This document shows, one piece after another, positions 1 through 64,000 of a DNA stretch of 64,000 nucleotides; positions within the stretch are counted from its first letter, which is position 1; each line of letters begins with the position of its first letter. A model generated the notes under the pieces. That model had not been told where the DNA came from. It did not search any database and saw nothing but the letters and a program-made list of their open reading frames with translations. The stretch spans positions 62,001 to 126,000 of IMG/VR virus record IMGVR_UViG_3300032116_014939; one strand, given 5' to 3'. The position numbers were made by a program, and so were the translations under genes.

Positions 1-347
1 ATATATTCAGGGACAATACCTAACACATCATATACCTCTTTACTAATCAATGTATTATATCGTAATAAAGTACCAATGGTATAAGCATTATTACTATTTA
101 ATAAAGGTTCTTCAATTACACATCTAACAACACCAACACCTTTATATTCCTCAAGCTTCTTTCTGAATGTTGCAGACTTAAGAAGTAGTTCCTCCATCTT
201 ATTATCGGGTTGAGGTTTCGGTTGTGGTGAAACATGTGTCAACTCTAATAAATCTCTTGAAGATAAATCAAATAACGCAACACCAATAGTTTTAGTTGAA
301 ACGTCTAAACCCAAAATCTTAGGAGAATTTTTTATACTTTTTGCCAT
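1..347 (-). CDS. RuvC-like Holliday junction resolvase (5' part; runs off the window edge; absent from the ORF track)
   Basis: Manual translation from ATG at 347: MAKSIKNSPKILGLDVSTKTIGVALFD...RCVIEEPLLNSNN. ILGLDxSTxxxG and the downstream IEEP are RuvC/RNase H-fold catalytic motifs. Confidence 0.75.
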   Translation of the reverse strand, partial: MAKSIKNSPKILGLDVSTKTIGVALFDLSSRDLLELTHVSPQPKPQPDNKMEELLLKSATFRKKLEEYKGVGVVRCVIEEPLLNSNNAYTIGTLLRYNTLISKEVYDVLGIVPEY

Positions 348-403
348 ATCTAATATTAGTTATTAGATTTAATATTAAAGTAATTAACTTAATTGTAAAT
401 AAT

Positions 404-2575
404 TTAGAAATCTAACTTAACAACTGCTTGTTGTATACCTTGTCTAACTTGAGGTGATTGGAATTTAGATAATACAAGTAAGTTTTTGTTAGCGTCATAT
501 AATCCTATTTCAGACATATAAGGTGTAACACCTTGTGTCCAAGTAGGATTTGATGAATTTACAAATTGAGCGTTTGGTAAATTTATAAGATATCTCATTT
601 CGTAAATTGTTGCCTGAATATCAGTATTAACATTTCCGTAGAAGAAATATTCATCACCAAAATATAATGTTGACGAACTACCACTAATAGTTGGTAATTC
701 TAATTGATTACCTAAATTATATGTTGCCCCATTAGCATAAGTTGTAGGTGTAATTGTAAATGTTGTTGCCGTAAGACCTGATGGATTGATATAACCACCT
801 GATAATGCGGTAGAATAGTTCATTCTAACCCAATTGTTTGGATTAGGTCTATTCTGAGATGTTGTTCCTGTTTGTGCTAAAATGTAAAAGTCAGTTGCAG
901 AAAATCCTTGTGTTGTACCTGTTGTCATACATTTAAATTCGTTTCCAAATTTAACTGTTACGTTTTGTTCAGTTAGACCACATCCAGTAACAGGCCCAAT
1001 TATCTTTTGATAATAGTTACAATGCATCCCTGTCCAAGGACTATCAAAACCATATGTTACCCATACACATTGATTATCATTGTCAAGTAATCCATCAGTT
1101 GATGTATCGTTACAAAGTCCAGGTGCACTATATCCAAGTTTTGGTGCAGGTAGTGTATAGTTTCTATTTGCAACATAAGTCATTGCCGCAATAATTTCCT
1201 CATCATCAAAAACAATTACCTTATCATCAGGAAATACTTTACCAACTCTACTTGGTCTTCCATCAGGATTTGGGTGAGTATCATATAAATGAAAATACCT
1301 AATACCCGGATTATTCATATCAAGATTTTCATTTGATTGAATATAATAAGGTGTTAATAAATCATATCCATCAAACCCTGGAGGGTCAATCCAAAATGTT
1401 TCTCCACTACAACAACTTATTGGATTTTTATGCCACATTAACCAAGGTAGGTTAATTGTAAAATTCCTTGCTTGTCCTGTTGCACCAGGATTTGTTGTAT
1501 CATATGCCTCACAAGCAAATTTCTCACCATAAAAATTAATTATTGTATTGTTTGTATAGTGAACAATTGAAATTGCTTTTTGTTCTTCAGGGGTTACTAA
1601 TATTTGTTCACCGTATGAATTATAATATGTAACACCTGATGTATCTGTTTGTCCACTTGAAGACATATACCCGTAATATTCTTTGGTACTAATATAATCT
1701 TTGGAACCAAATTCACCATATTGACTATATAATGTGGAAATTAATCCCGCAGGACTTTCAGACCACGGAATATTCATATTCCAAATTTTAACTAACCCAT
1801 CTTCAGGTGTACAAACTGATTCATAATTAATAACACTATCACTCCAATAATTCATAGGTGTCGGTAAATCATAACCTGTCATACCTGATGGGTAGAAAAA
1901 TAATCTAGCTTGACCAGTATTACCTGATAAATTAGGTAATAATCTATCAACAACAAGTTGTGTTGTTCCTGAATTCCAACTCTGAACTTGGTAGGTTAAT
2001 ACAGGATAACAAGAATCAATACATCCACATGAACTTCCACCACTCATAAAAATAGTTACAAGAGTTCCCGCAGAAATAGTTGTTGCTGATACAGAATCAG
2101 GACAAGGATTAGAAATAAGTGTTAAAACTGAAGTGTTACCAGTTAATCCTGATAAGTTTACAACATATTCTGAATTATAGGTATATGCACTTGTATGATA
2201 AGGACTAAAACAAGTAGATGCCGTACTCGCGGTTACAAAGAAACCGTTAGGTGATGCAGTATTAAATACTGACTCATCCGAAGATGCCATAAATGGAATA
2301 CCATAAGTTAGTCCTGAAGAACCTTGTAAATAAAAAGGATATTTTACATCATTTTTAGTTGAGTTAGGAACCCCTGTAGAATTTTGAGCATTATATGACG
2401 GTTCAAGTATTTGAAAATTAGTTATATCATAATTTGTAATTGCATTATAATTAACCTCACTATCTCCGATTTGAAAATAAGAAACATTAAAATTACCTTC
2501 AGAAATTTTTTTACGTCCAGTATCCGTTAATCTTGTAATTAATAATCCTTGATTTTCTTTTATAATATATCCCAT
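404..2575 (-). CDS. Baseplate/tail-fibre attachment structural protein (tail-collar-like termini)
   Basis: N-terminal LTDTGRKKI and C-terminal PYMSEIGLYDANKNLLVLSK resemble the conserved ends of phage tail-collar/fibre-anchoring domains. Ser/Thr/Gly/Cys-rich and in a structural context. Confidence 0.55.
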   Translation of the reverse strand: MGYIIKENQGLLITRLTDTGRKKISEGNFNVSYFQIGDSEVNYNAITNYDITNFQILEPSYNAQNSTGVPNSTKNDVKYPFYLQGSSGLTYGIPFMASSDESVFNTASPNGFFVTASTASTCFSPYHTSAYTYNSEYVVNLSGLTGNTSVLTLISNPCPDSVSATTISAGTLVTIFMSGGSSCGCIDSCYPVLTYQVQSWNSGTTQLVVDRLLPNLSGNTGQARLFFYPSGMTGYDLPTPMNYWSDSVINYESVCTPEDGLVKIWNMNIPWSESPAGLISTLYSQYGEFGSKDYISTKEYYGYMSSSGQTDTSGVTYYNSYGEQILVTPEEQKAISIVHYTNNTIINFYGEKFACEAYDTTNPGATGQARNFTINLPWLMWHKNPISCCSGETFWIDPPGFDGYDLLTPYYIQSNENLDMNNPGIRYFHLYDTHPNPDGRPSRVGKVFPDDKVIVFDDEEIIAAMTYVANRNYTLPAPKLGYSAPGLCNDTSTDGLLDNDNQCVWVTYGFDSPWTGMHCNYYQKIIGPVTGCGLTEQNVTVKFGNEFKCMTTGTTQGFSATDFYILAQTGTTSQNRPNPNNWVRMNYSTALSGGYINPSGLTATTFTITPTTYANGATYNLGNQLELPTISGSSSTLYFGDEYFFYGNVNTDIQATIYEMRYLINLPNAQFVNSSNPTWTQGVTPYMSEIGLYDANKNLLVLSKFQSPQVRQGIQQAVVKLDF

Positions 2576-2601
2576 TGTTTATAATTATCTTTGTTTCATT
2601 T

Positions 2602-4632
2602 TTATTGTGTGTTTTCTTCCGGTGGTGAAGGAGCACTTGGATTACAAATAAGTGACGTATTAGTTAGTGTAATTGGAATTGGTGGTGATGTTTTATTATA
2701 CCTCATATGAACAGTAGATGTTCCAATAGTATAAGTAGGAGGTATGGTTATACAACACTGAGCCCCACTAGGAGTGATTGAATACATTTGAACTGTTACA
2801 ATACCTCGTACATCTTTATTACTACAAAGACCGGATGGATTATTAAATACCCATGCAAAACCACAATTATTTATTTGAATTGTTGACCCAAAAACATTTA
2901 GTGTATAATTTGTTGACTCGTAAACTTTAGTATAAATTACATATGGTGGACAATTACCAACCGCAGGTTGTGTTGTTGATTGGTCAATAATTAAGTTCCA
3001 AGTACCCGATGGTAATAATGGCGATATCCCAATACTTGCCGTGGCACCAGAGTAAAAATATTGATAAGTAATTCTAACTTTACCAATTAGTTGACACGAT
3101 GAAGGTATATTAGATATTACAGTTTTAAAATTCCATTTTTGATTACCACCTGTATTCAAATTAACAAGAGCCCCAGCAGAAAATGCACAATTTGAATACG
3201 TGATAGTTGAAGGTGTTGTTGATGTAATATTAAATGAAACAATATCACTTAAATTACCATCACCGTCTATTACTTGAGCTGTGTGTCCCCCACTACATAA
3301 TCCAAAAAATACAGGTGAGTTTTGTTCAACATCATCAACAAAATAAATATATGGCCCACCAAATGATGAACTAGGTATTAAAGTTACACCACCTTGACAC
3401 TGTGTTGAATTATCACAATAATTTTCAACTTGTACAGTTAATGTAGGTGTTATTGCCGAGCAAACACCTGAAGTCACAATAATTGATGATATACTTGGCC
3501 CAGGTGTAAATGTACCTGAACCGTACCAACCACTATCTTGTGGTTTAATCGCAAAAGGATTTTGAATAGTAAATGAAGAAGTTTGTTCTTGTTGACACTG
3601 TGTTGGTATTGGTAATGGAGCATTATGGTTTTCAACTGAACTTACCCAACTTGTATCCCAAAATAAACTCATTCCTGTAACAGAAATCTCAGAAGGATTA
3701 TCAAGAGTATATAACGGTCTTAAATTGTAGGTTGATGCACTTGTAAAATTCAAATAAAACTCAACACCACAATAATCAAAATTCATACATAATTTATCAG
3801 GATAAATTATCTCAGCAGGATTCTCAACCAAACAAGATGTTGTTGCAGTTTGTGAATAAATTCCAATACCACTATCAACAACAGTTATGTTGTATGTTCC
3901 AGCACTTAAATTAGTAAGTGGTAATGTTATAGAAGAACCTGAGTAATAGTAATTATATGGTGGTGTTCCACCTGTAACATACAATGTTAAACTACCATCA
4001 TTAAATCCATTAATAGTAGGATTTGTAACCTGACACTCAGCATAAATGTTATCAGGTAACTCAGGAATAACACAATCAATAGTTTGTACATTATCACCAT
4101 AATAGTCCGCAACTATTGTTGAGTATGTACCAGGTATAACATCATTATAAAGTAAATATGTATTATTTGTTGGCTCTATAGCTTGACCAATTTGAGTTTC
4201 AGTTCCCGCACTATAAAAACTATATGGTGGTGTACCACCTGTAACAAATAAACTAACTGAACCAGTTGTTGACCCGTCTAATGTTGGGAACACACTATCA
4301 CATTCAACATAGAATGGAAAAATTGTTTTAACAGTACATTCATTTACTGTTGTAAAAATACCTGTACTCTGACTACCAAAATCAATTGTAATACCTGTTG
4401 GACAAGGATTTAATAAAATACAATTAGCACAAGATGTCTGTGCAGTCATACCAACTAAATCATAAATCAAAGGTTCATAAAATAATTCAGGTAATTCAAC
4501 GTATGTTCCACATAACGTATCACCTTGTGTTGTTTCAATATAATAAATTTCATATTCTGAAACAGAACCAGGTATACCATTTACATAGAAATAGTCCTCA
4601 ATATCACAACAATTTTGAAATCCAAAAGCCAT
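2602..4632 (-). CDS. Cys-rich virion structural protein with SprB-like repeats
   Basis: Repeated GSxxLxVTGGTPPY...L.AGTY.ITV.D units typical of Bacteroidota SprB repeats; many Cys residues. Confidence 0.6.
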   Translation of the reverse strand: MAFGFQNCCDIEDYFYVNGIPGSVSEYEIYYIETTQGDTLCGTYVELPELFYEPLIYDLVGMTAQTSCANCILLNPCPTGITIDFGSQSTGIFTTVNECTVKTIFPFYVECDSVFPTLDGSTTGSVSLFVTGGTPPYSFYSAGTETQIGQAIEPTNNTYLLYNDVIPGTYSTIVADYYGDNVQTIDCVIPELPDNIYAECQVTNPTINGFNDGSLTLYVTGGTPPYNYYYSGSSITLPLTNLSAGTYNITVVDSGIGIYSQTATTSCLVENPAEIIYPDKLCMNFDYCGVEFYLNFTSASTYNLRPLYTLDNPSEISVTGMSLFWDTSWVSSVENHNAPLPIPTQCQQEQTSSFTIQNPFAIKPQDSGWYGSGTFTPGPSISSIIVTSGVCSAITPTLTVQVENYCDNSTQCQGGVTLIPSSSFGGPYIYFVDDVEQNSPVFFGLCSGGHTAQVIDGDGNLSDIVSFNITSTTPSTITYSNCAFSAGALVNLNTGGNQKWNFKTVISNIPSSCQLIGKVRITYQYFYSGATASIGISPLLPSGTWNLIIDQSTTQPAVGNCPPYVIYTKVYESTNYTLNVFGSTIQINNCGFAWVFNNPSGLCSNKDVRGIVTVQMYSITPSGAQCCITIPPTYTIGTSTVHMRYNKTSPPIPITLTNTSLICNPSAPSPPEENTQ

Positions 4633-4637
4633 TACTT

Positions 4638-4644
4638 ATAAATA
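4638..4644 (-). promoter_or_regulatory. TATTTAT motif (putative late promoter), representative copy
   Basis: Exact copies also at 8251, 16224, 23934, 36784, 42870, 52107, 54480, 55445 and 60326, each 4-55 nt upstream of a start codon. Confidence 0.55.
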
Positions 4645-4678
4645 ACAAAAAAACTGTTTTTATCCACACTTAATTTAT

Positions 4679-4900
4679 TTAACATGAAAGTATTTGAGTT
4701 GTTTCACAAGAATTACCATCAATAACTTTACAAAACACTGTTGTTGACCCTGTAAGAGATATAGGTAAATTAACAATAACAGGCCAATAAACAGGGTCAT
4801 ATTCCGTTTGAACCAAAGAACAATTATTACCCGCGAAATCACATAAATAAATTTGAAAGGGAGGTGTTCCATTAATATTGGATATTTCAACGTATGTCAT
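4679..4900 (-). CDS. Small Cys-containing structural protein, paralogous to the N-terminal domain of 35773..36777
   Basis: GTPPFQIYLCD...C...KVIDGNSC aligns by eye with [11 protein letters not shown]...C...KIVDSTGC. Confidence 0.65.
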   Translation of the reverse strand: MTYVEISNINGTPPFQIYLCDFAGNNCSLVQTEYDPVYWPVIVNLPISLTGSTTVFCKVIDGNSCETTQILSC

Positions 4901-4909
4901 ATTATATAA

Positions 4910-5788
4910 TTACCAACAAGTTACAATTACTAATCCATTTCCACCTCTCCCACCTGTTCCACCTGTGGTTCCAGCACCTCCACCACCTCCACCACTACCA
5001 GGTCCTCCATCACCACCATTACCACCAGCAACGTTTGCCGAACCTCCTCCTGTACCACCAAGAGATACAAAAGGTTTCCACATAAACATACCGTCAATAC
5101 CTCTACCACCATCTGCTGCACCACCTGCGACATTTTGAACAAACCCTGCACCTGTAATAGAACCTCCAGCTGAGGTCACGTTACCTGCGGTACGACCCGC
5201 ACCTCCACATCCCGAACCAAGTGGGACTACCCCTGTCCCGTATGTGTTTACAGTAGGAACACCAGTTGCACTACCCGCAATACCATTAATACCCGCCCTT
5301 GCAACAAATTCACCTAAGGATGTCATGGCAGCTATGTTAGCCGCTGTGCCAGTACCCCCATTACCTCCTGTACCACCCGCACCTACAGTTCCAGGGTTTC
5401 CACCTGAACCACCGTTAAGACTAATTAGTAGATACGTTTGTGCGTTTCCAACACCTCCAACATTTGTTGCAATTGAAGTTGAACCTCCGTTAGAACCAAC
5501 AGTATTTGCAGCACCTCCAGCCCCACCAGCGCCAACAGTAACTATTAAATTATCAGTTAAAAATATCCTTGGAATAATAATACGGTTAATCGCACCTGAA
5601 CCTCCACCTCCACCACCACCAGCAGCTCCAGTTGCATCTGTAAAACCTCCACCACCACCACCGCCTGGACTTATTAAAACAACATGTACCATAGAAACAC
5701 CGTTAGGTAATGCACAATTATGAACACCCGCACTACTGAAGATTTGTACTTTATGACCAATATTTGTTAAATTATATGCAAAATCCAT
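4910..5788 (-). CDS. Glycine-rich tail-fibre/adhesin-like protein, paralogue 3
   Basis: Poly-Gly GGxGG tracts, conserved GGGGGSGAI.R..IP..FLTD.L.V.VG.GG block, C-terminal GNGLVIVTCW. Confidence 0.65.
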   Translation of the reverse strand: MDFAYNLTNIGHKVQIFSSAGVHNCALPNGVSMVHVVLISPGGGGGGGFTDATGAAGGGGGGGSGAINRIIIPRIFLTDNLIVTVGAGGAGGAANTVGSNGGSTSIATNVGGVGNAQTYLLISLNGGSGGNPGTVGAGGTGGNGGTGTAANIAAMTSLGEFVARAGINGIAGSATGVPTVNTYGTGVVPLGSGCGGAGRTAGNVTSAGGSITGAGFVQNVAGGAADGGRGIDGMFMWKPFVSLGGTGGGSANVAGGNGGDGGPGSGGGGGGAGTTGGTGGRGGNGLVIVTCW

Positions 5789-5798
5789 AGTTATATTT

Positions 5799-6686
5799 TT
5801 ACCAACACTGTATTATTACCAAACCATCACCACCTCTTCCACCAACACCTCCAACACCTGTGGGTGAAGTACCTGCACCACCTCCTCCACCACCACATCC
5901 AATATTACCATTACCACCAGCACCACCTGAAACAGGAGTTGTTCCTCCACCACCACCTCCACTTCCTCCGACAGAATAAAATGGTGTTAATGAAAATACA
6001 CCAGGTGTCCCATCAGATGTTATAGTATTTCCAATACCGCCAGGATTTGTTGGTACAAAACCACCACCTGTCAAATTACCACCGTTTGTTGCCGTAGTCG
6101 CACCTGCTGCCATACCCCCTCCACCAGCACCTGATGTGAATGGTAACCCAATAGTCGCACCATAAGTAACTGAAGTGCCATTTGTAGTTGTTCCGTTACC
6201 ACCACCTTGACCTCCAAGAGCAAACCATTGTCCTAATGTTGAATATAAAGCTTGAGCAACGTTAGCCGCGGTCGCACCAACTCCCCCTGTCGCACCAACA
6301 CCACCTGTTCCCCCTGAAGCAACAACAACAAAAGTAGATACACCATTATTACGTGGAACTGGCATATCAACAGACGTGTTACCTCCCACACTACCTGAAC
6401 CTGCACCTGAGGCTCCACCTGCCCCTCCTAAACCAATATTTATTATAAGTGAATCTGTTACAAACATTTCAGGAATTATTACTCTTGTAATCGCACCTGA
6501 ACCTCCACCTCCACCACCTGACCTTGCGTTAGCGGATGTGTTTGTCGCACCACCAGCACCACCACCTCCAGCACCAATTGCCGTGATAGATAACATAGTT
6601 ATACCAGGTGGTTTTATCCAACTACCCGACTGATAAAACACACTCGTTTTATACGTTGTATCCGCTAAATTATATAAAAAACTCAT
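5799..6686 (-). CDS. Glycine-rich tail-fibre/adhesin-like protein, paralogue 2
   Basis: WIKPPGITMLSITAIGAGGGG...GSGAITRVIIP; C-terminal GDGLVIIQCW. Confidence 0.65.
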   Translation of the reverse strand: MSFLYNLADTTYKTSVFYQSGSWIKPPGITMLSITAIGAGGGGAGGATNTSANARSGGGGGGSGAITRVIIPEMFVTDSLIINIGLGGAGGASGAGSGSVGGNTSVDMPVPRNNGVSTFVVVASGGTGGVGATGGVGATAANVAQALYSTLGQWFALGGQGGGNGTTTNGTSVTYGATIGLPFTSGAGGGGMAAGATTATNGGNLTGGGFVPTNPGGIGNTITSDGTPGVFSLTPFYSVGGSGGGGGGTTPVSGGAGGNGNIGCGGGGGGAGTSPTGVGGVGGRGGDGLVIIQCW

Positions 6687-6698
6687 ATTATATACTTA

Positions 6699-7607
6699 TT
6701 ACCAACATGTAATTATTACCATACCAGGTCCACCATTTCCACCTGTTCCACCTGTGGTTCCAGCACCTCCACCTCCACCTCCACTTCCAATCTCACCCTT
6801 ACCACCAGAACCTCCAGTACCACCAGCAACAGAACCACCACCAGCTCCACCAACACTATAAAAACCTTTTAATCTAGAAGTTCCGCTACCACCATTTTGA
6901 GCACCTCCAGCACCTCCACCTGTACCACCCACAGATGAAGGCATAAATAAAACACCTGAAACATTACCACCATTAAAATTTCCGTTAGCTGCACTTTTTC
7001 CACCTCCAGCGGCTCCTCCTGATACAGTTGTACTATTACCGTTAATTGTCACACTACCACCTATTGCCGCGTTAGCACCTGCGGCACCCGCCTGACCTGC
7101 GATAGATAAAAAAGTCCCTAATGCTTGATAAACAGCGTTAGTCTGTGCACCAATAGCCCCTGCACCACCTCCAGCCGAAGCACCTCCCGCAACACCTACG
7201 TTACCACCTTGACCACCATTAGCCTGTATTACTCTTGTTGCCGCAACGTCACTACCTCTAGCACAATCAACAAAAGTATTACCCGCAGTTGCTCCTCCAC
7301 TACCTCCAGAGCCACCAATACCACCCGCAGCGACAGTTATTTCTAAACTGTCGGTTAAAAAAATCGCAGGAATAGTAAGTCTTGTTATAGCCCCCGAGCC
7401 ACCACCTGAACCACCAGACGCAGCGGTACTAACAGATGAGTTACCTGAACCACCTCCACCACCAGCACCAATTGCCGTGATGTGTATCATGGTAATACCT
7501 CTTGGTTTAATCCAATAAAAAACGCTTGAAGCGGTATTATTACCAATAGGTCCAATAAAGACTTGGTCTTTATATTGATTATCCGCTAAATGATAATAAT
7601 CTATCAT
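6699..7607 (-). CDS. Glycine-rich tail-fibre/adhesin-like protein, paralogue 1
   Basis: WIKPRGITMIHITAIGAGGGG...GSGAITRLTIP; C-terminal GPGMVIITCW. Confidence 0.65.
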   Translation of the reverse strand: MIDYYHLADNQYKDQVFIGPIGNNTASSVFYWIKPRGITMIHITAIGAGGGGGSGNSSVSTAASGGSGGGSGAITRLTIPAIFLTDSLEITVAAGGIGGSGGSGGATAGNTFVDCARGSDVAATRVIQANGGQGGNVGVAGGASAGGGAGAIGAQTNAVYQALGTFLSIAGQAGAAGANAAIGGSVTINGNSTTVSGGAAGGGKSAANGNFNGGNVSGVLFMPSSVGGTGGGAGGAQNGGSGTSRLKGFYSVGGAGGGSVAGGTGGSGGKGEIGSGGGGGGAGTTGGTGGNGGPGMVIITCW

Positions 7608-7613
7608 AATACA

Positions 7614-7802
7614 TTACGCCCATGATGGTGTTACTTTACGTGGTGGCGAATATTTAAATCTATATCCATACGGACCTTCTATAACTAAAGTGTTACCACT
7701 TAAATCAGTTAATCTAAGTAACTCGGTACCTTCATTATTTAACTCTTGGTATCCTTCACTTACAGGACTACCGTATTCAAAAACAATTTCATAGTATATC
7801 AT
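7614..7802 (-). CDS. Small hypothetical protein (62 aa, MIYYEIVFEY...), possible fibre accessory/chaperone
   Basis: Start moved to the ATG at 7802, which overlaps the upstream stop (TAATG coupling) and fills the gap exactly. Confidence 0.55.
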   Translation of the reverse strand: MIYYEIVFEYGSPVSEGYQELNNEGTELLRLTDLSGNTLVIEGPYGYRFKYSPPRKVTPSWA

Positions 7803-8221
7803 TAGTAATCTCCTCCTATAACTGTAGCTTGTATTCCCGCAACAACTGCTGTACCTATGGTACAATACATAATATATCCGGCAGGTAATGCAAAGTTTAA
7901 TGGTAATTCATAGTTTGTTGACGCACTAGTTTGAGACGCAGTATTTGCAGCAATTGTGATTTCATCCCAAATTGTGCTGTTATTGGGAGTTGCCAAAGCG
8001 CCTCCATTATTTATAAAAACCCTAGCCATTGTAGCGGCATTATTCGTGTTAGTGGACTGATGTCTAAATCTTATCTTTTGAACATAACTTCCGTTAGTAT
8101 TCGCACTAAAAACCATATATGAAGTTCCCGCAGACAAGTTACCTGTATTGGCAACCGTCATATTAGTCGTCCACATAATCTCAGGTGTTAGTGTAAAAAT
8201 TGGAGCTGTATTTGCTGGCAT
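7802..8221 (-). CDS. Hypothetical fibre-associated beta-rich protein (139 aa)
   Basis: Clean ORF directly downstream of the giant fibre gene; preceded by a TATTTAT motif. Confidence 0.6.
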   Translation of the reverse strand: MPANTAPIFTLTPEIMWTTNMTVANTGNLSAGTSYMVFSANTNGSYVQKIRFRHQSTNTNNAATMARVFINNGGALATPNNSTIWDEITIAANTASQTSASTNYELPLNFALPAGYIMYCTIGTAVVAGIQATVIGGDY

Positions 8222-8257
8222 ATTATTATATTAGTTTAATTTCTTTTATTATAAATA

Positions 8258-11200
8258 TTATATATAGTTAAAATTGTTTGCAGTTGTATAAACAAGTCCT
8301 AAAGTGAACGAACCACCCGCCGCTCCATCAACACCACTTGTTCCTGATGAACCTGAACCAGAACTTCCTGATGAACCACTTGAACCAGAACCTGATGTTC
8401 CTGATGAACCAGCAGTACCTGAAGAACCACTTGAACCAGAACCTGATGTCCCAGATGAACCCGCGGTACCTGAAGAACCACTTGAGCCAGAACCTGAAGT
8501 CCCCGATGAACCCGCAGTACCTGAAGAACCACTTGAACCAGAACCTGATGTTCCTGATGAACCAGCAGTACCTGAACTACCTGATGAACCCGAACTACCT
8601 GAAGTACCTGATGTTCCAGATGAACCGCTAGTACCACTACTTCCATTTGACCCTGAAGTTCCCGATGAACCTGAAGTACCTGATGACCCTGAAGTTCCCG
8701 ATGAACCACTAGTTCCTCTTGAACCCGTACTACCCGATGAACCAGAGCTTCCTGATGACCCACTTGAACCCGAACCAGATGTTCCTGAAGAACCTGAACC
8801 TGATGACCCACTTGAACCAGATGTTCCACTAATACCATCTAGACCACTTGTTCCTGAAGAACCTGAACCTGAACTTCCTGATGACCCAGCACTTCCTGAT
8901 GTTCCCGAAGAACCGCTAGTTCCTGATGAACCTGAACCAGAACTTCCCGATGACCCAGCGCTTCCTGATGTTCCTGAAGAACCACTTGTTCCACTACTTC
9001 CTGTGATACCCGACGAACCAGAACTACCTGATGAGCCAGCACTTCCTGATGTTCCTGAAGAACCACTTGTTCCACTTGAACCAGAACTACCCGATGACCC
9101 AGCGCTTCCTGAAGTTCCACTTGTACCGCTAGAACCTGAAGTTCCCGATGAACCACTGGTACCTCTTGACCCTGTACTTCCTGAAGAACCTGAACTTCCA
9201 CTTGAGCCTGATGAACCTGATGTTCCCGAAGAGCCGCTAGACCCACTTGAACCTGATGAACCTGACGAGCCACTCGAACCAGATGTTCCTGATGAACCGC
9301 TAGTCCCCGAAGAACCTGAACCTGAACTTCCTGATGACCCAGCACTTCCACTTGAGCCAGAGGTACCCGAAGAACCTGACGTTCCGCTACTACCTGTAAT
9401 ACCCGATGAACCAGAACTTCCTGATGAACCACTACTACCTGATGTTCCTGAACTACCACTAGTTCCACTACTTCCTGTAATACCTGAAGAACCTGAACTA
9501 CCACTACTTCCTGATGAACCACTAGTTCCACTACTTCCTGTAATACCTGAAGAACCACTACTTCCTGATGAACCACTAGTTCCTGATGAGCCAGACGTTC
9601 CCGAAGAACCAGTATTTCCACTAGAACCTGAAGAACCACTTGTACCCGATGAACCCGATGTTCCACTAGAACCCGATGAACCACTTGAACCAGTGCTACC
9701 TGAAGAACCGCTAGTTCCTGATGTACCTGATGAACCTGAAGTTCCTCTTGAACCTGTACTTCCTGAAGAACCAGAACTTCCGCTTGAACCTGATGACCCA
9801 CTTGAACCTGAAGTTCCTGATGAACCACTAGTTCCTGATGAGCCAGCACTTCCTGATGACCCTGAACTTCCTGAAGAACCTGAAGTCCCTGAACTACCAC
9901 TAGTTCCACTACTTCCTGTTAAGCCTGAAGACCCACTACTTCCTGAAGAACCACTTGTTCCTGATGAACCTGATGTACCAGAACTACCTGTATTACCTGA
10001 ACTCCCACTTGAACCTGAACTTCCTGAAGAGCCTGAAGTTCCAGAACTACCACTTGTACCCGAAGAACCTGTATTACCCGAACTTCCACTTGAACCAGCA
10101 CTACCTGATGAACCGCTAGTTCCAGAAGAACCTGATGTGCCAGAACTTCCAGTAATACCTGATGAACCTGAACTACCACTTGAACCTGAGCTCCCTGAAG
10201 TTCCAGAACTTCCACTAGTACCCGATGAACCTGTATTTCCACTTGAACCTGAACTACCCGCACTTCCACTTGAACCCGATGTTCCTGAACTTCCACTTGT
10301 TCCTGATGAACCTGTATTACCCGAACTTCCGCTACTTCCTGAAGAACCACTTGACCCTGAAGTACCCGAAGAACCAGATGTTCCTGAACTTCCACTTGAA
10401 CCAGAAGAACCGCTAGTCCCTGATGTACCTGAAGAACCACTTGTTCCTCTTGAGCCCGTACTACCTGATGACCCTGAGCTTCCACTTGAACCTGAGCTTC
10501 CTGAAGTTCCAGAAGAACCACTTGTTCCACTACTTCCAGTATTACCTGACGAACCTGACGACCCACTTGAGCCAGAAGAACCTGAAGTTCCAGAAGAACC
10601 ACTTGTTCCACTTGAGCCAGCACTTCCGCTAGACCCCGAACTACCTGAAGAGCCAGAAGAACCTGATGTTCCACTTGACCCAGAAGTTCCTGATGAACCA
10701 CTATTACCCGAAGAACCTGAGCTTCCACTTGAACCAGAAGAACCTGATGTTCCTGAAGAACCTCCAGTACCACTTGAGCCAGTACTTCCACTACTACCTG
10801 ATGAACCCGAACTTCCTGATGTACCTGAACTACCACTAGTCCCTGAAGAACCTGTATTTCCACTTGAACCCGAACTACCCGAAGAACCCGATGAACCTGT
10901 ACTACCTGAACTTCCACTTGAGCCTGAAGACCCTGATGTTCCACTACTACCCGATGTACCTGAGCTTCCACTAGACCCTGACGAACCACTTGAGCCAGAA
11001 GAACCTGATGTTCCAGAACTTCCACTAGTACCGGATGAGCCAGTGTTTCCGCTTGAACCTGAACTACCCGAGCTTCCTGAAGAACCACTTGTACCTACTG
11101 AACCTGAAGTACCAGCACTACCGCTAGAACCACTACTTCCACTTGAACCTGATGAACCTGAGCTTCCACTAGAACCAGAACTACCTGATGTACCAGAACT

Positions 11201-14200
11201 TCCGTTAGAACCTGATGTACCTGAACTTCCTGATGTTCCTGATGAACCACTAGTTCCTCTTGAACCCGTACTACCTGATGAACCTGAACTTCCAGTTGAC
11301 CCTGACGAACCACTTGAACCAGAACTACCAGATGTTCCTGACGAACCACTAGTACCCGATGAACCTGTATTTCCACTTGACCCTGAACTACCACTTGAAC
11401 CAGAAGAACCTGATGTACCAGAACTACCATTAGAACCTGAAGTTCCAGATGAACCTGATGAACCTGAACTACCGCTTGAGCCAGCACTTCCCGATGTTCC
11501 TGAACTACCGTTAGAACCTGATGTTCCACTTGAACCACTACTACCTGATGAACCTGTGCTACCACTTGAACCAGATGAACCACTTGTTCCAACACTTCCG
11601 CTAGACCCTGAACTACCCGAACTTCCTGATGAACCACTTGTACCTGATGACCCAGAAGTTCCTGACGAGCCAGATGAACCTGATGAACCAGCACTTCCCG
11701 AAGAGCCACTTGTCCCTACTGAACCCGATGTTCCGCTTGACCCTGTAATACCTGATGAACCCGAACTACCTGAAGACCCACTTGAACCTGATGTTCCTGA
11801 ACTTCCACTAACACCTGATGAGCCTGAACTTCCACTAGAACCTGATGACCCTGAAGTTCCTGTTGAGCCAGATGTTCCTGAACTACCACTAGAACCAGAT
11901 GACCCTGAGCTTCCTGATGACCCACTTGTTCCCACACTACCACTAGTTCCTGAAGAACCCGTACTACCACTTGAGCCAGAAGAACCTGAACTTCCTGAAG
12001 TACCTGTTGAGCCAGATGTTCCTGAACTACCACTCGTACCTCTTGAACCTGTACTACCTGAACTTCCGCTTGAACCTGATGAACCGCTACTACCTGATGA
12101 ACCACTTGTTCCAGAAGAACCTGATGTACCAGAACTTCCGCTTGAGCCAGATGAACCAGCACTACCACTTGAGCCAGATGTCCCTGATGAACCACTCGTT
12201 CCACTTGAGCCAGTATTACCTGACGAACCAGAACTACCCGAACTTCCGCTAGAACCACTTGTACCCGATGTTCCTGAAGAACCACTAACACCTGATGACC
12301 CCGAACTCCCACTACTTCCACTTGAGCCAGAGCTTCCTGATGTACCACTTGAACCTGATGTTCCTGAAGACCCTGTACTACCACTTGAACCAGAAGAACC
12401 TGAACTACCCGATGTTCCAGCACTACCACTACTACCACTTGAACCTGATGTTCCAGCAGACCCCGATGTACCAAAACCTGATGACCCCGAACTTCCTCCC
12501 GAACCTGAGCTTCCACTAGAACCTGAAGTTCCTGAACTACCGCTAGTACCTGAAGAACCTGATGTTCCACTAGAACCAGATGAACCACTACTACCTGAAG
12601 AGCCAGATGAACCAGCACTTCCAGATGTACCAGAAGACCCTGAACTACCGCTAGAGCCTGAGGTACCACTTGTACCTACTGAACCTGATGTACCAGAACT
12701 TCCAGATGTCCCTGAAGTACCTCTCGACCCTGTTGAGCCTGAACTACCTGAAGACCCTGAACTTCCAGATGAACCTGATGTTCCGCTACTACCTGAAGTA
12801 CCGGCAGAACCTGAACTTCCTGAACTACCATTAGAACCTGATGTTCCACTAGAACCTGCACTTCCCGAACTTCCACTTGAACCTGATGTTCCTGCAGAAC
12901 CCGATGCACCACCTGTTCTATAATAAGTTTTACCTGTATTATCTACAACAACAAATTTTGTTTGATTATCATCTTGAGTAATTTGAGCAATTGTTAATTC
13001 ATTTGTTGTTGTTGCCGATGCAGTTATTTGATTAACATTAAATAAATCATTCCCTCCTAATCCTAAATCACCTGTCATTTGTCTTCCACCATCAACTAAA
13101 AGATATTGTTGGTGGTCATCAGCAGTTAAACCTAACAAATTACCGTGTACCGATGTCGCGTTAACACCACTTGACTTAAAACCAATTACAGGTCTAATAT
13201 CCTCAATTTGAACAATACCTCCAAATCCTTGTTGGATATAAACAGACGCAATTGATACCACACCATCCGTAAAATAATCAGGAGGTAATGGTAATGGAGC
13301 CGCCTCAGCTTCAACAAGAGTCGCATATTCTTGTTGACCTAAAACTAAAAAGTATTCTTCATTAATACCTTCACCGACAACATATAATGTATGTTTAGTA
13401 TAATACGATGTGGTTAATGCTGATAATGAATTTTCATTTTTATTATATTGAAAATTATTTACAAACGTAGTTGCACTTCTTGTCCAATTTGTACCATTGT
13501 TCCAATATTGTGTAAAACTTATTGGTGTTCCACCTGTTGGTGTAAAATTATTTTCTGATAACCAATAACTACCAGATGTCACATCAAGAGTAAATGATGT
13601 TGAACCTGTTGTAACAATAGAACCTGTTGAATAAACTGGACCTAACGCTTGTCTGTTAAAGCTTGATAATAAATTTGCAGTATGTTGAGCGTTGTATGGC
13701 GCAGCATCAATCAATTCAATACCTGTCGCGTTTGTAACTACTCGACCCATAATAATATTATAGAATGGGTCAGGTAATCCTGAATTTGCAACTAACGTTC
13801 CGTTATTTGAAATATAAATGTAGTTATCAGTTTCAGCACTTAATGTTAACTGACCATCAACCCAATCATATCTTTTAATAATACTATTATCTGTTTGGTC
13901 AGCTAAATATCCAAATCCTGCAGATGTATTGATTGTTCTACCACTAACAATAGTAATTGTACCACCACTTAATAATCCCATTGGACTACCTTGAAAAATC
14001 AGTGTAGAAGCATCTGTATGTGTTCCATCTGCGAAAGTAACCGATAACTTTCTTGTTACGTCGTTCTCACCATCCGTATCATCCAAGAAGTTCCAATAAA
14101 AGTCCTCACTTGCTGTAATTATTTTTGAGTGGTCTGAAATACCCTGAAATCTACCTATTGTCGATGCGTTTTCAATTAAAAAGTCATTAGTAATTGAATC

Positions 14201-16168
14201 GTGAATCATGGTACCAACCATTCTAAAAGTAGGCCCACCACCTGTATTTGGTACGTAAACGGCAATATCCCATTCTTGAATATCCATACCTGTTCCTTCC
14301 AATACCGCAGAGTCTGATAACACAAATGCGGTTGAACCTGTTAGTAATGCACCTTCAAAAGTACACCCGTTGAACGATAAAAGTGTTCCAGAGCCAGTAC
14401 CGCTATTACCAATAACATCATCATATGTTGGGAACAAGAAATAGTTTTCCATATTACCCAACGCCTGAAACCCATTAGTTGCTTCAACTTTTAATCCGTA
14501 ACTAAACTCACCATTAACATCGACATATTCACCATAGAACTTGGTATCTTGTGTTGATGATTTTATCCATACACCAATATCTGAATCATATATTGAAATC
14601 TTATGAGCTTGTCCAAAATCACCGATATCATCACAGTGAATTGCCGCATATCCTGCACCAGCACCTGATAATGTTAAAAACGATACTTCGTTATTAATAC
14701 CTATATTAATAATATGTTGAGTAGAACCCGTTGGGACAATTTGTGTAGTTTGAATATTACTACCCTCAATACTCACATACGGTTTTCCAGTTAAATTAAT
14801 TTGTCCCTCAGAAAATAACCCAGGTCCAACTCTAACCAAAAAACGATTATTAATTGACGAACCTGTAATCCAATCAACTGCACTCTTAATAGATGTAAAG
14901 TCACCACCTTTTTTAGCGACCGTAATAACTCTTGGGTCTTGGTTAACTTCATATAACGGAGCGTCAATCGGTATTGTAGTTTTTAAGAATGTATCAGTAC
15001 CTTCAATTTTACCTGTTGCAGTTGGATGTTCAACTAATACGTCTTGAGTATTATTTTCAAAGTTAAGAGCCGAACCAAATATACTTGGAGCTGAGCCCGT
15101 GTTTGGAGCATATATCGCAGTTACCCATCGTTGGAAATTAACTGCCGTTAATCTTAACGAACCTCCGTTTTCAACCCAAAATCCTGTTCCTGCCGCAACC
15201 CCAACAGCCTTTGTTAATAAACATCCGTTAACAATAAACGTACAACCTGGTTGGTCTGCCTTTGCAAATATTAATCCTGATGTCGTACTAACACCTCCAT
15301 TAGTAGATGTAACGTTTCTAAGTTGCATCCTACCAATACCACTACCATCATTTGTAACATAGAAACCTATAGTAAATGGATATCCACCATACTTAACGTT
15401 AGAACACTGTATGATACAGTTTCCACCACCTGTTCCAACAACTTTTGCGTGAGTATAGTTTGTACCAAATCTTACGTTTTCAACATATGCAATTGCATTA
15501 GTTTGAGGAGTTGTCGATGATGAATAAACAATAGACGACGCACTTGTTCCTGATGAACCTTGAATTTGCATGTCCTGAACCATTGATTGGTCGGCCATGA
15601 TGAAAACACTATTATTAGGATTACTTGCTTGTAGGATAGTTGTTGTACTATCACCACCTCTAACCGTAATCCATGATTTCATTGTGATGGTATCTTCAAT
15701 ATATAAACCAGGATAAACTCTAACTTCCCAAGTACTATTTGGAGTTGCACCTGTTATACTATCTACCGCATCTTTAACGGAATTAAAGTCTGTTGAACTA
15801 CCACTTAATCCAACAGTTACATAATTTTCTATAATTGTATTAAAATTATAACTTAACGATGTCCAATTTGTACCATCACTAGTTATTTGAATTGAATCAT
15901 TCTGAATTAATGTAACCGTAGTACTCCCATCTATAGTTTCACTACCATTTGGGTCAACAGTTATTGTACCGGTACCATTATTTTTAATTACATATAATTT
16001 ACCCTGCACACCTACCGCAGTAGGTAAATTAATAGTAAAAGTACCACCAGAGACAGCGACCATATAGTCGTCATCAGTAATCGTATATGTACTACCAATT
16101 GTTACTTGTGGATATGTTATACCACCTAAGGATATTATACCCCTTCTCGCAACAAACTCATTTGCCAT
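8258..16168 (-). CDS. Giant fibre protein (2636 aa): N-terminal anchor, two pectin-lyase-like beta-helix regions, ~1,525-aa Gly-X-Ser/Thr repeat, very short C-terminus
   Basis: MANEFVARRG start and TFTINLPTAVG...IKNNG..TI.V...ETIDG fibre module. DFNSVKDAVD..VRVYPGLY.E and GDFTSIKSAVD..VRVGPGLF.E are typical beta-helix caps. Followed by (GSS/GTS)n. Confidence 0.75.
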   Translation of the reverse strand: MANEFVARRGIISLGGITYPQVTIGSTYTITDDDYMVAVSGGTFTINLPTAVGVQGKLYVIKNNGTGTITVDPNGSETIDGSTTVTLIQNDSIQITSDGTNWTSLSYNFNTIIENYVTVGLSGSSTDFNSVKDAVDSITGATPNSTWEVRVYPGLYIEDTITMKSWITVRGGDSTTTILQASNPNNSVFIMADQSMVQDMQIQGSSGTSASSIVYSSSTTPQTNAIAYVENVRFGTNYTHAKVVGTGGGNCIIQCSNVKYGGYPFTIGFYVTNDGSGIGRMQLRNVTSTNGGVSTTSGLIFAKADQPGCTFIVNGCLLTKAVGVAAGTGFWVENGGSLRLTAVNFQRWVTAIYAPNTGSAPSIFGSALNFENNTQDVLVEHPTATGKIEGTDTFLKTTIPIDAPLYEVNQDPRVITVAKKGGDFTSIKSAVDWITGSSINNRFLVRVGPGLFSEGQINLTGKPYVSIEGSNIQTTQIVPTGSTQHIINIGINNEVSFLTLSGAGAGYAAIHCDDIGDFGQAHKISIYDSDIGVWIKSSTQDTKFYGEYVDVNGEFSYGLKVEATNGFQALGNMENYFLFPTYDDVIGNSGTGSGTLLSFNGCTFEGALLTGSTAFVLSDSAVLEGTGMDIQEWDIAVYVPNTGGGPTFRMVGTMIHDSITNDFLIENASTIGRFQGISDHSKIITASEDFYWNFLDDTDGENDVTRKLSVTFADGTHTDASTLIFQGSPMGLLSGGTITIVSGRTINTSAGFGYLADQTDNSIIKRYDWVDGQLTLSAETDNYIYISNNGTLVANSGLPDPFYNIIMGRVVTNATGIELIDAAPYNAQHTANLLSSFNRQALGPVYSTGSIVTTGSTSFTLDVTSGSYWLSENNFTPTGGTPISFTQYWNNGTNWTRSATTFVNNFQYNKNENSLSALTTSYYTKHTLYVVGEGINEEYFLVLGQQEYATLVEAEAAPLPLPPDYFTDGVVSIASVYIQQGFGGIVQIEDIRPVIGFKSSGVNATSVHGNLLGLTADDHQQYLLVDGGRQMTGDLGLGGNDLFNVNQITASATTTNELTIAQITQDDNQTKFVVVDNTGKTYYRTGGASGSAGTSGSSGSSGSAGSSGTSGSNGSSGSSGSAGTSGSSGTSGSSGSSGSSGSSGSTGSRGTSGTSGSSGTSGSVGTSGTSGSSGSSGSSGTSGSAGSSGSSGSSGSSGSSGTSGSSGTSGSSGTSGSSGSSGSGGSSGSSGFGTSGSAGTSGSSGSSGSAGTSGSSGSSGSSGSTGSSGTSGSSGTSGSSGSSGSSGSSGSSGVSGSSGTSGTSGSSGSSGSSGSSGNTGSSGTSGSSGTSGSSGSAGSSGSSGSSGTSGSSGTSGSSGSSGSSGSSGSSGSTGSRGTSGSSGTSGSTGTSGSSGSSGSSGSTGSSGTSGSVGTSGSSGSSGSSGSSGSSGTSGSTGTSGSSGSSGSSGSSGVSGSSGTSGSSGSSGSSGSSGITGSSGTSGSVGTSGSSGSAGSSGSSGSSGTSGSSGTSGSSGSSGSSGSSGSVGTSGSSGSSGSTGSSGSSGSSGTSGSNGSSGTSGSAGSSGSSGSSGSSGTSGSNGSSGTSGSSGSSGSSGSSGNTGSSGTSGSSGTSGSSGSSGSSGSTGSSGSSGSTGSRGTSGSSGTSGSSGTSGSNGSSGTSGSSGSSGSSGSSGSSGSSGSSGSAGTSGSVGTSGSSGSSGSSGSSGNTGSSGTSGSSGTSGSSGSSGSSGSSGSSGTSGSSGTSGSSGSSGSSGSTGSSGSSGSSGSSGNTGSSGTSGSSGTSGSSGSSGSSGSTGSSGTGGSSGTSGSSGSSGSSGSSGNSGSSGTSGSSGTSGSSGSSGSSGSSGSAGSSGTSGSSGTSGSSGSSGSSGSSGNTGSSGTSGSSGTSGSSGSSGSSGSSGSTGSRGTSGSSGTSGTSGSSGSSGSSGTSGSSGTSGSSGSSGSSGSSGNTGSSGTSGSSGTSGSSGSAGSSGSSGNTGSSGTSGSSGTSGSSGSSGSSGSSGITGSSGTSGSSGTSGSSGSAGSSGSSGNTGSSGTSGSSGTSGSSGSSGSSGSSGNTGSSGTSGSSGTSGSSGSSGSSGLTGSSGTSGSSGTSGSSGSSGSSGSAGSSGTSGSSGTSGSSGSSGSSGSSGSSGSTGSRGTSGSSGTSGTSGSSGSTGSSGSSGSSGTSGSSGTSGSSGSSGNTGSSGTSGSSGTSGSSGSSGSSGITGSSGTSGSSGSSGSSGSSGITGSSGTSGSSGTSGSSGSSGSSGSSGITGSSGTSGSSGTSGSSGSAGSSGSSGSGSSGTSGSSGTSGSSGSSGSSGSSGSSGSSGTSGSSGSSGSSGSSGSTGSRGTSGSSGTSGSSGTSGTSGSAGSSGSSGSSGTSGSSGTSGSAGSSGSSGSSGITGSSGTSGSSGTSGSAGSSGSSGSGSSGTSGSSGTSGSAGSSGSSGSGSSGTSGLDGISGTSGSSGSSGSGSSGTSGSGSSGSSGSSGSSGSTGSRGTSGSSGTSGSSGTSGSSGTSGSNGSSGTSGSSGTSGTSGSSGSSGSSGTAGSSGTSGSGSSGSSGTAGSSGTSGSGSSGSSGTAGSSGTSGSGSSGSSGTAGSSGTSGSGSSGSSGSSGSGSSGTSGVDGAAGGSFTLGLVYTTANNFNYI
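8333..12910 (-). repeat. Coding 9-nt/3-aa periodic repeat (Gly-Ser-Ser, Gly-Thr-Ser...), about 500 triplets
   Basis: Directly visible; Gly at every third residue with degenerate synonymous codons. Confidence 0.95.
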
Positions 16169-16223
16169 TTATTCTTTCCTTTTTTCCCTATCCAAAAGAA
16201 AATTCTTCTATGTTTATTTGTTA

Positions 16224-16252
16224 ATAAATATACTTGAAAAGTATTCTGTCAA
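16224..16252 (-). promoter_or_regulatory. Putative promoter of the 2636-aa fibre gene: TTGACA-N16-TATTTAT
   Basis: Minus strand reads TTGACA (16252-16247), 16 nt, then TATTTAT (16230-16224), just downstream of a terminator. Confidence 0.45.
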
Positions 16253-16262
16253 TCCTAAAATG

Positions 16263-16296
16263 AAAAAACCATCACATTTATTATTATGTGATGGTT
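16263..16296 (-). terminator. Rho-independent terminator after 16319..22315
   Basis: Perfect 11-bp stem AACCATCACAT/ATGTGATGGTT (16267-16277/16286-16296), 8-nt loop, T-tract on the minus strand. Confidence 0.8.
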
Positions 16297-16318
16297 CATG
16301 TTTTTATATATTTTAATA

Positions 16319-19300
16319 TTAAATTGTAATTCTTGTTGATATACTAATGTTCCAACTACCTTTATTCACATCAGCCCAAAACTCAACATTACCACCTGAC
16401 ACCGTAACCCTTAACTCAATACCCAAAGTAGAGTCATTTAAGTCAGGAGTTGATATATCAACATAAGTAGCGTTAGATGTGTCCCAAATACTCATTACTT
16501 GGCCACCTCTTGTTGCAGTTGTGGTTGGATTATTAACCCAATAATCAAAAATTGCACTACGTCCTAATGATGTACTAAATGAACAAATACGTGTTGATGC
16601 GGTAATACTTGTACCACTACAAGAAGTTAAAGATTGTTTTCCATATTCAACAGTATCACCTGTAATACCTAAAGTTGTACCATCAAAAGTTAATTTACTT
16701 TGAGCAATCGCACTATTTGTAGAGGTACCTGAAGCAGTTAATATTCTGTAATCAGCAGGATTAGCAATTGTATTGAAACCTGTACCTGATGTACCAGCAC
16801 TACCGCTAGAACCCGAAGTTCCACTTGAGCCGGATGAACCTGAACTGCCAGAAGACCCTGATGTTCCTGAAGAACCACTTGTACCCGAACTTCCTGAGGT
16901 ACCACTTGAACCTGACGAACCACTTGACCCAGATGAGCCAGAACTTCCGCTAGAACCAGATGTACCCGAACTTCCTGAACTACCACTACTACCTGAAGAC
17001 CCTGATGTACCACTTGAACCAGAAGTTCCTGTAGAACCGCTAGACCCTGATGAACCTGATGTTCCTGAAGACCCACTACTTCCCGAAGTACCTGATGAAC
17101 CACTTGACCCACTTGACCCACTAGTACCAACCGACCCAGAAGAACCGCTTGTACCAACACTTCCTGAACTTCCACTACTACCTGATGAACCAGACGAACC
17201 TGAAGTTCCAGATGAACCACTAGTACCAACACTACCTGACGACCCAGAAGAACCCGAGCTCCCTGATGTCCCACTTGAGCCCGATATTCCTGAAGAACCG
17301 CTAGTACCTACACTACCGCTACTTCCACTTGAACCAGATGTTCCTGTAGAACCGCTAGACCCTGATGAACCACTACTACCCGATGAACCTGAAGAACCAC
17401 TTGTTCCTGATGTACCCGCACTTCCTGAAGAACCGCTACTACCTGAAGAACCAGAAGAACCACTAGTACCAGATGTACCTACGCTACCACTACTACCAGA
17501 AGAACCACTACTACCGCTAGACCCTGAACTACCTGATGTTCCACTTGAGCCAGATGTTCCAACACTTCCACTAGACCCTGAACTACCCGATGAGCCAGAA
17601 GACCCTGATGTTCCGGAACTTCCTGAAGAACCGCTACTACCACTAGTACCAGAACTTCCCGTAGAACCAGATGTTCCGCTACTACCTGATGAACCAGAAG
17701 TTCCAACACTACCACTAGAACCAGAACTTCCTGAACTCCCACTACTACCTGATGTTCCGCTTGACCCAGATGTTCCAACTGAACCTGATGAGCCAGAGCT
17801 TCCTGAACTGCCACTTGAACCAGAAGAACCTGATGTTCCACTACTTCCCGATGAACCACTACTACCGCTAGTTCCTACACTACCTGAAGAACCTGAACTT
17901 CCGCTTGTTCCCGAAGAACCAGTTAGACCTGAAGAGCCTGAACTTCCACTACTACCACTAGAACCACTTGTTCCTGAAGAGCCACTTGTACCTACACTAC
18001 CGCTACTTCCACTTGAACCAGAAGAACCTGATGTACCAGTTGACCCAGATGTTCCTGTACTACCCGAAGAACCGCTACTTCCACTTGAACCTGATGACCC
18101 TGAAGTTCCTGATGAACCAGTTAATCCCGAAGAGCCTGAACTTCCACTAGACCCACTTGAGCCAGAAGTTCCAACACTACCGCTACTTCCACTTGAGCCA
18201 GAAGTACCTACACTACCACTTGAACCAGAACTTCCTGAAGTACCTGTTGACCCAGATGACCCTGAAGTTCCTGATGAACCACTTGTACCAGCACTTCCCG
18301 AAGTTCCAACCGAACCCGATGAACCACTAGAGCCCGAAGAACCACTACTACCTGATGTGCCACTTGAACCTGAAGAACCTGTTGACCCTGAACTTCCACT
18401 ACTACCACTTGTTCCAGAAGAGCCAGTTAAACCTGAAGACCCAGAACTTCCACTACTACCCGAAGAACCTGAAGTTCCTACCGAACCACTACTACCTGAT
18501 GTTCCAGTACTCCCCGAACTTCCACTTGAGCCTGCACTACCTGATGAACCTGATGTTCCACTAGAACCCGATGAACCACTTGACCCAGTGCTACCTGAAG
18601 TACCACTAGACCCACTTGAGCCAGAAGTCCCAACACTACCGCTACTTCCAGATGAACCTGAACTTCCACTTGAACCAGAACTTCCTGAAGTACCTGTTGA
18701 CCCAGATGTTCCAGAACTTCCTGTAGAACCCGATGAACCTGAACTACCCGATGAGCCACTTGTACCAGCACTTCCTGAAGTCCCAACCGAACCCGATGAA
18801 CCACTTGAACCTGAAGAACCTGATGTTCCAACACTACCAGATGAACCAGAACTTCCTGAAGTACCAACAGAACCACTACTACCTGAGCTTCCACTTGTTC
18901 CCGAAGAACCAGTTAGACCTGAAGAGCCTGAACTTCCGCTACTTCCTGATGTTCCAGAACTTCCTGTAGAACCCGATGAACCTGAACTACCTGATGAACC
19001 ACTTGTACCAGAAGTTCCAACACTTCCACTTGAACCAGATGAACCGCTAGAACCTGATGTTCCTGAAGACCCTGTTAAACCCGAAGAACCACTTGACCCT
19101 GAAGTACCAACACTACCTGATGTACCTGAAGAACCAGAACTACCACTAGAACCTGAACTTCCTGATGAACCAGAAGAACCACTACTACCACTAGTTCCTA
19201 CACTACCAGATGAACCACTTGTACCACTAGAACCTGTACTTCCACTTGAGCCAGAACTTCCACTAGTACCTGTTGAGCCAGAACTTCCACTTGAACCAGA

Positions 19301-22300
19301 AGAACCCGATGTACCAACACTACCTGAACTACCACTAGAACCTGAACTTCCTGATGAACCACTAGAACCTGAAGTTCCAGATGTACCAGAAGAACCTGTT
19401 ATTCCAGAACTTCCACTTGAACCTGACGAGCCTGAAGACCCTGATGTACCGACACTACCACTAGAACCAGACGTTCCACTTGAACCTGTACTTCCGGATG
19501 AACCTGAACTACCTGAGGTACCCACAGAACCTGATGTTCCTGAACTACCTGAACTACCTGATGTACCCGCAGAACCTGAAGAACCACTTGTCCCCGATGT
19601 ACCTGAGCTACCACTATTACCTGAAGTTCCGCTAGTACCATTAGTACCGTCAACACCACTCAAACCTGAAGAACCCGATGTTCCAACACTACCTGAACTA
19701 CCACTACTACCACTTGACCCCGCACTTCCTGAAGAGCCACTTGTACCAGCAGTTCCTGAAGTACCAACAGAACCAGAACTACCACTTGAACCCGAAGAAC
19801 CTGATGTTCCAACACTACCAGAACTTCCTGAAGAGCCTGTACTTCCACTTGAACCTGATGTTCCTGCAGAACCAGAACTTCCTGAAGAGCCTGTGCTTCC
19901 ACTTGAACCTGATGTTCCTGAACTACCTGTTATACCACTTGAACCTGAACTTCCTGAGGAACCAGAAGAACCTGATGTTCCCGAAGAGCCAGTTAGTCCT
20001 GAACTTCCACTACTACCACTAGACCCTGTACTTCCTGAAGAACCTGAACTACCAGAAGTTCCAGATGTACCAGTACTACCTGATGTCCCTGAAGAACCAT
20101 TAACACCAGAACTTCCTGATGAACCTGTACTTCCACTACTTCCTGATGTCCCACTTGAACCTGAAGTTCCACTTGAACCTGAAGTTCCAGCAGAGCCAGA
20201 GCTACCACTTGAACCTGAGCTACCAGCACTTCCGCTTGAACCTGATGTTCCTGAGCTACCGCTTATTCCACTTGAGCCTGATGAACCAGCACTGCCACTT
20301 GAGCCTGATGAACCTGATGTTCCTGTACTACCTGATGACCCCGTACTTCCACTTGAACCAGAACTTCCAGATGTTCCAGATGAACCTGTTAAACCTGAAC
20401 TACCCGATGAACCCGAAGAACCTGTGCTACCTGACGTTCCTGAACTACCACTAGTGCCTGAAGAACCTGTGCTACCTGACGTTCCGCTAGTACCTGAACT
20501 TCCAGTTAATCCACTACTTCCAGAACTTCCACTTGAACCTGATATTCCTGAACTTCCTGATGAACCCGTACTTCCACTTGAACCTGACGAACCAGCACTA
20601 CCTGATGTACCAGAAGAACCTGTTAACCCACTTGAACCTGATGACCCTGATGAGCCTGAAGAACCCGAAGAACCCGAAGAACCCGAAGAACCCGATGTAC
20701 CACTTGAACCTGTACTTCCTGAAGAACCACTTGAGCCCGAACTTCCTGATGTACCTGAACTACCAGTAATACCACTTGACCCACTAGAACCTGAAGAGCC
20801 TGATGTACCACTAGAGCCTGAAGACCCTGATGTTCCTGAAGTTCCAACACTTCCCGAAGAACCACTTGAACCTGAAGAACCAGATGTTCCTGAAGTTCCA
20901 ACACTTCCCGAAGAACCACTTGAGCCCGATGAGCCACTTGAGCCTGAACTACCTGATGAGCCAGACGTACCTGAAGTTCCAGATGAACCTGAGCTACCTG
21001 AAGAACCACTTGTTCCTGATGAACCTGAGGTACCACTTGAACCTGAGGTTCCAGCACTACCACTACTTCCTGATGTTCCTGAACTACCACTTGTACCAGA
21101 ACTTCCTGATTCACCTGATGAACCAGAACTTCCTGAAGAACCATCCGCTCCATTATGAATCCAAGAAAATGTATATGTGCTACCACTTGTTAAATTACCA
21201 TTACAAGTAAAAGGTATGTCTAAAGTAATATCCCAATAAGGTCCATTATTAACTATAGTTAAAATTTTGTAAATACCTAATATAGGAAAATTACCAACTT
21301 CTTCAATCTGTAAATAAACTTCTTGACTTAAATTGATAGAATCTTGAATTGCGGTTAACCAATTATCATAATTAATATTATAAACATCATTATCTGCAAT
21401 AGATATATAATTTACTGAACATAACTCATTAATGTTTGTTGCAAAAAACCCTTGGTTAGGGTCATTTGGGGTAACTATAGATGATGTCCATAACCATCTA
21501 CCGCTATTAGCACCGTCATTACCACTATATCCACTTGAGCCAGATGTACCAGATGTCCCACTAGCACCATCAACACCGTTTATACCACTTGTTCCAGCAC
21601 TACCACTTGAGCCAGAGCTACCCGATGTACCCGAACTTCCTGAAGAACCGGCGGAACCTGAACTCCCTGACGTACCGCTAGTACCATCACCACCTGAAAC
21701 GGTAATACCTGTAACACTTACAACGGTACCATCACTATTATATAATTCTAAAGTGCTTGTACCTGAAAAGAACGTACCACCAGTTAATTCTGTTCCTTGA
21801 GCAAAAACTCTCCATCTCGCATCATTTCTTGATGTTCCACTAACACCTTCAATTGTTGAACCTGTCCAAGCGTTAATAAATGCCTGTCCTTCAGGTGTAT
21901 TATTTTTTACAATTGTCTCATAAGATAATTGAGTAACAGAATTAGCACTTACCGCAGCGTCCCATAAATCGTTATAGTTGTCTATTTGAAATTGGTATGC
22001 CGTTTCAGTTTCATTAACCCAAACAATCATACCTAACCTTCTTCTACCTGATGAAAAATTATCAGAGTTAAGGGTTAAATAAGTCGGCATAAATGTACCA
22101 TTACCAATTGTGATATTAATTGGGATAGTATTTGCACTAAGTTGTTGTTGTCCCTTCCCACTAAATGACAACCCTAAATTAGTAAGGTAAGCGGCTTCTT
22201 GCCAACCCCCAACATTTAAGACGTTAAAGTTGGTTCCGTATGGACTTGTTCTTGCTACACTGAAAGGTCCTGTTATTTGGGACGCACTTATTGGATTTTG

Positions 22301-22315
22301 ATACGGTATTGCCAT
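16319..22315 (-). CDS. Giant fibre protein (1998 aa): SSGRRRLGM N-terminal domain, ~1,450-aa Gly-X-Ser/Thr repeat, C-terminal globular domain
   Basis: N-terminus is paralogous to 31651..35763. After the repeat, GTGFNTIANPADYRILTASG...AQSKLTFDG is shared with 31651..35763. Confidence 0.75.
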   Translation of the reverse strand: MAIPYQNPISASQITGPFSVARTSPYGTNFNVLNVGGWQEAAYLTNLGLSFSGKGQQQLSANTIPINITIGNGTFMPTYLTLNSDNFSSGRRRLGMIVWVNETETAYQFQIDNYNDLWDAAVSANSVTQLSYETIVKNNTPEGQAFINAWTGSTIEGVSGTSRNDARWRVFAQGTELTGGTFFSGTSTLELYNSDGTVVSVTGITVSGGDGTSGTSGSSGSAGSSGSSGTSGSSGSSGSAGTSGINGVDGASGTSGTSGSSGYSGNDGANSGRWLWTSSIVTPNDPNQGFFATNINELCSVNYISIADNDVYNINYDNWLTAIQDSINLSQEVYLQIEEVGNFPILGIYKILTIVNNGPYWDITLDIPFTCNGNLTSGSTYTFSWIHNGADGSSGSSGSSGESGSSGTSGSSGTSGSSGSAGTSGSSGTSGSSGTSGSSGSSGSSGTSGTSGSSGSSGSSGSSGSSGSSGSVGTSGTSGSSGSSGSSGSVGTSGTSGSSGSSGTSGSSGSSGSSGITGSSGTSGSSGSSGSSGSTGSSGTSGSSGSSGSSGSSGSSGSSGSSGLTGSSGTSGSAGSSGSSGSTGSSGSSGISGSSGSSGSSGLTGSSGTSGTSGSTGSSGTSGSSGTSGSTGSSGSSGSSGLTGSSGTSGSSGSSGSTGSSGSTGTSGSSGSSGSAGSSGSSGISGSSGTSGSSGSAGSSGSSGSSGSAGTSGSSGTSGSSGTSGSSGSTGSSGSSGVNGSSGTSGSTGTSGTSGSSGSSGSTGSSGSSGSSGLTGSSGTSGSSGSSGSSGSSGITGSSGTSGSSGSTGSSGSSGSAGTSGSSGSTGSSGSSGSVGTSGSSGSSGSSGSVGTSGTAGTSGSSGSAGSSGSSGSSGSVGTSGSSGLSGVDGTNGTSGTSGNSGSSGTSGTSGSSGSAGTSGSSGSSGTSGSVGTSGSSGSSGSTGSSGTSGSSGSVGTSGSSGSSGSSGSSGITGSSGTSGTSGSSGSSGSSGSSGSSGSVGTSGSSGSSGSSGSTGTSGSSGSSGSTGSSGTSGSSGSVGTSGSSGSSGSSGSSGSSGSSGSSGTSGSVGTSGSSGSSGLTGSSGTSGSSGSSGSSGSVGTSGTSGSSGSSGSSGSTGSSGTSGSSGSSGSSGLTGSSGTSGSSGSSGSVGTSGSSGSSGSVGTSGSSGSSGSSGSVGTSGSAGTSGSSGSSGSSGSTGSSGTSGSTGTSGSSGSSGSSGSSGSSGSVGTSGSSGSSGTSGSTGSSGSSGSSGTSGSSGSAGSSGSSGSTGTSGSSGSVGTSGSSGSSGSSGSSGLTGSSGTSGSSGSSGSTGSSGSSGTSGSSGSSGSSGSSGSVGTSGSAGTSGSSGTSGSSGSTGTSGSSGSSGSVGTSGSSGSSGSVGTSGSSGSSGSSGSSGLTGSSGTSGSSGSSGSSGSSGSTGTSGSTGTSGSSGSSGSSGSVGTSGSSGTSGSSGSSGSSGSSGLTGSSGTSGSSGSSGSVGTSGSSGSSGSSGTSGSSGSSGSSGSSGSSGSVGTSGSSGTSGSSGSSGSSGSSGSVGTSGSSGSSGTSGSTGSSGTSGSSGSSGSSGTSGSSGSSGSSGSSGSVGTSGSSGTSGSSGSSGSSGSSGSSGSVGTSGTSGSSGSSGSSGSSGSAGTSGTSGSSGSSGSSGSSGSSGSTGTSGSSGSSGSVGTSGSSGISGSSGTSGSSGSSGSSGSVGTSGSSGTSGSSGSSGSSGSSGSVGTSGSSGSVGTSGSSGSSGSSGTSGSSGSSGTSGSSGSSGSTGTSGSSGTSGSSGSSGSSGSSGTSGSSGSSGSSGSSGSSGSSGTSGSSGTSGSSGTSGSSGSSGSSGSSGTSGSSGSAGTSGTGFNTIANPADYRILTASGTSTNSAIAQSKLTFDGTTLGITGDTVEYGKQSLTSCSGTSITASTRICSFSTSLGRSAIFDYWVNNPTTTATRGGQVMSIWDTSNATYVDISTPDLNDSTLGIELRVTVSGGNVEFWADVNKGSWNISISTRITI
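16784..21142 (-). repeat. Coding Gly-X-Ser/Thr triplet repeat (about 480 triplets; GSS, GTS, GSV, GST, GLT)
   Basis: Directly visible. A shorter tract lies at about 21530-21690. Confidence 0.95.
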
Positions 22316-22343
22316 TTTGTTACTTACTAATAATTATCTTTTT

Positions 22344-23549
22344 TTAGGTTTTATATACCCCTTTGAAGTAGTAATTATTTTTATCAGGAAGTTTTGGTGG
22401 TAACAATCCGTCATTAGATAAGTATAAAATTCTATATGTTCCCGCAGGTATTGAACCACCTGAGGTTATAACATCCCCAACCGAAATTTTAGGGTCAGGA
22501 GTTGCTAAAATGTCAAAGTCACAAGGTTGTGACTGATAGCCCACATTTACACTCATATTATTCAAAGTTCCTCCGACACCATCAAGTGGTATCCAAATCG
22601 TATACATGTACTGTAAACTAGTATTAATATCACTATTATTAACTTCAATAGTTTCAAATGTGTATTGGTTAATCAAACATCCAAAACTATCTTTAATCGT
22701 ACTTGGGAACTGATTTAAAGCACCTTTTAAGTTTGTAGGTTGTACAAAGTTTCCTGTTCCACCTGTAAATCCTGAGTATGATGCGTATTTGTTCATCATA
22801 TAACTGTAATTTGGACTTGTTGGTAATGGAAGCGCTCCTGAATTACCCCATCCGTACCAACTAACATTAGTGTCAGGTGTTACACCATCCGCTAAGTAAT
22901 ACATATAACTTCCTAATCCAAACAACGAACCACCTGCAGAAGAATCTTGAGGTTCTGCAAATACGTAAGCATAATACAAAGGTTTTGTAATAGATGGTGT
23001 TGGAGTAAATGTTGGTGTTGTAGTAACTGTTGGTGTAACAGTTTGTGTAACACTTGGTGTAAGAGATATTGTTGGTGTAACACTTGGGGTAATTGATGGT
23101 GTCGGTGTTGGTGTCGCTGGTAGAGCCGGCGCATTACAACATGGTCTATCAATAATGTAAGGATTATTAGTCGGATAAGAGTAAGAATTTAAACTAAAAC
23201 TACTTAAAACACTTATATATAATTTTTCAGGTAACGGTATGATAACAATCCCCTGAGATGACTGTTTTAAAAACTGAACTAAAAACTTACCTTCATTTTT
23301 TGTTTCTCTACTTGTGAATTGATAATTCACATAATAAGTAATATCTAAAGGATTTACTGTAGACGCACTTGTTGTAATATAACATTCTTTGGATGCAACA
23401 ATATATTTTTTATTAACTTCGTCATATACCGAAATTAAAATTGTATTACCCGAAATATTTTCATCTAAACCAAAATCACTTCTTCCGTTTTTTGATACCT
23501 CAACTTGGAAAACTGGTAACGTTGAATTTTTCTTAATAAACCATTCCAT
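22344..23549 (-). CDS. Fibre adaptor protein: BppU-like N-domain, Pro/Thr linker, C-domain paralogous to 35773..36777
   Basis: Start moved to MEWFIKK (23549, 1 nt after the upstream stop). N-domain resembles 23551..23919; [15 protein letters not shown] linker; YAYVFAEP...MNKY...TYRI...YFKG tail. Confidence 0.6.
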   Translation of the reverse strand: MEWFIKKNSTLPVFQVEVSKNGRSDFGLDENISGNTILISVYDEVNKKYIVASKECYITTSASTVNPLDITYYVNYQFTSRETKNEGKFLVQFLKQSSQGIVIIPLPEKLYISVLSSFSLNSYSYPTNNPYIIDRPCCNAPALPATPTPTPSITPSVTPTISLTPSVTQTVTPTVTTTPTFTPTPSITKPLYYAYVFAEPQDSSAGGSLFGLGSYMYYLADGVTPDTNVSWYGWGNSGALPLPTSPNYSYMMNKYASYSGFTGGTGNFVQPTNLKGALNQFPSTIKDSFGCLINQYTFETIEVNNSDINTSLQYMYTIWIPLDGVGGTLNNMSVNVGYQSQPCDFDILATPDPKISVGDVITSGGSIPAGTYRILYLSNDGLLPPKLPDKNNYYFKGVYKT

Positions 23550-23550
23550 A

Positions 23551-23919
23551 TTAGATAGATACGTAACTATTACCAATTTTTATCGTTAGTTTTTCTCTGA
23601 TTGGTAAAATGTAAGTTCCTGTATCAGTAATAAAAACAAACTCCCCTTCATAAAGACCTTCTCTACTTGTATCACTTGAAGTGAATTTATAATAAACATA
23701 ATATTCTGTCTCAGCGTTTGGGTCAACAAATGTCTTCTCAACAAACCCTCCTTTCTTATTCAGAATCTTATATGCTCCCGTTTTAACATCTATCATGGAA
23801 AAGTAAATCAACGAGTTTTCGATTATTGACATGAACTCTGTTATGTCAGCAATACCATCTTTAACCACTTGCATTTTAAGAACAGGTAGTGTTGCACCTT
23901 TGTTAATAAAAAATTCCAT
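23551..23919 (-). CDS. BppU-like (baseplate upper/adaptor) small protein
   Basis: FFINKGATLPVLKMQV...YKFTSSDT..EG.YEGEF....G..ILP pattern of BppU N-terminal-type domains. Confidence 0.5.
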   Translation of the reverse strand: MEFFINKGATLPVLKMQVVKDGIADITEFMSIIENSLIYFSMIDVKTGAYKILNKKGGFVEKTFVDPNAETEYYVYYKFTSSDTSREGLYEGEFVFITDTGTYILPIREKLTIKIGNSYVSI

Positions 23920-23948
23920 TAATAGTTTTTTAAATAAATATCAAAAAA

Positions 23949-25619
23949 TCAACATTCTTTCCTTAAATTACTATCATAATGTTCAAATCTATCATGTTCG
24001 GTAGGTGTGAGTAGTAAAATACCAGGTTTTAACTTACCTTTAATTGTGTTTTGGAAGTTGTGAGACATCAAAGTTTGTTCATATGGGTGTTGATATTTTG
24101 TCTCCAAATAACATTTATAACTCCCACTTTTAGAAAGAATAATTGGCCAGTTACATAAATAAATTTCCCCTGACGCATATGGAATACCCTTATGTGTTTT
24201 TATCTCGTTGAACTTTGTTTTTGGTGCGTTTGGGTCTAAACCATGTTGTGGTAATCTTGGGTTTTTTGGCCAATGTTGTTCTCTGAAATTTTGTGGGACA
24301 TTATACCAACTCCATTGTGTACTATTATCACCATAAAATTCTGTGAAATTTAATTTTAGGAAATCAAAGTTTTCTTTATTAACTATCTCTAAACTTTTCT
24401 GATATAGATTACTTACATATCTATTAAACCCATTTCTACACACTTCATTTTTTTGTGAGTAAAAAAACATGTCGTCCTCAAAAAATAACATATAGTCCAA
24501 CCCTGTTTCATCAAAATGTTCAGCAATCCATTGTCTTCCACCTGTAATACCTATATTATCTTTTTTAATATGTTCAAAATCATATTCTTTACAAAGTCTT
24601 AAATATTCTTCGGTTGTTGATAGGTCGGTTGAGTTATCCAATAAAAACTTTTTTGGTTTATCTAAAAAATCTCTATCGTATTCAATCATGGATTGAATTA
24701 ATGTTTCAAATTGTTTTGGTGAATTAAATGTTATTACATATAACGCAACTTTATCAATATCTAAATCGTTTTGGATTTTAACAAACTCTGTCTTTTTAAC
24801 TAAAACATCATCTTTTAAATTTTCGAAGAATTTTCCAAATAAACCGTTATAATCGATTTCAAAATAATTTATATATTCTTTTAACTTATAAACCATTATT
24901 GAAAATATTGATTCCTCAGTTCCCATGTACCCACTCGATAGTGTATCATTCAATAGATTATAATATTCACCATTCATCTGTGATATGGTTTCTTTCGGTC
25001 CACCAAAAAATCCTCCACGAGCAACTTTCTTTACATCATCTTCAGCCCATTCGTTAATCTTTGGGTATGAAAATCCGTGTATCTCATTATTAGCGTCATA
25101 TGGGAAACAAACGAATGTAAACTTATCAATATACTTACTTAAATTATTTAAAACCTTATCGTGTGTGAAATATCCTGGATGAACTGTATTTGTAAGTCCA
25201 GCATCAATCCAAAATAAAAACTCTGAATTAAATCTGTCAAAAATCCTTGCGTCGTTTAACAAAAACATTTTAGACATAACAAGAGGATTATACATTTCTA
25301 ATCTACCTTGTGTCGATTCTTTTAACCAACCTGATTGATTATACCATTCAGGGTTATTTCTAATTTCTTGTATCTTATTATAAAAGTCATTTTCAACAAA
25401 CCAACTCTTATCTCTTAAAATAAATTGAGTATTACTTTGGTCTCTTCTTTCCCAAACAAAATCCTCTAATTCTTTTTCACCAAAAATTATTAAGTTTTCC
25501 TCAACCTTTAATAGTTGTTCAAATTTTTCTAAATAATGTGAAAAAGAACGAGACCAACCTTCTTCAAGGTTTTCTCTACCAATATTCCACAATCCTGTAA
25601 CTAATGTAATATTACTCAT
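23949..25619 (-). CDS. Two-domain glycosyltransferase: HtrL/YibB(WlaTC)-like N-domain plus GT-A (GT2-like) C-domain
   Basis: TLVTGLWNIGR..RSF..Y, SKMFLL, WIDAG, GGFFGG and TEESI are HtrL-family hallmarks. The C-domain has LLDNS, N.GI..GR and FFEDD. Confidence 0.75.
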   Translation of the reverse strand: MSNITLVTGLWNIGRENLEEGWSRSFSHYLEKFEQLLKVEENLIIFGEKELEDFVWERRDQSNTQFILRDKSWFVENDFYNKIQEIRNNPEWYNQSGWLKESTQGRLEMYNPLVMSKMFLLNDARIFDRFNSEFLFWIDAGLTNTVHPGYFTHDKVLNNLSKYIDKFTFVCFPYDANNEIHGFSYPKINEWAEDDVKKVARGGFFGGPKETISQMNGEYYNLLNDTLSSGYMGTEESIFSIMVYKLKEYINYFEIDYNGLFGKFFENLKDDVLVKKTEFVKIQNDLDIDKVALYVITFNSPKQFETLIQSMIEYDRDFLDKPKKFLLDNSTDLSTTEEYLRLCKEYDFEHIKKDNIGITGGRQWIAEHFDETGLDYMLFFEDDMFFYSQKNEVCRNGFNRYVSNLYQKSLEIVNKENFDFLKLNFTEFYGDNSTQWSWYNVPQNFREQHWPKNPRLPQHGLDPNAPKTKFNEIKTHKGIPYASGEIYLCNWPIILSKSGSYKCYLETKYQHPYEQTLMSHNFQNTIKGKLKPGILLLTPTEHDRFEHYDSNLRKEC

Positions 25620-26179
25620 TCTGTATCTCTAACTTTATAGATTATATAATCAACAAATTCACTTTCAAACATTTGTCCTATCTCTTCATAAAAAATAACA
25701 TCTCCAAAAACATCTTCTTGAAACATCGGTAAATTATGTGTGTTTGGAATCACACCCATACATTTACCTACATTACCTCTTGTGAAATCTTTTAATTTCC
25801 AATTAACATCACCTAACCAATTGTGTTTGAATATGTATAACTTGTTTTTATCTTTAACACTTTCTTTAATTACTTTGAATGCTTCTTCAGTGTATCTATC
25901 ATCATCATCGGCAAACATTATAAAATCACCTTCTAATGAATTAATGTTCTCATTAATTAATGGATGTCCGTATTTCCACTTTTGTTCCCCTTGATTTAAT
26001 ATATGATTAACTTTGAATTTAAACTCATATCTTGATAATACTTCTGAAACAAAGTCGTGATTAATATCAGAGATTATTGTAAAAATATCTGTTGGGTCTA
26101 ATTGGTCTTTGAATGACTCAATTAATCTTGGCAGTGTTTCTCTCCCGATTGAAGTACAAACAATATTAAGACTAAACAT
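25616..26179 (-). CDS. GT2-like glycosyltransferase
   Basis: IVCTSIGRETLPRLIES start, IISD, GDFIMFADDDDRY (DxD-type motif). Confidence 0.75.
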   Translation of the reverse strand: MFSLNIVCTSIGRETLPRLIESFKDQLDPTDIFTIISDINHDFVSEVLSRYEFKFKVNHILNQGEQKWKYGHPLINENINSLEGDFIMFADDDDRYTEEAFKVIKESVKDKNKLYIFKHNWLGDVNWKLKDFTRGNVGKCMGVIPNTHNLPMFQEDVFGDVIFYEEIGQMFESEFVDYIIYKVRDTE

Positions 26180-27035
26180 AACATTTCTCCCTTACATATT
26201 TTGTTTCATCATAAATGTCTAAAATTTCTAAAAACGCTTTTTGTAAGTCTAACCAATCACCAAATTCAAAAGCGTGACATTCATCCGAATGTTTACCTGT
26301 AATAGCCGTGAGAACTTCTTGTTCACTAATAAGTTGGTTATGTGTTGTTAAGTATTGATTAAAAATGTCTAAATATCCATTTAAAATATGTCTAACTTTT
26401 TCTGATGTTCCACCGAATAGACATCCAGGAACAACCTTTAATTCAACACCAAATAGTTGATTGAATTTAGAAACTGTTTCATAGTTCATCACAATTGAAT
26501 TACCTTTCAAATGAATAAACCCGTGTTGGTTTATTTTATCAACCACCTTATCCAAAAAGTTTTTTGAATTAATTAGTGGAGCCATATAATCTCTCCACCC
26601 ATCATGACAAGACGTTCCAATCAAACCAGCATCAATCCAAAAGATATTATCACAATCATGTGATTCATCAATTAAGAATTTAAGTTTATTTAAAACAACT
26701 TCTAAATAATTGTTAACACAATAAATTCTATCATAGTTAATTCCACCCGATAATTCTTGAGTTCTAATTCTATCAATTAATTCACAAGTTTCAGAAGTAT
26801 TTAATTCTTTAAATTTAAATTCAACATTTGGAAAATTAAATTCATACTTTAAATTGAACTTATCATATGAATTTTGGTCAGTATAAATTACGTAACGATA
26901 TTCAGGATAAATTATGTTTTTAATTGTTGCAACCAATAATGAAAAATTTTTATATCTCTCACTATTAATTCCTTCAACATATTTTAATTCATAAATCGCC
27001 GAAATTATTTTAGTACCATTTGTCATGTTCTGCAT
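26172..27035 (-). CDS. HtrL/YibB-like glycosyltransferase (second copy; start may be 27026)
   Basis: KIISAIY, VIYTD, NKLKFL, IFWIDAGL, GCLFGG and SEQEVL mirror the N-domain of 23949..25619. Confidence 0.7.
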   Translation of the reverse strand: MQNMTNGTKIISAIYELKYVEGINSERYKNFSLLVATIKNIIYPEYRYVIYTDQNSYDKFNLKYEFNFPNVEFKFKELNTSETCELIDRIRTQELSGGINYDRIYCVNNYLEVVLNKLKFLIDESHDCDNIFWIDAGLIGTSCHDGWRDYMAPLINSKNFLDKVVDKINQHGFIHLKGNSIVMNYETVSKFNQLFGVELKVVPGCLFGGTSEKVRHILNGYLDIFNQYLTTHNQLISEQEVLTAITGKHSDECHAFEFGDWLDLQKAFLEILDIYDETKYVREKCYV

Positions 27036-27720
27036 ATATTATATTTGATGCTTTATAAGCATTATTTTTTATTTCAATTCCATTCAATAATGCCGAGAAA
27101 CACATCTCATCTATGTTACCAGCGGGTATGTTTCTTAAACCTTTTTCTTTTTTATATTCAATACACTTGTCCCAAGTATCTAAAAAACTATTAAACTTAT
27201 CTTCATCAATACTCAAGTATTGAATACAATCTTCAGGCATAACCTCCAACTTATCTTTATCAACCTCATGATTGAAATACTTTTCATACTCAAGTAATCG
27301 TCTACCTAATTCACTATTGGTATGAACTTGTTCGTTAAAATTATATGTTACAGGCCCTGATAAACAATTTTCATCAAACGCCCCCAAAATCTTTTCTTGA
27401 TTAAAAAAAGATGGGTTAACTCTCATATCACAATCAACTAATATGATTTTAGTAAAACCAATACTTAAAGCAGCTCTTAACGAATATCTTTTAACTGAAA
27501 AATCAAAGTCATAGTAGTTTTTAGCATACTCCAAATAATTTGGATTAAAATCATTAATGTTAAAAGTGTGGACAAATTCTTGATTATTAATCTTACTTGG
27601 GTCATCAGTAATGACAACCAAATTTGTTTTATAATCTGATTCTATGATATCACCAATAAATCTATTAACTTGGTTATAATATCTTTCACCAAAACAAAAA
27701 GTAGCAAATGTAAATTTCAT
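27010..27720 (-). CDS. Putative GT-A fold nucleotide-sugar transferase
   Basis: FATFCFGERY, VVITDDP, FDFSVKR, ILVDCD (DxD) and a late DE motif; lies inside the GT operon. Confidence 0.6.
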   Translation of the reverse strand: MKFTFATFCFGERYYNQVNRFIGDIIESDYKTNLVVITDDPSKINNQEFVHTFNINDFNPNYLEYAKNYYDFDFSVKRYSLRAALSIGFTKIILVDCDMRVNPSFFNQEKILGAFDENCLSGPVTYNFNEQVHTNSELGRRLLEYEKYFNHEVDKDKLEVMPEDCIQYLSIDEDKFNSFLDTWDKCIEYKKEKGLRNIPAGNIDEMCFSALLNGIEIKNNAYKASNIIYAEHDKWY

Positions 27721-27723
27721 ATC

Positions 27724-28968
27724 TTATAAATTTCCTGTTATTCTATCACACCATCCTTTAGATTCCGAGTGTGGCCAAACCACCCAATATTTAGGTTTTG
27801 AATCAGTTAAGAACTCTCTCCAAACTTTACAATAACCATCAGGGTCTCTTAGCATTCTATCAACTTCACCTTTATCAGCATCTTGTCTGTAAATGGTTTC
27901 ATCTAATTCATTATGGAACGCAACAACCCAAAAGTCATAATCCTTTTCAGGTACTTGAGTAAACCCAATATCAATACAATGTTTGAATACTGATGTAAAT
28001 GATTTTAACCATTCTTCTTCTGAATTGAAGTTATTTGGATTAGGTGGATAACCTTTATCTAATGTATATTGTTGAACGGCTCTCTTTGAAAAGAGTAGTC
28101 CTGAATATTTTTCATAATCTCTTAAACTTCTAACTTTACCAAAACCATATTTTCCGTGATTCATATTTTCCTCACCATCCATACCAAATAGAGAACGATT
28201 TTTCTTGTGAGCAAAATTATTCTTATCCACCCATTGTTTATCGTCGTCCCATTGTTTGGTTCTACCTTTGCGAGTATATTCATGCCAAATCAAAACTTTG
28301 TGTGGGTGGAATAAATCATATCCGTGAGTGTAAGCTCTTGCGGCAATTGAAATCTCTTCTCCGTGAAAATAAAACTCAGGGTCGTGTTGAACTTCTTTAG
28401 CGAACTTACCAAGAGTAAAACAGAAGTGAGCGGAATAAAATCTTGCGGTAACAGGTTCAGTTAGATTTTGCCAACCAGGAATTGTTTCAGGTAAAAAGAA
28501 AACCGCACCTTCAGGAATAAATCTATCAAACGCCATTCTCCACGGCTCGTTAACACGTAAACTTGGGTCATTGTCAGGGTCAAATGATGAAACATATCCT
28601 GTCAATAAAGGTTTCTTATATCCTTTCTTTTGAAGTTGTTTAATCATCTTAATCATCTCATCATCCCAATCTTCAGCAAACCTCATGTGTGAGTCAATTT
28701 GAAGAGTGTAATTTTCCTTATCATACACTTGTTGTATTTGATTTCTCGCCCAACATGCTCCTCTAGATTCATAATAAGGAATATCAATTATTCTAAATCT
28801 TTCATCATCTCTATATTCATCTAAATTATCAAAATTATCATCGCGATGATACTGACGAGCAATACCGAAAACTAAGTTTTCAGGTCGTTTAGCATTTTCT
28901 AATGCAGATTTTATAGTTGGGATTAACTGTGGGTCTCTATAAGACGCAACTTGTATAAAAATTTTCAT
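27724..28968 (-). CDS. GT60-like polypeptide alpha-N-acetylglucosaminyltransferase (Skp1-HyPro GlcNAcT / TcOGNT family)
   Basis: IFIQVASYRDP.L..TI, RPENLVFGI, SRGACWAR, LQIDSHMRF..DWD, LTGY, FYSAHFCF, FHGEEI..AAR.YT.GYD.FHP...IWHEY: the full motif series of the 'GlcNAc' GT60 family. Confidence 0.85.
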   Translation of the reverse strand: MKIFIQVASYRDPQLIPTIKSALENAKRPENLVFGIARQYHRDDNFDNLDEYRDDERFRIIDIPYYESRGACWARNQIQQVYDKENYTLQIDSHMRFAEDWDDEMIKMIKQLQKKGYKKPLLTGYVSSFDPDNDPSLRVNEPWRMAFDRFIPEGAVFFLPETIPGWQNLTEPVTARFYSAHFCFTLGKFAKEVQHDPEFYFHGEEISIAARAYTHGYDLFHPHKVLIWHEYTRKGRTKQWDDDKQWVDKNNFAHKKNRSLFGMDGEENMNHGKYGFGKVRSLRDYEKYSGLLFSKRAVQQYTLDKGYPPNPNNFNSEEEWLKSFTSVFKHCIDIGFTQVPEKDYDFWVVAFHNELDETIYRQDADKGEVDRMLRDPDGYCKVWREFLTDSKPKYWVVWPHSESKGWCDRITGNL

Positions 28969-29021
28969 GTAAACGTTTTACCCAAAATGTATTAATTTTA
29001 AATAAAAATTAAAGAAATAAA

Positions 29022-29828
29022 TTAATAAGTTTGAGCAGTTTGATATGTTTGTCTTGCAACAGTTGCAGTAAAGTTATTTACAGTATGTAGCGTAGTCCAT
29101 GTTGTTCCATTATTACTACCCGCAATAGTCCATGATTTAGGGTCTCTACTTTCAGCATCATTTGCGGTAGCCCATCTATATCCATTAAATGTTTTAGCAG
29201 TTGAGAACTGAAATATAAAATTAGTAACATTTCCGTTTGAGACAAAGTTTAAATCTAATCCTTTTGTTGCCAAATTACCATCAATTAATTTTGAGGGTTC
29301 TTCACCTACAGGATTACTACCACCAGGATTTGTAACGGTAACACCCGTCATACTTTGGTCAACACCATTTAACCTAAAAACAAATTCAGCAGCCTGTACA
29401 GCATTAGCATCAGGTGGCGATGTCTTTGTTTGAGTTATTTGCCATCTATAATAAGTAAATGAACTAACATAAGATGTCCAATATCCTGATGAGTTCAACC
29501 ATGTTTTAGCCGCGGATGCACTTGCAAATGTTTGTGGTGTTCCCGTAAAACTTGATACGTACTGAGACAAACTAATAAAGTTATTATCTGTCTTACCTGA
29601 TGTTCTCCAAAAACCAATATAAGCAGGAACTCCAACAGGATTTGGTTGTGTTCCTGATGGAACAGTATGAGCAATCACATAACCCAAATCTTCATCAGGC
29701 CCATTCCACCATCTTAAACCTGTGGATGTAAACCCACTTGTTGGTGTACCAATAGCAATACTTCCGACTTGTTCTGTCCCTGATATTGTTGAACCTGTGT
29801 TATATGCGAAGGGTCTTGATGTTGCCAT
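29022..29828 (-). CDS. Virion protein with C-terminal discoidin/F5-8 type C (CBM32-like) domain
   Basis: YYRWQIT...LIDGNLATK...GYRWATANDAESRDPKSWTIAGSNNGTTWTTL. Confidence 0.7.
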   Translation of the reverse strand: MATSRPFAYNTGSTISGTEQVGSIAIGTPTSGFTSTGLRWWNGPDEDLGYVIAHTVPSGTQPNPVGVPAYIGFWRTSGKTDNNFISLSQYVSSFTGTPQTFASASAAKTWLNSSGYWTSYVSSFTYYRWQITQTKTSPPDANAVQAAEFVFRLNGVDQSMTGVTVTNPGGSNPVGEEPSKLIDGNLATKGLDLNFVSNGNVTNFIFQFSTAKTFNGYRWATANDAESRDPKSWTIAGSNNGTTWTTLHTVNNFTATVARQTYQTAQTY

Positions 29829-29833
29829 TTTAT

Positions 29834-31651
29834 TTATAATCCATATTTTGATTTAGTATTATTATAGTTTGTTGTTACATCACTGGCGGTTAATCCTGTG
29901 GTATAAAAATAACAGGCACCTATTTTACCATTTAAATAAAGTGATGATATACCAGTACCAATGTAACCCAAATAAAGAGGGTTAGTTTCACTATATGTAT
30001 CAGTACCATGAGCGGTTGTTATATATTCGGTATTATTAATATACACTTTGGTGGTATTAGCAGTTGAGGTAATTCGTGAAACAAATGTAAATAAATACCA
30101 AGTATTAATTGAAACGGTTAACGTAGAGTCGGATATTTTTTGAACCCCCGTTCCATTTGTAACTACCCTCACAACGCCAGCATTCGAGAATAACCCACCC
30201 CAATACCCATCAAATCCAAATGAACTGGATAGTTTTCCAAAGACCGGAACTTGTTGACCTGAACTAGGTAAAACGTCAAATTTAACCCAAACTTGTATTG
30301 TTCTTTGGGTTGTAGTATTTAAACTAAGATTAGCAGTATGAGGTATACTTATTGTATTACTAGTCCCATTTAAATCAAAAATACCTCCGTCAGTAGACAA
30401 CCAAGTGGCACCATTTATAGTTGCGTTATTCCCATTCCCCGTTTCATCAGTCCAAGTACCACTAACATAATTAGTTGCATCTAACTTCATAAATAAATTA
30501 CTACTAATTACCCCACCCTCACTTGTTGATGACGGAGTAATTGTTGGTGTTGGTGTAATTGTATTTGTTGGGGTTTGTGTTGGTGTTGGAGTATTAGTTT
30601 GAGTGTTAGTAGGTGTAATTGTTGGTGTTATTGAAGGTGTTGGAGTTTGAGTATTAGTTGGAGTTGGAGTAGGTGATGGTGAAATAAATCTTGATGAAAA
30701 TGAATTAAAGTTTGTTAACACTTCTGTTGAACTTAAAACTCTATTGTAAGTCATTGCAATTGAAACTCTACCATTTAATAAATTACCTCCTGCGCCATAA
30801 GAACCAATCCTTGTAGAACCATTACCACTTACAGGTGTTTTTTGAGCAGTATATGTACTATCCTGAACACCATTAACATATAGAATGAAACCATTTGTTG
30901 TGTCAAAAGTAAGACATGCATTATACCAAACACCATTACTAAAACTTGTTGTTGAGGGATAAACACCATAATTACCCCAATTTGAGTGTCCACAGTATAA
31001 TTTATTTGAACCTGCAAAATACATAAAGTGTCCACCCGTATCGCTACTTAATAAGTTGTTATCAGCAGTTGAGTTTAGGTAAAACCAAACGTTTTTAGTA
31101 TATGCTGTTATTCCAACAGGAGTACCTGCAACGTTAACATATTGATTACTTCCGTTAAATGTAAGGTATCCATTATTACTTGAACTGAATGTCGGAGTAT
31201 TAATTAATGTTCCGTTGTTACCACTAAAACTTAAATCATCCCATCGTGAACCACTTCTTGGATATGATGAAACATAACCAGCATCAAGTAATAATGTTAA
31301 TCCATTAGTTACAATATCAGGATAATCAAGGTTAACACAAATAAGTCCTGTTTGACCTGTATACCATCCTAACGCTTCGTTAGCGGTACTAAATGTTTGA
31401 CCTGCAAATCCTTGAGTAAACCCAATAAGTTCTGAGTCGTTTTGAGCAACCACTATGGATGGTCCGGCAACAGCCTTGTTTCCATACATGGTATAACCAC
31501 CTGATGGTGGTATAATAGAATTCCAAAATCCTGTAACACTTGTTGGCCCGTATTCCGCACCTTCATTAATACCTAAAACCCAATCCTTAACTTTAATCGT
31601 ATTAGGATGAAAGGACGTTGAGTATTTTATTTTATTTGGTGGTATTGGCAT
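29834..31651 (-). CDS. Virion lectin-like protein with two LamG/ConA-like domains joined by a Pro/Thr linker
   Basis: Start moved to MPIPPNK (31651, TAATG overlap). LLLDAG..SSYP.SG..W.DLS..GNNGTL.N.PT...YNRVLS..EV..N occurs twice in variant form; TPTPTNTQTPTP linker. Confidence 0.75.
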   Translation of the reverse strand: MPIPPNKIKYSTSFHPNTIKVKDWVLGINEGAEYGPTSVTGFWNSIIPPSGGYTMYGNKAVAGPSIVVAQNDSELIGFTQGFAGQTFSTANEALGWYTGQTGLICVNLDYPDIVTNGLTLLLDAGYVSSYPRSGSRWDDLSFSGNNGTLINTPTFSSSNNGYLTFNGSNQYVNVAGTPVGITAYTKNVWFYLNSTADNNLLSSDTGGHFMYFAGSNKLYCGHSNWGNYGVYPSTTSFSNGVWYNACLTFDTTNGFILYVNGVQDSTYTAQKTPVSGNGSTRIGSYGAGGNLLNGRVSIAMTYNRVLSSTEVLTNFNSFSSRFISPSPTPTPTNTQTPTPSITPTITPTNTQTNTPTPTQTPTNTITPTPTITPSSTSEGGVISSNLFMKLDATNYVSGTWTDETGNGNNATINGATWLSTDGGIFDLNGTSNTISIPHTANLSLNTTTQRTIQVWVKFDVLPSSGQQVPVFGKLSSSFGFDGYWGGLFSNAGVVRVVTNGTGVQKISDSTLTVSINTWYLFTFVSRITSTANTTKVYINNTEYITTAHGTDTYSETNPLYLGYIGTGISSLYLNGKIGACYFYTTGLTASDVTTNYNNTKSKYGL

Positions 31652-34600
31652 TATCTTGCAACTTCTGTTATTCTTAACCACATTGATGTAGCCCCATTTA
31701 CTATTGTAATACTATCATCCGCAGAATCTCTACGACACGCAACAACTACTGATTTTGCAGTAGTGTTAGAGTTAGTATATCTTCCCGTTAATGGAAACAA
31801 TACACCACTACGATTACCATTTACAGTACTTTGTTTTGAATATGTTATTTCACTACCATCAATTTTTATTCTAGAAAAATATGAGTCATTACCTGTACCA
31901 CTAGCAAAACTATAATCCGCTAAATGATAATGTATCACTAAATAACTTGTAGAACTTAATGGTGTATAACTATAAGTAACAAAATCAGTATCCGAAGTAC
32001 TGGTAGCAATAGTTGTAGTACTAACAGTTACCTCAGTATTACTCAAAATAATATCGTTAATTACCTGACCGGCTCTCCATGCATTAGCCTTTATAAATCC
32101 TGTAAATACCACATTACCTGAAGTGTCTACGGCCATCTTTACAGCCCCACCAGTTTCATTTAATTTATTTGTGATACGAACTAACTGTCCACTTAAAACA
32201 TCAAATGAACCGTTCCAACTATCAATACCATAGTTTGAATTATTAGCATAATAAAACAAAACACCCGGAGTATCTGTACTATTATTATCAAGAATAACAT
32301 CACCAGTAGCTGACCCCGCCCTTGTAAATGTTCCGTTACCAAGAGAGGTTACACCTGTAGTACTTATATTACCAGTAATAGTCGTGGAACCAATAATTGT
32401 TGTATCACCTGTTACCGCCAGTTTAATTCCATCAAAAGTCATTTTAGCTTGAGCAACCGCAGCGTTAGCTGTTCCATCAGATGTTAATATTCTATTACTA
32501 CCCGGACTTGTAATTGTAGTAAATCCAGTACCTGATGTTCCAGCAGAACCTGAACTACCCGATGAACCTGATGTACCAGAACTACCTGACGTACCAGAGC
32601 TACCACTCGTTCCTGATGTACCCGAAGAACCTCTTGAACCTGATGTACCACTACTTCCACTTGACCCTGAAGAACCTGATGTTCCACTTATCCCATCTAA
32701 ACCACTTGTTCCCGATGAACCACCATTACCTGAGGTACCACTACTTCCTGACGTTCCTGAAGAACCCGATGAACCACTACTACCACTAGTACCTGAACTA
32801 CCCGAAGACCCTGATGTCCCACTACTTCCACTTGAGCCCGAACTTCCCGAAGAACCACTAGTTCCAGATGTACCTGAAGTTCCGTTAACACCACCTGTCT
32901 GATAATATGTATTACCACTAGTATCAACAACAACATAACGAGTATTTCCTGTTGAACTTGTAATTCCTGTAACAGTTAAACTACTTGTTGTTGTTCTACC
33001 TGAACCATTAAAATGAATTCTATCAATACCTGAACCATCTTGAATAACTAACACATTGTCGGCATCCGACGCACTACCTCTTCTAAAAGTAATTCCATCA
33101 AGAGTTGAGTTAGTTGTTATTTCTGGTTCAGATGAGTTGTTATATGCTTGTTGTAATGTAGTTGTCGCAACACCTCCCGCAGAACCTACAGTTTCACCAA
33201 ATTTTGATGCAAAAAAGAATTGAGCTTTAGATGAATCACTTAAATCAGTTGCAGTACTTACAACTGATAAAACACCAATTAAAATACCATTACTTGTAAA
33301 ATTACTAAACGTATTAAATTGTTCAGTTGCAAGACCAGCGATTGCTGCAGATAACTGATTATATTCTGTTTGACCATATTGAACTCTAAATTGACCATTT
33401 TGAACCAAATAAATTCTTTGGTTGGTTGCCTTTGTTCCTGTAAGAGGAGTAACAACTCCACCAACATCATAATTTAACGGGTCAATAAATGTTGTATTTG
33501 ATGCGGTACCACCTGTTTGTGTTCGATATTGAAAAGTACAAGGACTTGTACCTGTAACATATAACGCGTTTGGAGTTAGTGTACTTGACGCAAAATTAAT
33601 ACCTAAACCATAAAGATATCCTGCACTTGTATTAAAACTTAAATTAACACCATTAGCTGACGGATATATTCCACCATTTATAAGATTAATAGGAACAAAC
33701 ATGTCCCTGAGTTGAGCTAATGGAGATAGTACAAAATCAGGTTGACTGAACGCGTTAATAATATTTGTTTTGTTTGCATGACCTAATTTACCTAAAAATA
33801 TATTTTGTCTTCTTTGTTGTTCCGTTAGTTCAATATTTGATTGAGCAATAGTCGACCCACTTGTAAGATATACCCAAGTCTCAGTATCAGTATTAACATA
33901 TATTGCAGTATGAGTACCACCACTATAATCAACATAATAGATTTGAGGACTTAATGGATTTGTTGTATCATCAACTATCCACCCTTTAACAGGTGCAACT
34001 CTAAACGTTGTTGTGGATACAATTGATAATCCTGTAAATACAAATACACCTGTTGAGTTATTAACAGTACTTCTATCTTGTCCTAAAATTACCCATTGAG
34101 AACCATTACTCACAAGTTGTGCGGCGTTTGTTTCACTTAGAATTAATAAAGTTTTATCGTCAATCTTTTCACTCCCATAGGGTAGAATAGTTACCGCACC
34201 TCCACCATTATTTTTGATAGCTAATAGTCGACCTTGAATACCAACTGCGGTTGGTAATTGTACATTAAAGGTACCACCAGTAATGTCCACCATATAATCT
34301 GAAGGTGTAATATTATATGTACTAGTAACGGTTTTTTGAGGAAATGTGATACCACCTGTAGATGTTATCCCACTAGTCTGAGTTAAACCTGTAACAGTTA
34401 AAGTACTAGCGGTTAATCCGCTTGTAAAATAAGTATTACCATAAACAGTTCCACCAGTTAATGGTAAGTAATCACCACTAACACCTCCACCACCTGGTAT
34501 GGTAACTGTAACCGCAGGACCTCCTGTTGCATTAACACCTGAGCCAACAAAATCAATAGATGTTACCCCTGATGTTAATAAACTACCTTCGTTATAAATC

Positions 34601-35763
34601 GATATAGCGTTTCCTGATATACCACTACTTCCTGAACTACCAGAAGAACCCGGAGAACCTGTTGGACCTGAAGTACCCGATGTACCAGAACTTCCTGATG
34701 ACCCACTACTACCTGATGAACCTGAACTACCATTTGTACCAGTACCTCCACCTCCACCATTAACAGGAATAACTGTAACAATCAAAGAAGGGATTGCCGG
34801 ATGTAACGCAGTTGCCGCCTGAGCATATAAAGATATATTAGTATTATCTGTCGCCCACATTAATTCAACATATGTTCCAGCGGTAACTGTAACCAAGAAG
34901 TCCCAAGCCGCAACAACATATCTATTATTAGTTTGAACTGTAACTTGAGTATCAGTATAAGGAACGTCAACACCATTTTGCCTTAACCATATATCAACAT
35001 CTTCACCCGAACCACCACCTCCATTATTACTTAATTGAACTGAAAATTGGATGTCATATGTTCCCGCACTTGCGAAAGTAATCTGACTACCCGAAACAAT
35101 TGTGATACCACTAGCCTCAGCGACACTATTTAACCTCATTGGATAAGCGGTATTAATCAAAGAAGCGGTTTGTCCTGAAGTATCATAGAATGAACCATAA
35201 GCATTCGCTCCCGTAACACCACCTGACGAACCCGTTACAAACTTTCTCCATACCGCAGTAGTATATGTTGCCCCACTAACATCTTCAATAGTGTTAGCCG
35301 TCCAAGAATTAATAAACGACTGACCCGCAGCCGTTTTATTATTTATTGTTGTTCCAAAATTAGAAACCTGAGCACATCCCGTACTAGCAGTCGCAGCATT
35401 AAATAACGTCTCGTAATCATTAATATGGTATTGATAAACTTGGTCAACCTCATAAACATAAGCCAACATACCAAGTCGTCTTCTACCTGATGAGATGTTA
35501 TCTGAAGCCAAAGTAATTACATCAGGTGACCAAGCATCTCCCGTTCCTTTTGTAAACTCAATAGGAATAGTATTACCCGAATATTCAATACTTCCCGTGG
35601 TACCTGATGGTATTGTATAATAGAGGTCAGATAAACTGAACACCTCCATGTAACCACCCGTATTATTAACACTGAAAGTAGTACCATACGTATTGTTTCT
35701 TGGTACAGTTTGTGTTCCATTTGCTTGGATAGATGATATTGGGTTTTTATATGGGAAACTCAT
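31651..35763 (-). CDS. Fibre protein (1370 aa) with short Gly-X-Ser repeats; mosaic of the modules in both giant fibres
   Basis: SSGRRRLGM N-domain, LPTAVG..G....IKNNG module, GSS/GTS tracts at about 32530-32885 and 34620-34740, RILTSDG..AQAKMTFDG. Confidence 0.7.
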   Translation of the reverse strand: MSFPYKNPISSIQANGTQTVPRNNTYGTTFSVNNTGGYMEVFSLSDLYYTIPSGTTGSIEYSGNTIPIEFTKGTGDAWSPDVITLASDNISSGRRRLGMLAYVYEVDQVYQYHINDYETLFNAATASTGCAQVSNFGTTINNKTAAGQSFINSWTANTIEDVSGATYTTAVWRKFVTGSSGGVTGANAYGSFYDTSGQTASLINTAYPMRLNSVAEASGITIVSGSQITFASAGTYDIQFSVQLSNNGGGGSGEDVDIWLRQNGVDVPYTDTQVTVQTNNRYVVAAWDFLVTVTAGTYVELMWATDNTNISLYAQAATALHPAIPSLIVTVIPVNGGGGGTGTNGSSGSSGSSGSSGSSGTSGTSGPTGSPGSSGSSGSSGISGNAISIYNEGSLLTSGVTSIDFVGSGVNATGGPAVTVTIPGGGGVSGDYLPLTGGTVYGNTYFTSGLTASTLTVTGLTQTSGITSTGGITFPQKTVTSTYNITPSDYMVDITGGTFNVQLPTAVGIQGRLLAIKNNGGGAVTILPYGSEKIDDKTLLILSETNAAQLVSNGSQWVILGQDRSTVNNSTGVFVFTGLSIVSTTTFRVAPVKGWIVDDTTNPLSPQIYYVDYSGGTHTAIYVNTDTETWVYLTSGSTIAQSNIELTEQQRRQNIFLGKLGHANKTNIINAFSQPDFVLSPLAQLRDMFVPINLINGGIYPSANGVNLSFNTSAGYLYGLGINFASSTLTPNALYVTGTSPCTFQYRTQTGGTASNTTFIDPLNYDVGGVVTPLTGTKATNQRIYLVQNGQFRVQYGQTEYNQLSAAIAGLATEQFNTFSNFTSNGILIGVLSVVSTATDLSDSSKAQFFFASKFGETVGSAGGVATTTLQQAYNNSSEPEITTNSTLDGITFRRGSASDADNVLVIQDGSGIDRIHFNGSGRTTTSSLTVTGITSSTGNTRYVVVDTSGNTYYQTGGVNGTSGTSGTSGSSGSSGSSGSSGTSGSSGSSGTSGSSGSSGSSGTSGSSGTSGNGGSSGTSGLDGISGTSGSSGSSGSSGTSGSRGSSGTSGTSGSSGTSGSSGTSGSSGSSGSAGTSGTGFTTITSPGSNRILTSDGTANAAVAQAKMTFDGIKLAVTGDTTIIGSTTITGNISTTGVTSLGNGTFTRAGSATGDVILDNNSTDTPGVLFYYANNSNYGIDSWNGSFDVLSGQLVRITNKLNETGGAVKMAVDTSGNVVFTGFIKANAWRAGQVINDIILSNTEVTVSTTTIATSTSDTDFVTYSYTPLSSTSYLVIHYHLADYSFASGTGNDSYFSRIKIDGSEITYSKQSTVNGNRSGVLFPLTGRYTNSNTTAKSVVVACRRDSADDSITIVNGATSMWLRITEVAR

Positions 35764-35772
35764 TTACTATAA

Positions 35773-36777
35773 TTATATATCAACCTTACTTCCTCTAAAA
35801 TAAAGGTCGTAAGTATTATCCAATTCAAATGTATTTGATGGGTATGTAGTATAAACTCTATAAGTTGTTTTTGCAATAGTATTACCCGTATAAGTAAATG
35901 TATTAGTATAAATTGTCGGTTCCATCTTTACACTTGTAAAGACATTTGGATTTACAATTCCTAAATCAATCTCAATCTGATATTGGTTATTTGTTAAATT
36001 AGTCGGTATTATCCAAGTGTACCATGCTTTACATCCAATAGTATTTTCAGGTACTTTAACTGTTGGGAAATTATATCGAATATACGGATTACCATATGTA
36101 TCAAATCCCCCACTTGTTCCTGGCACAATTTGTTTTATAATACTTGGAAACAATCCTGTTGTCCATCCCGAAAAATTAACATATTTATTCATGTCCAAAT
36201 CAAATGTACTCGCTGAACTACTCGGTTGTGTAGTATTTGTAAACCCATAAAAACTTGAGCCAAGTGAGTTCATGTATGAACCAATACTTGATGAACCTGA
36301 ATACGGTTCAATGAATAAATAAGCGTAAATAGGAGTTTCAGGTGTCACAGTTGGAGTAGGGGTTCTTGTAACAGTTGGAGTAATTGTCTGAGTTGGGGTA
36401 TGAGATGGTGTAACTGTTTGTGTAGGTGTAATACTTGGTGTTATACTCGGTGTCGGTGTAAATGATGGAGTGATACTTGGTGTTGGAGTATTTGACGGAG
36501 TTAAAGAAATTGTTGGAGTAACACTTGGAGTAATACTTGGTGTTGGTGTTGGTGTTACACATATATATTCTTGTGTAAAAACACATCCTGTTGAATCAAC
36601 TATTTTAATTAAAACTTTTGGTGCCGATGAATATGGACTCGGAATATTAAAACTAACAGATGGTGGAATATAATCATATATAGTTGTCACAGTTTGACAA
36701 GAATATTGAAATATATCACAAACTGAAATAACATAAGGAGGTGTTCCTCCCAAACTATCTATTGTTACTAAACTCAT
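35773..36777 (-). CDS. Fibre adaptor protein with Cys N-domain and Pro/Thr linker
   Basis: [21 protein letters not shown] linker near-identical to the one in 22344..23549; paralogous C-domain. Confidence 0.6.
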
Positions 36778-36804
36778 TTAATGATAAATAGTTTTTCAAC
36801 TATT

Positions 36805-38985
36805 TTAAGTACGACAAGATATACTATAATCTATTCTTACAGATATAGTTAATACTTCATCTTTATAAACTTCAACACCACCAACAACATCTGATTCAAT
36901 ACTAATTGTATTTGTCAGTAAATTAACCTCGTAAGATTTAATATCAGGTATAGTATTGATTAAAGCGTCAATTGCCGTTTTAAATACTGTTACTGTCGGT
37001 GAATTAGATAAAGATGTTGTTGTAAAGAAAGTACCGGAATAAACCGTTCCGGCAAGTTCTATATCACAATTAAATTTAGCGTATTTAAGTTTACAATCTT
37101 CATGTCCTGTCGTTAATGACAAATACCCCTCATTTAACATTTTTGTAAAATTAAATATTGATGAAGGTAAATATGTTTTATCACCAATTGTATATTTGTA
37201 AGTTGAACTAGCGGTTCTTAATGGGTTACAACTAATATCAATTGATTTAGTTGTTTCACAATTACTTGTACCGCTAACAGTTAATACATAAGTACCCGCA
37301 GTTAAACCTGTAATATATGTACCACTTTGACCATTAACATTATCACTCCAAATAAAATTAAAAGGCCCAATACTTTCATTCAATAACACACTTATTGTCC
37401 CACCACTACCATTTATACAATCAGTGCCGTATAATGCAAATTGGTAAGGAGCTAAATAATCAATTGTAGTTGATGTAGTTTGAGTACATCCTGAAAGATT
37501 TTGAATGGTTACGTCGTAATCACCCGAAGGTAAATTAGTAAAGGTGTATGTTGTTGACGTTGTTGGGTATGAACTAGCCCCATTTGATAATGAATACGTA
37601 TAAAATGTTGAAGATGTATAACTTGGAGTTACTGATATATTAATAGACCCATCATTAAGACCACAATAAGTACTGTTTCCTGTAATAGAAAAATTAAATG
37701 ATGTATCATTTAATACTGTAATATTATTAGTATAAGTACAAGCACTACTACTATCATTAATTGTTAAAGTATATGTACCTGATTCTAAACTGTTAAATGT
37801 ATTGGTTTGAAGTATCGAGGTATTAGTTGTTGTTACACCACTATTATTACTTAAAGAATAAATAAATGGAGGAGTACCACCTAATAATGTAACAGTTATT
37901 GACCCACTATTATATGAACATTGTGAGTTTGAAACTGTTTCAGAAACTAATGAAAAACTTCTTGGGACTAAAAAATCAACCTCCGTTGAAAAACTACATA
38001 ACGAAACATCAGTTACTGTTAGAGTATAACTTCCTGACCCAATATTATTAAATGTTACAGATGTACCATATGTTGTAACTGAATCACCATTACTTAATAA
38101 GTAAAAATACGGAGCCGTTCCACCTGTAATATTAAATGTTATACTCCCGTCAGCATTAAAACAAGTCGGTGGTGTAGTAGTATAAGATATGAATGATATC
38201 GGTTCAGCATTTGTAATAGTTGTTGTTTTAGTTAAACTACATCCATTTGCGTCTATTACAGTTAAATTGTACGAGCCTTGAGTTAATCCAGTCACAAATG
38301 TATCACCAGTACCACCGACAGTAGGTGACCACTCATATATAAATGGTGAAACTCCAGTAATTCCTGTGACATAAATTTTACCACTTTGTTGTGAACAAGA
38401 TGGATTGTTAATAACATAAAATTCAAAATCTAATGTATTTGGATTAGTATGTATTATGACCGACTCTGTTTCACAAGGACAATTACCGTCACCTGTAACT
38501 TCAGCATAATACATACCTTCAGATAAATTTAAAAAAGAATATGAAGTGTTAACTGAAGTTGCTGAAGCATAATAAACATAATCTTTATATAAATTAATTG
38601 TTGCACCAACAAAAGTACCCAATGGATTTTGAATCACACCATTTGTGGTACCTGTAGTAATAACTGTTAAATAAGCACTATCCGGTTGACAAGTTACAAA
38701 TTCTGAAGTTTCAATGTAAGCAGTACTTGCAGAAACAATATTAAAATATATTGGCCCAATAACTTCATTTGTCGGGAATGTTGAAGCGGTAATACTAAAC
38801 CCATAAGTACCCGCGCTTAATCCTGTAACAGAATAAGAACTCGTAGAAAAAGTTGAGGATGGTAATACGTTATTTTCCCAACCAATCGTATAAGGACTTG
38901 AACCAACTAAATTAATAAGTGCGGAACCTGATGATGTGTTTGAACAATCTCCCGTTAAATTTATTGTATAAATAGTATTTGCCAT
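36805..38985 (-). CDS. SprB-repeat structural protein
   Basis: About six C...G.I.....GG..PY.Y.LS.......F..L..G.Y.LTV.D..GC repeats. Confidence 0.7.
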   Translation of the reverse strand: MANTIYTINLTGDCSNTSSGSALINLVGSSPYTIGWENNVLPSSTFSTSSYSVTGLSAGTYGFSITASTFPTNEVIGPIYFNIVSASTAYIETSEFVTCQPDSAYLTVITTGTTNGVIQNPLGTFVGATINLYKDYVYYASATSVNTSYSFLNLSEGMYYAEVTGDGNCPCETESVIIHTNPNTLDFEFYVINNPSCSQQSGKIYVTGITGVSPFIYEWSPTVGGTGDTFVTGLTQGSYNLTVIDANGCSLTKTTTITNAEPISFISYTTTPPTCFNADGSITFNITGGTAPYFYLLSNGDSVTTYGTSVTFNNIGSGSYTLTVTDVSLCSFSTEVDFLVPRSFSLVSETVSNSQCSYNSGSITVTLLGGTPPFIYSLSNNSGVTTTNTSILQTNTFNSLESGTYTLTINDSSSACTYTNNITVLNDTSFNFSITGNSTYCGLNDGSINISVTPSYTSSTFYTYSLSNGASSYPTTSTTYTFTNLPSGDYDVTIQNLSGCTQTTSTTIDYLAPYQFALYGTDCINGSGGTISVLLNESIGPFNFIWSDNVNGQSGTYITGLTAGTYVLTVSGTSNCETTKSIDISCNPLRTASSTYKYTIGDKTYLPSSIFNFTKMLNEGYLSLTTGHEDCKLKYAKFNCDIELAGTVYSGTFFTTTSLSNSPTVTVFKTAIDALINTIPDIKSYEVNLLTNTISIESDVVGGVEVYKDEVLTISVRIDYSISCRT

Positions 38986-41948
38986 TATCCTTGTATCTGT
39001 ATATTATATAATATGTTTATATCACTTATAACAACATCATCAAATCCGCATATTGTTGATATTAATTGTAATTGACTTGTATTACTATCATAAACTATTT
39101 GTACACCAGCATCATTATTAATTCCACTGTTTGCAAAATATACTAATCCTTGATTAATTGTGTTAACCCATTGTGTTTCTGTTGGTAGGATAGAAGTGTA
39201 ATAGTAGGTTGGCCCATTATTATACTCAAATGTATATTCTTCACCTGTGTCAACGTGAGTTAATGTAAAACCAAATCCATAAGTTGCACTAACAATAGTA
39301 TACCCTGCGGTAAACCCTTGTTCAGTAGCCAACTGTTGTGCAACAATATTTAAACCATCCCCAATATTTTGAATTGATGGTATATCAATATTAAACGTAT
39401 ATGAGTCACAACCATTAGTTTGTAAAGTTCCCGTTGTAACTGGCCCTACAACTTCTTGTAATACCAATTGACAACCTCTTTGCATTCGATAAATAAACTT
39501 CTGTCTATGGAATATTGAATTTTCAAACTTTGTTCCTGTATTCCAAATAGTTGTTGCTGGGACAAATTGTTCAATTAATTTAATCCAAAAATCACCTAAT
39601 CCATTAATATACTCAATCATATTTTGATAACCAAAATTATCATTAGTTAATCCTGTATCTTGATACATTGTAAGGTATTTCCAAAATAGTGATTGTAATG
39701 TTGGATAACCACTTGTTTTTCCGTCGGATGAAAATTGTCGATTTCTAACATTTATCATGTTTAACCAAAATGTTTTATAAAACTCATAAAAAGTTTTATT
39801 TTGTGGTTGTGGGTTAATAAAAGTCCAATCAATACCACCTATCTGTGGATATGGTGTAGATAATCCTGTGTAAGGTATTGGGTAATTTTTGGTTGACGAA
39901 ACATACCAAACATCATAAGCAAGAGCTTGAGCTGGATTTAAGAATATTTCAATATTCTTAACATTAAGTAATAACCTATCAGTTGATATTGGGTAATAAG
40001 CATTAAACAAATTATCAATATTTTTTCTTAATCCAACATCTTCATTAGTCCAACTCTTTTTATTATCCTGAACTTTTTTAAGATTAAATCCCATATCCAT
40101 GAATGGGAAATTTCTAAATCTATCTAAGAATTTTTGACCATATGTGAATGGTTCTAAGCTAGTCTGAATGTTAACATTTTGTCCTGTATATACACTTGTA
40201 TTATAATTAATTTCTTCAGGTGCTCTATGTTGTACTGTAGATTCAATCCAACCAGCACCTTTTTGGAAATAAAAACTTGGTCTACTTGTTGTTCCTTGAG
40301 TAAACGCAGGATTTACAGGATAACCCTCACTGTCAATAGGATAATCAGATAATGTTGTATTTGTCGGAATTGTAACACCTGATTGTGTAAATGCGGTATA
40401 TGTTACCCCTTGGAAATTATACGTATTACCACTATTTAAAACCGTAAACTGTGGGGTATATGTTCCACCTGAAATTTGGGAATACAATAAATTAAATCTT
40501 TCAATATTAATGTTTGTATCCGCCAAATAAACGTTTTCATTAAATTCAACAAGAGCGTTAGGTGCTCCAATAAAACCCAATAAAAATTCAATCGCCTTTC
40601 TTGTACCTTTAGACCTATATAAATAAGATGAATTAAGAATTAAATTTCTAAAATATTGATTGTTTAAATCTTGTTTTGTTTGACTTGTAGAGTAAGCAGG
40701 AAACGCATTATCAGTTGTACCATAAACCGACTCTAAAAAGTCAGCATTTGCAATCGGTGACATTCTGATTGACCAACCAAGTGTTTGGGCTAAATTAGTT
40801 ACTAAACCTGAAGGTATGTCATTTCCAATATTATAATTTACGGAATTAACATATTGTATACCATCAATATATTTTTTAGTCTCATCGAAACTTCTACCAT
40901 AAATTTTTAAAGTCTTATCAACCTTCTCATCTACAGTATCAAATTCCTTTAACGCATTTGTTGTGTAAAATCTAGATACTAAATTTGTTTTATTTTCATC
41001 ATAACTTGCACCTAATATCTGTAATTCAGATATATAATTTTCATATCCAAAAGAACTAATATCAATATTCCATACACCACCTAATGGCCAAGTAATTGAG
41101 CGTACAACATTTGAAATGTAACCATCATCCGATTCAGATGGTGTTTGATATTGGTACGTATATATTGGGTTAGAGTATCTATTTAATAACGCTTCTTCAA
41201 TTTCTCCTAACTCAAGATTAAAAACTTCATTTACTATAGTATCATTTGGTCTAACAACAAAATTTTGAGAAAATGTTGTTAATCCACTAAATGGGTTACC
41301 TTTAACATATATTGTTAGGTCGGTTGAAAAATCAGAGGTTGTATCAATATAATTTAACTCATAACTTTGCCCGCTAAGAAATAATGAATAACTTCTAAAT
41401 TGATTTGTTAAATTTCTATATTTTGAAACAGGAAATCCTAAACTACTAATAAAAACAGTGGCATTAATTCTATAATCAATATTAAAAGGATTACTTATTG
41501 TTTGCCAAGGAATAGTTAATACAGTTTCATCTAAATTACCATTATAACTAATATTAACCGCAGTATTTGCAGTTGTTGAACCTGATGTATAATTTCTTAT
41601 TTCTAACGCCGCTGGAAAATAATTTAAGACATTATTAATCGCAACTTCTAATCGTTTACTTAATGAACCATAGGATACAAAATTTGTAACATCAGTTTCA
41701 TCAAAATTTGGGTATAATCTGAAATTATTGTTATAAACAGATGCCGCTAATTCAGGTGTTAAATTTAAATCATCATTATTAAATAATGATGAAAATGTAC
41801 CAGTTTCAAAATTTCTATTAACTTTTTCCGTAATACTTGTTGAAAATTCAAAAGTACCAAGCGTAAGTCCCCCACCATCAGTCAGTTGTAAACCAACAAG
41901 ATTATCCGAAAAGTTTCTATTTTGTGGTGGACATTTATAAGTCGCCAT
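38985..41948 (-). CDS. Baseplate wedge protein (gp7 / P2 gpI-like core)
   Basis: LVTNLAQTLGW...YLYRSKGTRKAIEFLL...EF.E and IEQFVPATTI motifs; lies within the baseplate cluster. Confidence 0.55.
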   Translation of the reverse strand: MATYKCPPQNRNFSDNLVGLQLTDGGGLTLGTFEFSTSITEKVNRNFETGTFSSLFNNDDLNLTPELAASVYNNNFRLYPNFDETDVTNFVSYGSLSKRLEVAINNVLNYFPAALEIRNYTSGSTTANTAVNISYNGNLDETVLTIPWQTISNPFNIDYRINATVFISSLGFPVSKYRNLTNQFRSYSLFLSGQSYELNYIDTTSDFSTDLTIYVKGNPFSGLTTFSQNFVVRPNDTIVNEVFNLELGEIEEALLNRYSNPIYTYQYQTPSESDDGYISNVVRSITWPLGGVWNIDISSFGYENYISELQILGASYDENKTNLVSRFYTTNALKEFDTVDEKVDKTLKIYGRSFDETKKYIDGIQYVNSVNYNIGNDIPSGLVTNLAQTLGWSIRMSPIANADFLESVYGTTDNAFPAYSTSQTKQDLNNQYFRNLILNSSYLYRSKGTRKAIEFLLGFIGAPNALVEFNENVYLADTNINIERFNLLYSQISGGTYTPQFTVLNSGNTYNFQGVTYTAFTQSGVTIPTNTTLSDYPIDSEGYPVNPAFTQGTTSRPSFYFQKGAGWIESTVQHRAPEEINYNTSVYTGQNVNIQTSLEPFTYGQKFLDRFRNFPFMDMGFNLKKVQDNKKSWTNEDVGLRKNIDNLFNAYYPISTDRLLLNVKNIEIFLNPAQALAYDVWYVSSTKNYPIPYTGLSTPYPQIGGIDWTFINPQPQNKTFYEFYKTFWLNMINVRNRQFSSDGKTSGYPTLQSLFWKYLTMYQDTGLTNDNFGYQNMIEYINGLGDFWIKLIEQFVPATTIWNTGTKFENSIFHRQKFIYRMQRGCQLVLQEVVGPVTTGTLQTNGCDSYTFNIDIPSIQNIGDGLNIVAQQLATEQGFTAGYTIVSATYGFGFTLTHVDTGEEYTFEYNNGPTYYYTSILPTETQWVNTINQGLVYFANSGINNDAGVQIVYDSNTSQLQLISTICGFDDVVISDINILYNIQIQG

Positions 41949-42853
41949 TAAGCTGTGATATTATCAAAATTTTTAGTTGTATCAATATTACTTCCTCTAT
42001 TTTGTCTAACCTCATATAACAACTCATTAAATTGACTTCTAATTTCATACAAATTGTATTGTTTGTAAATGTTGTTATTTGTGTCATAAATGGTGTATAT
42101 ACCATCTTCAATAGATTTAGTTTGATTACCATAAAGAGCAATTGCCAATGTTGAGATATCATTTTCAACAATTTCAACTTCAATCATTATTGGGTCAAAA
42201 AAAGTATTTGTTAAAATAATATTTTGTCCCGCAGCTCCAATATAAGGTGTTGCATTTGGTTTGTTTGAGGGTGATGAACTTGGTGAAACTGTACAAAATA
42301 AAAGATTAGTTTCACCATCACTATAAACCCATCTTTGTGCTTTATCTGATGTATTATTAGTATTTGCAACTACCGCCTCACAATAAAATGAAGAAGTAAT
42401 TATTCTAAAAAAATTAGTATTTTTTGTACCATCACTATTCAAATATTCTATTCGATAACCCACCAATCCTTGTGGAACAAACCTGTTTAAAAATTCTTGG
42501 GGTACATTTGTTAAATCGATAATAATACCCTTAACATTTGGTAATGCTTGTAATACCCCACAATCAAGAATTTCAGTTCTAATTTGAACTGGTCTAATTA
42601 ATAGGTTATAAATTCCAAGATTATTAAATTCTGAAGATGGTAATTTTAAATTATACATCCCACCTAAAATTTCATTTGTTTGCCCACCAATCGCAGGATT
42701 ACTAAAATAAGGTTGTAACAACTCAAGAGCATCTAATTTTTTCAAGATGAAATTATTAGTGAAATCTCTTGATGGTGTATAATTCATTATTATTTCCACA
42801 TCAGCTGGACTTACATCCGCCAATCTTACTGTTCCATAATTACCTGTTGCCAT
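41948..42853 (-). CDS. Hypothetical structural protein (baseplate cluster)
   Basis: Clean ORF, translationally coupled to the next gene, preceded by TATTTAT. Confidence 0.5.
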   Translation of the reverse strand: MATGNYGTVRLADVSPADVEIIMNYTPSRDFTNNFILKKLDALELLQPYFSNPAIGGQTNEILGGMYNLKLPSSEFNNLGIYNLLIRPVQIRTEILDCGVLQALPNVKGIIIDLTNVPQEFLNRFVPQGLVGYRIEYLNSDGTKNTNFFRIITSSFYCEAVVANTNNTSDKAQRWVYSDGETNLLFCTVSPSSSPSNKPNATPYIGAAGQNIILTNTFFDPIMIEVEIVENDISTLAIALYGNQTKSIEDGIYTIYDTNNNIYKQYNLYEIRSQFNELLYEVRQNRGSNIDTTKNFDNITA

Positions 42854-42889
42854 TTTTTACCTTATTAGTATAAATATTAATTTTTAATT

Positions 42890-43975
42890 TTATTGACTGT
42901 TTTGTATGTTGAAAAAATTATATCCGTAATTTACCAAATCCGACATTGTTGAAACTTCACCAATTCTTCTGAAGTTTTCCAACGCAGAGTTTTTACCTCG
43001 TTCAACAAAAACACTTGAAAATAATTGAGGTTGGTCTATTACATTCATAAGAACTTCATTCTTTGTAATAGCACTTTGAACTAACATATCTGAAGTTAAT
43101 CCTGAAGAAGCCACAACAAAAATTGATGTCCCACCCGAAAAGTCAATATAGTCAGTATTGTTTATAGTATATCCTGTTTGTTGTGACGTTAAATAATTAA
43201 CAACACCATACCCACCTCCAGGTAAATTAACCGTCTGCCCCACTTGGTATTGTGTCGGCCCATACAATGATAAATCCTCTAATCTTGACGTTGTTACCCC
43301 TGTAATAAAATAAGGTACTTGTCCATAGTATGAACCTATTTGATACGCAATTTCATTATATGAATCCGCAGTGTAAATAAAATTATATGTTTGAGGACTG
43401 GCACTCCAACTTCCACTTGTATTTGCAAAAGTCACAGTTCCATATGGATTTGAGTTGTCCACAGGTGAATAAGGAACATTAACTGTTTTTGTTGTCGTAA
43501 CAGTCCCCCACATGTTTTCTTGTCTTAATGTAATGGTGTAACTTGTTGGGTTAGGTAAAGGATTTGCATAAGTGTGATTTATAAATTCAGGATAAAAAGA
43601 ATTTATAACTTGTGAACTCCCATCACCCCAATCTATTGTATATGTTGAGTCAATTAAATAAACTGCACCCTCACTTGAGTTATTAAATAAACTAACAGTG
43701 TATGGACTTTCAGTTGACGCAGTAAATGAAAAGTTTGCAGAAATAACTTGTTGTGTAATATTCCCATCAAATCCATCATAGTAACCAATGTCTTGATACT
43801 TTTGTTTTAATAAAATAGGAAATGTAAGTCCTGTAAGTAATGATGTTCCACCAGTATTACCTTGTAATATACTTGTCAATCCAGTATATACTCCAAAAGT
43901 ATACCCACTAGATGTTACTTGTACAATATCTGATTCTAAAAATTCAGGAGATATTTTAATTTTAATTATTTCCAT
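42890..43975 (-). CDS. Structural protein with PKD-like motif
   Basis: YTIDWGDGS....NHTY...YTITL. Confidence 0.5.
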   Translation of the reverse strand: MEIIKIKISPEFLESDIVQVTSSGYTFGVYTGLTSILQGNTGGTSLLTGLTFPILLKQKYQDIGYYDGFDGNITQQVISANFSFTASTESPYTVSLFNNSSEGAVYLIDSTYTIDWGDGSSQVINSFYPEFINHTYANPLPNPTSYTITLRQENMWGTVTTTKTVNVPYSPVDNSNPYGTVTFANTSGSWSASPQTYNFIYTADSYNEIAYQIGSYYGQVPYFITGVTTSRLEDLSLYGPTQYQVGQTVNLPGGGYGVVNYLTSQQTGYTINNTDYIDFSGGTSIFVVASSGLTSDMLVQSAITKNEVLMNVIDQPQLFSSVFVERGKNSALENFRRIGEVSTMSDLVNYGYNFFNIQNSQ

Positions 43976-43977
43976 TT

Positions 43978-44733
43978 TTATACTGTAGGTGGATTTTTAT
44001 ACTCATACCAATTATTCGTTGAAAGTGGATTTTGTGTATCAATATTATTTATTGTATATGTTTGTTGAGTAAAATTAAAATTAACTTCTCTCATAAAATA
44101 ATCAGTCGTCAATCGATATGGTGTCGATGAATCGGTCTGTTTTTTTGTTGTAAATGTTGTAAAAGTTCCATCCGAACCATCAAAAAATTTAACAGTCATA
44201 TACAATTTTGTTAAATTTAATATTTCAGGATTTTCAAACCAATAAAGGTAAAAACCTTCAGGATTAGTTAATGGGTTCAAACTATAACTAGGTATTGATA
44301 GTTTACCCGTTCCTTGATTATTTCCTAAATCAACATCTGTAGTATCATTTTTTTTGTTTAAAATAACAGTTAGAAAATTTCTTCTTCTTAAAGTATTTTG
44401 ACTATCGTAGAAATCAATCTTGAAAAATGATTTCATAAATGCAGTTGTCTTATTTAAAACTTGAGGTTGTGTAAATCTTCCTGATTCAACATAACTATTT
44501 ACCCAATCAGTATCACCACTGTTTTTAAAATTAAAAACATACTTAAAAGGATATGGATATGAAAATCTTGCGGTTTCATAATTTTCAGGTTCACCAATTA
44601 TTTCAGTAATAATTTGTTCCTCATACAAATTAAGAGCATCTTCTCTATCCAAAAAGTCCCAATTCATATTGATTGGGATATTAATACCCTTATCAATATT
44701 TGTTTTTAATATTTTAAAATTATTCACAACCAT
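43978..44733 (-). CDS. Hypothetical structural protein
   Basis: Clean ORF overlapping its neighbour in the structural operon. Confidence 0.45.
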   Translation of the reverse strand: MVVNNFKILKTNIDKGINIPINMNWDFLDREDALNLYEEQIITEIIGEPENYETARFSYPYPFKYVFNFKNSGDTDWVNSYVESGRFTQPQVLNKTTAFMKSFFKIDFYDSQNTLRRRNFLTVILNKKNDTTDVDLGNNQGTGKLSIPSYSLNPLTNPEGFYLYWFENPEILNLTKLYMTVKFFDGSDGTFTTFTTKKQTDSSTPYRLTTDYFMREVNFNFTQQTYTINNIDTQNPLSTNNWYEYKNPPTV

Positions 44734-46522
44734 CTGTAATTGGGTCGTTAACTTGTGTAGTGTTTATATTATTAACATTACTTCCTTCAGGTATTAATCT
44801 AAAAATGAAGTTTTCATGCACATAATGTTTGTTATTTAAAAAAGGTCTATCAACACCTCGTCCAATATCATCAATGAAACCATAAGGATATATATCTCTC
44901 CATCTGAAATCATTATTATAACTTGAGAAGAAAGCGTAAGTAGGTAAATTAACTAAAGGAAAATTTTGAGGATTACTTTCGTCACTTTGTTCTACATAAT
45001 CAGAAAAAACTCTTATTTGAAACTTATAATGTGGTTTATAGTAATAACCTTCAGTATTTGGATTCGATTCACCAATAGGTGATGTTTTAAATATTTTTTG
45101 ATTAAAATTTATTTTTTGGTAATATTCAGACAAAACAGTTTCAGTTTGTGTCATATCATTCCATTCACAAATATCCCCATCAAGAGTATCTCCAACATTA
45201 TATGGTAAATTGTAATAAAATCTTAAAGTGGTACCACCAGGTGATGTTTTATCATAAAAACTAGTTTGAACGTTTGTTAACGCTAACGTGTTTGTATCGT
45301 TCCACCATGTATTTAAATTTGGCCCGAGATTAAACTCCCATCCCTGTTTTAACCCCACCCCATTAACAATTGGTTTATTAAAAAATCCAAAATATCCTCT
45401 GTTTACTACTGTAGTATAAAATTCAGTGACAGGTCTATTTAAATTATCTAAAAGGTTATTTATATCAACATCGTTTTTAAATGATAAGTTATAACTTTGT
45501 GAACCCTCTTTTATTGAAATTCTTGGACTCAAGTTTGGAGTTAATGCCTTTGACTCATATTTTGTATTTGTACCAAATGGATTATTTTCAAAACCTGTTT
45601 TTGTTAATTCTGATTCATTGTAACTTGTAATAACTTTGTGTCTTCTTACGTAATATTTTGATTTTGATTCAGGATTACCTTTAGTTGTAATTCGTTTCAT
45701 TAATCCAATTGCACCATCATAAAAATTACCACAATCAGCATAACCTAAATTATATATTGTGAATATTCTATCTTGATTATTCGCATATGAATCACCTAAA
45801 GTATAAACATCAAAGGTATTATTAGTGTTACAAGAAATTGTTAATTCAACACTATCACCTTCACTTAAATTATGATTAAATGGACACGTAAATTGAATTA
45901 CAGGTTTACCATTTATAAATTCATTACTTACTACAAATGGAATTCCATTCCCAATAATCCAATCAAAAGTATTACCATCATCTAATAAAATTTGTAATTG
46001 TTTTGTATAATCACTTTCAAAAGGATATGTTAGATAAAAAAACCAATTGTAAAACGTTGCCTCTAAAGTATTAAATGGTACATGTGGAGTTTGGTTATTT
46101 TGAATGGTTGTATATCCAGGAACATTATAATCCGTTCTTATAAACTCAAACTCATGATATTGTGGTAAACCAGCCCAAGCAATTTCAAAACTAGGGTCAG
46201 GATTACTATTTTGTAAAATTCTATACGTTTCAGGACTTATATAATATAAGTTCCTATTAATTGGTGAATACGGATTTGTAATTGGTTGTGTTAAACCAGA
46301 ATAAGCATTTTCAAAAAGAAGGGTAAACTTACAAGTAAAATTAAAAATTGTTGATTGTTGCCTTTCGGTGTCAAACCTTAAAGCCAAATCAATTCCTAAA
46401 TTTCTTTCATACTCGGTGAGTTCCTTTAGAGTACTATCCAAAGTAACATTAATTTTAGTATCAATGTCAGGAGCACTTGCATATCTTGCAGTACCTTTTA
46501 ATATTTGAAAATTATCATTCAA
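44720..46522 (-). CDS. Hypothetical structural protein
   Basis: Clean 600-aa ORF overlapping both neighbours. Confidence 0.45.
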   Translation of the reverse strand: MNDNFQILKGTARYASAPDIDTKINVTLDSTLKELTEYERNLGIDLALRFDTERQQSTIFNFTCKFTLLFENAYSGLTQPITNPYSPINRNLYYISPETYRILQNSNPDPSFEIAWAGLPQYHEFEFIRTDYNVPGYTTIQNNQTPHVPFNTLEATFYNWFFYLTYPFESDYTKQLQILLDDGNTFDWIIGNGIPFVVSNEFINGKPVIQFTCPFNHNLSEGDSVELTISCNTNNTFDVYTLGDSYANNQDRIFTIYNLGYADCGNFYDGAIGLMKRITTKGNPESKSKYYVRRHKVITSYNESELTKTGFENNPFGTNTKYESKALTPNLSPRISIKEGSQSYNLSFKNDVDINNLLDNLNRPVTEFYTTVVNRGYFGFFNKPIVNGVGLKQGWEFNLGPNLNTWWNDTNTLALTNVQTSFYDKTSPGGTTLRFYYNLPYNVGDTLDGDICEWNDMTQTETVLSEYYQKINFNQKIFKTSPIGESNPNTEGYYYKPHYKFQIRVFSDYVEQSDESNPQNFPLVNLPTYAFFSSYNNDFRWRDIYPYGFIDDIGRGVDRPFLNNKHYVHENFIFRLIPEGSNVNNINTTQVNDPITDGCE

Positions 46523-49500
46523 TTACTTCTTCTGTATTTACGTATTTTATTAAAAATCTATCTAACGCACTTCCACCTCTCTTTAAACCAAAATAGAAGT
46601 GGTTTGGCGCACCTACTAAAAATTGAGGATTAAAGTTTTGTGTCGGTATCGTATCTGTCGGTATATTATTTGAATCAAAGTTTATTAAAGTCCCTCTATA
46701 ATTAGCCGCCAAGTTACCATCCACTTGGAAATATCGACTAGCGTTATTAAATCTATCTAATTTTTGGTACTTATATTGGAAAAATGAGTTATTAAACTCA
46801 CCTGTTGAGTCAGGATAATTTGTAACCCAATTGTTATTTTGTGAACCAAAAATTGTCCCATAGTCCATTGGTTGTCCGTTTTCATTATTCATCTTAATTA
46901 ATTTCCATAAATAAAATGGTACCTCTTGTGTCTTAACAGGAATTTCCGTAAAGTTGTATTGTGGAGGTGTATCAATTGTTGCCTGTGGATTCCATATAGT
47001 TCTTCTTGGTGAGATGTAATCCCTGTCTTGAGTATTTCCAGTCAATAACAAACCAAAGAATGGGAAATTATTTTCATCCCCCAAAATTACAGGTTGATAA
47101 ATAGACGTTAAAGGTTGAGCGTAGTTTGAAACACTAAATGGTGAAATTCCAAACTCAGAATTTACTGATATCATTTGAGCGTAATCGGCATCAACTAAAG
47201 CAGGTACTGTACTACTATTATTATTTTCCCATCGTCTGTTTTTAAAAAATCCTCTTACAGTTGGGTCATCAGTACCTTCATTAACACCCGGAGTTGTCGG
47301 TATTAAAAATTGTAAAAAGTTAGGATTTACTAAACGACTTAAAATAAACAAATTAAGAATTTCAGAAACATTGTTATAACTCGTAGATTTAATTTTAGAA
47401 ACAATGTAACCATCATAATCATCGTTATTAACTAATTCCTGAATAAAGTAAGCCTTTGGCCCTAAATCTAAAATTGTTGTAGGTGATTGTAAAAATTTAT
47501 AATTACCAAAATCAATAGTATTACCAAAAGTTGTATTATTTTTACCGATAAATCCTTCAGTCACCGACCAAGGAGAACTTCTATAATAAAAGTTATTACT
47601 TGTTTCATGGAAATATATTGTATCTCTACAAAAAATACTGTACGGTCTATTATCAGTTCCTGTAAAAACTCTTTTATTATTAAACGGATACGCATATAAT
47701 GTACCATTTATCCACTGATTAGAAAATGAATGTGAAAACACATTAAAACATACCGCATTATTAACTTTAACTCTTTGTGACCATTCAACAATTGACCTTA
47801 TATCGTCAGGAATAGTCGCAATTAATTTTGATACCAAATTATAACATCCTGTACCGTAATTAAAGAATTTTTTATTACTTGAAGTTGGATTCATTAATTC
47901 TTCACAATCAGGTTTTATTGTAGGTACACCATTAATTAACTCATAACATTTTAACATTACCGCCTTTTCACAATCAGCAAGTGAATCCGCAACTTCAGCG
48001 TAAGGTAAAAATTGATTAGTACTGTCATTAATTGAAAATGCCTGTTGTGTTACATTAGTTAATTCTGATTGTTCACCAGTATCATCATATTGGAAAATTG
48101 CAAATGTCGGGTTTTGATGCATAAAATAACTATTACCACCATTGATAGATTCAGATGTTGACGTTGGTAACCTGTCAGTTCTAACTACAATTTTATTTTT
48201 ATTAACAATATTAATGTTTGTAAATATTGAGTATCCATCAGTATTTGAATTGGCAAATGAGTTTGTACTATTGTATGATGGTGAAATAAAACCTTTATTA
48301 GATAAGTAAAACGCTCGACTACAAGGTTCGTTAGAACATGATTCACATGAATCATCATAAAGTCCACTAATTCCAAAATTTAAAAAGTAAAATGATTGAC
48401 CTTCAAAGGTTGAGTAAGGTGAATAATATGCAAATGTTGTATCGGGGAAATTCCATCTATTAAAAGTAATAACCGTTGTAGTAGGTTTTGGTAGTACACA
48501 GTTTCCTTGCCCACTACCAGGACAATCATGACTAACATCAAAATAACCACCCATAAAATTAATGTTCAAGTTATTCCTAACATAACCCGCCGAAAAATCT
48601 AGGTATAACGGATTATAATCATTTGTTGAGAATTGTGGAGGTATTTGACCCGCCGCAGCACTTTGACCAAATGTTGTTCTATCAAATGATGAATAATAAT
48701 TCATCATGTTAGTAGTATAAGGTGAAAATAAATTTTGAGTATATGAAAAAGCGTAACTATCATAAAACACAGTACCACCATATTGGTCAGCATCATTATT
48801 AGTACCCAATTGATTATGCCTCACACAATGATAAGTTGAATATAAATTTGGTTGTAATGGTACATTTAATTTATAATAACCCTCAATATAAAAATTAGGG
48901 TTATTGAAAGTTTGATTTATCGTAGGTAAAGAACCATTACCATTAACATATCCAGCCCCTCCATAAGGTTGGATTTGGAAAAATGGTTCCATATATATTC
49001 TTTGTTTAACTCTTGGTGAATGGACATCAACACCTCTCATTAAAATAACAATTTGATAATCATCAATATTTGTTATCAAATCACTTATACCCTCAATATT
49101 TTGAGGATTATCAAATCTCCTTACTCTTTGTCTATAACAACTAAATGTTTCATCCATAGTTGCCCATTCATAATGAGACATATTATAATTCCAAAAATCA
49201 GCAAATTTTGGAGCGTTATTATTTCCAAGTACGTCTGATGCAATTTGTTTATATTCTCCAATTGTCCAACCTGTTATTACTTGATAGTATTCAATATCTG
49301 ATGGAAATCCTGTCGTTTTAGGTAAACTATCAAATCCTGATATATTATATGTTGTCATCATCTGACCAGCCGTTTGAGGATTTGTCCATCTTATATTAAC
49401 ATGTGATAAATTACTAGTAGTACCAGTCGCATATATCTCTCTTTGTTCTGAAAAATAATTTGGGTCATTAGACATGTCCCTATCTTGGAATGAGACTATT

Positions 49501-52094
49501 TTACCAGTTTCTAATGGAGAAGCTGTCGGGTCAATCAACAATACCGTAAAATTATCCATATGGTATTTTGTTTGAGGATTGTTCAAATCAGGCTCAATTG
49601 ACACTATCATTCTTGTTGAGCCGTAAAACAGATTAAAATTACCAAAATCAGTTTCAATATCAATACCCGTAAAATATCTTCCCTTATTGTTCCAAGAATT
49701 TAAAACTTCAGAGAAAGGTATATTAGTTGAAAAATGGTTGTTTGAAATTTGTTTAATGTCAGTTTCATTATTATTAACCTCAACTTCAACCTCAATGTCT
49801 GAGGTCACAATTGGAAATCTATCATATAAAAAGTATTGATTTGGATTTACATTTCCTGCATAAATCCCTGAAACATAGTCAGATTCAATATTATCACTTT
49901 GATATATACTAAAATCTGTTGAGTCAATTAAAATACTTGTATTTAATAATGTAAATAAATTAGGTTGTCCAATCGCATCAAAATTGGCTCTTTGGTCATC
50001 TAATCGACAATTACATCTTTCACATCCATCTTCAGTATAAAGTAATAATGGTAATCCAAGATTTTTAAAAGGATTACCCGCAAATAAACTAGACACATCT
50101 ATAGGTGTTAAACATGGTCTTTCAGGTCTACCTAATCTTCGTCTTATCCAATTTAATCCAATACATATACCACGTACAACACTCTGTATTAATACGATAA
50201 TACCCGCCAAAATTGGGCCAACAACTAACCATAAAAATCCTAAAATGTGAGCAATAATCATTAAAATCATTGCAATATATCTAAAAATTTCAAAGAATAT
50301 GTTATATACTATATATGTAAAATTAACTCTAAAAAACGCATCATTAGTTGGGAATTTATTATATTCCCCAGTACATTTATCATCTAAAATATTTTTAATA
50401 CCTGTTGTATTCCAAGGTCTCCTTTCCGAAACATATCTATCCATCAACTGACTGACAGTATAAACTTTATTATACTGAAGTTCCATAAATGTGTCTTCAC
50501 AATTTATTGCCGCTGATATATTCGCATAGTCAGTCCAATCTAAACTAAATGCATATGATTGTTCAAGTAAAAATCTATCCTCATCAATTTTCAAAAAGTT
50601 AATAATAGCGTCCGAGCCATTGTCTATCCTATCATAAACAAAATATAAAGATGCAAAATCTTCTGGATATATATTTTGTGAAAGATATTGAGTACCGTTT
50701 GAATAGAATATTTGGAAGTTTTCGACGTTTAATGTATTAGTTAGTCTATACACCTTATTAGTTTCAAATTCATTTAAATATTCTGATAAGTAAACATATT
50801 CCCCATTTTCGTTAGGGGAATTTGATGGGATATTTACAGATACAGGTATTCCTATTTGTTGATTAAAATTACTATCTAAATAAGGGTCGTCTGAATTAGT
50901 CCATCCATATTCTTTAATATTTGGAACTAAGAAATAAGCTCTTTTAGTACTTTCAGAAAGTTCAGGCCCTTGTTCCCATTTTACCTTAAATCTATACTTA
51001 CCTTTTGTCGGTATACCAACTTCAGGATTTTGAGTTATTTGTTGATTACCCTCTTCATCGGTATACACATAGTCAAGATTCATTGGAACCTCTAATAGCC
51101 AAGTTCCATTCTCATCAATTACTTTACCTCCATTTTCTAACTCAACTGTTTCTAATATAGGTAACCCATCACTATCAGTTCTATAACTTTGTCTAATCGC
51201 CAATATTTGTCCTGGCCCTGAAGTTAAGTCACACAAGTCACCCATAGTTTTTGGGATTTTACATTTGTCGTAAACGTTGTTATAACCTAATTTAGTTTCA
51301 TCAACTGTAGAAACCAATGAACCCATAAAAACTGCAGTAGGTGAAATAGTAACTTGAGCTTCAGCAGTTAAGTCAAAGTCAGTTCTTGCAATATAATAAT
51401 CACAAGTTTCTTGTTCACCATAAAATGGTGCAACTTGTACTGTTTTTGATATTGTTACAATTTGTGGTAATTCACTATAATTTTCAGAAAACTTAAACTG
51501 TGCTCCGTTGACTTGTGATTCGGTTGCTCTACCAATTCTAATTAAATCCGCCGGTGTAAATGAAAACTCACCAATATCAGACAAGTCAACTTGCATGAAT
51601 AAAGTGTGTTGTCCGGGTGGTACACCTAAAATCATAAAGTCACCTGAACCATTTGTGGTAACAACAAACTTAAAATACTTGTCGTAAACCTGAATTACTG
51701 ACTTATTAGTTAAAGCATCATTTCTATCAGGAAAAGTCCCAACAGGAATGTGTCCTGTGTAAGAGGGTGTGTAAGGTAATAAATTGTATTTGTAACCATC
51801 TTCATTAACGTCATTAATTGTTCTGTATGGGTATAATGTACTAATTACAGTATCATTGATGTCTGCCTCATCTAAAGCAATAAAAATAGATATTTTAGCG
51901 TTAGGTAGACCAAATCCGTTATTACAGAAAACTCTACCAACAACTACTCCGTAGTCCGCACAAGCTCTAATGTAAGTGTCGTTTGGATTAATTGATAATG
52001 ATAATAATTCAAGTGTATCAAAATTTTGTTCAAGTTTTACCTGAATTACTTTATCAATCCCTAACTCTGTTCTAATTCTATAAGATGAAGACAT
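46515..52094 (-). CDS. Large baseplate-associated protein (1859 aa) with N-terminal carboxypeptidase-regulatory-like domain and an internal hydrophobic segment
   Basis: GVVVGRV...GLPNAKISIF...TTNGSGDFMILGVPPGQHTL; ~55-aa hydrophobic stretch at about aa 590-650; follows the gp6-like gene. Confidence 0.5.
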   Translation of the reverse strand: MSSSYRIRTELGIDKVIQVKLEQNFDTLELLSLSINPNDTYIRACADYGVVVGRVFCNNGFGLPNAKISIFIALDEADINDTVISTLYPYRTINDVNEDGYKYNLLPYTPSYTGHIPVGTFPDRNDALTNKSVIQVYDKYFKFVVTTNGSGDFMILGVPPGQHTLFMQVDLSDIGEFSFTPADLIRIGRATESQVNGAQFKFSENYSELPQIVTISKTVQVAPFYGEQETCDYYIARTDFDLTAEAQVTISPTAVFMGSLVSTVDETKLGYNNVYDKCKIPKTMGDLCDLTSGPGQILAIRQSYRTDSDGLPILETVELENGGKVIDENGTWLLEVPMNLDYVYTDEEGNQQITQNPEVGIPTKGKYRFKVKWEQGPELSESTKRAYFLVPNIKEYGWTNSDDPYLDSNFNQQIGIPVSVNIPSNSPNENGEYVYLSEYLNEFETNKVYRLTNTLNVENFQIFYSNGTQYLSQNIYPEDFASLYFVYDRIDNGSDAIINFLKIDEDRFLLEQSYAFSLDWTDYANISAAINCEDTFMELQYNKVYTVSQLMDRYVSERRPWNTTGIKNILDDKCTGEYNKFPTNDAFFRVNFTYIVYNIFFEIFRYIAMILMIIAHILGFLWLVVGPILAGIIVLIQSVVRGICIGLNWIRRRLGRPERPCLTPIDVSSLFAGNPFKNLGLPLLLYTEDGCERCNCRLDDQRANFDAIGQPNLFTLLNTSILIDSTDFSIYQSDNIESDYVSGIYAGNVNPNQYFLYDRFPIVTSDIEVEVEVNNNETDIKQISNNHFSTNIPFSEVLNSWNNKGRYFTGIDIETDFGNFNLFYGSTRMIVSIEPDLNNPQTKYHMDNFTVLLIDPTASPLETGKIVSFQDRDMSNDPNYFSEQREIYATGTTSNLSHVNIRWTNPQTAGQMMTTYNISGFDSLPKTTGFPSDIEYYQVITGWTIGEYKQIASDVLGNNNAPKFADFWNYNMSHYEWATMDETFSCYRQRVRRFDNPQNIEGISDLITNIDDYQIVILMRGVDVHSPRVKQRIYMEPFFQIQPYGGAGYVNGNGSLPTINQTFNNPNFYIEGYYKLNVPLQPNLYSTYHCVRHNQLGTNNDADQYGGTVFYDSYAFSYTQNLFSPYTTNMMNYYSSFDRTTFGQSAAAGQIPPQFSTNDYNPLYLDFSAGYVRNNLNINFMGGYFDVSHDCPGSGQGNCVLPKPTTTVITFNRWNFPDTTFAYYSPYSTFEGQSFYFLNFGISGLYDDSCESCSNEPCSRAFYLSNKGFISPSYNSTNSFANSNTDGYSIFTNINIVNKNKIVVRTDRLPTSTSESINGGNSYFMHQNPTFAIFQYDDTGEQSELTNVTQQAFSINDSTNQFLPYAEVADSLADCEKAVMLKCYELINGVPTIKPDCEELMNPTSSNKKFFNYGTGCYNLVSKLIATIPDDIRSIVEWSQRVKVNNAVCFNVFSHSFSNQWINGTLYAYPFNNKRVFTGTDNRPYSIFCRDTIYFHETSNNFYYRSSPWSVTEGFIGKNNTTFGNTIDFGNYKFLQSPTTILDLGPKAYFIQELVNNDDYDGYIVSKIKSTSYNNVSEILNLFILSRLVNPNFLQFLIPTTPGVNEGTDDPTVRGFFKNRRWENNNSSTVPALVDADYAQMISVNSEFGISPFSVSNYAQPLTSIYQPVILGDENNFPFFGLLLTGNTQDRDYISPRRTIWNPQATIDTPPQYNFTEIPVKTQEVPFYLWKLIKMNNENGQPMDYGTIFGSQNNNWVTNYPDSTGEFNNSFFQYKYQKLDRFNNASRYFQVDGNLAANYRGTLINFDSNNIPTDTIPTQNFNPQFLVGAPNHFYFGLKRGGSALDRFLIKYVNTEEVIE

Positions 52095-52145
52095 GTGTGT
52101 TTTTTAATAAATAGTTTACACACGATTTTCAAAAAATAAATGATG

Positions 52146-54017
52146 TTAACTGAAATTAACTGTTGTTAGATTTTTAATCGACACTTTAATGTCTTTATCA
52201 GGGAATCTAACATTAAAAATCTGATTTGGTTCAGCGTAAATAGTATCCTCTATAACCTTAATTTCTTTTGTTGTTGTATTAGAATATGATTGAGAAACTT
52301 GTGATGATGAATATAATCCACCAACTCGGTTATAAACATTTATAGATGCAACAGTAATAACACCTTCCTCACTTTGTATTAATGCTCTCAATTGTGATAT
52401 ATAAAGATTTTCACCCATACCTCGATTACTTGGACTCATATAGGTATTAATCTTTGATATAATATTTGAAATTACAACGCCCTGATTTTGTGAACTATTA
52501 AGAACAATAAAAATATCAAATGCTAAATCAATAACTTGAGCCGGAAGAACCTGAATATAATCATTCATCATTCTGTAATTTGACAAATAGGTAGCAATGT
52601 TAGTTTTTAATGTATTAGAAATTGTTTCAGTCAATGCTCCATTTGAATCATAGGATAAAATCTGAACATTTATTTTATTATCGACTTCAGTAATCGCAAC
52701 TTTTGCAGGTGCTCCAAATCTTGAAGGCATTTTTCTAATTATAGCCTCGTAGTCATTAATCGTTACTGCTCTGTTTTGTGCCGCAAAGTTAAATGTGATT
52801 AAATTTCTAATTTCTTCAATACTTGGATAATTTGCCCCTCCAATCGCAGGTAATACATTATTACAAGATAAAGAATTAATTACCGCAGTAACTTTATTTT
52901 GGTCACTACCATATACATTAAAGTTTACAGTTCCAAGTTGAGTAATTGAGCCTGGCCCAAGATTACTCACCAATCCACCTCCAACACGATACTGAACAAA
53001 TAATGTGGAATTACCTTTAAGAGTTGAACCTAAAGAATAGTTATTTTGATATTTTGAAATATCTAAAGGAGTTCCATTAGTGGTAAATTGTCTTAGTAAT
53101 TCATCTGAAGATGTGTTTCCTCCACCAAAAGTTAATTTTAAAAATCCTTGTGGAGTATATTCAGTAATAAACTTTTGATTTGTTTTATAATAACGACCAA
53201 CTTTAACACCTGTTTCATCCTGTGGTTTTGTTGGGTCTTCAATAAAAATACTATCTTGAGCTAAAGCTTCAACTTCAAACCATTTGTTAGTTAAGTTTGT
53301 AGTATCCATAAACTCTTGAGCTGAAGGAATATTGTTGTAATTCGTACCATCTTTTAGAATAACACCTGTTACACCTAATACATTTTTTTCAGGTAAGAAA
53401 AATTCAAAAAATGGTCTTGTTTCAGGAGTATTAATAACTCTTTTGAATACTTTTGTAATACCATTAATAACAACTTCTCTTTTTGTAATTGTATAGTTAA
53501 TTAATATATTGTTAGCATCAAAGTTAGGAATTACAGTTCTATTAACAATCCCTTCACTATTAAAGTCATTACCAAAATCAACATCGTATAAAGTTTCAAA
53601 AGTTTGTCCAGCACCAATCACCTGACTACCTTTAGCTAAAATTCCAAAATAAGCAGAGTCTGGTGGTTGTAATGTACCTGTGCTAGATTGTACTGCCGGA
53701 GCGTCACCAAATGGTGGAACTTGTACTGAGAAATCAACCAATGAAATTGAAGGTCTCATTCCAGGAATTTTTAAACCATAGGTTCGAGCAATATTATAAA
53801 GTGAACTTGGTTGTTGTGCAAATTGTAAAACAGTTTCTTGTAAACTTCTATCAATGTGATAATTTAAGTTATCGGTAACCGCAGCATTTAAATCAAGTAA
53901 AACAGAAAAAACAGATGCATCATTTACGTTTTGAATTAAATCAGGATAATAAGTTCTAACATAGTTTATTAACTCTAATCTAATTGCCTGAAAATCTCTT
54001 GTAGTATATGATATCAT
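52146..54017 (-). CDS. Baseplate wedge subunit (T4 gp6 / baseplate J-like)
   Basis: ISYTTRDFQAIR.ELINY...LNYHID...E..L..A, and GG...SIEEIR...AQNRAVTINDYE. Confidence 0.85.
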   Translation of the reverse strand: MISYTTRDFQAIRLELINYVRTYYPDLIQNVNDASVFSVLLDLNAAVTDNLNYHIDRSLQETVLQFAQQPSSLYNIARTYGLKIPGMRPSISLVDFSVQVPPFGDAPAVQSSTGTLQPPDSAYFGILAKGSQVIGAGQTFETLYDVDFGNDFNSEGIVNRTVIPNFDANNILINYTITKREVVINGITKVFKRVINTPETRPFFEFFLPEKNVLGVTGVILKDGTNYNNIPSAQEFMDTTNLTNKWFEVEALAQDSIFIEDPTKPQDETGVKVGRYYKTNQKFITEYTPQGFLKLTFGGGNTSSDELLRQFTTNGTPLDISKYQNNYSLGSTLKGNSTLFVQYRVGGGLVSNLGPGSITQLGTVNFNVYGSDQNKVTAVINSLSCNNVLPAIGGANYPSIEEIRNLITFNFAAQNRAVTINDYEAIIRKMPSRFGAPAKVAITEVDNKINVQILSYDSNGALTETISNTLKTNIATYLSNYRMMNDYIQVLPAQVIDLAFDIFIVLNSSQNQGVVISNIISKINTYMSPSNRGMGENLYISQLRALIQSEEGVITVASINVYNRVGGLYSSSQVSQSYSNTTTKEIKVIEDTIYAEPNQIFNVRFPDKDIKVSIKNLTTVNFS

Positions 54018-54021
54018 AGTT

Positions 54022-54474
54022 TTATATATTAATAATTACAAACCCCGGTGTATTAAATACATTATTTGTAATATTATAATTTATTCTTACTTTAGCAGTG
54101 TACTCAACTTCAGGAGTGTTAGTAAAATTAAATTCAGTCGCCGACTCATTATTAATTTGTAAAGTATCTTGAGTAGCGACCGCAGGTTCAATTTTAACTG
54201 AAGTAATAGTTAATCCTGGTATGTAAGTCTCAACCGCTTCTTTTATTTCTGTTTCTATTTGGTCAAAAGTAGGACTATCAAGTGGTTCAAAAATAAACTC
54301 ATATAATCTTGTCCCAAAGTTTGGCATAAAGTATCTACTACCCTTTCTTGTAAGTAATAAATGTATTAAACTACTTCTAATTTCTTCTTCACTTGTGTCC
54401 GATAAATCCAAAAATTTACCATTTAATGAATCTTTAAAAGGAAAAGTAATACCGTATGTTACACCATTTGCCAT
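54022..54474 (-). CDS. Baseplate protein gp25-like (sheath initiator)
   Basis: IRSSLIHLLLTRKGSRYFMPNFGTRLYEFIFEP...I..AVETYIP. Confidence 0.9.
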   Translation of the reverse strand: MANGVTYGITFPFKDSLNGKFLDLSDTSEEEIRSSLIHLLLTRKGSRYFMPNFGTRLYEFIFEPLDSPTFDQIETEIKEAVETYIPGLTITSVKIEPAVATQDTLQINNESATEFNFTNTPEVEYTAKVRINYNITNNVFNTPGFVIINI

Positions 54475-54500
54475 ATCAAATAAATACTGAAAAATTAAAT

Positions 54501-54692
54501 TTATATCAAAACAATAATTTTACCCTCAATAGTTTTTGGAGTTTCATTATCATATTCAAATTCTACAAATTCTTGTTTAAGTAGATATTCGTTTATAAAA
54601 TCATTAATAGGGTAATAACTTATACAATCAATTATTGGTTTCCCTTTGGGGGAGTACCTATAATAACCAATTTCATAATCCCATATCGTCAA
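54501..54692 (-). CDS. Small hypothetical protein (about 63 aa, probable TTG start)
   Basis: Fills the gap between the flavoprotein and gp25. The upstream part of the tracked ORF overlaps the flavoprotein gene. Confidence 0.35.
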   Translation of the reverse strand: MTIWDYEIGYYRYSPKGKPIIDCISYYPINDFINEYLLKQEFVEFEYDNETPKTIEGKIIVLI

Positions 54693-55440
54693 TAAATTTT
54701 TTGTGGGATTTTTTGTAAGAAGATTTGCTTTCGTCATAAACATCAGTAGTGTACTGCCAATTCCAATATAGTTTCTTATTAGGTTCAAATCCATAGAACT
54801 CATGTACTTTCATTTGAGTTTTAGTTACATCCTCACCATTCCAGTTCTGACCAACACAGATAAACCCTGTCTCAATACCTTCAACAATATTTTTCTCACC
54901 TAAAGTAGCATGTCTATTCTCAATCCAAGTTAATCTTTCAATTAAATTTTGGTAGAACATATTTGCCTGTCCCCATCTTACAGAACTAAAAAATACTACA
55001 GCGTCTGCTTCAAAAAGTTCTTTAGAAATTTTCCAAAGTTCATCTGTCTTATTATTTAAACTAGCCCAACATCTATGATATCCTGAAGGATTTTTTTTAT
55101 CATCTTTAAGTAAAGATTTTAAAATACCACAACTATTACCTTCTTCCCTTGACACATTCCCTTCACAAGGAAATATTTTTAATTCAGAAACATCAATAAA
55201 AACTGACTTATCACCAAGTTCTTCATTTAAGTACATTGCTAAGATTTTAGATTTAGGAACATCTATATTTTTCTCATCCCAATTATATCTATTTGAACAA
55301 CTTAATAATAAAACTTTCTTTTTCTTTTTTAGAATGTCTAAAGTTTGTTTTAACTTTTTTTCACCCCCCTCTTGAACCATGTTCTCTGAGAGCATCATTT
55401 TTCTTATTTTTTGAATTTCTTCTTGTATGATATTAGACAT
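54673..55440 (-). CDS. Flavodoxin-fold NAD(P)H-dependent FMN reductase / iron-sulfur-flavoprotein-like protein
   Basis: VLLLSCSNR, S.ILA, LKIFPCEG, ELFEADAVVFFSSVRWG, LIERL, GFICVG. Start moved to 55440 because 55494 lies upstream of a terminator. Confidence 0.7.
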   Translation of the reverse strand: MSNIIQEEIQKIRKMMLSENMVQEGGEKKLKQTLDILKKKKKVLLLSCSNRYNWDEKNIDVPKSKILAMYLNEELGDKSVFIDVSELKIFPCEGNVSREEGNSCGILKSLLKDDKKNPSGYHRCWASLNNKTDELWKISKELFEADAVVFFSSVRWGQANMFYQNLIERLTWIENRHATLGEKNIVEGIETGFICVGQNWNGEDVTKTQMKVHEFYGFEPNKKLYWNWQYTTDVYDESKSSYKKSHKKFIDDMGL

Positions 55441-55462
55441 AATAATAAATACCTCTTTAAAT

Positions 55463-55487
55463 AAAAAATCCCGACCTAGCTCGGGAT
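55463..55487 (-). terminator. Rho-independent terminator after nrdA
   Basis: Stem ATCCCGA/TCGGGAT (55468-55474/55481-55487), 6-nt loop, T-run on the minus strand. Confidence 0.7.
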
Positions 55488-55510
55488 AACACATCGGATA
55501 TTGTTAATTA

Positions 55511-57943
55511 TTATGATGAACAACCAAAACAATCAAATTCACTATTTTCAGGTTTTGGTGGTAAATTCATATAACTATAATCTACTTTTGGAGGTTCAGG
55601 GGTTGGTTTTGGTTTGTTAATTTTTGATACGTCCATAGCCAAGTGTTTAGCTCCCGTTGAGATTGCTCTTGTTCTAACGTAGTAACAAAGTGTTTTCAAT
55701 CCTTTTTCCCATCCGTAAAAATGTGATGATGAAATCTTAGACAATGTTGGGTTTGACATGTATATATTCATTGATTGTGATTGGTCAATAAATGGAGCTC
55801 TATCTGCCGCCATCTCAATCAATTCTCTTTGTGAAATCTCCCAAATTGTTTTGTATTTCTTAATTAAATGTTCAGTTCTTTTAACTTTGAAGTTATATCT
55901 CTTATCTTCTTGGTCAAGGTAGTTATTGAAATTAATGTTTTGAATTGAACCTTCGTTCATAATGATTTCATTCTTTAAGTCCTCAGACCAAATTCCAATC
56001 TTTTCAAAATCACTAATCAAATACTTGTTAACAATCATAATCTCACCACCAACTACACGTCTGTTAAAGATTGCTGAGTGAGCTGGTTCTGTCATTTCAT
56101 ATGAACCTGTAATCTTTGCCGACGATGCCACAGGCATTTGAGCGGTAAATAATGAGTTACAAACTCCATACTTACTAACATTCTCTTTCAGAGTTGACCA
56201 TGGCCATCTTCCTGATAATTCATTTTCGTTTAATCCCCACATATCAAATTGGAATACTCCTTGTGACATTGGTGACCCTTTAAAGTAAGCATACGGTTCA
56301 TACTTACCATCCATACACAATCTGTTACTTTCAGTGATTGCCGCAAAATAGATTGTTTCAAAAATTTCTTTGTTCAATTTACGAGCTTCTTCAGATGTGA
56401 AGATGTAATCCATTAAATAAAATACGTCAGCAAGACCTTGTGTACCAATAGCGATTGCTCTTTGTAGTAATCCACCAGTATGACCTTTTTCAGTTGAGTA
56501 ATTATTGATATTAACAACTTTGTTCAATGCTCTTACAACCTTACGGGTTTCGTCATATAATCCTTGGAAATCAAACTCACCATCTTTTACATAGTTCTTT
56601 AATACCATAGATGATAAAGTACAAATAGCAGTAGTTTTCTCATCTGTGTATTGATAGATTTCGTTACAAAGATTTGATTGTTTGATAACACCAATGTTCT
56701 GATGGTTTGTCTTTCTGTTAGCACTATCTTTAGAACATAAATATGGAACACCTGTTTCAACTTGTGATTCAATAATCTTATTCCAAATTTCCTGAGCCTT
56801 AACTTTCTTACCAAGACCTAACTCAACTGCTTTGTTGTAGTTAGATTCGTACTCATCACCATAACTTTCTTGTAATGGTTTGATACCCGCCTTAATAATA
56901 TCGTTAGGACAAAACAAATACCAATCGTCATTGTTCTTAACTGCGTTCATAAAGTTGTCAGGAATCCAAAGTGCGGTAAACAAATCACGAGCTCTTAATT
57001 CTTCAGCACCTGTGTTCTTTTTAATCTCCAATAGGTCAAAGATATCTTTATGCCAAGGTTCTAAGTAAATCGCCGCAGAACCAGGTCTACGTCCTTGTTG
57101 ATTAAAGAAACGAAGTGACTCATTTACAATTTTTAAATACTTTAAAAGCCCACCCGCATATCCACCTGAAGATGAAATACGACTCTCCTTACTACGAATA
57201 TTAGACATTGATAGTCCAATACCCGCAGCGTCAGATGAATAGGTTGAGATATCTCTCATGGTGTTTAACAAACCTTCTCTTGAATCCGAATCATTGTAAT
57301 GAAGAACACAAGAAGCAAGTTGTGGTGTTTTAGTACCAGCGTTAATCATGATTGGTGTTGCCGGAGATATTCTTTGTGTTGATAAAGCTTGGTAGTACTC
57401 AACCGCTTCCTCAAATGTATTAGTTACCCAAAGAGCAACTCTCATATACATGTGTTGTGGTCTTTCAACTACTTTACCTTCCGACAATTTCAAAAGATAC
57501 ATTTCAGAAAGTGACCTCCAAGCAAAATAGTCGAAGTTATAATCATTATCGTGATTGATAACTCCATCAATTTTATCAGGTCCGTAAGACTCAATAATTT
57601 CAATTAATTTATCATTGATGATACCTTCACCATGTAACAAATTCATTGTGTTTGAAAAACTTGGGTCAGTTTCTTTATGATAAGATGAAATAGCAACTGA
57701 AGAAGCTAATCTTGAGTAATCGTGATGACTACCTGTAAATGCCGCAGCAATTTCATAGATTAACTTATCTAATTCTTTTGTTGTAATAATACCTTCAGTT
57801 GGTACTGAAGTGATAACTTTAATAAAGATTTCATCGGAGTTGACACTCAACCCCTTTGAAGCTCTTTTAATACGGTTATAAATTTTTTGTGGATTAAATG
57901 ACGCATCATCTCCACCTCTCTTTTTAATTTTAAGTGACATCAT
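55511..57943 (-). CDS. nrdA: Ribonucleoside-diphosphate reductase class Ia, alpha subunit with N-terminal ATP cone
   Basis: IKKRG..FNPQKI ATP cone; ERPQHM; SPATP; QLASC; SNLCNE; CTL; MPVASS; LKTLCYY; C-terminal CFGC. Confidence 0.97.
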   Translation of the reverse strand: MMSLKIKKRGGDDASFNPQKIYNRIKRASKGLSVNSDEIFIKVITSVPTEGIITTKELDKLIYEIAAAFTGSHHDYSRLASSVAISSYHKETDPSFSNTMNLLHGEGIINDKLIEIIESYGPDKIDGVINHDNDYNFDYFAWRSLSEMYLLKLSEGKVVERPQHMYMRVALWVTNTFEEAVEYYQALSTQRISPATPIMINAGTKTPQLASCVLHYNDSDSREGLLNTMRDISTYSSDAAGIGLSMSNIRSKESRISSSGGYAGGLLKYLKIVNESLRFFNQQGRRPGSAAIYLEPWHKDIFDLLEIKKNTGAEELRARDLFTALWIPDNFMNAVKNNDDWYLFCPNDIIKAGIKPLQESYGDEYESNYNKAVELGLGKKVKAQEIWNKIIESQVETGVPYLCSKDSANRKTNHQNIGVIKQSNLCNEIYQYTDEKTTAICTLSSMVLKNYVKDGEFDFQGLYDETRKVVRALNKVVNINNYSTEKGHTGGLLQRAIAIGTQGLADVFYLMDYIFTSEEARKLNKEIFETIYFAAITESNRLCMDGKYEPYAYFKGSPMSQGVFQFDMWGLNENELSGRWPWSTLKENVSKYGVCNSLFTAQMPVASSAKITGSYEMTEPAHSAIFNRRVVGGEIMIVNKYLISDFEKIGIWSEDLKNEIIMNEGSIQNINFNNYLDQEDKRYNFKVKRTEHLIKKYKTIWEISQRELIEMAADRAPFIDQSQSMNIYMSNPTLSKISSSHFYGWEKGLKTLCYYVRTRAISTGAKHLAMDVSKINKPKPTPEPPKVDYSYMNLPPKPENSEFDCFGCSS

Positions 57944-57963
57944 AGTTCTATAAAAATAATAAA

Positions 57964-58923
57964 TTAGAAATCGTCAGTAAAGGACAATGTTTCATTCAAT
58001 TTAGCTTTTTGGTATTCAACAGTTCTTGACTCGAAGAAATTACCTTTTGTTTCAACCGCAATTTGTTCCATGAACTTAAATGGTTGTTCAACATTAAATT
58101 GTTTTTTACATCCAAACTTTACCAATAGACCATCAACAACAAACTCAAGATATTGTTTCATTAAGTTTTGGTTCATACCAATTAAAGAAACAGGTAGTGA
58201 TTCAGTGATGAATTCTTTTTCAATCTCAAGAGCTGAAAGTAGAATTTCTTTAATTCTTTTTTCACTTGGTTTGTTTTCAACGTGATTGTTTAACAAGTGA
58301 ATTGCGAAGTCACAGTGTAGGTTTTCATCTTTGAAAATCAAAGCGTTAGCATTACACAATCCTTGCATAATACCTCTTGATTTTAACCAAAAGATAGAAC
58401 AGAATGAACCTGAAAAAAAGATACCTTCAACTGCCGCAAACGCAACCAATCTTTCTTGAAACGATGCATTTTCAATCCAATCCAAAGCCCATTTAGCCTT
58501 TTTCTGAACCGCAGGTAAATTATCTAACGCAGTGAAACATTTATTCTTTTCTTCTTCATTTGATACGTAAGTATCAATAAGAAGAGAATACATTAAACTA
58601 TGAATGTTCTCCATAGCAAGTTGCATACCATAGAAAAATTTAGCTTCAGGATATTGTACTTCTCTATAGAAATTTTCAGCTAAGTTTTCATTTACGATAC
58701 CATCTGATGCTGCGAAAAACGATAAAATATTTTTTACAAAATATTGTTCATTTTCTGATAAGTTTTCCCAGTCACGTAGGTCACCGCTTAAATCAATTTC
58801 TTCTGCCGTCCAAAACGCGGCTTGATGCATTTTATAATATTCCCAAATATCGTTGTATTGTATTGGAAAGATTACAAAACGATTTGGATTTTCTACTAAA
58901 ATTTTTTCCATTTTTTGTTCCAT
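57964..58923 (-). CDS. nrdB: Ribonucleoside-diphosphate reductase class Ia, beta subunit
   Basis: [48 protein letters not shown]. Confidence 0.97.
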
Positions 58924-58936
58924 ATTGTTTTAATAA

Positions 58937-60307
58937 TTATACTGTTTGTTGTTTTCTTTTCTCCATAATTTCTTTAATCCTGTTTCTATTTCTTTCTTCC
59001 TTTTGTTCCTCAAGTCCTAAGAATGTTGTAGTACTTTCTGTGTCAATTTCTAACATTTCATTATTGAACTTACAGTTTTCAAATACCACCCCGTCTTTAC
59101 CAATTCTTGACTTTGTAATCGCAATAGTCGCAAGATTCAATTCTTTTTGTTGTAGTGATTTTGCCACCGTGATGATGACGTGTCCTACTTGAGCTTTCTT
59201 AATAGAACCACCCATTTGGTCAGTTGTTACTACATCAGATGAAATAGAACTTCTATTACCCTGTGTCGCTGTCCAACCTGCAATGTCCAATTCATGACAC
59301 ATTGATTCAAATGCTCTCATAACTGAACCTTCAGATTTCCATTCGTCTTCCATCATTTTCTCAGGTGTAACACAATCAATATAGTCTAAAATAACCATAT
59401 CAATCTTTGTCCCATCAGCAATCATTTTTCTAATCTGATTTTTAATCTGATTCATAGTTAATGTGTCAGAAGGTAACTTCTTCATTACTAATTTGTTTGG
59501 CATTGTTTCTTTAATTTCAGCAACCTTTGCCAACACTGTTTCTTTATGATTACTTAATTCATCAGGTGCAATACCTGTCCAACATGTAAAATGTTTTCTT
59601 TGAATAATCTTATAATTATCCTCAAAGAAGATTTGTAAAACATTAAATCCTAAATTAAAAGCGTGATTAGCAATCTTTGTTGTTAATGTTGATTTACCAA
59701 CACCTGTGGGTGCTAATATAACACCAATTTCTCCTTTTGCCAAACCACCTTTCAAAAGATTGTCAATACCCGGTATTCCCATTGGGATTGGATGTCTGTA
59801 ATCATCCGCTAATACCTCATCTAAGTCTTGAAACACATCCCCTGTTCCTCTATCCACGTTTCCAACCTGTAAAGCTTCTCTAACCATTTCTTCCAAAGTG
59901 TCGTAGTTTTCAAACTCACCGTGGTCAATAATTTTTTTAGCTTTATCCATAACCTTTTGAAGTTCTTGTTGTTTACAAAACTTCAAAGCCTTTTCCTGAA
60001 CAAACTGAGTACCCTCTTCGGTAACATTTTGTATATCAGAAATAGTGTCAAGAGTTATCTTTAATAATAACTCCTGACTAATTTCACTTTTAGCTTTTTG
60101 TTGAATTGTCTCAAAACTAGGACTGTGTTCAAACTTTGAATAGTATTCTTTAACCATTTGAACAAATAATCGGAAGTATTTGTTTTCAAAATAGTTAGGT
60201 TCAATCACCTCAATAATTGAGTGTGAAAAGTCCTTATCAACTATCATTTGATTAAGAAGTTGTAATTGGAAGGTCTCTCCCAAATAATCAAAATTTTTGT
60301 CAGCCAT
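58937..60307 (-). CDS. Replicative DNA helicase (DnaB / T4 gp41-like)
   Basis: Walker A APTGVGKS, Walker B ILDYID, TATQGNR, KSRIG. Confidence 0.92.
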   Translation of the reverse strand: MADKNFDYLGETFQLQLLNQMIVDKDFSHSIIEVIEPNYFENKYFRLFVQMVKEYYSKFEHSPSFETIQQKAKSEISQELLLKITLDTISDIQNVTEEGTQFVQEKALKFCKQQELQKVMDKAKKIIDHGEFENYDTLEEMVREALQVGNVDRGTGDVFQDLDEVLADDYRHPIPMGIPGIDNLLKGGLAKGEIGVILAPTGVGKSTLTTKIANHAFNLGFNVLQIFFEDNYKIIQRKHFTCWTGIAPDELSNHKETVLAKVAEIKETMPNKLVMKKLPSDTLTMNQIKNQIRKMIADGTKIDMVILDYIDCVTPEKMMEDEWKSEGSVMRAFESMCHELDIAGWTATQGNRSSISSDVVTTDQMGGSIKKAQVGHVIITVAKSLQQKELNLATIAITKSRIGKDGVVFENCKFNNEMLEIDTESTTTFLGLEEQKEERNRNRIKEIMEKRKQQTV

Positions 60308-60332
60308 ATTATGTTTGTTTTTTCAATAAATA

Positions 60333-60785
60333 TCAACGAGCTAGCTGATAACCCATGTATTCGTGTGTTAAATTTCTAGATGACAACACGTCAGTAAGAC
60401 CAAAAAGGATACCTTTTAGGAACGGGCGTATGTCTACGGTGTATCTCACCTTCGGTGGATAAAGTTTAGCATCAAATGAATAATGACACATTGTCGTATC
60501 ACCATTTTTGATATAGATGTTAAACGACTCAGGCCCATCAGTAAATGATGTGTTCAACACCTCAGGGTCTTCACTAATCTGATATTGATTATCCAACATG
60601 TAGTTTACAGTTTTCATCTTGAAATTTTCTTTCAAATCTGAAATGAAACCATCCATCAAATCAATCAACTCAGCTGAGTTTTGAGCCTTTGGGTTATACC
60701 CTTTAACGTTAAAAAAACGTTGTACGATAAAATTGTTATTTACCGTCATCAAGAATTCCAGTTTGGTAATGTCTTGTTCTTTCAT
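60333..60785 (-). CDS. Hypothetical protein in the replication cluster
   Basis: Clean 150-aa ORF between the exonuclease and helicase genes. Confidence 0.6.
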   Translation of the reverse strand: MKEQDITKLEFLMTVNNNFIVQRFFNVKGYNPKAQNSAELIDLMDGFISDLKENFKMKTVNYMLDNQYQISEDPEVLNTSFTDGPESFNIYIKNGDTTMCHYSFDAKLYPPKVRYTVDIRPFLKGILFGLTDVLSSRNLTHEYMGYQLAR

Positions 60786-60793
60786 AATTTATT

Positions 60794-61798
60794 TTATTTT
60801 TTGTTTGTTTTTGTTTTTTCTTTTCTTGTTAACTTCATAAATGGTTGGATGAAGTATGTCCAAGCATCATCACCTTTTGGTAGGTATTTGAACAACCCGT
60901 CTTCAACCATATACTTAATTAAGTTCTTGTAACTTCTACCTTCGATATCCAATTTTTCAGTAACGATTGACTGTATTTCTTCTTTGTCTTCATCCCTCAA
61001 TAAAGGATTAGATAAGTCCACAATCTGTTCATTAACTTGGAAAAATTCTTGTTCAAAGATGCCTGATTTTGTTTTACCTGTTAAAAGATTCTTTAGAGTT
61101 TGATTGTCTTTTTGTTCTTTTAACAAATCTTCAGCTCTTGTTAAAATATCGTTATAAGAAACTTCTTTTTCAAGTATCTCAGGGAAAAATTTAACTAAAG
61201 TTTTTTCACCCAAAAGATAGATACCTTCAATATTATCTGACTTATCACCAGTTAATATCTTTAAAGTTTTTACGTTATAGTGTGGGAACTCAAAATTATC
61301 AAATTTAATCTTATCCCCGTGTTTAAACGTAGCTTTAACTGATGGTGAGTATATGGATACATTTTCAGAAATAAGTTGTGTTAAATCTCTGTCTGACGAA
61401 AAAATTAATTTGTCTTCATTTTCAGATACTTGACAATAATAAGCAATTAAATCATCGGCCTCTCTACCACTAATTTCTAATTGTCTTATATAGACTTCTT
61501 CCAAATATTGTTTGATACGATTTTTTTGTTTTAGGTAAGACATAAAGATTGCGTCCTCCATAACCAATCGTCGGTTTTGTTTGTATTTGGGGTAAAGAAT
61601 TCCACGTAAACTCGTAGAATCTTCACCATCCCAAAATACTACTACCTTGTCAAAGTTATGCTCACTGATAAACTTACGAAGTGTATTCATAAAATGATAC
61701 AAAGCTCCGATATGTTCTCCATTGTGGAAGTAATCCTTCACACCATGAAATCCAATCTTCATCAGATTATTTCCGTCAACAAGTAGTGTTTTTTTCAC
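60794..61798 (-). CDS. 5'-3' exonuclease / flap endonuclease (T4 RNase H, Pol I N-domain-like)
   Basis: LLVDGNNL, VVFWDG, YKQNR, EADDLIA, SSDRDLTQL, LTGDKSDNIEGI..LGEKT. Confidence 0.93.
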   Translation of the reverse strand: MKKTLLVDGNNLMKIGFHGVKDYFHNGEHIGALYHFMNTLRKFISEHNFDKVVVFWDGEDSTSLRGILYPKYKQNRRLVMEDAIFMSYLKQKNRIKQYLEEVYIRQLEISGREADDLIAYYCQVSENEDKLIFSSDRDLTQLISENVSIYSPSVKATFKHGDKIKFDNFEFPHYNVKTLKILTGDKSDNIEGIYLLGEKTLVKFFPEILEKEVSYNDILTRAEDLLKEQKDNQTLKNLLTGKTKSGIFEQEFFQVNEQIVDLSNPLLRDEDKEEIQSIVTEKLDIEGRSYKNLIKYMVEDGLFKYLPKGDDAWTYFIQPFMKLTRKEKTKTNKK

Positions 61799-61807
61799 GA
61801 ACTAAAA

Positions 61808-62806
61808 TTAAAATTGTTCGTTTTCGTTTGCAAAAGTTTCTTCAGTCTCATCAAGGATTAACTCCCCTGTCCCTGAAAGAATTGCGTTCCAATATTGTGA
61901 ATACTCTTTTTTATATTTTTCAAGAGCATCTTTATCGTCAGCAATATATCCTTGTGGTGTTGCAATAATCTTACCATCTTTATATCCTAATCCATTGATA
62001 TGATTCTTTAAAACAGAAATTTTTGTTCTGATAGCATAAGATACTGTTCTACCATTTTTAGTTGCCGTAATGTGATTAATACCAGCATTTTTCTGATTAC
62101 CAAACAAGAATACAAGAGCCGATGCCAACCAAAGAGCCTCACCACCTTTTGCCTTAATTGTTGGTTGTCCAAATGGATTGTCAGGTAATTCAACCCACGG
62201 TTGATTAACTACCACTAGTGTATTTGTATATGGATAGTCTTCTTTACGAGATTTGGTAATACGAGCTTGGATACCCATACCAATCTTATCTGCTAATACA
62301 GATGCGTTATGTTGTTTACCACCTTTACCATCAAAGGTCATCTTACAAGGAACTGAACCAACAGAATCCCAAAGGAAACAAAGAGAATAAGGAATATTAC
62401 CTTTTTCTTGTTCGTCTAATAATTCGTTGATGTAGTCTGTAACCTGTTCGATGTAATCAAAATTATCATTAAAAATAAATTGTCCGTCCCACTCACCGTC
62501 AACCATCTCAGCCTTAAGACCAAGTTCTACTGCGTGGTTCCAACTCCATTTTTTCTCGGTGATAATGAAAACAGGCAAATGCCCCTTCTGCTGAGTAGAC
62601 ACAGCGGCTTTGACAAGCGCGGTCGTTTTTGAAGAGTTCGAGTGACCCAAGAACATGTTGATGTTACCCAAAGCAGGGCCAGGTAAACCGCAACTATTAT
62701 GGAAAGCTTCACCGACTTCATAAAAGTCTGTTTCTTTATATTTTGTCTTGGTTGAATATTTGTCTTTGATTGCATCTAACGAAAATTCTTTTTTCTTTAT
62801 TGCCAT
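61808..62806 (-). CDS. RecA/UvsX-like recombinase
   Basis: P-loop GHSNSSKTT, FIITE, Walker B FLWDSVG, VVVNQ, KGGEA, KNH; adjacent to SSB. Confidence 0.85.
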   Translation of the reverse strand: MAIKKKEFSLDAIKDKYSTKTKYKETDFYEVGEAFHNSCGLPGPALGNINMFLGHSNSSKTTALVKAAVSTQQKGHLPVFIITEKKWSWNHAVELGLKAEMVDGEWDGQFIFNDNFDYIEQVTDYINELLDEQEKGNIPYSLCFLWDSVGSVPCKMTFDGKGGKQHNASVLADKIGMGIQARITKSRKEDYPYTNTLVVVNQPWVELPDNPFGQPTIKAKGGEALWLASALVFLFGNQKNAGINHITATKNGRTVSYAIRTKISVLKNHINGLGYKDGKIIATPQGYIADDKDALEKYKKEYSQYWNAILSGTGELILDETEETFANENEQF

Positions 62807-62847
62807 AAATGTCTATGCGTTTAAATTGTTTGTTGTTTAAAAATAGC

Positions 62848-62886
62848 AAAGGTTGGACACTTTGTGTATATTAGTGTCCAACCTTT
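62848..62886. terminator. Perfect 14-bp hairpin between ssb and recA (terminator or RNA processing element)
   Basis: AAAGGTTGGACACT (62848-62861) / AGTGTCCAACCTTT (62873-62886), 11-nt loop. Confidence 0.6.
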
Positions 62887-62892
62887 TATAAA

Positions 62893-63732
62893 TTAGAATG
62901 GTAAATCACCATCCGGCTCAGCCTCAGCCTGTGGGTCAACATATGAACCACCGATAGTACCTTCATCAGATGAACTATCACCGTAAACATATTTACCTAA
63001 ATCAGATGACCATCTTGGAGTTTCTCCACGAGCAATTGCCTCCAAGTACTCAACAGGTTTTTTAGAGTAAACATCTGCCCAAGTAAGTGGGTCTTCAATC
63101 CATGACTTAGCCGTTTCAGCATCTGTGTGAACAGGTGATGGGTCGTCATGCATAACTGTTTGAATAACTGTATAAGTTGCCCCTTTTGGAGTCTTAGCCT
63201 TTGTTAACTCAATGATAAGGTCACGTCCATTAACAGGGTCAGTGATATCACCTTTAGCTTTCCAAATCGGAATAATTTTGTCAAGGATACCTTCGTTCTT
63301 GTAATTGTGTTTAAAACGCCAGAACTTAACTCCGTCCGCTTCATTATCACGGTCAATTACTTTAACGATGTAAAATTTACGAGGTTTGTAAGACTTTGCG
63401 AGTTCTTTATCAGACTCTTTACCTGTTGACATTAATTCATCATGAATTTCAGTCAAAGGTGAACGCTCGTTGTCGTTCTTTCCTGGGTCATAGATTTTAT
63501 TCCATTTACCCTCAACTTGTACTTCGTGATACCATACTTCTTTGAAAGGTGATGACCCATCAGGTGTAGGTAGAATACGAAGACGTTTCTGTCCTGAGTT
63601 CTCATTTTGCGTTAAAATTGCTGCAAAATATTTTTTCATTCTGTCTTCTTGAGACATTTTGTTTGCAGAGTTACCTCCACTTTTCGCTTTTTCGTACTGA
63701 GCGAGTACAGCATCTAAGGAATTTGTCGCCAT
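62893..63732 (-). CDS. Single-stranded DNA-binding protein (T4 gp32-like)
   Basis: RLRILP....PF.E.W.H, KFYIVKVIDR...GVKFW.F, DITDP..GRDL.I, acidic tail ending DGDLPF; next to the recombinase. Confidence 0.8.
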   Translation of the reverse strand: MATNSLDAVLAQYEKAKSGGNSANKMSQEDRMKKYFAAILTQNENSGQKRLRILPTPDGSSPFKEVWYHEVQVEGKWNKIYDPGKNDNERSPLTEIHDELMSTGKESDKELAKSYKPRKFYIVKVIDRDNEADGVKFWRFKHNYKNEGILDKIIPIWKAKGDITDPVNGRDLIIELTKAKTPKGATYTVIQTVMHDDPSPVHTDAETAKSWIEDPLTWADVYSKKPVEYLEAIARGETPRWSSDLGKYVYGDSSSDEGTIGGSYVDPQAEAEPDGDLPF

Positions 63733-63761
63733 TTTGTGTATATAATTTATTAGTTAATATT

Positions 63762-63793
63762 CAAGTATAAGTGTGTCAGCCGTGATAATCAAA
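63762..63793 (-). promoter_or_regulatory. Bacteroidota sigmaA-type promoter upstream of ssb (TTTG-N20-TATACTTG)
   Basis: Matches the TTTG(-33) N19-21 TAnnTTTG(-7) consensus with one mismatch and correct spacing. Confidence 0.5.
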
Positions 63794-63801
63794 TTTGAAA
63801 T

Positions 63802-64000
63802 TTAGAATTTCAAAGGTTTGTATTGTGTTTCTTCTCCGTAATCGTTAAAAGTTGTTTTAATTTCTGAAGGAGTGAAATCTTCAACTTCATCAGTTGTTAA
63901 AATATATTCATTTTTTCCTGATTTTTCAATATCTTCTTGTTTGTCAACAAAAAAATCAGTTAATTTTTGATTAAATGGCCCTGAGTCTAAACTTCTTAAT
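63802..64000 (-). CDS. 3' end of a hypothetical protein (runs off the window edge)
   Basis: Manual translation ...LRSLDSGPFNQKLTDFFVDKQEDIEKSGKNEYILTTDEVEDF...YKPLKF* with stop at 63802. Confidence 0.6.
   Translation of the reverse strand, partial: LRSLDSGPFNQKLTDFFVDKQEDIEKSGKNEYILTTDEVEDFTPSEIKTTFNDYGEETQYKPLKF

What the first reader, a model, noticed from the sequence alone, without database searches (positions are those of the whole stretch)
4679..36777. Duplicated, domain-shuffled fibre modules flanking the GT operon
Module A (36777 to 29022): Pro/Thr adaptor, SSGRRRLGM fibre, 2xLamG protein, discoidin protein. Module B (23919 to 4679): BppU-like gene, Pro/Thr adaptor, SSGRRRLGM giant fibre, second giant fibre, Gly-rich proteins. 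The adaptors share their linker and C-domain. The 1370-aa fibre combines parts of both giant fibres: its N-domain and post-repeat GTGF.TI..P...RILT..G...AQ.K.TFDG match 16319..22315, while its GGIT.PQ.T....DYMV...GGTF...LPTAVG module and pre-repeat VVVD..G.TYY.TGG match 8258..16168. This suggests two appendage types (short and very long) built from a common docking code but with different anchors and tips.
Basis: seen in the sequence. Interest (0 to 1): 0.6.

Follow-up and report, generated by a model that had tools for sequence, protein, structure and literature searches.

The report
Modular collagen-like phage fibres with adaptors
An uncultured 242-kb freshwater jumbo phage builds a short and a very long tail appendage from swappable protein modules joined by two conserved docking junctions, with a sugar-adding enzyme operon between the two gene sets.

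Summary
All the claimed paralogies are significant outside the low-complexity parts. The two fibre N-domains are 43% identical (E 3e-30). The GGIT module is about 50% identical (E 1e-22 to 8e-26). The post-repeat motif scores E 8e-8, and the adaptor C-domains alone score E 6e-6.

The window lies in a 242-kb IMG/VR phage record, downstream of gp25-like and gp6-like baseplate genes.

- **Joint 1.** In 80 of 80 related loci, the fibre gene that starts with the SSGRRRLGM N-domain directly follows a gene ending in the adaptor C-domain. The reverse holds in 73 of 78 testable loci.
- **Joint 2.** In every context found, a fibre ending in the 1998-aa protein's C-terminal domain is followed by a fibre gene beginning MANEF...GGIT. 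This suggests the two giant fibres join in series.
- **Shuffling.** Breakpoints lie at residue ~175 and inside the collagen arrays.
- **Collagen arrays.** They are proline-free (G-S/T-S)n. One has 486 uninterrupted triplets and the other about 500, roughly 0.42 and 0.44 µm if they form triple helices.
- **GT operon.** It includes a PF11397 (GT60-type) polypeptide GlcNAc-transferase. Mucin-like Pro/Thr linkers are plausible substrates.

Physical binding is not shown: the complex prediction gave no verdict. Neither joint domain matched a known fold. The "BppU-like" label has only weak support. I rate this a new variant of a known kind.

The parts
35773..36777 (-). Adaptor A (334 aa). It has a 74-aa Cys-containing anchor domain (36556-36777), a Pro/Thr linker (about 36334-36555) and a C-domain (35776-36333).
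   Evidence: Sequence. C-domain profile match E 4e-71. AF2 model of the C-domain: pLDDT 90.7. Anchor HMM E 6e-34.
31651..35763 (-). Fibre A (1370 aa). In order: N-domain with SSGRRRLGM (aa 1-175, nt 35239-35763); domain 176-335; 17 GXY triplets; GGIT module (aa 465-585, nt 34009-34371); middle part 586-957; 41 GXY triplets (nt 32524-32892); post-repeat neck and C-terminal domain (nt 31654-32523).
   Evidence: PHROG tail-fibre hits E 1e-18 to 1e-19. Pfam Collagen.
29834..31681 (-). Protein with two Laminin_G_3 domains separated by a Pro/Thr linker. The true start is probably the ATG at about 31651.
   Evidence: Pfam PF13385, E 5e-26, two stretches. Sequence.
29022..29828 (-). Protein with a conserved 125-aa N-part and a discoidin-like (F5/8 type C) C-domain.
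   Evidence: PF00754, 26.9 bits, just under the 28.2 cut-off. In relatives the N-part is joined to other lectin domains.
23949..28968 (-). Operon of five genes for glycosyltransferases or probable glycosyltransferases. 27724-28968 is PF11397 (GlcNAc polypeptide transferase type). 25616-26179 is a GT2 hit just under the cut-off. 23949-25619 is HtrL_YibB plus a weak TAGT hit. 26172-27035 is a paralogue of the HtrL-like part.
   Evidence: PF11397 E 3e-68, 231 bits; GT2 22.9 bits vs 23.3 cut-off. (23949 vs 26172, E 6e-6).
23551..23919 (-). Stand-alone 122-aa copy of adaptor B's anchor domain.
   Evidence: 34% identity to adaptor B aa 10-121, E 1.6e-12. 481 homologues in uncultured phages. BppU_N suggested only by atlas features.
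22344..23576 (-). Adaptor B (410 aa from the TTG; the likely ATG start is at 23549). It has a B-type anchor, a Pro/Thr linker and a C-domain (22347-22985).
   Evidence: C-domain profile match E 1e-62.
16319..22315 (-). Fibre B1 (1998 aa). In order: N-domain with SSGRRRLGM; 21 GXY triplets; domain 271-388; 486 uninterrupted G-S/T-S triplets (nt 16778-21151); post-repeat neck plus a small C-terminal domain, here called Cterm_B (nt 16322-16777).
   Evidence: Pfam Collagen E 1e-205. The same gene length is found in other records.
8258..16168 (-). Fibre B2 (2636 aa). In order: MANEF leader plus GGIT module (aa 1-130); a 950-aa non-collagen part; about 500 G-S/T-S triplets with a few two-residue breaks (nt 8309-12910); a 16-aa end.
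   Evidence: The same gene length is found in four other records.
7802..8221 (-). 139-aa protein of unknown family. It travels with the Gly-rich genes in relatives.
   Evidence: Homologues at 58-59% in L038-L044 and L092. No family hit.
4910..7607 (-). Three paralogous Gly-rich proteins of 292, 295 and 302 aa. Each ends in ..G.V(I)I..CW.
   Evidence: Pfam PF21722 Gly_rich_2: 40.3 and 34.4 bits (cut-off 24.3), with the third at 19.6 bits. Paralogy.
4679..4900 (-). Stand-alone 73-aa copy of adaptor A's anchor domain.
   Evidence: HMM built from 43 anchor sequences: E 4e-29. 34% identity to adaptor A aa 1-73, E 4e-13.

Best explanation
This is the fibre region of an uncultured freshwater jumbo myovirus. 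It encodes two baseplate or tail appendages assembled from exchangeable parts through two conserved non-covalent junctions.

Junction 1 (inferred). An adaptor protein consists of a small anchor domain, a mucin-like Pro/Thr tether and a ~185-205-aa C-domain. The C-domain is proposed to hold the ~175-aa N-domain (SSGRRRLGM) of the fibre encoded directly downstream. Adaptor A and adaptor B carry unrelated anchors, so the two appendages probably sit at different sites. Their docking pairs have diverged (C-domains 25-28% identical, N-domains 44-46%), which could keep them from cross-assembling.

Junction 2 (inferred). The small C-terminal domain of the 1998-aa fibre is proposed to bind the MANEF/GGIT start of the 2636-aa fibre. 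This would make one serial fibre, comparable to the proximal and distal halves of the T4 long tail fibre.

Appendage A is short: a 1370-aa fibre with 58 collagen triplets in all, plus LamG and discoidin-like lectin proteins. Appendage B is very long, with two proline-free (G-S/T-S)n arrays of about 0.42 and 0.44 µm if they are triple-helical.

Shown: new fibres arise by recombination just after the N-domain and inside the collagen-coding repeats. This explains why the 1370-aa fibre is a chimera.

Inferred: the GT operon between the modules, which includes a GT60-type polypeptide GlcNAc-transferase, O-glycosylates the Thr/Ser-rich linkers and possibly the Ser/Thr collagen arrays.
For: Context: the window is in a 242-kb virus record. 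Baseplate gp6-like and gp25-like genes lie upstream on the same strand. PHROG tail-fibre hits cover the 1370-aa protein.

Junction 1:
- Only two N-domains and two adaptor C-domains occur in the genome, each pair adjacent.
- In 80 of 80 IMG/VR loci found with the N-domain, the upstream gene ends in the C-domain: 74 by masked BLASTP, and the other 6 (three representatives tested) by unmasked BLASTP.
- In 73 of 78 testable loci found with the C-domain, an N-domain starts within about 50 nt.
- Adaptor length (325-856 aa), linker length and the rest of the fibre (330-2797 aa) all vary freely around the pair.
- Many fibres share only residues 1-175.
- 220 database proteins carry the N-domain with very diverse C-terminal Pfam domains.
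- C-domain and N-domain distances correlate at r 0.85, with a partial r of 0.61-0.65 after controlling for neighbouring structural genes.

Junction 2: in the window, L107, L108, L109, L110, L111, L113, L114, L115 and L090, a fibre ending in Cterm_B is followed by a fibre gene starting MANEF.. The gap is 120-140 nt, or one or two other genes (lectin-like in L110 and L111) lie between. In other fibres the GGIT module is fused internally.

Collagen arrays:
- 486 of 486 Gly are in register, although the DNA repeats are only 70-93% alike.
- X and Y positions differ in composition (chi-square 94, p 1e-18).
- The array spacing is identical in four other records.

Shuffling: L003, L012 and L013 match the window fibre at 1-174 or 1-334 and at 1090-1370, and differ only between or inside the collagen arrays.

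GT operon:
- PF11397 at 231 bits.
- GT60 enzymes make GlcNAc-alpha-O-Thr on mucin-like proteins (PMC9472816).
- No ThyA-family or Tet/JBP gene was found in the record.
- In L174 and L176 a protein ending in the adaptor C-domain is followed directly by this GT.
Against: - No physical evidence of binding. The complex prediction of C-domain with N-domain scored 0.01, 0.43 and 0.02, which is no verdict.
- The C-domain is much less conserved than the N-domain (42% vs 71% mean column identity). This would also fit an N-domain that binds a more conserved baseplate site.
- Neither domain matches a known fold, so no structural precedent supports the joint.
- Conserved gene order and correlated distances can arise from linkage alone.
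- The G-S/T-S arrays have no proline and almost no charged residues, so stable triple-helix formation is uncertain.
- The GT target is not known. A weak TAGT hit and GT homologues near replication genes in phage XacN1 leave DNA or other targets open.
- The record is only 82% complete.
Confidence: 0.58

Rival explanations
1. The adaptors are not docking partners of the fibres. The fibre N-domain binds a conserved baseplate protein directly. The 'adaptors' are independent Pro/Thr-tethered decoration or glycan-binding proteins, and they stay next to the fibre gene only because of operon linkage.
For: The N-domain is far more conserved than the adaptor C-domain. The best, though weak, structural neighbours of the C-domain are CBM-like and Ig-like beta-sandwiches (Z no higher than 4.4). 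The complex prediction gave no support. In L189, L192 and L193 a C-domain-like module sits inside other architectures without an N-domain fibre downstream.
Against: Adjacency is 80 of 80 and 73 of 78, with only a few bases between the genes, while everything around the pair recombines. Both pairs in this genome keep the arrangement. The partial correlation of the two domains' distances is 0.61-0.65 beyond the neighbouring genes.
Confidence: 0.22
2. The giant G-S/T-S arrays are not rigid collagen triple helices. They are flexible, probably glycosylated, Ser/Thr-rich polymers forming a mucin-like brush or 'hair'. Such a brush would aid loose adhesion to host slime or shield the particle, rather than act as a long receptor-reaching fibre.
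For: There is no proline and almost no charged residue in 486 triplets. A polypeptide-type GT operon is embedded in the fibre genes. The 2636-aa protein ends 16 residues after the array, with no head domain.
Against: Gly is kept at every third residue through 1458 residues despite diverged DNA repeats. X and Y positions have different residue preferences (p 1e-18). The arrays are flanked by conserved pre- and post-repeat motifs and by globular domains that could nucleate trimers.
Confidence: 0.2
3. The GT operon has nothing to do with the fibres. It modifies phage DNA or host surface glycans.
For: There is a weak TET-associated glycosyltransferase hit in 23949-25619 (E 0.003, below the cut-off). 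Homologues of the PF11397 enzyme (44-47% identity) in Xanthomonas and Stenotrophomonas jumbo phages; in XacN1, the one examined, it lies near DNA polymerase and RNase H.
Against: No thymidylate-synthase-family hydroxymethylase or Tet/JBP gene was found in the 242-kb record, though the record is 82% complete. The operon sits between the two fibre modules here, and its position seems kept in relatives: in L019-L021 a 5-kb stretch of unexamined content lies there, and in L174/L176 the GT follows an adaptor-type protein directly. PF11397/GT60 enzymes act on Thr or Hyp of proteins (own knowledge). Three proteins here carry mucin-like linkers.
Confidence: 0.3
4. The extreme lengths of the two giant genes are artefacts of metagenome assembly through repeats.
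For: Short-read contigs of public runs are broken into pieces of 200-600 bases across the array, and none spans it.
Against: Four other IMG/VR records from different metagenomes have exactly the same distances between flanking unique sequences (8000 and 6100 nt), though at 100% identity they may not be fully independent. Internal pieces of the array match contigs from independent lake studies without a mismatch. The repeats are degenerate at 70-93%. Relatives carry fibres of 2031, 2042 and 2797 aa.
Confidence: 0.05

Closest known systems
T4-type long tail fibre (gp34-gp35-gp36-gp37), joined end to end
   Same: Consecutive genes encode trimeric fibre segments, and the C-terminal end of one is thought to meet the N-terminal start of the next. 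Here the Cterm_B domain is always followed by a gene that starts with MANEF/GGIT. The region lies after the baseplate wedge genes.
   Different: PHROGs and Pfam returned no T4 long-tail-fibre family for the proteins scanned; B1 and B2 were scanned against Pfam only. The shafts are collagen-like arrays rather than beta-structured rods. A tethered adaptor with a Pro/Thr linker has no T4 counterpart.
BppU/BppL baseplate of Lactococcus phage TP901-1, and anchor-branch receptor-binding-protein systems such as those of G7C, CBA120 and K1-5 type phages (own knowledge)
   Same: The logic is the same. An adaptor has an N-terminal domain fixed to the baseplate and a C-terminal part that holds an exchangeable receptor-binding protein through the latter's conserved N-terminus. 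The atlas feature search places the 122-aa anchor near clusters where a tenth of members carry BppU_N.
   Different: There is no HMM or profile match to BppU. The adaptor C-domain has no known fold. The long mucin-like linker of 75 to about 300 residues is not a feature of BppU.
Bacterial and prophage collagen-like proteins such as BclA of Bacillus anthracis and collagen-like tail fibres of prophages, and collagen-like fibrils of Mimivirus (own knowledge; reviewed in PMC4691112)
   Same: All have Gly-X-Y arrays flanked by globular domains. BclA and the Mimivirus fibrils are glycosylated on the collagen-like or Thr-rich parts by dedicated enzymes.
   Different: Here the arrays are G-S-S / G-T-S without proline. 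At 486 and about 500 triplets they are much longer than in any of those proteins I know of (own knowledge, not checked against a database). They also sit in a tailed phage.
Virion glycosylation in mycobacteriophages (Freeman et al. 2023, PMC10527164, cited in PMC12619734)
   Same: Phage-encoded glycosyltransferases modify structural proteins of the virion.
   Different: That work concerns the capsid and tail-tube C-termini of siphoviruses of Actinobacteria. Here the proposed substrates are fibre adaptors and collagen arrays, and the enzyme is of the PF11397/GT60 type. No glycosylation has been shown here.
'Moraphages', freshwater jumbo phages of 200-307 kb predicted to infect Bacteroidota (PMC12619734)
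   Same: The N-domain family occurs on freshwater contigs of up to 326 kb, including one of 307 kb.
   Different: Membership was not tested, because no sequence of those genomes was compared. The paper does not mention collagen and mentions tail fibres only once.

Membership tests
Collagen triple-helix repeat (PF01391) | Uninterrupted Gly-X-Y periodicity | tested here: met
   Pfam E 1e-205, 2e-186 and 1e-19. 486 of 486 triplets are in register in the 1998-aa protein.
Collagen triple-helix repeat (PF01391) | Stabilising residues (Pro/Hyp or charged pairs) in the X and Y positions | tested here: not met
   X is S or T in 96% of triplets and Y in 90%. There is no Pro and almost no charged residue.
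Collagen triple-helix repeat (PF01391) | Trimeric triple helix | not testable with these tools
   Needs CD, mass measurement or imaging.
BppU (PF10651 BppU_N) baseplate upper protein | Match to the BppU_N model or to TP901-1 BppU | tested here: not met
   No Pfam hit for the 122-aa protein, for adaptor B's N-part or for 14 homologues. hhalign against TP901-1 ORF48 gave probability 0.25%.
BppU (PF10651 BppU_N) baseplate upper protein | Fold or feature resemblance | tested here: inconclusive
   In the atlas feature search, 13 of 30 nearest clusters belong to a set where 10% of members carry BppU_N (score 0.96).
Phage tail fibre proteins (PHROGs 16641, 1806, 5073 and others) | Profile match | tested here: met
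   The 1370-aa protein matches at E 1.8e-18 (aa 589-867) and 1.5e-19 (aa 929-1101).
T4-type serial fibre joints | Consecutive genes whose C-terminal and N-terminal modules co-occur | tested here: met
   All 10 contexts, counted after removing obvious duplicates by eye, show Cterm_B followed by a MANEF/GGIT start.
T4-type serial fibre joints | Physical end-to-end binding | not tested
PF11397 GlcNAc transferase (CAZy GT60 type) | Profile match above the curated cut-off | tested here: met
   231.4 bits against a cut-off of 21, E 2.7e-68. An IDSH motif (D-x-H) is visible in the sequence. The link between this Pfam family and GT60 is from my own knowledge.
PF11397 GlcNAc transferase (CAZy GT60 type) | Transfers GlcNAc to Thr/Ser/Hyp of a protein substrate | not testable with these tools
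   Needs an enzyme assay or glycoproteomics.
Laminin_G_3 (PF13385) | Profile match above the cut-off | tested here: met
   92.2 bits, two stretches, in 29834-31681.
F5/8 type C (discoidin, PF00754) | Profile match above the cut-off | tested here: inconclusive
   26.9 bits against a cut-off of 28.2.
Gly_rich_2 (PF21722) | Profile match above the cut-off | tested here: met
   40.3 and 34.4 bits (cut-off 24.3) for two of the three proteins. The third scores 19.6 bits.

The most novel reading that the evidence does not exclude
The phage makes a thread approaching a micrometre in length. Two giant, proline-free collagen-like fibres would be docked in series and hung from the particle by a mucin-like tether. 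The Ser/Thr-rich parts would be O-GlcNAc-glycosylated by a phage-encoded GT60-type polypeptide transferase. This would be a mucin-type protein glycosylation system in a bacteriophage that stabilises an otherwise unstable triple helix. Stand-alone copies of the anchor domains would set how many fibres each particle carries.
Probability: 0.2. Interest if true: 0.85.

Novelty: new variant of a known kind. Interest (0 to 1): 0.6.

Why it matters
Modular tail fibres with conserved attachment ends are a known principle. Here the two junction domains, the tethered adaptor and the anchor domains belong to no described family. They are widespread in uncultured freshwater jumbo phages: hundreds of proteins, in metagenomes of 14 studies.

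The locus offers a defined and testable docking code for host-range modules in phages that cannot yet be grown. It gives a natural example of collagen-coding repeats acting as in-frame recombination linkers. It includes some of the longest uninterrupted Gly-X-Y arrays I know of (own knowledge, not checked against a database), and they lack proline.

If the embedded GT60-type enzyme glycosylates the linkers or arrays, that would extend mucin-type O-glycosylation to phage virions. It would also bear on how proline-free triple helices are stabilised.

Tried and rejected
- **Complex prediction** of adaptor C-domain with fibre N-domain, using 33-row alignments: scores 0.01, 0.43 and 0.02. This is no verdict and counts as evidence neither way.
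- **Fold searches, adaptor C-domain model** (pLDDT 90.7): Foldseek PDB found nothing at E ≤ 0.001. VIA wide gave a best Z of 4.4, only generic beta-sandwiches. The atlas gave TM 0.47 to a viral hypothetical protein only.
- **Fold searches, N-domain model** (pLDDT 65; residues 1-37 poor): Foldseek PDB found nothing. VIA wide gave a best Z of 3.7. Atlas features returned only viral hypotheticals, with a sub-threshold lead to Mtd_N.
- **PDB sequence searches** of the 2636-aa N-part, the 1370-aa middle part and a Gly-rich protein found nothing. The 1370-aa C-part gave only E 0.1-0.6 hints to lactococcal receptor-binding proteins.
- **NCBIfam** gave nothing for the adaptors, Gly-rich proteins or lectin proteins.
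- **tblastn** of the N-domain and of the 987-aa upstream protein against 50,697 GenBank phages: no match.
- **BppU tests**: Pfam on 16 family members and hhalign against TP901-1 ORF48 were negative.
- **Adaptor A's anchor as an SprB repeat**: rejected. There is no Pfam hit, and its HMM hits only adaptor A and the ORF at 4679-4900.
- **A recent DNA duplication of the modules**: rejected. DNA identity between paralogous parts is only 69-79%.
- **Laying public contigs on the 1998-aa gene** could not confirm its length, because the contigs break in the repeats.
- **Not used**: the large representative protein search and the third word search.

Full report
**What the window is.** All genes in the region lie on the minus strand. 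The window is bases 62001-126000 of a 242,064-base IMG/VR virus record estimated to be 82% complete. Upstream on the same strand are a gp25-like and a gp6-like baseplate wedge gene (54022-54474 and 52146-54017) and ribonucleotide reductase genes. The nearest isolates by the gp6-like protein are only about 27% identical: Flavobacterium phage immuto, Microcystis phage Mel-JY01 and a 484-kb uncultured phage. Near-identical DNA occurs in freshwater and lake metagenomes of 14 studies. G+C is about 30% and rises to 43-49% in the collagen-coding parts. A recently described lineage of freshwater jumbo phages ('moraphages', 200-307 kb, Bacteroidota hosts, four core glycosyltransferase families; PMC12619734) may be the same group, but I did not test this.

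**Check of the observation.** BLASTP of all proteins against each other, with low-complexity masking, confirms every claimed similarity:
- Fibre A (1370 aa) residues 1-175 against fibre B1 (1998 aa) residues 1-171: 43%, E 3e-30.
- Fibre A 1081-1120 against B1 1847-1887: 56%, E 8e-8.
- Fibre A 474-584 against fibre B2 (2636 aa) 19-126: 47%, E 1e-22.

A weaker match of fibre A 579-969 to B2 738-1098 (25%, E 3e-4) contains the VVVD..G.TYY.TGG motif, which directly precedes the collagen array in both proteins. The adaptor C-domains, cut free of the linker, still align at E 6e-6. Both match a family profile at E 4e-71 and 1e-62. So the refutation criterion ("alignments not significant outside the low-complexity parts") is not met.

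DNA identity between the paralogous parts is only 69-79%. These are old paralogues, not a fresh duplication.

**Anatomy of the fibres.**
- Fibre A: N-domain; a 160-aa domain; 17 Gly-X-Y triplets; the GGIT module; a 370-aa middle part with tail-fibre PHROG hits; 41 triplets; a neck shared with B1; a 250-aa C-terminal domain.
- Fibre B1: N-domain; 21 triplets; a 118-aa domain; 486 uninterrupted triplets; the shared neck; a ~110-aa end domain. The neck and end domain together are called Cterm_B here.
- Fibre B2: starts MANEFVARRGIISLGGIT.. (the GGIT module); continues with about 950 non-collagen residues; then carries about 500 triplets with a few two-residue breaks; ends 16 residues later.

The arrays are G-S-S and G-T-S, with no proline. 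At 0.286 nm per residue (own knowledge) they would span about 417 and 439 nm.

Three results argue that the arrays are structured rather than merely low-complexity. Glycine is kept in register through 1458 residues. The underlying DNA repeats are only 70-93% alike. The X and Y positions prefer different residues (Leu/Ile only in X, Val/Ala almost only in Y; chi-square 94, p 1e-18).

The lengths do not appear to be an assembly accident. Four other records have identical spacing between the unique flanks, though at 100% identity they may not be fully independent. Internal pieces match contigs of independent lake runs exactly, though no short-read contig spans the array.

**Junction 1: adaptor C-domain and fibre N-domain.** The genome has exactly two copies of each, and each pair is adjacent.
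- A scan of IMG/VR with the N-domain found 127 stretches, of which 80 loci were kept. In all 80 the gene immediately upstream has the form [small N-terminal domain]-[Pro/Thr linker]-[C-domain]. Masked BLASTP showed this for 74 loci. For the other six, unmasked BLASTP on three representatives gave E 3e-8 to 1e-3.
- The reverse scan with the C-domain gave an N-domain starting within about 50 nt in 73 of 78 testable loci.
- The exceptions are two loci where the adaptor-type protein is followed by the PF11397 glycosyltransferase, and three where a C-domain-like module lies inside a different protein.

Around this constant pair everything else varies. Adaptors range from 325 to 856 aa, with linkers from about 75 to 300 residues. 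Fibres range from 330 to 2797 aa. Many fibres resemble fibre A only in residues 1-175. The word search found 220 proteins with this N-domain and very diverse C-terminal Pfam domains, including Peptidase_S74, PTR and DUF285.

Pairwise distances of the two domains correlate at r 0.85. This is higher than either domain's correlation with the neighbouring structural genes (0.74-0.80), and it gives a partial r of 0.61-0.65.

All of this fits a docking pair, but none of it is physical evidence. The one complex prediction allowed gave no verdict. The C-domain folds confidently (pLDDT 90.7; a beta-sandwich with two helices) but matches nothing known. The N-domain model is mediocre (pLDDT 65) and also unmatched. 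Neither domain occurs in 50,697 GenBank phage records by tblastn or in Pfam, PHROGs or NCBIfam.

**Anchors.** Adaptor A begins with a 74-aa Cys-containing domain. Adaptor B begins with an unrelated ~120-aa domain. Each anchor also exists as a stand-alone gene in the window. The 122-aa ORF at 23551-23919 is 34% identical to adaptor B's anchor (E 1.6e-12). Relatives show the same habit, with a small A-type anchor gene just upstream of the adaptor or fibre.

The 'BppU-like' label gets only soft support. Atlas features place the 122-aa protein near clusters where 10% of members carry BppU_N. Pfam on 16 family members and hhalign against TP901-1 BppU were negative.

**Junction 2: Cterm_B and the MANEF/GGIT start.** In the window, B1 ends in Cterm_B, and B2 starts 150 nt later with MANEF..GGIT. 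The same order holds in every other context found (L107, L108, L109, L110, L111, L113, L114, L115 and L090; redundancy among the loci was removed by eye). The gap is 120-140 nt, or one or two other genes (lectin-like in L110 and L111) lie between. Even where the GGIT module is reduced, the MANEF leader remains (L113, L115). In fibre A, L091 and L092 the GGIT module is fused inside a single protein. This fused-versus-split pattern usually marks interacting parts. I therefore read B1 and B2 as the proximal and distal halves of one appendage, not as two separate fibres.

B2 lacks a head domain. The conserved cassette that follows it may supply the tip or assist assembly, but this is speculation. 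The cassette consists of the 139-aa protein and three Gly_rich_2 proteins, and it is also linked to fibres in L092 and L038-L044.

**How the shuffling happens.** Close relatives of fibre A (N-domain ≥ 96% identical) are 665, 744 and 916 aa long. They match the window protein at 1-174 or 1-334 and at 1090-1370. The differences lie between or inside the collagen arrays. In fibre A, the second array is preceded by a B2-type motif and followed by a B1-type neck. The repeats therefore act as in-frame recombination linkers, and residue ~175 is a second fixed breakpoint.

**The glycosyltransferase operon.** Gene 27724-28968 is a strong PF11397 match (231 bits). By my own knowledge this family corresponds to CAZy GT60, whose members add GlcNAc to Thr of mucin-like proteins (PMC9472816). 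The others are an HtrL/YibB-like protein with a weak TAGT hit, a paralogue of it, a GT2 hit just under the cut-off (22.9 vs 23.3 bits) and an unassigned gene.

Three proteins in the region carry mucin-like Pro/Thr linkers: both adaptors and the LamG protein. The first 21 linker residues of the two adaptors are identical, although 9 of 21 codons differ synonymously. This points to selection on that peptide.

The record has no ThyA-family or Tet/JBP gene that would supply hydroxymethylated bases for DNA glycosylation. It is incomplete, however, and homologues of the enzyme in XacN1-type jumbo phages lie near replication genes. Protein O-glycosylation of the linkers, and perhaps of the arrays, is therefore my preferred reading, at roughly even odds. 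Phage-encoded virion glycosylation has a precedent in mycobacteriophages (PMC10527164, as cited in PMC12619734).

**Comparison and verdict.** The system works like known modular receptor-binding assemblies: T4 long tail fibres for the serial joint, and BppU/BppL or anchor-branch systems for the adaptor. It is a member of none of them by sequence or fold. Four things are distinctive:
- the two undescribed junction domains;
- the mucin-like tether;
- the stand-alone anchor copies;
- the very long proline-free Gly-X-Y arrays with an embedded GT60-type operon.

I rate it a new variant of a known kind, with interest 0.6.

Noticed in passing
window 4679-4900 (-) and 23551-23919 (-): Each adaptor's anchor domain also exists as a stand-alone small gene (73 aa and 122 aa). 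Relatives likewise carry a small A-type anchor gene just upstream of the adaptor or fibre. These may fill or cap attachment sites, or set the number of fibres per particle. Their role is unexplained.
   Followed up: partly
window 36493-36555 and 23052-23114 (-): The first 21 linker residues ([21 protein letters not shown]) are identical in both adaptors, although 9 of 21 codons differ synonymously, including AGT/TCA serine switches. The motif is kept in 15 related loci. It may be a recognition site, for example for the glycosyltransferase.
   Followed up: partly
L174 and L176, 239-4422: A 942-aa protein ending in the adaptor C-domain is followed directly by the PF11397 glycosyltransferase and further GT-like genes, not by an N-domain fibre.
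   Followed up: no
L102 (Xanthomonas phage XacN1, AP018399.1 213153-232496): The PF11397 enzyme has 44-47% identical homologues in Xanthomonas and Stenotrophomonas jumbo phages of 309-385 kb. In XacN1 it sits beside a carbamoyl transferase, a GT9 gene and a 3313-aa ORF.
   Followed up: partly
window 4910-8221 (-); L092 11337-14309; L038-L044 3404-6748: A cassette made of a 139-aa protein plus three Gly_rich_2 paralogues (each ending ..V(I)I..CW) travels with fibre genes in relatives. Its function is unknown. It may be a tip or an assembly factor.
   Followed up: partly
window 29022-29828 (-); L019 9011-10057; L110 4488-5600; L111 4422-6263: The first ~125 residues of the discoidin-like protein are conserved, while the C-terminal lectin domain is swapped (discoidin-like, LamG or other). 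This looks like a third exchangeable-tip arrangement.
   Followed up: no
window 8304-12923 (+) and 16773-21158 (+): Very long open frames (1539 and 1461 aa) lie on the opposite strand of the collagen arrays. They are a by-product of the repeat composition, since antisense Gly/Ser/Thr codons lack stops. They are not genes.
   Followed up: partly
window 36805-38985 (-) and 2602-4632 (-): Two proteins carry SprB-type repeats (PF13573, a family typical of Bacteroidota gliding adhesins) and bracket the fibre region. This fits a Bacteroidota host.
   Followed up: no
window 34759-35238 (-), fibre A aa 176-335: This domain is present in some close relatives (L012, L013) and absent in others (L003). 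It is also found in a separate 696-aa protein in L066. By eye it resembles a jelly-roll head domain, but this was not tested.
   Followed up: no

What the first reader, a model, noticed from the sequence alone, without database searches (positions are those of the whole stretch)
8333..21142. Two giant proline-free (Gly-X-Ser/Thr)n tracts of about 1,500 residues each
Gly occupies every third position for about 500 triplets, but X/Y are almost only Ser/Thr (rare Ala, Val, Asn, Ile, Leu, Arg), with no Pro and almost no charge. That is unlike typical phage or bacterial collagens. As a triple helix (~0.29 nm per residue) each tract would be more than 400 nm long, longer than a typical tail. Alternatives are a polyproline-II bundle or a disordered brush. 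Glycosylated Thr is known to stabilise a vent-worm cuticle collagen, which ties to the adjacent GTs (inference). The two tracts differ in composition: GNT and GSR occur in the first, while GSV is abundant and GLT more frequent in the second.
Basis: partly seen in the sequence, partly recalled or inferred. Interest (0 to 1): 0.72.

Follow-up and report, generated by a model that had tools for sequence, protein, structure and literature searches.

The report
Giant proline-free collagen-like phage fibres
Two neighbouring genes of an uncultivated 242-kb freshwater phage encode fibre proteins whose ordinary short collagen-like stalk has grown to about 500 Gly-Ser/Thr-Ser triplets with no proline, which as a triple helix would be about 0.4 micrometre long; dozens of other uncultivated phages carry similar tracts and none has been studied.

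Summary
Two minus-strand genes, A (8258-16168, 2636 aa) and B (16319-22315, 1998 aa), carry 501 and 507 Gly-X-Y triplets. There is no Pro, 9 and 3 charged residues, and over 90% Ser/Thr at X and Y.

The tracts are not an assembly artefact:
- The longest exact DNA repeat is 51 bp.
- Three separate metagenome assemblies match both tracts exactly.

Gly is kept at every third residue while codons are scrambled. This argues for a Gly-dependent helix, most simply a trimeric collagen-type triple helix, and against a disordered brush.

The flanking domains are phage fibre modules:
- B has a widely shared N-terminal anchor.
- B's C-terminal domain is predicted to trimerise.
- A has a double beta-helix like depolymerases and tailspikes.
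- Paralogue C has the same modules with only a 41-triplet tract.

The tracts are not unique. Sixty-one other viral loci share the motif that follows the tract, with Pro-free tracts of 27 to 2391 residues.

The link to glycosylation is plausible but unproven. A glycosyltransferase island, including a GT60-type enzyme, sits inside the fibre module. GT60 occurs in 5 of 17 related viral records, against 4 of 50,697 GenBank phage records.

Verdict: a new variant of a known kind (phage collagen-like fibres). Interest is moderately high.

The parts
8258..16168 (-). Gene A, 2636 aa (239 kDa): N110 domain, double beta-helix, beta-rich domain, pre-tract motif, giant tract, 16-aa tail
   Evidence: ORF and translation. 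The start MANEFV.RRG is conserved in L009 and L021.
15839..16168 (-). A N110 domain (aa 1-110)
   Evidence: 57-71% identical at the start of the gene that follows a B-like gene in L009/L015, L014, L021 and L024, and inside a tract ORF in L028. 54% identical to aa 465-560 of paralogue C. Weak Phage_depo_C match.
14069..15826 (-). A aa 115-700: two tandem right-handed parallel beta-helices (depolymerase/tailspike-like)
   Evidence: AlphaFold2 model with mean pLDDT 82. Foldseek hits to PL6 alginate lyases, GH55 glucanases, pectin methylesterases and phage tailspikes, E 1e-5 to 1e-3.
13199..14068 (-). A aa 701-990: beta-rich domain of the conserved N-terminal module
   Evidence: Part of a family with 838 representative clusters at E<=1e-30. 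pLDDT about 90.
12908..12955 (-). Pre-tract motif FVVVDNTGKTYYRTGG (A aa 1072-1087)
   Evidence: Also found before tracts in C (32890-32937) and in six viral loci.
8309..12910 (-). A tract, aa 1087-2620: 501 Gly-X-Y triplets with a loose 9-triplet supra-repeat
8261..8308 (-). A C-terminal tail FTLGLVYTTANNFNYI (16 aa)
   Evidence: A true stop is followed by AT-rich spacer, and no junction motif occurs in any frame downstream. No other tract-bearing ORF in the related loci ends this way.
16266..16297 (-). Terminator-like hairpin between B and A
   Evidence: 12-bp stem followed by a T run. This is a consensus match only.
16319..22315 (-). Gene B, 1998 aa (172 kDa): N-anchor, short tract, small domain, giant tract, junction, C-terminal beta-sandwich
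21695..22315 (-). B N-anchor (aa 1-207)
   Evidence: 41% identical to the N-terminus of C. The same anchor, searched with C's copy, is up to 93% identical in over 200 metagenomic phage proteins with unrelated distal parts. 44% identical in L014.
21506..21694 (-). B short tract (aa 208-270, 21 triplets)
   Evidence: Pfam Collagen 29.5 bits.
21152..21505 (-). B middle globular domain (aa 271-388)
   Evidence: 33-35% identical in L024 and L054.
16778..21151 (-). B long tract, aa 389-1846: 486 uninterrupted Gly-X-Y triplets
   Evidence: Exact contig pieces found in three runs.
16322..16786 (-). B post-tract junction motif (GTGFNT...LTFDG, starting at aa 1844) plus C-terminal beta-sandwich (to aa 1998)
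   Evidence: The junction is shared by 65 viral loci. 53% identical to L009. Predicted homotrimer: ipSAE 0.86 against best control 0.02; the mark was reached by 21 of 30 solved pairs and 0 of 23 single chains. AF2 pLDDT 79, with weak fold matches to T4 gp9 and the Kp9 fibre.
22344..23576 (-). 410-aa protein with a Pro/Thr/Ser mucin-like linker, between B and the GT island
   Evidence: Translation.
23949..25619 (-). Glycosyltransferase, 556 aa: HtrL_YibB domain plus a weak TAGT-like C-terminal half
   Evidence: PF09612 2.7e-13; TAGT 0.0027; phrog_842 2e-5.
25616..26179 (-). GT2-like protein, 187 aa
   Evidence: PF00535 8.8e-5, just below the cut-off. PglI-like 2.7e-5.
26172..27035 (-). 287-aa protein, probably an HtrL/YibB-like glycosyltransferase
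   Evidence: ESM Atlas feature hits of 0.97 or more; 59 of the 100 hits are to HtrL_YibB clusters (best at rank 5, score 0.97). Structure neighbours are HtrL family. This is a lead only.
27010..27720 (-). 236-aa protein of unknown function inside the GT island
   Evidence: No family hit. Overlaps its neighbours.
27724..28968 (-). GT60-type glycosyltransferase, 414 aa (Pfam GlcNAc PF11397)
   Evidence: PF11397 2.7e-68, 231 bits against a cut-off of 21. phrog_24687 7.6e-171. 70% identical homologue 4 kb from the tract gene in L028.
31651..35763 (-). Gene C, 1370 aa: short-tract paralogue with N-anchor, 15-triplet tract, N110-like domain, middle domain, pre-tract motif, 41-triplet GSS/GTS tract, junction motif and distal domain
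   Evidence: Translation and module identities. Pfam Collagen 1.3e-19.

Best explanation
A and B are structural fibre proteins of an uncultivated freshwater jumbo myovirus (242 kb, 32% GC). They are built from the same exchangeable modules as the phage's ordinary fibre protein C. In A and B, the Pro-free Gly-Ser/Thr-Ser stalk has expanded about 12-fold, from 41 triplets to about 490-500.

**Proposed mechanism.**
1. Three chains are brought into register by flanking trimeric elements. In B this is the post-tract junction plus C-terminal beta-sandwich. In A it is the N-terminal tailspike-like module and the pre-tract motif.
2. The Gly-X-Y tract then zips into a collagen-type triple helix. This gives thin, flexible filaments of roughly 0.4 micrometre.
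3. B is anchored to the virion by its conserved N-terminal domain and presents its C-terminal knob at the far end.
4. A carries a double beta-helix module that probably binds or degrades polysaccharide.
5. The hydroxyl-covered surface is probably O-glycosylated by the glycosyltransferase island embedded in the fibre module, with the GT60-type enzyme as the candidate for the first sugar on Ser/Thr. This would hydrate, stiffen and protect a helix that lacks proline and salt bridges.
6. The likely role is long-range capture of host cells or their slime layer before the baseplate engages.

**Shown:** sequence, reality of the tracts, selection on Gly periodicity, module homologies, predicted trimerisation of the B C-terminus, and the GT neighbourhood.

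**Inferred:** triple helix, place in the virion, glycosylation, and role in adsorption.
For: **Gly periodicity under selection.**
- Gly is at every third residue for 486 uninterrupted triplets in B and 350 in A.
- Gly codons are mixed in genome-wide proportions, and GSS is spelled by 42-49 different 9-mers.
- So the periodicity is held by selection, not by recent copying.
- The same rule holds in 61 other viral loci whose X/Y residues differ (GTS, GTD, GIN, GSN). Ala at the Gly position is about 1% overall.

**Collagen family and trimerisation.**
- Pfam Collagen scores are 630-658 bits.
- B 1760-1998 is predicted to trimerise with ipSAE 0.86 against a best control of 0.02. The mark was reached by 21 of 30 solved pairs and 0 of 23 single chains.

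**Fibre context.**
- The genes lie in one tightly packed co-directional array downstream of gp25-like and gp6-like baseplate wedge genes.
- The N-anchor shared by B and C is up to 93% identical in over 200 phage proteins with swapped distal parts.
- A aa 115-700 folds as a tandem beta-helix like tailspikes and PL6/GH55 enzymes.
- PHROG hits are to tail fibre families.
- Paralogue C has the same pre- and post-tract motifs around a 41-triplet tract.

**Length looks maintained.** The B orthologue in L014 is 44-48% identical in its flanking domains and has a 1446-residue tract, against 1521 here.

**Glycosylation.**
- The five overlapping or abutting genes of the GT island sit between fibre genes.
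- PF11397 scores 231 bits.
- GT60 enzymes make GlcNAc-alpha-O-Thr on mucin-like proteins (PMC9472816).
- PF11397 is in 5 of 17 tract-bearing viral records, against 4 of 50,697 GenBank phage records.
- The genome has four epimerase/dehydratase genes.
- No ThyA-like hydroxymethylase was found that would point to DNA glycosylation.
Against: **Against a triple helix.**
- There is no proline, and Ser/Thr have only middling triple-helix propensity in host-guest peptides (general knowledge, not tested here).
- The trimer prediction gave no confident contacts inside the Gly-X-Y part.
- Two relatives (L021, L004) carry Ala at 16-19% of Gly positions.

**Against the fibre model for A.** A has no domain after its tract, only 16 residues. 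Its free end is unexplained.

**Against the glycosylation link.**
- GT60 is absent from three near-complete tract-bearing records.
- One GT has weak similarity to DNA-base glucosyltransferases.

**Missing data.** There are no data on expression, on presence in virions, or on the host.
Confidence: 0.55

Rival explanations
1. The tracts are intrinsically disordered, mucin-like (probably glycosylated) tethers or a brush. They are not a triple helix. Their reach would be tens of nm, not hundreds.
For: - There is no Pro and almost no charge.
- The trimer prediction gave no confident inter-chain contacts in the tract.
- Ala occupies 16-19% of Gly positions in L021 and L004.
- Pro/Thr/Ser mucin-like linkers occur in neighbouring proteins.
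Against: - A disordered linker has no need for Gly at exactly every third residue. Here 486 of 486 positions keep it despite scrambled codons.
- Not one single-residue indel occurs in B.
- The same rule holds across 61 other divergent loci.
- Conserved motifs sit at both tract borders.
Confidence: 0.2
2. The tracts adopt another Gly-dependent fold. One example is folded-back polyproline-II/polyglycine-II bundles, as in snow-flea antifreeze protein or the phage S16 adhesin. This would give a much shorter, thicker rod.
For: - The three-residue Gly repeat also fits PPII helices.
- A has a loose 27-residue supra-repeat that could be a stacking unit.
Against: - B has no regular supra-repeat: special triplets are spaced 1-26 triplets apart, mostly 3-6.
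- No periodic turn-forming segments or register breaks occur in 1458 residues.
- The flanking domains are trimeric-fibre modules.
Confidence: 0.07
3. The tract lengths are assembly artefacts, that is, expansions or chimeric joins of low-complexity reads.
For: - No long read or single Logan contig spans a tract.
- One IMG/VR contig and several related contigs break inside tracts.
- Thousands of contigs that are 90-95% alike exist in the same metagenomes.
Against: - The longest exact repeat is 51 bp, and 98% of 31-mers are unique.
- Three assemblies from different samples agree base for base over 23 kb.
- Exact pieces have the same depth as the unique flanks.
- 83-94% of sampled 31-mers are present in nine runs.
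- Relatives have tracts of similar or greater length.
Confidence: 0.03
4. A and B are real collagen-like proteins but not virion fibres. For example, they could be deposited on the infected cell or released as decoys or matrix. The GT island could serve another target such as DNA or host glycans.
For: - There are no expression or proteome data.
- One GT has weak similarity to DNA-base glucosyltransferases.
- A terminator-like hairpin separates B from A.
Against: - The genes lie inside the baseplate and fibre gene array.
- The N-anchor is shared with many phage fibre-like proteins.
- A has a tailspike-like fold.
- No hydroxymethylase was found for base modification.
Confidence: 0.1

Closest known systems
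Collagen-like tail fibre / side-tail proteins of phages and prophages (e.g. E. coli O157 EPclA, PMC3368898; PHROG 'collagen like minor tail' families)
   Same: - Trimeric modular fibre proteins in which a Gly-X-Y stalk joins globular N- and C-terminal domains.
- They lie in the tail gene module.
- They match Pfam Collagen.
   Different: - Known examples have stalks of tens to roughly a hundred residues, rich in Pro (48% at X in EPclPs) and charged residues (PMC3368898, Table 4).
- Here the tracts are 1458-1534 residues with no Pro and under 1% charge.
BclA and other Bcl exosporium glycoproteins of Bacillus (hair-like nap)
   Same: - The collagen-like region is rich in Thr, is O-glycosylated, and is held by a trimeric C-terminal domain.
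- The region varies greatly in length, 27 to 1158 residues (PMC8968730).
- It forms surface filaments.
   Different: - The Bcl repeats are mostly GPT (contain Pro).
- The BclA C-terminal domain is C1q/TNF-like (general knowledge). B's C-terminal domain instead matches phage fibre domains such as T4 gp9, and only weakly.
- Bcl proteins are cellular, not viral.
Glycosylated Thr-rich cuticle collagen of the vent worm Riftia
   Same: The idea that sugar on Thr can replace hydroxyproline in stabilising a triple helix (general knowledge, not tested here).
   Different: - It is an animal extracellular collagen that contains Pro.
- The sugar is galactose on Thr at the Y position. Here Y is 83% Ser, and Thr sits mostly at X.
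Glycosylated fibrils of giant viruses (Mimivirus and relatives; PMC9614988)
   Same: - A virus-encoded glycosyltransferase cluster decorates long surface fibrils that mediate adhesion to the host.
- Collagen-like viral proteins with their own modifying enzymes exist in these viruses.
   Different: - Those are eukaryotic viruses.
- The fibril protein reported there (R135, a GMC-type oxidoreductase) is not collagen-like.
- Their collagen-like proteins are modified on hydroxylysine.
GT60 polypeptide alpha-GlcNAc transferases (T. cruzi TcOGNT1; PMC9472816)
   Same: - The gene at 27724-28968 matches the family profile PF11397 at 231 bits.
- Known members start O-glycans on Thr of Ser/Thr-rich mucin-like proteins.
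   Different: - The characterised members are eukaryotic.
- No phage member has a known substrate.
- No solved-structure relative was found by sequence.

Membership tests
Collagen triple-helix repeat proteins (Pfam PF01391) | Gly at every third residue over a long uninterrupted stretch | tested here: met
   486 uninterrupted triplets in B; 350 in the longest run of A.
Collagen triple-helix repeat proteins (Pfam PF01391) | Profile match above the curated cut-off | tested here: met
   658 and 630 bits against a cut-off of 27.2.
Collagen triple-helix repeat proteins (Pfam PF01391) | Stabilising residues at X/Y (Pro/Hyp, or charged pairs as in bacterial collagens) | tested here: not met
   0 Pro. 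9 and 3 charged residues in 1534 and 1458 residues.
Collagen triple-helix repeat proteins (Pfam PF01391) | Adjacent trimerisation domain that sets the chain register | tested here: inconclusive
   For B, the prediction supports a trimeric C-terminal domain: ipSAE 0.86 against control 0.02; the mark was reached by 21 of 30 solved pairs and 0 of 23 single chains. This is a prediction only. For A, the tailspike-like fold suggests a trimer but this was not tested.
Collagen triple-helix repeat proteins (Pfam PF01391) | Actual triple-helix formation (CD, melting, protease resistance) | not testable with these tools
   Needs recombinant protein. The trimer prediction gave no confident contacts in the tract.
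Phage tail fibre / tailspike proteins | Gene lies in the tail/baseplate module; conserved N-terminal anchor with variable distal parts | tested here: met
   Co-directional array downstream of gp25- and gp6-like genes. The N-anchor is shared by over 200 proteins with different distal domains.
Phage tail fibre / tailspike proteins | Right-handed parallel beta-helix enzyme or binding domain (tailspike type) | tested here: met
   A aa 115-700, in an AF2 model with mean pLDDT 82. Foldseek hits to tailspikes, PL6, GH55 and PME. Catalytic residues were not examined.
Phage tail fibre / tailspike proteins | Presence in the virion | not testable with these tools
   The phage is uncultivated and no proteome exists.
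BclA-like exosporium collagen glycoproteins | GPT-type repeats and a C1q/TNF-like C-terminal domain | tested here: not met
   No Pro. The best fold matches of the C-terminal domain are T4 gp9 and phage fibre domains, not C1q.
BclA-like exosporium collagen glycoproteins | O-glycosylation of the collagen-like region | not testable with these tools
   Only genomic association with GTs is available.
Mucin-like PTS domains | Pro/Thr/Ser-rich sequence without fixed periodicity | tested here: not met
   No Pro, and strict three-residue Gly periodicity.
CAZy GT60 / Pfam PF11397 (gene 27724-28968) | Profile match above the cut-off | tested here: met
   231 bits against a cut-off of 21, E 2.7e-68.
CAZy GT60 / Pfam PF11397 (gene 27724-28968) | Transfer of GlcNAc to Ser/Thr (or Hyp) of a polypeptide | not testable with these tools
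   Needs an enzyme assay. The substrate is inferred only from gene neighbourhood and co-occurrence.

The most novel reading that the evidence does not exclude
A widespread, undescribed class of phage fibres is built on Pro-free (Gly-Ser/Thr-Ser)n triple helices that stay folded only because phage-encoded enzymes coat them with O-linked sugar. The GT60-type enzyme would start the glycan. Tract length would be tuned from about 10 nm to about 0.7 micrometre to match the host's surface layer. In this phage, B and A may also join end to end, since the gene order B then A recurs in four other loci. That would give a tether approaching 1 micrometre, far longer than typical phage tail fibres. It would also be the first mucin-type protein O-glycosylation system assigned to a bacteriophage structural protein.
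Probability: 0.3. Interest if true: 0.85.

Novelty: new variant of a known kind. Interest (0 to 1): 0.62.

Why it matters
- **Collagen biophysics.** If these tracts fold as triple helices, they would show that neither proline nor charge pairs are needed for a collagen helix hundreds of nm long. They would also give a natural test of whether O-glycans on Ser/Thr can do the stabilising. That matters for understanding the triple helix and for designing recombinant collagens.
- **Phage biology.** The tracts point to a large, unannotated family of adjustable-length fibres in freshwater and huge phages, with tracts of 27 to 2391 residues around one conserved junction motif. They also suggest a possible role for phage-encoded protein glycosylation.
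- **Annotation.** The junction motif and the N-anchor give handles for labelling thousands of 'hypothetical' giant phage proteins.

Tried and rejected
- **B C-terminal domain against the 5.8-billion-protein index:** no hit. Relatives appeared only through DNA-pattern scans of viral contigs.
- **Megablast of 23.7 kb of the window against GenBank phages:** no match.
- **Cultured phages:** none carries the junction motif. Only two entries of the same 735-kb uncultured record match B's C-terminal domain.
- **Bacterial genomes:** a scan of 185,579 species gave two MAG contigs only, so there is no host clue from prophages.
- **XacN1, the best-annotated phage with a GT60 homologue:** no collagen-like neighbour.
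- **Sequence search of solved structures** for the B N-anchor, A N110 and the GT60 protein: nothing usable.
- **ESM Atlas for the B N-anchor:** uninformative.
- **Read laying:** it could not give a spanning record. Logan contigs are 200-750 nt in the tract, and the only raw-read run was sampled at 3% (40 reads). The many 'joints' have sides under 30 nt and come from other repeat-bearing sequences, so I ignored them.
- **Promoter-like sites:** not above the shuffle expectation.
- **Plus-strand ORFs through the tracts** (8304-12923, 16773-21158): rejected as mirror images. They encode P/E/L/D-rich low-complexity sequence, whereas the minus-strand ORFs run into globular domains that have homologues.
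- **Literature:** searches for Pro-free or Ser/Thr collagen-like phage fibres found no description. The library lacks most subscription journals.

Full report
**1. What is in the sequence**

The window is bases 62001-126000 of a single 242,064-bp viral contig with 31.9% GC. CheckV estimates it at 82% complete.

Two minus-strand ORFs fill 8258-22315:
- A runs 8258-16168 (2636 aa, 239 kDa).
- B runs 16319-22315 (1998 aa, 172 kDa).

Triplet structure:
- A has 501 Gly-X-Y triplets at aa 1087-2620 (window 8309-12910). They form ten runs, the longest of 350 triplets. Most of the register slips between runs are of the 'GSG|SS' type.
- B has 486 uninterrupted triplets at aa 389-1846 (16778-21151).
- B also has 21 triplets at aa 208-270.

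Composition:
- GSS is 57% and GTS 24% of triplets.
- There is no Pro in either tract.
- Charged residues number 9 in A and 3 in B.
GNT and GSR occur only in A. GSV and GLT occur mainly in B.

Both tracts match Pfam Collagen at 630-658 bits.

The long plus-strand ORFs through the tracts are mirror images encoding P/E/L/D-rich sequence. The minus-strand frames continue into globular domains that have homologues.

**2. The tracts are real**

- At DNA level the repeat is degenerate. Codon use for Gly, Ser and Thr equals that of other genes in the window.
- GSS is spelled by 42-49 different 9-mers.
- The longest exact repeat in 14 kb is 51 bp, and 98% of 31-mers are unique.
- Three IMG/VR contigs assembled from different metagenomes are identical to window 2911-26168 with no mismatch or gap. 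A fourth stops inside the B tract.
- Nine runs hold 87-94% of sampled 31-mers for window 12500-22400 (the A N-terminal half and all of B) and 68-83% for 8100-13100 (the A tract). Runs from at least five other studies hold large shares.
- Exact pieces of 200-750 nt tile the B tract in three runs at the depth of the unique flanks. In X1 this is 68-86 against 71-80.
- No read or contig spans a whole tract. The length therefore rests on concordant short-read assemblies.

**3. Anatomy of the proteins**

Protein A:
- It starts with a 110-aa domain.
- Two tandem right-handed beta-helices follow at aa 115-700. The AlphaFold2 model has mean pLDDT 82. Foldseek matches PL6 alginate lyases, GH55 glucanases, pectin methylesterases and phage tailspikes.
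- Next come a beta-rich domain, the motif DDHQQYLL, and the pre-tract motif FVVVDNTGKTYYRTGG.
- Then come the tract and only 16 further residues.
- The N-terminal module is a large metagenomic family, with 838 representative clusters at E<=1e-30. Among the 150 best, only nine have any Gly-X-Y run, of at most 153 residues in total.
- Homologues in huge-phage records carry either a short conventional collagen stretch followed by a C-terminal domain (LR756502) or no Gly-X-Y run (LR745206).

Protein B:
- It has an N-terminal anchor, a short tract, a small domain and the giant tract.
- A junction motif (GTGFNT...LTFDG) follows, then a beta-sandwich.
- That C-terminal part is predicted to form a homotrimer, with ipSAE 0.86 against a best control of 0.02. 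The mark was reached by 21 of 30 solved pairs and 0 of 23 single chains.
- Confident contacts lie only in aa 1847-1998.
- Its fold weakly resembles T4 gp9 and other phage fibre domains.

Protein C (31651-35763) is a paralogue with the same parts:
- Its N-anchor is 41% identical to B's.
- It has a domain 54% identical to A's N110.
- It has the pre-tract motif, a 41-triplet GSS/GTS tract, the junction motif and a distal domain.

C shows the ordinary size of this stalk. A and B are about 12-fold expansions of it.

**4. Genomic context**

- From the gp25-like and gp6-like baseplate wedge genes (52146-54474) down to 404, all genes are co-directional and tightly packed.
- A block of five overlapping or abutting genes at 23949-28968 sits between the fibre genes:
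  - an HtrL/YibB-type GT with a weak TAGT-like half;
  - a GT2-like protein;
  - a probable second HtrL-like protein;
  - an unknown protein;
  - a GT60-type enzyme (PF11397, 231 bits).
- Outside the window, the genome has four epimerase/dehydratase genes.
- It also has tRNA-Ser(UGA) and tRNA-Thr(UGU), which match the commonest tract codons.
- No ThyA-like hydroxymethylase was found. No Tet/JBP match was found either, but that search rang in no control genome, so it does not show absence.

**5. Relatives**

- A related viral contig (L009/L015) has the same gene pair. Its B-like protein has an 870-residue (GTS/GTD)n tract and a C-terminal domain 53% identical to B's. Its A-like protein shares N110 and has a tract that runs off the contig.
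- Scanning IMG/VR with the C-terminal alignment gave 65 loci sharing the junction motif; four are this phage's own contigs. Their Pro-free tracts range from 27 to 2391 residues. Examples are L025 (one run of 1923), L024 (1569), L014 (1446) and L026 (1395).
- The B orthologue in L014 is only 44-48% identical in its flanking domains but has nearly the same tract length.
- A crAss-like contig and the 735-kb huge-phage record LR756501 also carry such tracts.
- A word search found about a hundred metagenomic proteins with Pro-free GTS/GSS tracts of 200-670 residues, often with a Peptidase_S74 C-terminus.
- No cultured phage in GenBank has the junction motif. Bacterial genomes essentially lack it.
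- The N-anchor is up to 93% identical in over 200 phage proteins with unrelated distal parts. This is the usual signature of a virion-attachment domain.

**6. Interpretation**

*The fold.* The only feature invariant across all these lineages is Gly at every third residue, kept while codons and X/Y residues drift. Ala at the Gly position is about 1% overall and 0 in the window. A disordered linker would not be so constrained. A folded-back PPII bundle would need periodic turns, which B lacks. With trimeric modules at the tract borders, a collagen-type homotrimeric helix is the simplest reading. That gives 417 nm for B and 439 nm for A.

*Points against.*
- The tracts have no proline.
- The trimer prediction gave no confident contacts in the tract.
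- Two relatives have Ala at 16-19% of Gly positions.
- A has an unexplained free end.

*Glycosylation.* This rests on three observations, and it is an inference:
- The GT island lies inside the fibre module.
- Characterised GT60 enzymes act on Thr of mucin-like proteins (PMC9472816).
- PF11397 is in 5 of 17 tract-bearing viral records, three of them within 20 kb of the tract gene, against 4 of 50,697 GenBank phage records.

Three near-complete tract-bearing records lack GT60.

**7. Comparison and novelty**

- Collagen-like stalks in phage fibres are known. Typical viral ones have 22% Pro at X and 35-38% charged residues (PMC3368898).
- Bacillus Bcl proteins have Thr-rich glycosylated collagen-like regions of up to 1158 residues (PMC8968730).
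- Giant viruses glycosylate their fibrils with their own enzymes (PMC9614988).
- What is new here is the combination of no proline, almost only Ser/Thr, lengths of 1500 residues and more, a conserved junction motif, and a recurrent GT60 partner.
- All of these occur in uncultivated phages. I found no description in the searchable literature.
- I rate it a new variant of a known kind, with interest 0.62.

Noticed in passing
window 16266-16297 (-): A terminator-like hairpin (12-bp stem plus T run) lies in the 150-nt gap between B and A. The two giant genes may be expressed at different levels.
   Followed up: no
window 22344-23576 and 23551-23919 (-): The 410-aa protein has a Pro/Thr/Ser mucin-like linker, which is another possible O-glycosylation substrate. 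Its N-terminus is a paralogue of the adjacent 122-aa ORF. Both match the same place in L025.
   Followed up: partly
window 4910-7607 (-): Three tandem paralogues of about 295 aa lie downstream of A. Two match the Gly_rich_2 domain (PF21722) above its cut-off and the third just below it; two have PHROG hits to minor tail or tail fibre assembly proteins. They could be fibre accessories.
   Followed up: no
window 2602-4632 and 36805-38985 (-): Two proteins carry SprB repeats (PF13573), which are typical of Bacteroidota gliding adhesins. This hints at a Bacteroidota host, as does the crAss-like relative L003.
   Followed up: no
window 8261-8308 (-): A ends in a 16-aa hydrophobic/aromatic tail (FTLGLVYTTANNFNYI) straight after its tract. 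No other tract-bearing ORF in 65 related loci ends like this.
   Followed up: partly
L021 4692-9875 and L004: Relatives with 'GTS-ATS-GTS' repeats have Ala at 16-19% of the Gly positions. This is unusual for a collagen helix.
   Followed up: partly
L082 4291-9285 (LR756501, 735-kb huge phage record): An unannotated 1665-aa protein has three Pro-free GTS/GSS tracts and a C-terminal domain 38.5% identical to B's.
   Followed up: partly
genome G000:C1 775-3956, 9952-10662 and 170630-176457 (outside the window): A cluster of 14 tRNAs includes Ser(UGA) and Thr(UGU) but no Gly. Four NAD-dependent epimerase/dehydratase genes suggest phage-encoded nucleotide-sugar synthesis.
   Followed up: partly
window 16400-22300 laid on runs X1, X10, X11: Thousands of short contigs 90-95% alike pile up on the tract. 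These lake metagenomes therefore hold a very large diversity of GSS/GTS-coding sequences from other genomes.
   Followed up: no
window 23949-25619 (-): The C-terminal half of the 556-aa GT weakly resembles DNA-base glucosyltransferases (TAGT, T4 beta-glucosyl-HMC alpha-glucosyltransferase). Part of the GT island might act on DNA.
   Followed up: partly

What the first reader, a model, noticed from the sequence alone, without database searches (positions are those of the whole stretch)
8258..36777. Candidate phage-encoded mucin-type O-glycosylation system for its own Ser/Thr-rich fibres
Seen: a tightly overlapping five-gene glycosyltransferase operon (23949-28968, six GT domains, no signal or TM segments) lies between two fibre modules. 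The flanking proteins carry about 3,100 residues of Gly-Ser/Thr-Ser repeat plus three Pro/Thr linkers. Established: the first gene has the motif series of GT60 enzymes, which put alpha-GlcNAc on protein hydroxyls (Dictyostelium Skp1-HyPro GlcNAcT; Trypanosoma cruzi mucin O-GlcNAcT acting on Thr). Bacterial serine-rich repeat proteins likewise sit beside their dedicated GT operons. Inference: GT60 primes Ser/Thr on the fibres, and the DxD, GT2 and two HtrL-like enzymes extend the chain, giving a glycan-coated phage appendage. This could stabilise or stiffen the fibre, shield it from proteases, or mimic host glycans. No sugar-nucleotide synthesis genes are in the window, so host donors are presumed.
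Basis: partly seen in the sequence, partly recalled or inferred. Interest (0 to 1): 0.92.

Follow-up and report, generated by a model that had tools for sequence, protein, structure and literature searches.

The report
Swappable glycan island in phage fibres
An uncultured freshwater jumbo phage carries, inside its tail-fibre genes, a sugar-adding gene island whose two end genes are conserved while its middle is swapped between relatives; it most likely coats the phage's own mucin-like and collagen-like fibres with sugars, though no glycan has been measured.

Summary
Five overlapping minus-strand genes (23949-28968) encode six soluble glycosyltransferase domains. These are a GT60/PF11397 enzyme, a GT6-like GT-A, an HtrL-like protein, a GT2-like protein and a two-domain HtrL+GT-A protein. 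They sit between fibre genes carrying about 3,150 residues of strict Gly-X-Y repeat (X/Y = Ser/Thr) and three Pro/Thr linkers.

New here:
- The repeats are collagen-like (PF01391) but have no Pro, Lys or Glu.
- GT60 and the 556-aa protein are conserved anchors. They flank a cassette that is exchanged cleanly between near-identical phages: 32 architectures and 95 protein clusters in 80 loci. Cassettes carry fucosyl- and galactosyltransferases, sugar methyltransferases and sugar-nucleotide enzymes. They carry no Wzx, Wzy or lipid-carrier genes.
- The island stays within fibre genes in most relatives. (TPTx)n linker proteins flank it in 45 of 52 lineages; collagen-type fibres do so in only 6.
- Phage XacN1 has a homologous operon and PAS-stained virion proteins.

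Verdict: virion-fibre O-glycosylation is the best reading (about 0.55). The conserved acceptor is more likely the Pro/Thr linkers than the GSS repeats. Host-surface remodelling is the main rival. This is a new variant of a known kind.

The parts
27724..28968 (-). GT60-family glycosyltransferase (414 aa). Conserved 5' anchor of the island and proposed initiating polypeptide GlcNAc-transferase.
   Evidence: PF11397 at E 2.7e-68 and phrog_24687 at E 8e-171. D92-x-H94, E204, E205 and H229 are invariant across 33 homologues down to 36% identity. It is 76-100% identical in 80 IMG/VR loci.
25620..27720 (-). Exchangeable cassette, here made of three genes.
   Evidence: Against L008 and L009 the DNA is 95% identical up to 27721/27724. 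There is no similarity across 27720-25620. Identity resumes at 91-92% from 25619/25622. Eighty loci show 32 architectures and 95 protein clusters.
27010..27720 (-). 236-aa GT-A glycosyltransferase with a GT6-like fold and a DxD motif (VDCDM).
   Evidence: AlphaFold2 model pLDDT 87. Foldseek against PDB gives ABO GTB/GTA, alpha-1,3-GalT and BoGT6a at E about 1e-6, TM 0.57-0.63.
26172..27035 (-). 287-aa HtrL-like protein.
   Evidence: hhalign of its family against the HtrL domain of the 556-aa protein: probability 96%, E 3.4e-9, with a shared WIDAGL motif.
25616..26179 (-). 187-aa GT2-like glycosyltransferase with a DDDD motif.
   Evidence: PF00535 at E 9e-5, 22.9 bits against a cut-off of 23.3. 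The family profile hits SpsA at E 4.6e-4.
23949..25619 (-). 556-aa two-domain glycosyltransferase: N-terminal HtrL_YibB domain plus C-terminal GT-A domain with invariant E381-D382-D383. Conserved 3' anchor of the island.
   Evidence: PF09612 at E 2.7e-13. Model pLDDT 84. Foldseek top matches are dual GT-A enzymes: LH3, LARGE1, Mimivirus R699, COLGALT1 and K4CP, at E 4e-11 to 1e-8. It is 57-97% identical across loci.
23551..23919 (-). 122-aa protein that follows the island in most relatives. It is a paralogue of the N-terminal domain of the next gene and a probable fibre-attachment domain.
   Evidence: It is conserved after the 556-aa gene in most loci. In several loci it is fused to larger Pro/Thr-linker proteins. 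tblastn shows a second, 33%-identical copy directly downstream.
22344..23576 (-). 410-aa fibre-like protein with a Pro/Thr linker at residues 148-202 (nt 22971-23135). Candidate acceptor.
16319..22315 (-). 1998-aa collagen-like fibre. Gly-X-Y lies within residues 211-1843 (nt 16787-21685), interrupted by a non-repeat stretch of about 120 residues, and includes one 1455-residue uninterrupted run. Candidate acceptor.
   Evidence: PF01391. Identical in four contigs.
8258..16168 (-). 2636-aa fibre. It has a 1086-aa N-terminal globular part followed by collagen-like Gly-X-Y at residues 1087-2592 (nt 8393-12910). Candidate acceptor.
   Evidence: PF01391 at E 2.3e-59 on a 410-aa sample.
31651..35763 (-). 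1370-aa tail fibre with short collagen-like stretches totalling 162 residues. Its N-terminal domain is homologous to that of the 1998-aa fibre.
   Evidence: PHROG tail-fibre and collagen-like minor tail families. PF01391 at E 1e-19..
29834..31681 (-). 615-aa protein with concanavalin/LamG-like domains and a Pro/Thr linker at residues 323-394 (nt 30500-30715). Candidate acceptor.
   Evidence: PF13385 at E 5e-26..
29022..29828 (-). 268-aa protein with an F5/8 type C (discoidin-like) domain, directly upstream of GT60.
   Evidence: PF00754 at E 6e-6, just below the cut-off. phrog_17517 tail protein.
35773..36777 (-). 334-aa protein with a Pro/Thr linker at residues 70-152 (nt 36322-36570). Candidate acceptor.
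16266..16297 (-). Terminator-like hairpin between the two giant fibre genes. It is the only minus-strand site found outside a coding sequence in 15.5-32 kb; a weaker one lies inside the 2636-aa gene (15790-15816).
   Evidence: 12-bp stem followed by a T run. This is consistent with fibres and glycosyltransferases sharing one transcript.

Best explanation
This is a phage-encoded cytoplasmic O-glycosylation island for the phage's own tail appendages.

Proposed mechanism:
1. The fibre genes and the five soluble glycosyltransferases are expressed together late in infection.
2. The conserved GT60 enzyme uses host UDP-GlcNAc to put the first sugar on Thr/Ser hydroxyls of extended, unfolded segments.
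3. The conserved acceptors are the (T-P-T-x)n mucin-like linkers of the fibre proteins. In this lineage the Pro-free (Gly-Ser/Thr-Ser)n collagen-like rods probably serve as acceptors as well.
4. The conserved two-domain 556-aa enzyme and the exchangeable cassette (here GT6-like, HtrL-like and GT2-like) then build the rest of an oligosaccharide one sugar at a time.
5. Because the cassette is swapped between otherwise near-identical phages, the glycan behaves like a virion serotype.
6. The coat would stiffen and protect the linkers. It could also supply the stabilisation that a collagen helix without Pro or salt bridges lacks.

Shown: the gene content, the enzyme families and folds, the synteny, the cassette exchange and the co-location with linker proteins. 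Inferred: the donor, the acceptor, the order of action and the function.
For: Location.
- The island lies inside the baseplate-fibre module, between fibre genes on the same strand. No minus-strand terminator-like site was found between 32 kb and 16.3 kb.
- The position within the module is permuted in some relatives (for example L052 and L036), yet it stays among fibre-like genes.

Family evidence.
- The initiator belongs to PF11397/GT60. Its characterised members glycosylate protein hydroxyls (established knowledge, from memory).
- Elsewhere the same domain is fused to prolyl-hydroxylase-like 2OG oxygenase domains (L087).
- It also sits with a PqqD peptide-binding protein, an HPr-kinase-like protein and a homologue of the 556-aa protein (L084, L086).

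Conserved pairing. GT60 is paired with the 556-aa protein in every one of the 80 close loci that extends far enough. The pair also appears in marine and other distant contigs, and in 16 of 20 diverse loci with at least 8 kb downstream.

Cassette content. Cassettes hold sequentially acting oligosaccharide enzymes: GT25, GT10, GT11, GT7, GT61, GT32, GT-D, TcdA/B-like, RXYLT1-like, O-methyltransferases, Glf, a 2-epimerase, aminotransferases and acetyltransferases. About 90 representatives include no initiating phosphoglycosyltransferase, flippase, polymerase or ligase. The window's five enzymes have no membrane segment.

Linker association. Pro/Thr-linker proteins are concentrated next to the island.
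- Gene rank -1: 37 of 78. Rank -2: 22 of 58. Rank +1: 16 of 69. Rank +2: 22 of 62.
- Ranks -5 and -6: 3 of 49. Ranks +3 and +4: 0 of 37. Cassette genes: 0 of 341.
- Non-redundant count: 45 of 52 lineages.
- L128 lacks the island at the usual site and also lacks the linkers.

Experimental and literature support.
- XacN1 carries GT60 at 47% identity and the 556-aa protein at 42%, convergent on its baseplate and giant-fibre genes. Its ORF325 has Pro/Thr linkers, and its virions show at least two PAS-stained bands.
- The collagen-like rods have no Pro, Lys or Glu. (Gly-Pro-Thr)10 folds only when its Thr residues are glycosylated (PMC11923368).
- The collagen-like region of C. difficile BclA3 is O-GlcNAcylated on Thr by the adjacent SgtA (PMC7157674).
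Against: - No glycan, activity or expression data exist for this phage.
- Tail-fibre modules are general hot spots for accessory genes, so adjacency alone is weak evidence.
- L103 has Pro/Thr-linker fibres followed by the 122-aa gene, with no island in the 19 kb seen.
- Collagen-type fibres accompany the island in only 6 of 52 lineages.
- GT25, GT10, GT11 and HtrL are also typical of LPS/LOS outer-core synthesis by soluble enzymes. Similar clusters in cyanomyoviruses are conventionally assigned to host-surface modification.
- The GT60 family profile found no solved structure by sequence, so kinship with the characterised Skp1 enzyme rests on the Pfam model only.
- The glycoprotein bands of XacN1 were not identified, and that phage also has a GT9-like gene.
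Confidence: 0.55

Rival explanations
1. Host-surface remodelling. The island rebuilds the infected cell's LPS/LOS outer core or another surface glycan from the cytoplasmic face. This would block superinfection or stop progeny sticking to debris. The cassette diversity would then mirror host serotype diversity.
For: Cassette families GT25, GT10, GT11, GT2 and HtrL/YibB are classic LOS/LPS enzymes and need no membrane segment. Polymorphic glycosyltransferase clusters in jumbo cyanophages are interpreted this way (PMC7824862; PMC12801897).
Against: - The conserved anchor is a GT60 polypeptide-type enzyme, not an LPS enzyme.
- No lipid-carrier, flippase, polymerase or ligase gene occurs in about 90 cassette representatives.
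- The island sits inside late structural genes and next to linker-bearing fibres in most relatives.
- Distant GT60 plus HtrL pairs sit with peptide-binding PqqD proteins.
- XacN1 virions carry glycoproteins.
Confidence: 0.2
2. Glycosylation of other proteins. The island does glycosylate protein, but the targets are the capsid, sheath or tube (as in mycobacteriophages and chloroviruses) or host or non-structural proteins. The neighbouring fibres are not the targets.
For: The GT60 family evidence and the XacN1 PAS staining fit any virion protein equally well. The XacN1 bands were not identified. In XacN1 the operon also borders replication genes.
Against: The fibre-module location is maintained across relatives despite rearrangement. 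Mucin-like linkers, which are ideal O-glycosylation substrates, are enriched in the immediate neighbours.
Confidence: 0.12
3. DNA hypermodification. The enzymes attach sugars to hydroxymethylated bases of the phage genome to evade restriction.
For: The C-terminal domain of the 556-aa protein gives weak hits to TAGT (E 0.003, below the cut-off) and to phrog_842, beta-glucosyl-HMC alpha-glucosyltransferase (E 2e-5). Phage GT-A enzymes can build di- and trisaccharides on DNA (bioRxiv 10.1101/2023.12.21.572611). In XacN1 the operon is near the DNA polymerase gene.
Against: - No cytosine methyltransferase, TET-like dioxygenase or hydroxymethylase lies next to the island or anywhere in the 64-kb window.
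- The weak hits cover only the generic DxD region of a GT-A fold.
- Fucosyltransferases, Glf and O-methyltransferases fit a protein or lipid glycan better.
- The island is in a structural-gene context in most relatives.
Confidence: 0.05

Closest known systems
Mycobacteriophage virion glycosylation (Che8, Corndog and Myrna; Freeman et al. 2023; cited in PMC12619734, paper itself not held)
   Same: Phage-encoded glycosyltransferases O-glycosylate the phage's own structural proteins in the bacterial cytoplasm.
   Different: - There the targets are C-terminal tails of the capsid and tail-tube subunits.
- Here the proposed initiator is a GT60 enzyme and the proposed targets are tail-fibre linkers and collagen-like rods.
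- Here the genes form a two-anchor island with an exchangeable cassette.
- Nothing here is shown biochemically.
Eukaryotic GT60 pathways (Dictyostelium/Toxoplasma Skp1 hydroxyproline GlcNAc-transferase Gnt1 with its extending enzymes; Trypanosoma cruzi mucin Thr alpha-GlcNAc-transferase)
   Same: The Pfam family is the same (PF11397). The enzyme is soluble. The logic is alike: a protein-hydroxyl GlcNAc primer extended by Gal- and Fuc-type transferases. The acceptor sequences are Thr/Pro-rich and mucin-like.
   Different: The match is Pfam-level only, with no sequence hit to any solved structure. No prolyl hydroxylase is present in the window. The setting is a virus of bacteria. The extension enzymes are unrelated and variable.
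Collagen-like spore glycoproteins with dedicated glycosyltransferases (B. anthracis BclA; C. difficile BclA3 with SgtA; PMC7157674)
   Same: A Gly-X-Y protein forms long surface filaments. Its Thr residues are O-glycosylated, starting with GlcNAc, by an enzyme encoded next to it.
   Different: SgtA is a GT2/TPR enzyme that adds beta-GlcNAc. BclA repeats are Pro-rich (GPT). The phage repeats have no Pro at all and are five to ten times longer.
Giant-virus fibril glycosylation (Mimivirus and Megavirinae clade-specific glycan gene clusters; chlorovirus capsid glycans; PMC9614988)
   Same: Virus-encoded, host-independent glycosylation of the virion's own fibrils, with gene clusters that differ between clades. 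The 556-aa protein's fold matches Mimivirus R699 and other giant-virus dual GT-A enzymes.
   Different: These are eukaryotic viruses with different enzymes and sugars. Here the variation is a clean cassette swap between fixed anchor genes in a bacteriophage.
Bacterial O-antigen, capsule or LOS loci with conserved flanks, and cyanomyovirus 'LPS' gene clusters
   Same: A hypervariable middle lies between conserved flanking genes. The enzyme families overlap: GT25, GT10, GT11, GT2, methyltransferases and sugar-nucleotide enzymes.
   Different: There is no lipid-carrier initiation, flippase, polymerase or ligase. The fixed initiator is a polypeptide-type glycosyltransferase. The locus is embedded in virion fibre genes.
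Serine-rich repeat adhesin glycosylation (GtfA/GtfB with the accessory Sec system)
   Same: Very long Ser-rich repeat proteins lie beside a dedicated multi-glycosyltransferase operon, with cytoplasmic GlcNAc priming. One relative's cassette carries a GT-D (DUF1792)-like enzyme.
   Different: There is no GtfA/GtfB-type GT-B initiator and no SecA2/SecY2. The repeats are Gly-X-Y triplets rather than SxSx dipeptides.

Membership tests
CAZy GT60 / Pfam PF11397 (polypeptide alpha-GlcNAc-transferases) | Sequence match to the family model above its curated threshold | tested here: met
   231.4 bits against a cut-off of 21, E 2.7e-68.
CAZy GT60 / Pfam PF11397 (polypeptide alpha-GlcNAc-transferases) | GT-A metal-binding Asp-x-His/Asp motif and conserved catalytic-face residues | tested here: met
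   D92-S-H94, E204, E205 and H229 are invariant in 33 homologues down to 36% identity. That this is the family's catalytic motif is recalled, not tested.
CAZy GT60 / Pfam PF11397 (polypeptide alpha-GlcNAc-transferases) | Detectable kinship to a structurally characterised member (Skp1 Gnt1) | tested here: inconclusive
   phmmer and a 33-sequence profile found no PDB chain at E of 0.01 or below. No structure model of this protein was made.
CAZy GT60 / Pfam PF11397 (polypeptide alpha-GlcNAc-transferases) | Transfer of GlcNAc from UDP-GlcNAc to a protein Ser, Thr or Hyp hydroxyl | not testable with these tools
   Only indirect evidence: fusion to 2OG oxygenase domains (L087) and PqqD neighbours (L084, L086) elsewhere in the family.
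HtrL/YibB (PF09612, TIGR02192) | Match above threshold | tested here: met
   The 556-aa protein scores 50.6 bits on PF09612 against a cut-off of 24.1. It is not an equivalog of E. coli YibB: TIGR02192 gives 63 bits against a cut-off of 265. The 287-aa protein has no direct Pfam hit, but hhalign to this domain gives probability 96%.
Collagen triple-helix repeat proteins (PF01391) | Long uninterrupted Gly-X-Y periodicity and a match to the family model | tested here: met
   One run of 1455 residues (485 triplets). PF01391 at E 2.3e-59 on a 410-aa sample. DNA repeat periods are all multiples of 9 with only 57-93% matches, so the protein pattern is kept despite DNA divergence.
Collagen triple-helix repeat proteins (PF01391) | Known stabilisers of the helix: Pro/Hyp, or Lys-Gly-Asp/Glu salt bridges | tested here: not met
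   X and Y positions are 89-97% Ser or Thr. The two giant fibres have no Pro, Lys or Glu in their repeats (the 1370-aa fibre has two Pro) and only a few Arg and Asp. Viral collagens are normally rich in KGD (PMC11923368).
Collagen triple-helix repeat proteins (PF01391) | Formation of a trimeric triple helix | not testable with these tools
   Needs circular dichroism or electron microscopy of the protein, with and without glycan.
Lipid-carrier-dependent surface polysaccharide loci (O-antigen or capsule) | Initiating phosphoglycosyltransferase, Wzx flippase, Wzy polymerase or ABC exporter, and ligase | tested here: not met
   None among the five window proteins or about 90 cassette representatives. 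The window's five enzymes have no membrane segment.
Phage DNA base glycosylation systems | Glycosyltransferase linked to enzymes that make 5-hydroxymethyl pyrimidines; TAGT/JGT-type or T4-type glycosyltransferase | tested here: not met
   TAGT scores 18.1 bits against a cut-off of 27.5. No methyltransferase, dioxygenase or hydroxymethylase is present in the 64-kb window. The other roughly 180 kb of the genome was not seen.
Serine-rich repeat protein glycosylation (GtfA/B with aSec) | GtfA/GtfB GT-B initiator pair and the SecA2/SecY2 export system | tested here: not met
   No such Pfam matches in the window. The resemblance is functional only.
Phage-encoded virion glycosylation (mycobacteriophage type) | Glycan demonstrated on virion proteins and dependent on phage glycosyltransferases | not testable with these tools
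   The only indirect evidence is PAS-stained virion bands in XacN1, which has the homologous operon (PMC5852040).

The most novel reading that the evidence does not exclude
The phage carries the viral counterpart of an O-antigen: a swappable glycan serotype displayed on fibres that would be several hundred nanometres long if triple-helical. Two consequences would follow.
1. The glycan, rather than or as well as a protein tip, decides what the virion binds. It could serve as bait for glycan-binding surface proteins of a glycan-foraging host, or as camouflage against decoys and grazers. Cassette exchange would then switch host range.
2. The Pro-free, charge-free (Gly-Ser/Thr-Ser)n rod folds into a collagen helix only once glycosylated. 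That would make it a glycan-dependent collagen.
Probability: 0.15. Interest if true: 0.92.

Novelty: new variant of a known kind. Interest (0 to 1): 0.7.

Why it matters
Phage-encoded glycosylation of the phage's own virion has been shown in mycobacteriophages, the only phage case found in the literature consulted here. If this island does the same, the trait is widespread. More than 7,000 close GT60 homologues (capped count) and 414 IMG/VR contigs belong to an abundant group of freshwater jumbo phages.

Three further points would follow.
- The island uses a glycosyltransferase family known for eukaryotic protein O-GlcNAc priming.
- It is organised like a bacterial serotype locus, which implies strong diversifying selection on a virion surface glycan.
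- It would change how glycosyltransferase clusters in large aquatic phages are annotated. They are now routinely labelled host cell-wall or LPS genes.

It would also offer a natural test of whether sugars can replace hydroxyproline and salt bridges in holding together a collagen helix that would be 400 nm to about 1 micrometre long. The claim is directly testable in the cultured relative XacN1 and by co-expression in E. coli.

Tried and rejected
Searches that gave nothing useful:
- Megablast of the operon against 50,697 phage records found nothing. Only tblastn found four jumbo phages.
- Sequence searches of the PDB with GT60 (single sequence and profile), the 556-aa family and the 236-aa family gave no usable hit. 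Fold searches were needed instead.
- NCBIfam added nothing for four of the six proteins.
- The sigma-70 promoter scan showed no excess over shuffles, 62 against 59.7.
- Tandem Repeats Finder at a high score threshold found nothing, because the DNA repeats are degenerate.

Steps that were blocked:
I rebuilt it without XacN1 and sent no XacN1 or Xoo-sp13 sequence to a remote tool afterwards.
- The Freeman 2023 paper is not held, so the comparison with mycobacteriophages rests on citing papers and memory.

Questions left unresolved:
- I tried to learn whether distant lineages with giant Ser/Thr-only collagen fibres (L106, L107, L111) also carry the island.

Readings considered and rejected:
- The collagen-glycosyltransferase top hits (LH3, COLGALT1, Mimivirus R699) are not evidence of a specific collagen glycosyltransferase. 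TM is about 0.3 at 10% identity, which shows only a shared tandem GT-A architecture.
- The weak TAGT/phrog_842 hit is not evidence of DNA glycosylation.
- The Gly-rich paralogues at 4910-7607 are not collagen-like. They are GGxGG-type (PF21722).

Full report
**1. What is there**

The window is part of a large myovirus genome. It matches, among others, a 242-kb IMG/VR contig at 100% identity. Every gene of note is on the minus strand.
- Baseplate wedge proteins lie at 52146-54474.
- Replication and nucleotide genes (RNR, DnaB, UvsX, SSB) lie at 55.5-63.7 kb.
- Fibre-type proteins fill 404-52094.

*The five enzymes*
- The first gene is a clear GT60/PF11397 member (E 2.7e-68).
- The second has no family hit, but its model (pLDDT 87) is a GT-A fold closest to GT6 enzymes: the ABO transferases, alpha-1,3-GalT and BoGT6a.
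- The third is HtrL-like by profile-profile comparison (probability 96%).
- The fourth is GT2-like. It scores just below the Pfam cut-off, and its family profile hits SpsA.
- The fifth (556 aa) has an HtrL_YibB domain and a second GT-A domain. Its model (pLDDT 84) resembles tandem GT-A enzymes such as LH3, LARGE1, Mimivirus R699, COLGALT1 and chondroitin polymerase. I read this only as a shared two-domain architecture, because TM is about 0.3.

None of the five has a hydrophobic segment. The count of six soluble glycosyltransferase domains is therefore confirmed.

*The flanking proteins*

The repeats are strict Gly-X-Y triplets.
- There are 1470 residues in the 2636-aa protein, 1515 in the 1998-aa protein (one uninterrupted run of 1455) and 162 in the 1370-aa fibre.
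- The X position is Ser in about 70% of triplets and Thr in about 24%. The Y position is Ser in about 83%.
- They match the collagen triple-helix model (E 2.3e-59 for a 410-residue sample).
- They contain no Lys or Glu, and no Pro apart from two in the 1370-aa fibre.
- The underlying DNA repeats are degenerate, with 57-93% matches, and every period is a multiple of 9. The triplet pattern is therefore maintained at the protein level.
- The 1998-aa protein is identical in four contigs from different samples.

Three Pro/Thr linkers of the [11 protein letters not shown] type occur in the 334-, 615- and 410-aa proteins. They occur nowhere else in the window.

**2. What the relatives show**

GT60 has 414 relatives in IMG/VR and more than 7,000 close homologues in the protein collection. 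I examined the best 80 loci, which are 76-100% identical.

*Conserved anchors and a variable middle*
- GT60 is always first.
- A homologue of the 556-aa protein (57-97% identical) closes the island in every locus that extends far enough.
- Between them lie 1 to 13 or more genes, falling into 95 clusters and 32 architectures.
- Against L008 and L009 the DNA is 95% identical up to the GT60 stop codon. It is unalignable across the three middle genes. It is 91-92% identical again from the start codon of the 556-aa gene. That is a clean cassette replacement.

*Cassette content*
- Glycosyltransferases: GT25, GT10 and GT11 fucosyltransferases, a GT7-type galactosyltransferase, GT2, GT61, GT32, GT-D, and TcdA/B-like and RXYLT1-like enzymes.
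- Sugar-modifying enzymes: several sugar O-methyltransferases, DegT aminotransferases and acetyltransferases.
- Sugar-nucleotide enzymes: UDP-galactopyranose mutase, UDP-GlcNAc 2-epimerase, and nucleotidyl-transferases.
- There is no phosphoglycosyltransferase, flippase, polymerase or ligase.

*Pairing in distant contexts*

The GT60 plus 556-aa pairing also holds well beyond the close relatives.
- A marine contig (L083) carries it.
- Two contigs carry it together with PqqD and an HPr-kinase-like protein (L084, L086).
- XacN1 and Xoo-sp13 carry it.
- Among a diverse motif-based sample, 16 of 20 loci with at least 8 kb downstream carry it.

**3. Which fibres go with the island**

*Collagen-type fibres.* They lie within three genes of the island in only 6 of 52 non-redundant lineages. 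The window's own cassette type also occurs in phages without them nearby.

*Pro/Thr-linker proteins.* They lie within three genes in 45 of 52 lineages. They are concentrated in the immediate neighbours.
- Rank -1: 37 of 78. Rank -2: 22 of 58. Rank +1: 16 of 69. Rank +2: 22 of 62.
- Ranks -5 and -6: 3 of 49. Ranks +3 and +4: 0 of 37. Cassette genes: 0 of 341.
- Some neighbours carry up to about 845 residues of (TPTx)n.

*Exceptions cut both ways.*
- L128 lacks the island before the 122-aa gene and also lacks linkers.
- L103 lacks the island in the 19 kb seen but has linkers.

*Position.* The position of the island within the fibre module is permuted in some relatives (L052, L036), yet it stays among fibre-like genes.

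*XacN1.* The operon is convergent on the baseplate-wedge genes and on a 3313-aa protein with Pro/Thr linkers. Its authors saw at least two PAS-stained virion proteins.

**4. Mechanism**

The best reading is cytoplasmic O-glycosylation of the phage's own appendages.
1. GT60 primes Thr or Ser on extended segments.
2. The 556-aa enzyme and the cassette enzymes extend the chain.
3. The cassette sets a virion serotype.

The conserved acceptor is most likely the mucin-like linker. The Pro-free collagen rods are a lineage-specific and plausible second acceptor. They lack both known helix stabilisers, and Thr glycosylation can substitute for them (PMC11923368). An adjacent enzyme O-GlcNAcylates the collagen-like region of BclA3 (PMC7157674).

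Family-level support for a protein acceptor comes from two observations.
- A bacterial protein fuses GT60 to prolyl-hydroxylase-like domains (L087).
- GT60 also occurs with PqqD peptide-binding proteins.

Everything beyond gene content, folds and synteny is inference.

**5. Rivals**
- Host LPS/LOS remodelling is the serious one. The cassette families are typical of LOS synthesis, and comparable cyanophage clusters are annotated that way.
- DNA glycosylation has only a sub-threshold TAGT hit and no pathway partners in the window.
- Glycosylation of other virion proteins cannot be separated from the fibre model without proteomics.

**6. Verdict**

This is a new variant of phage or viral self-glycosylation, organised like a serotype locus. 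It is widespread and directly testable, but so far purely inferential.

Noticed in passing
window 4910-7607 (three genes) and 7802-8221: There are three paralogous Gly-rich proteins (30% Gly, GGxGG-type, PF21722 Gly_rich_2, not collagen-like). Each ends in ...(T/Q)CW, and a 139-aa gene precedes them. In relatives L036/L037 and L052 this block sits directly upstream of GT60; in L064-L066 one short Pro/Thr-linker gene lies between.
   Followed up: partly
window 36805-38985 and 2602-4632: SprB repeats (PF13573, E 3e-16 and 1e-4) occur in two fibre-module proteins. Together with about 31% G+C, this hints at a Bacteroidota host. The host was not otherwise investigated.
   Followed up: no
L088-L099 (homologues of window 16319-22315): The collagen-like fibre varies greatly in length among phages whose fibre N-terminal domain is 93-100% identical. 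It is 1295, 1998 or about 2435 aa, and in one lineage more than 3538 aa with at least 3318 Gly-X-Y residues. The longest would be about 1 micrometre if triple-helical.
   Followed up: partly
L087:10001-17386: A bacterial chromosome encodes a 2461-aa protein. It combines GT2, four GT60 stretches and prolyl-hydroxylase-like 2OG-Fe(II) oxygenase domains. This resembles a fused version of the eukaryotic Skp1 hydroxylation and GlcNAc pathway.
   Followed up: no
L084 and L086: These clusters have the layout: homologue of the 556-aa HtrL protein, GT60, PqqD (peptide-binding), HPr-kinase-like/ScmC protein, GT60. They look like a peptide-modifying (RiPP-like) glycosylation system of unknown product.
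   Followed up: partly
window 23551-23919 and 22344-22720: The 122-aa protein is a paralogue of the N-terminal domain of the next gene; the two genes overlap by 26 nt. In relatives the domain is fused to proteins of 228-996 aa, several with Pro/Thr linkers. It probably acts as a fibre-attachment module.
   Followed up: partly
window 8304-12923 (+) and 16773-21158 (+): Very long ORFs (1539 and 1461 aa) lie on the opposite strand inside the repeat regions. They arise because the repeated codons lack stops. They should not be annotated as genes.
   Followed up: no
L195, L196: GT60 homologues at 41-50% identity also occur on contigs labelled as giant-virus metagenome-assembled genomes (GVMAG). The family is therefore shared between jumbo phages and giant viruses.
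   Followed up: no
L080 (1618-aa protein) and L062 (2764-aa protein), directly upstream of GT60: Some relatives replace the collagen-like rod with extremely long (TPTx)n regions, up to about 845 residues. These are mucin-like fibres in the same position.
   Followed up: partly
L001 (XacN1 ORF333) and L002: In XacN1 and Xoo-sp13 the cassette includes a 765-aa carbamoyltransferase directly after GT60. This suggests carbamoylated sugars in those phages.
   Followed up: no
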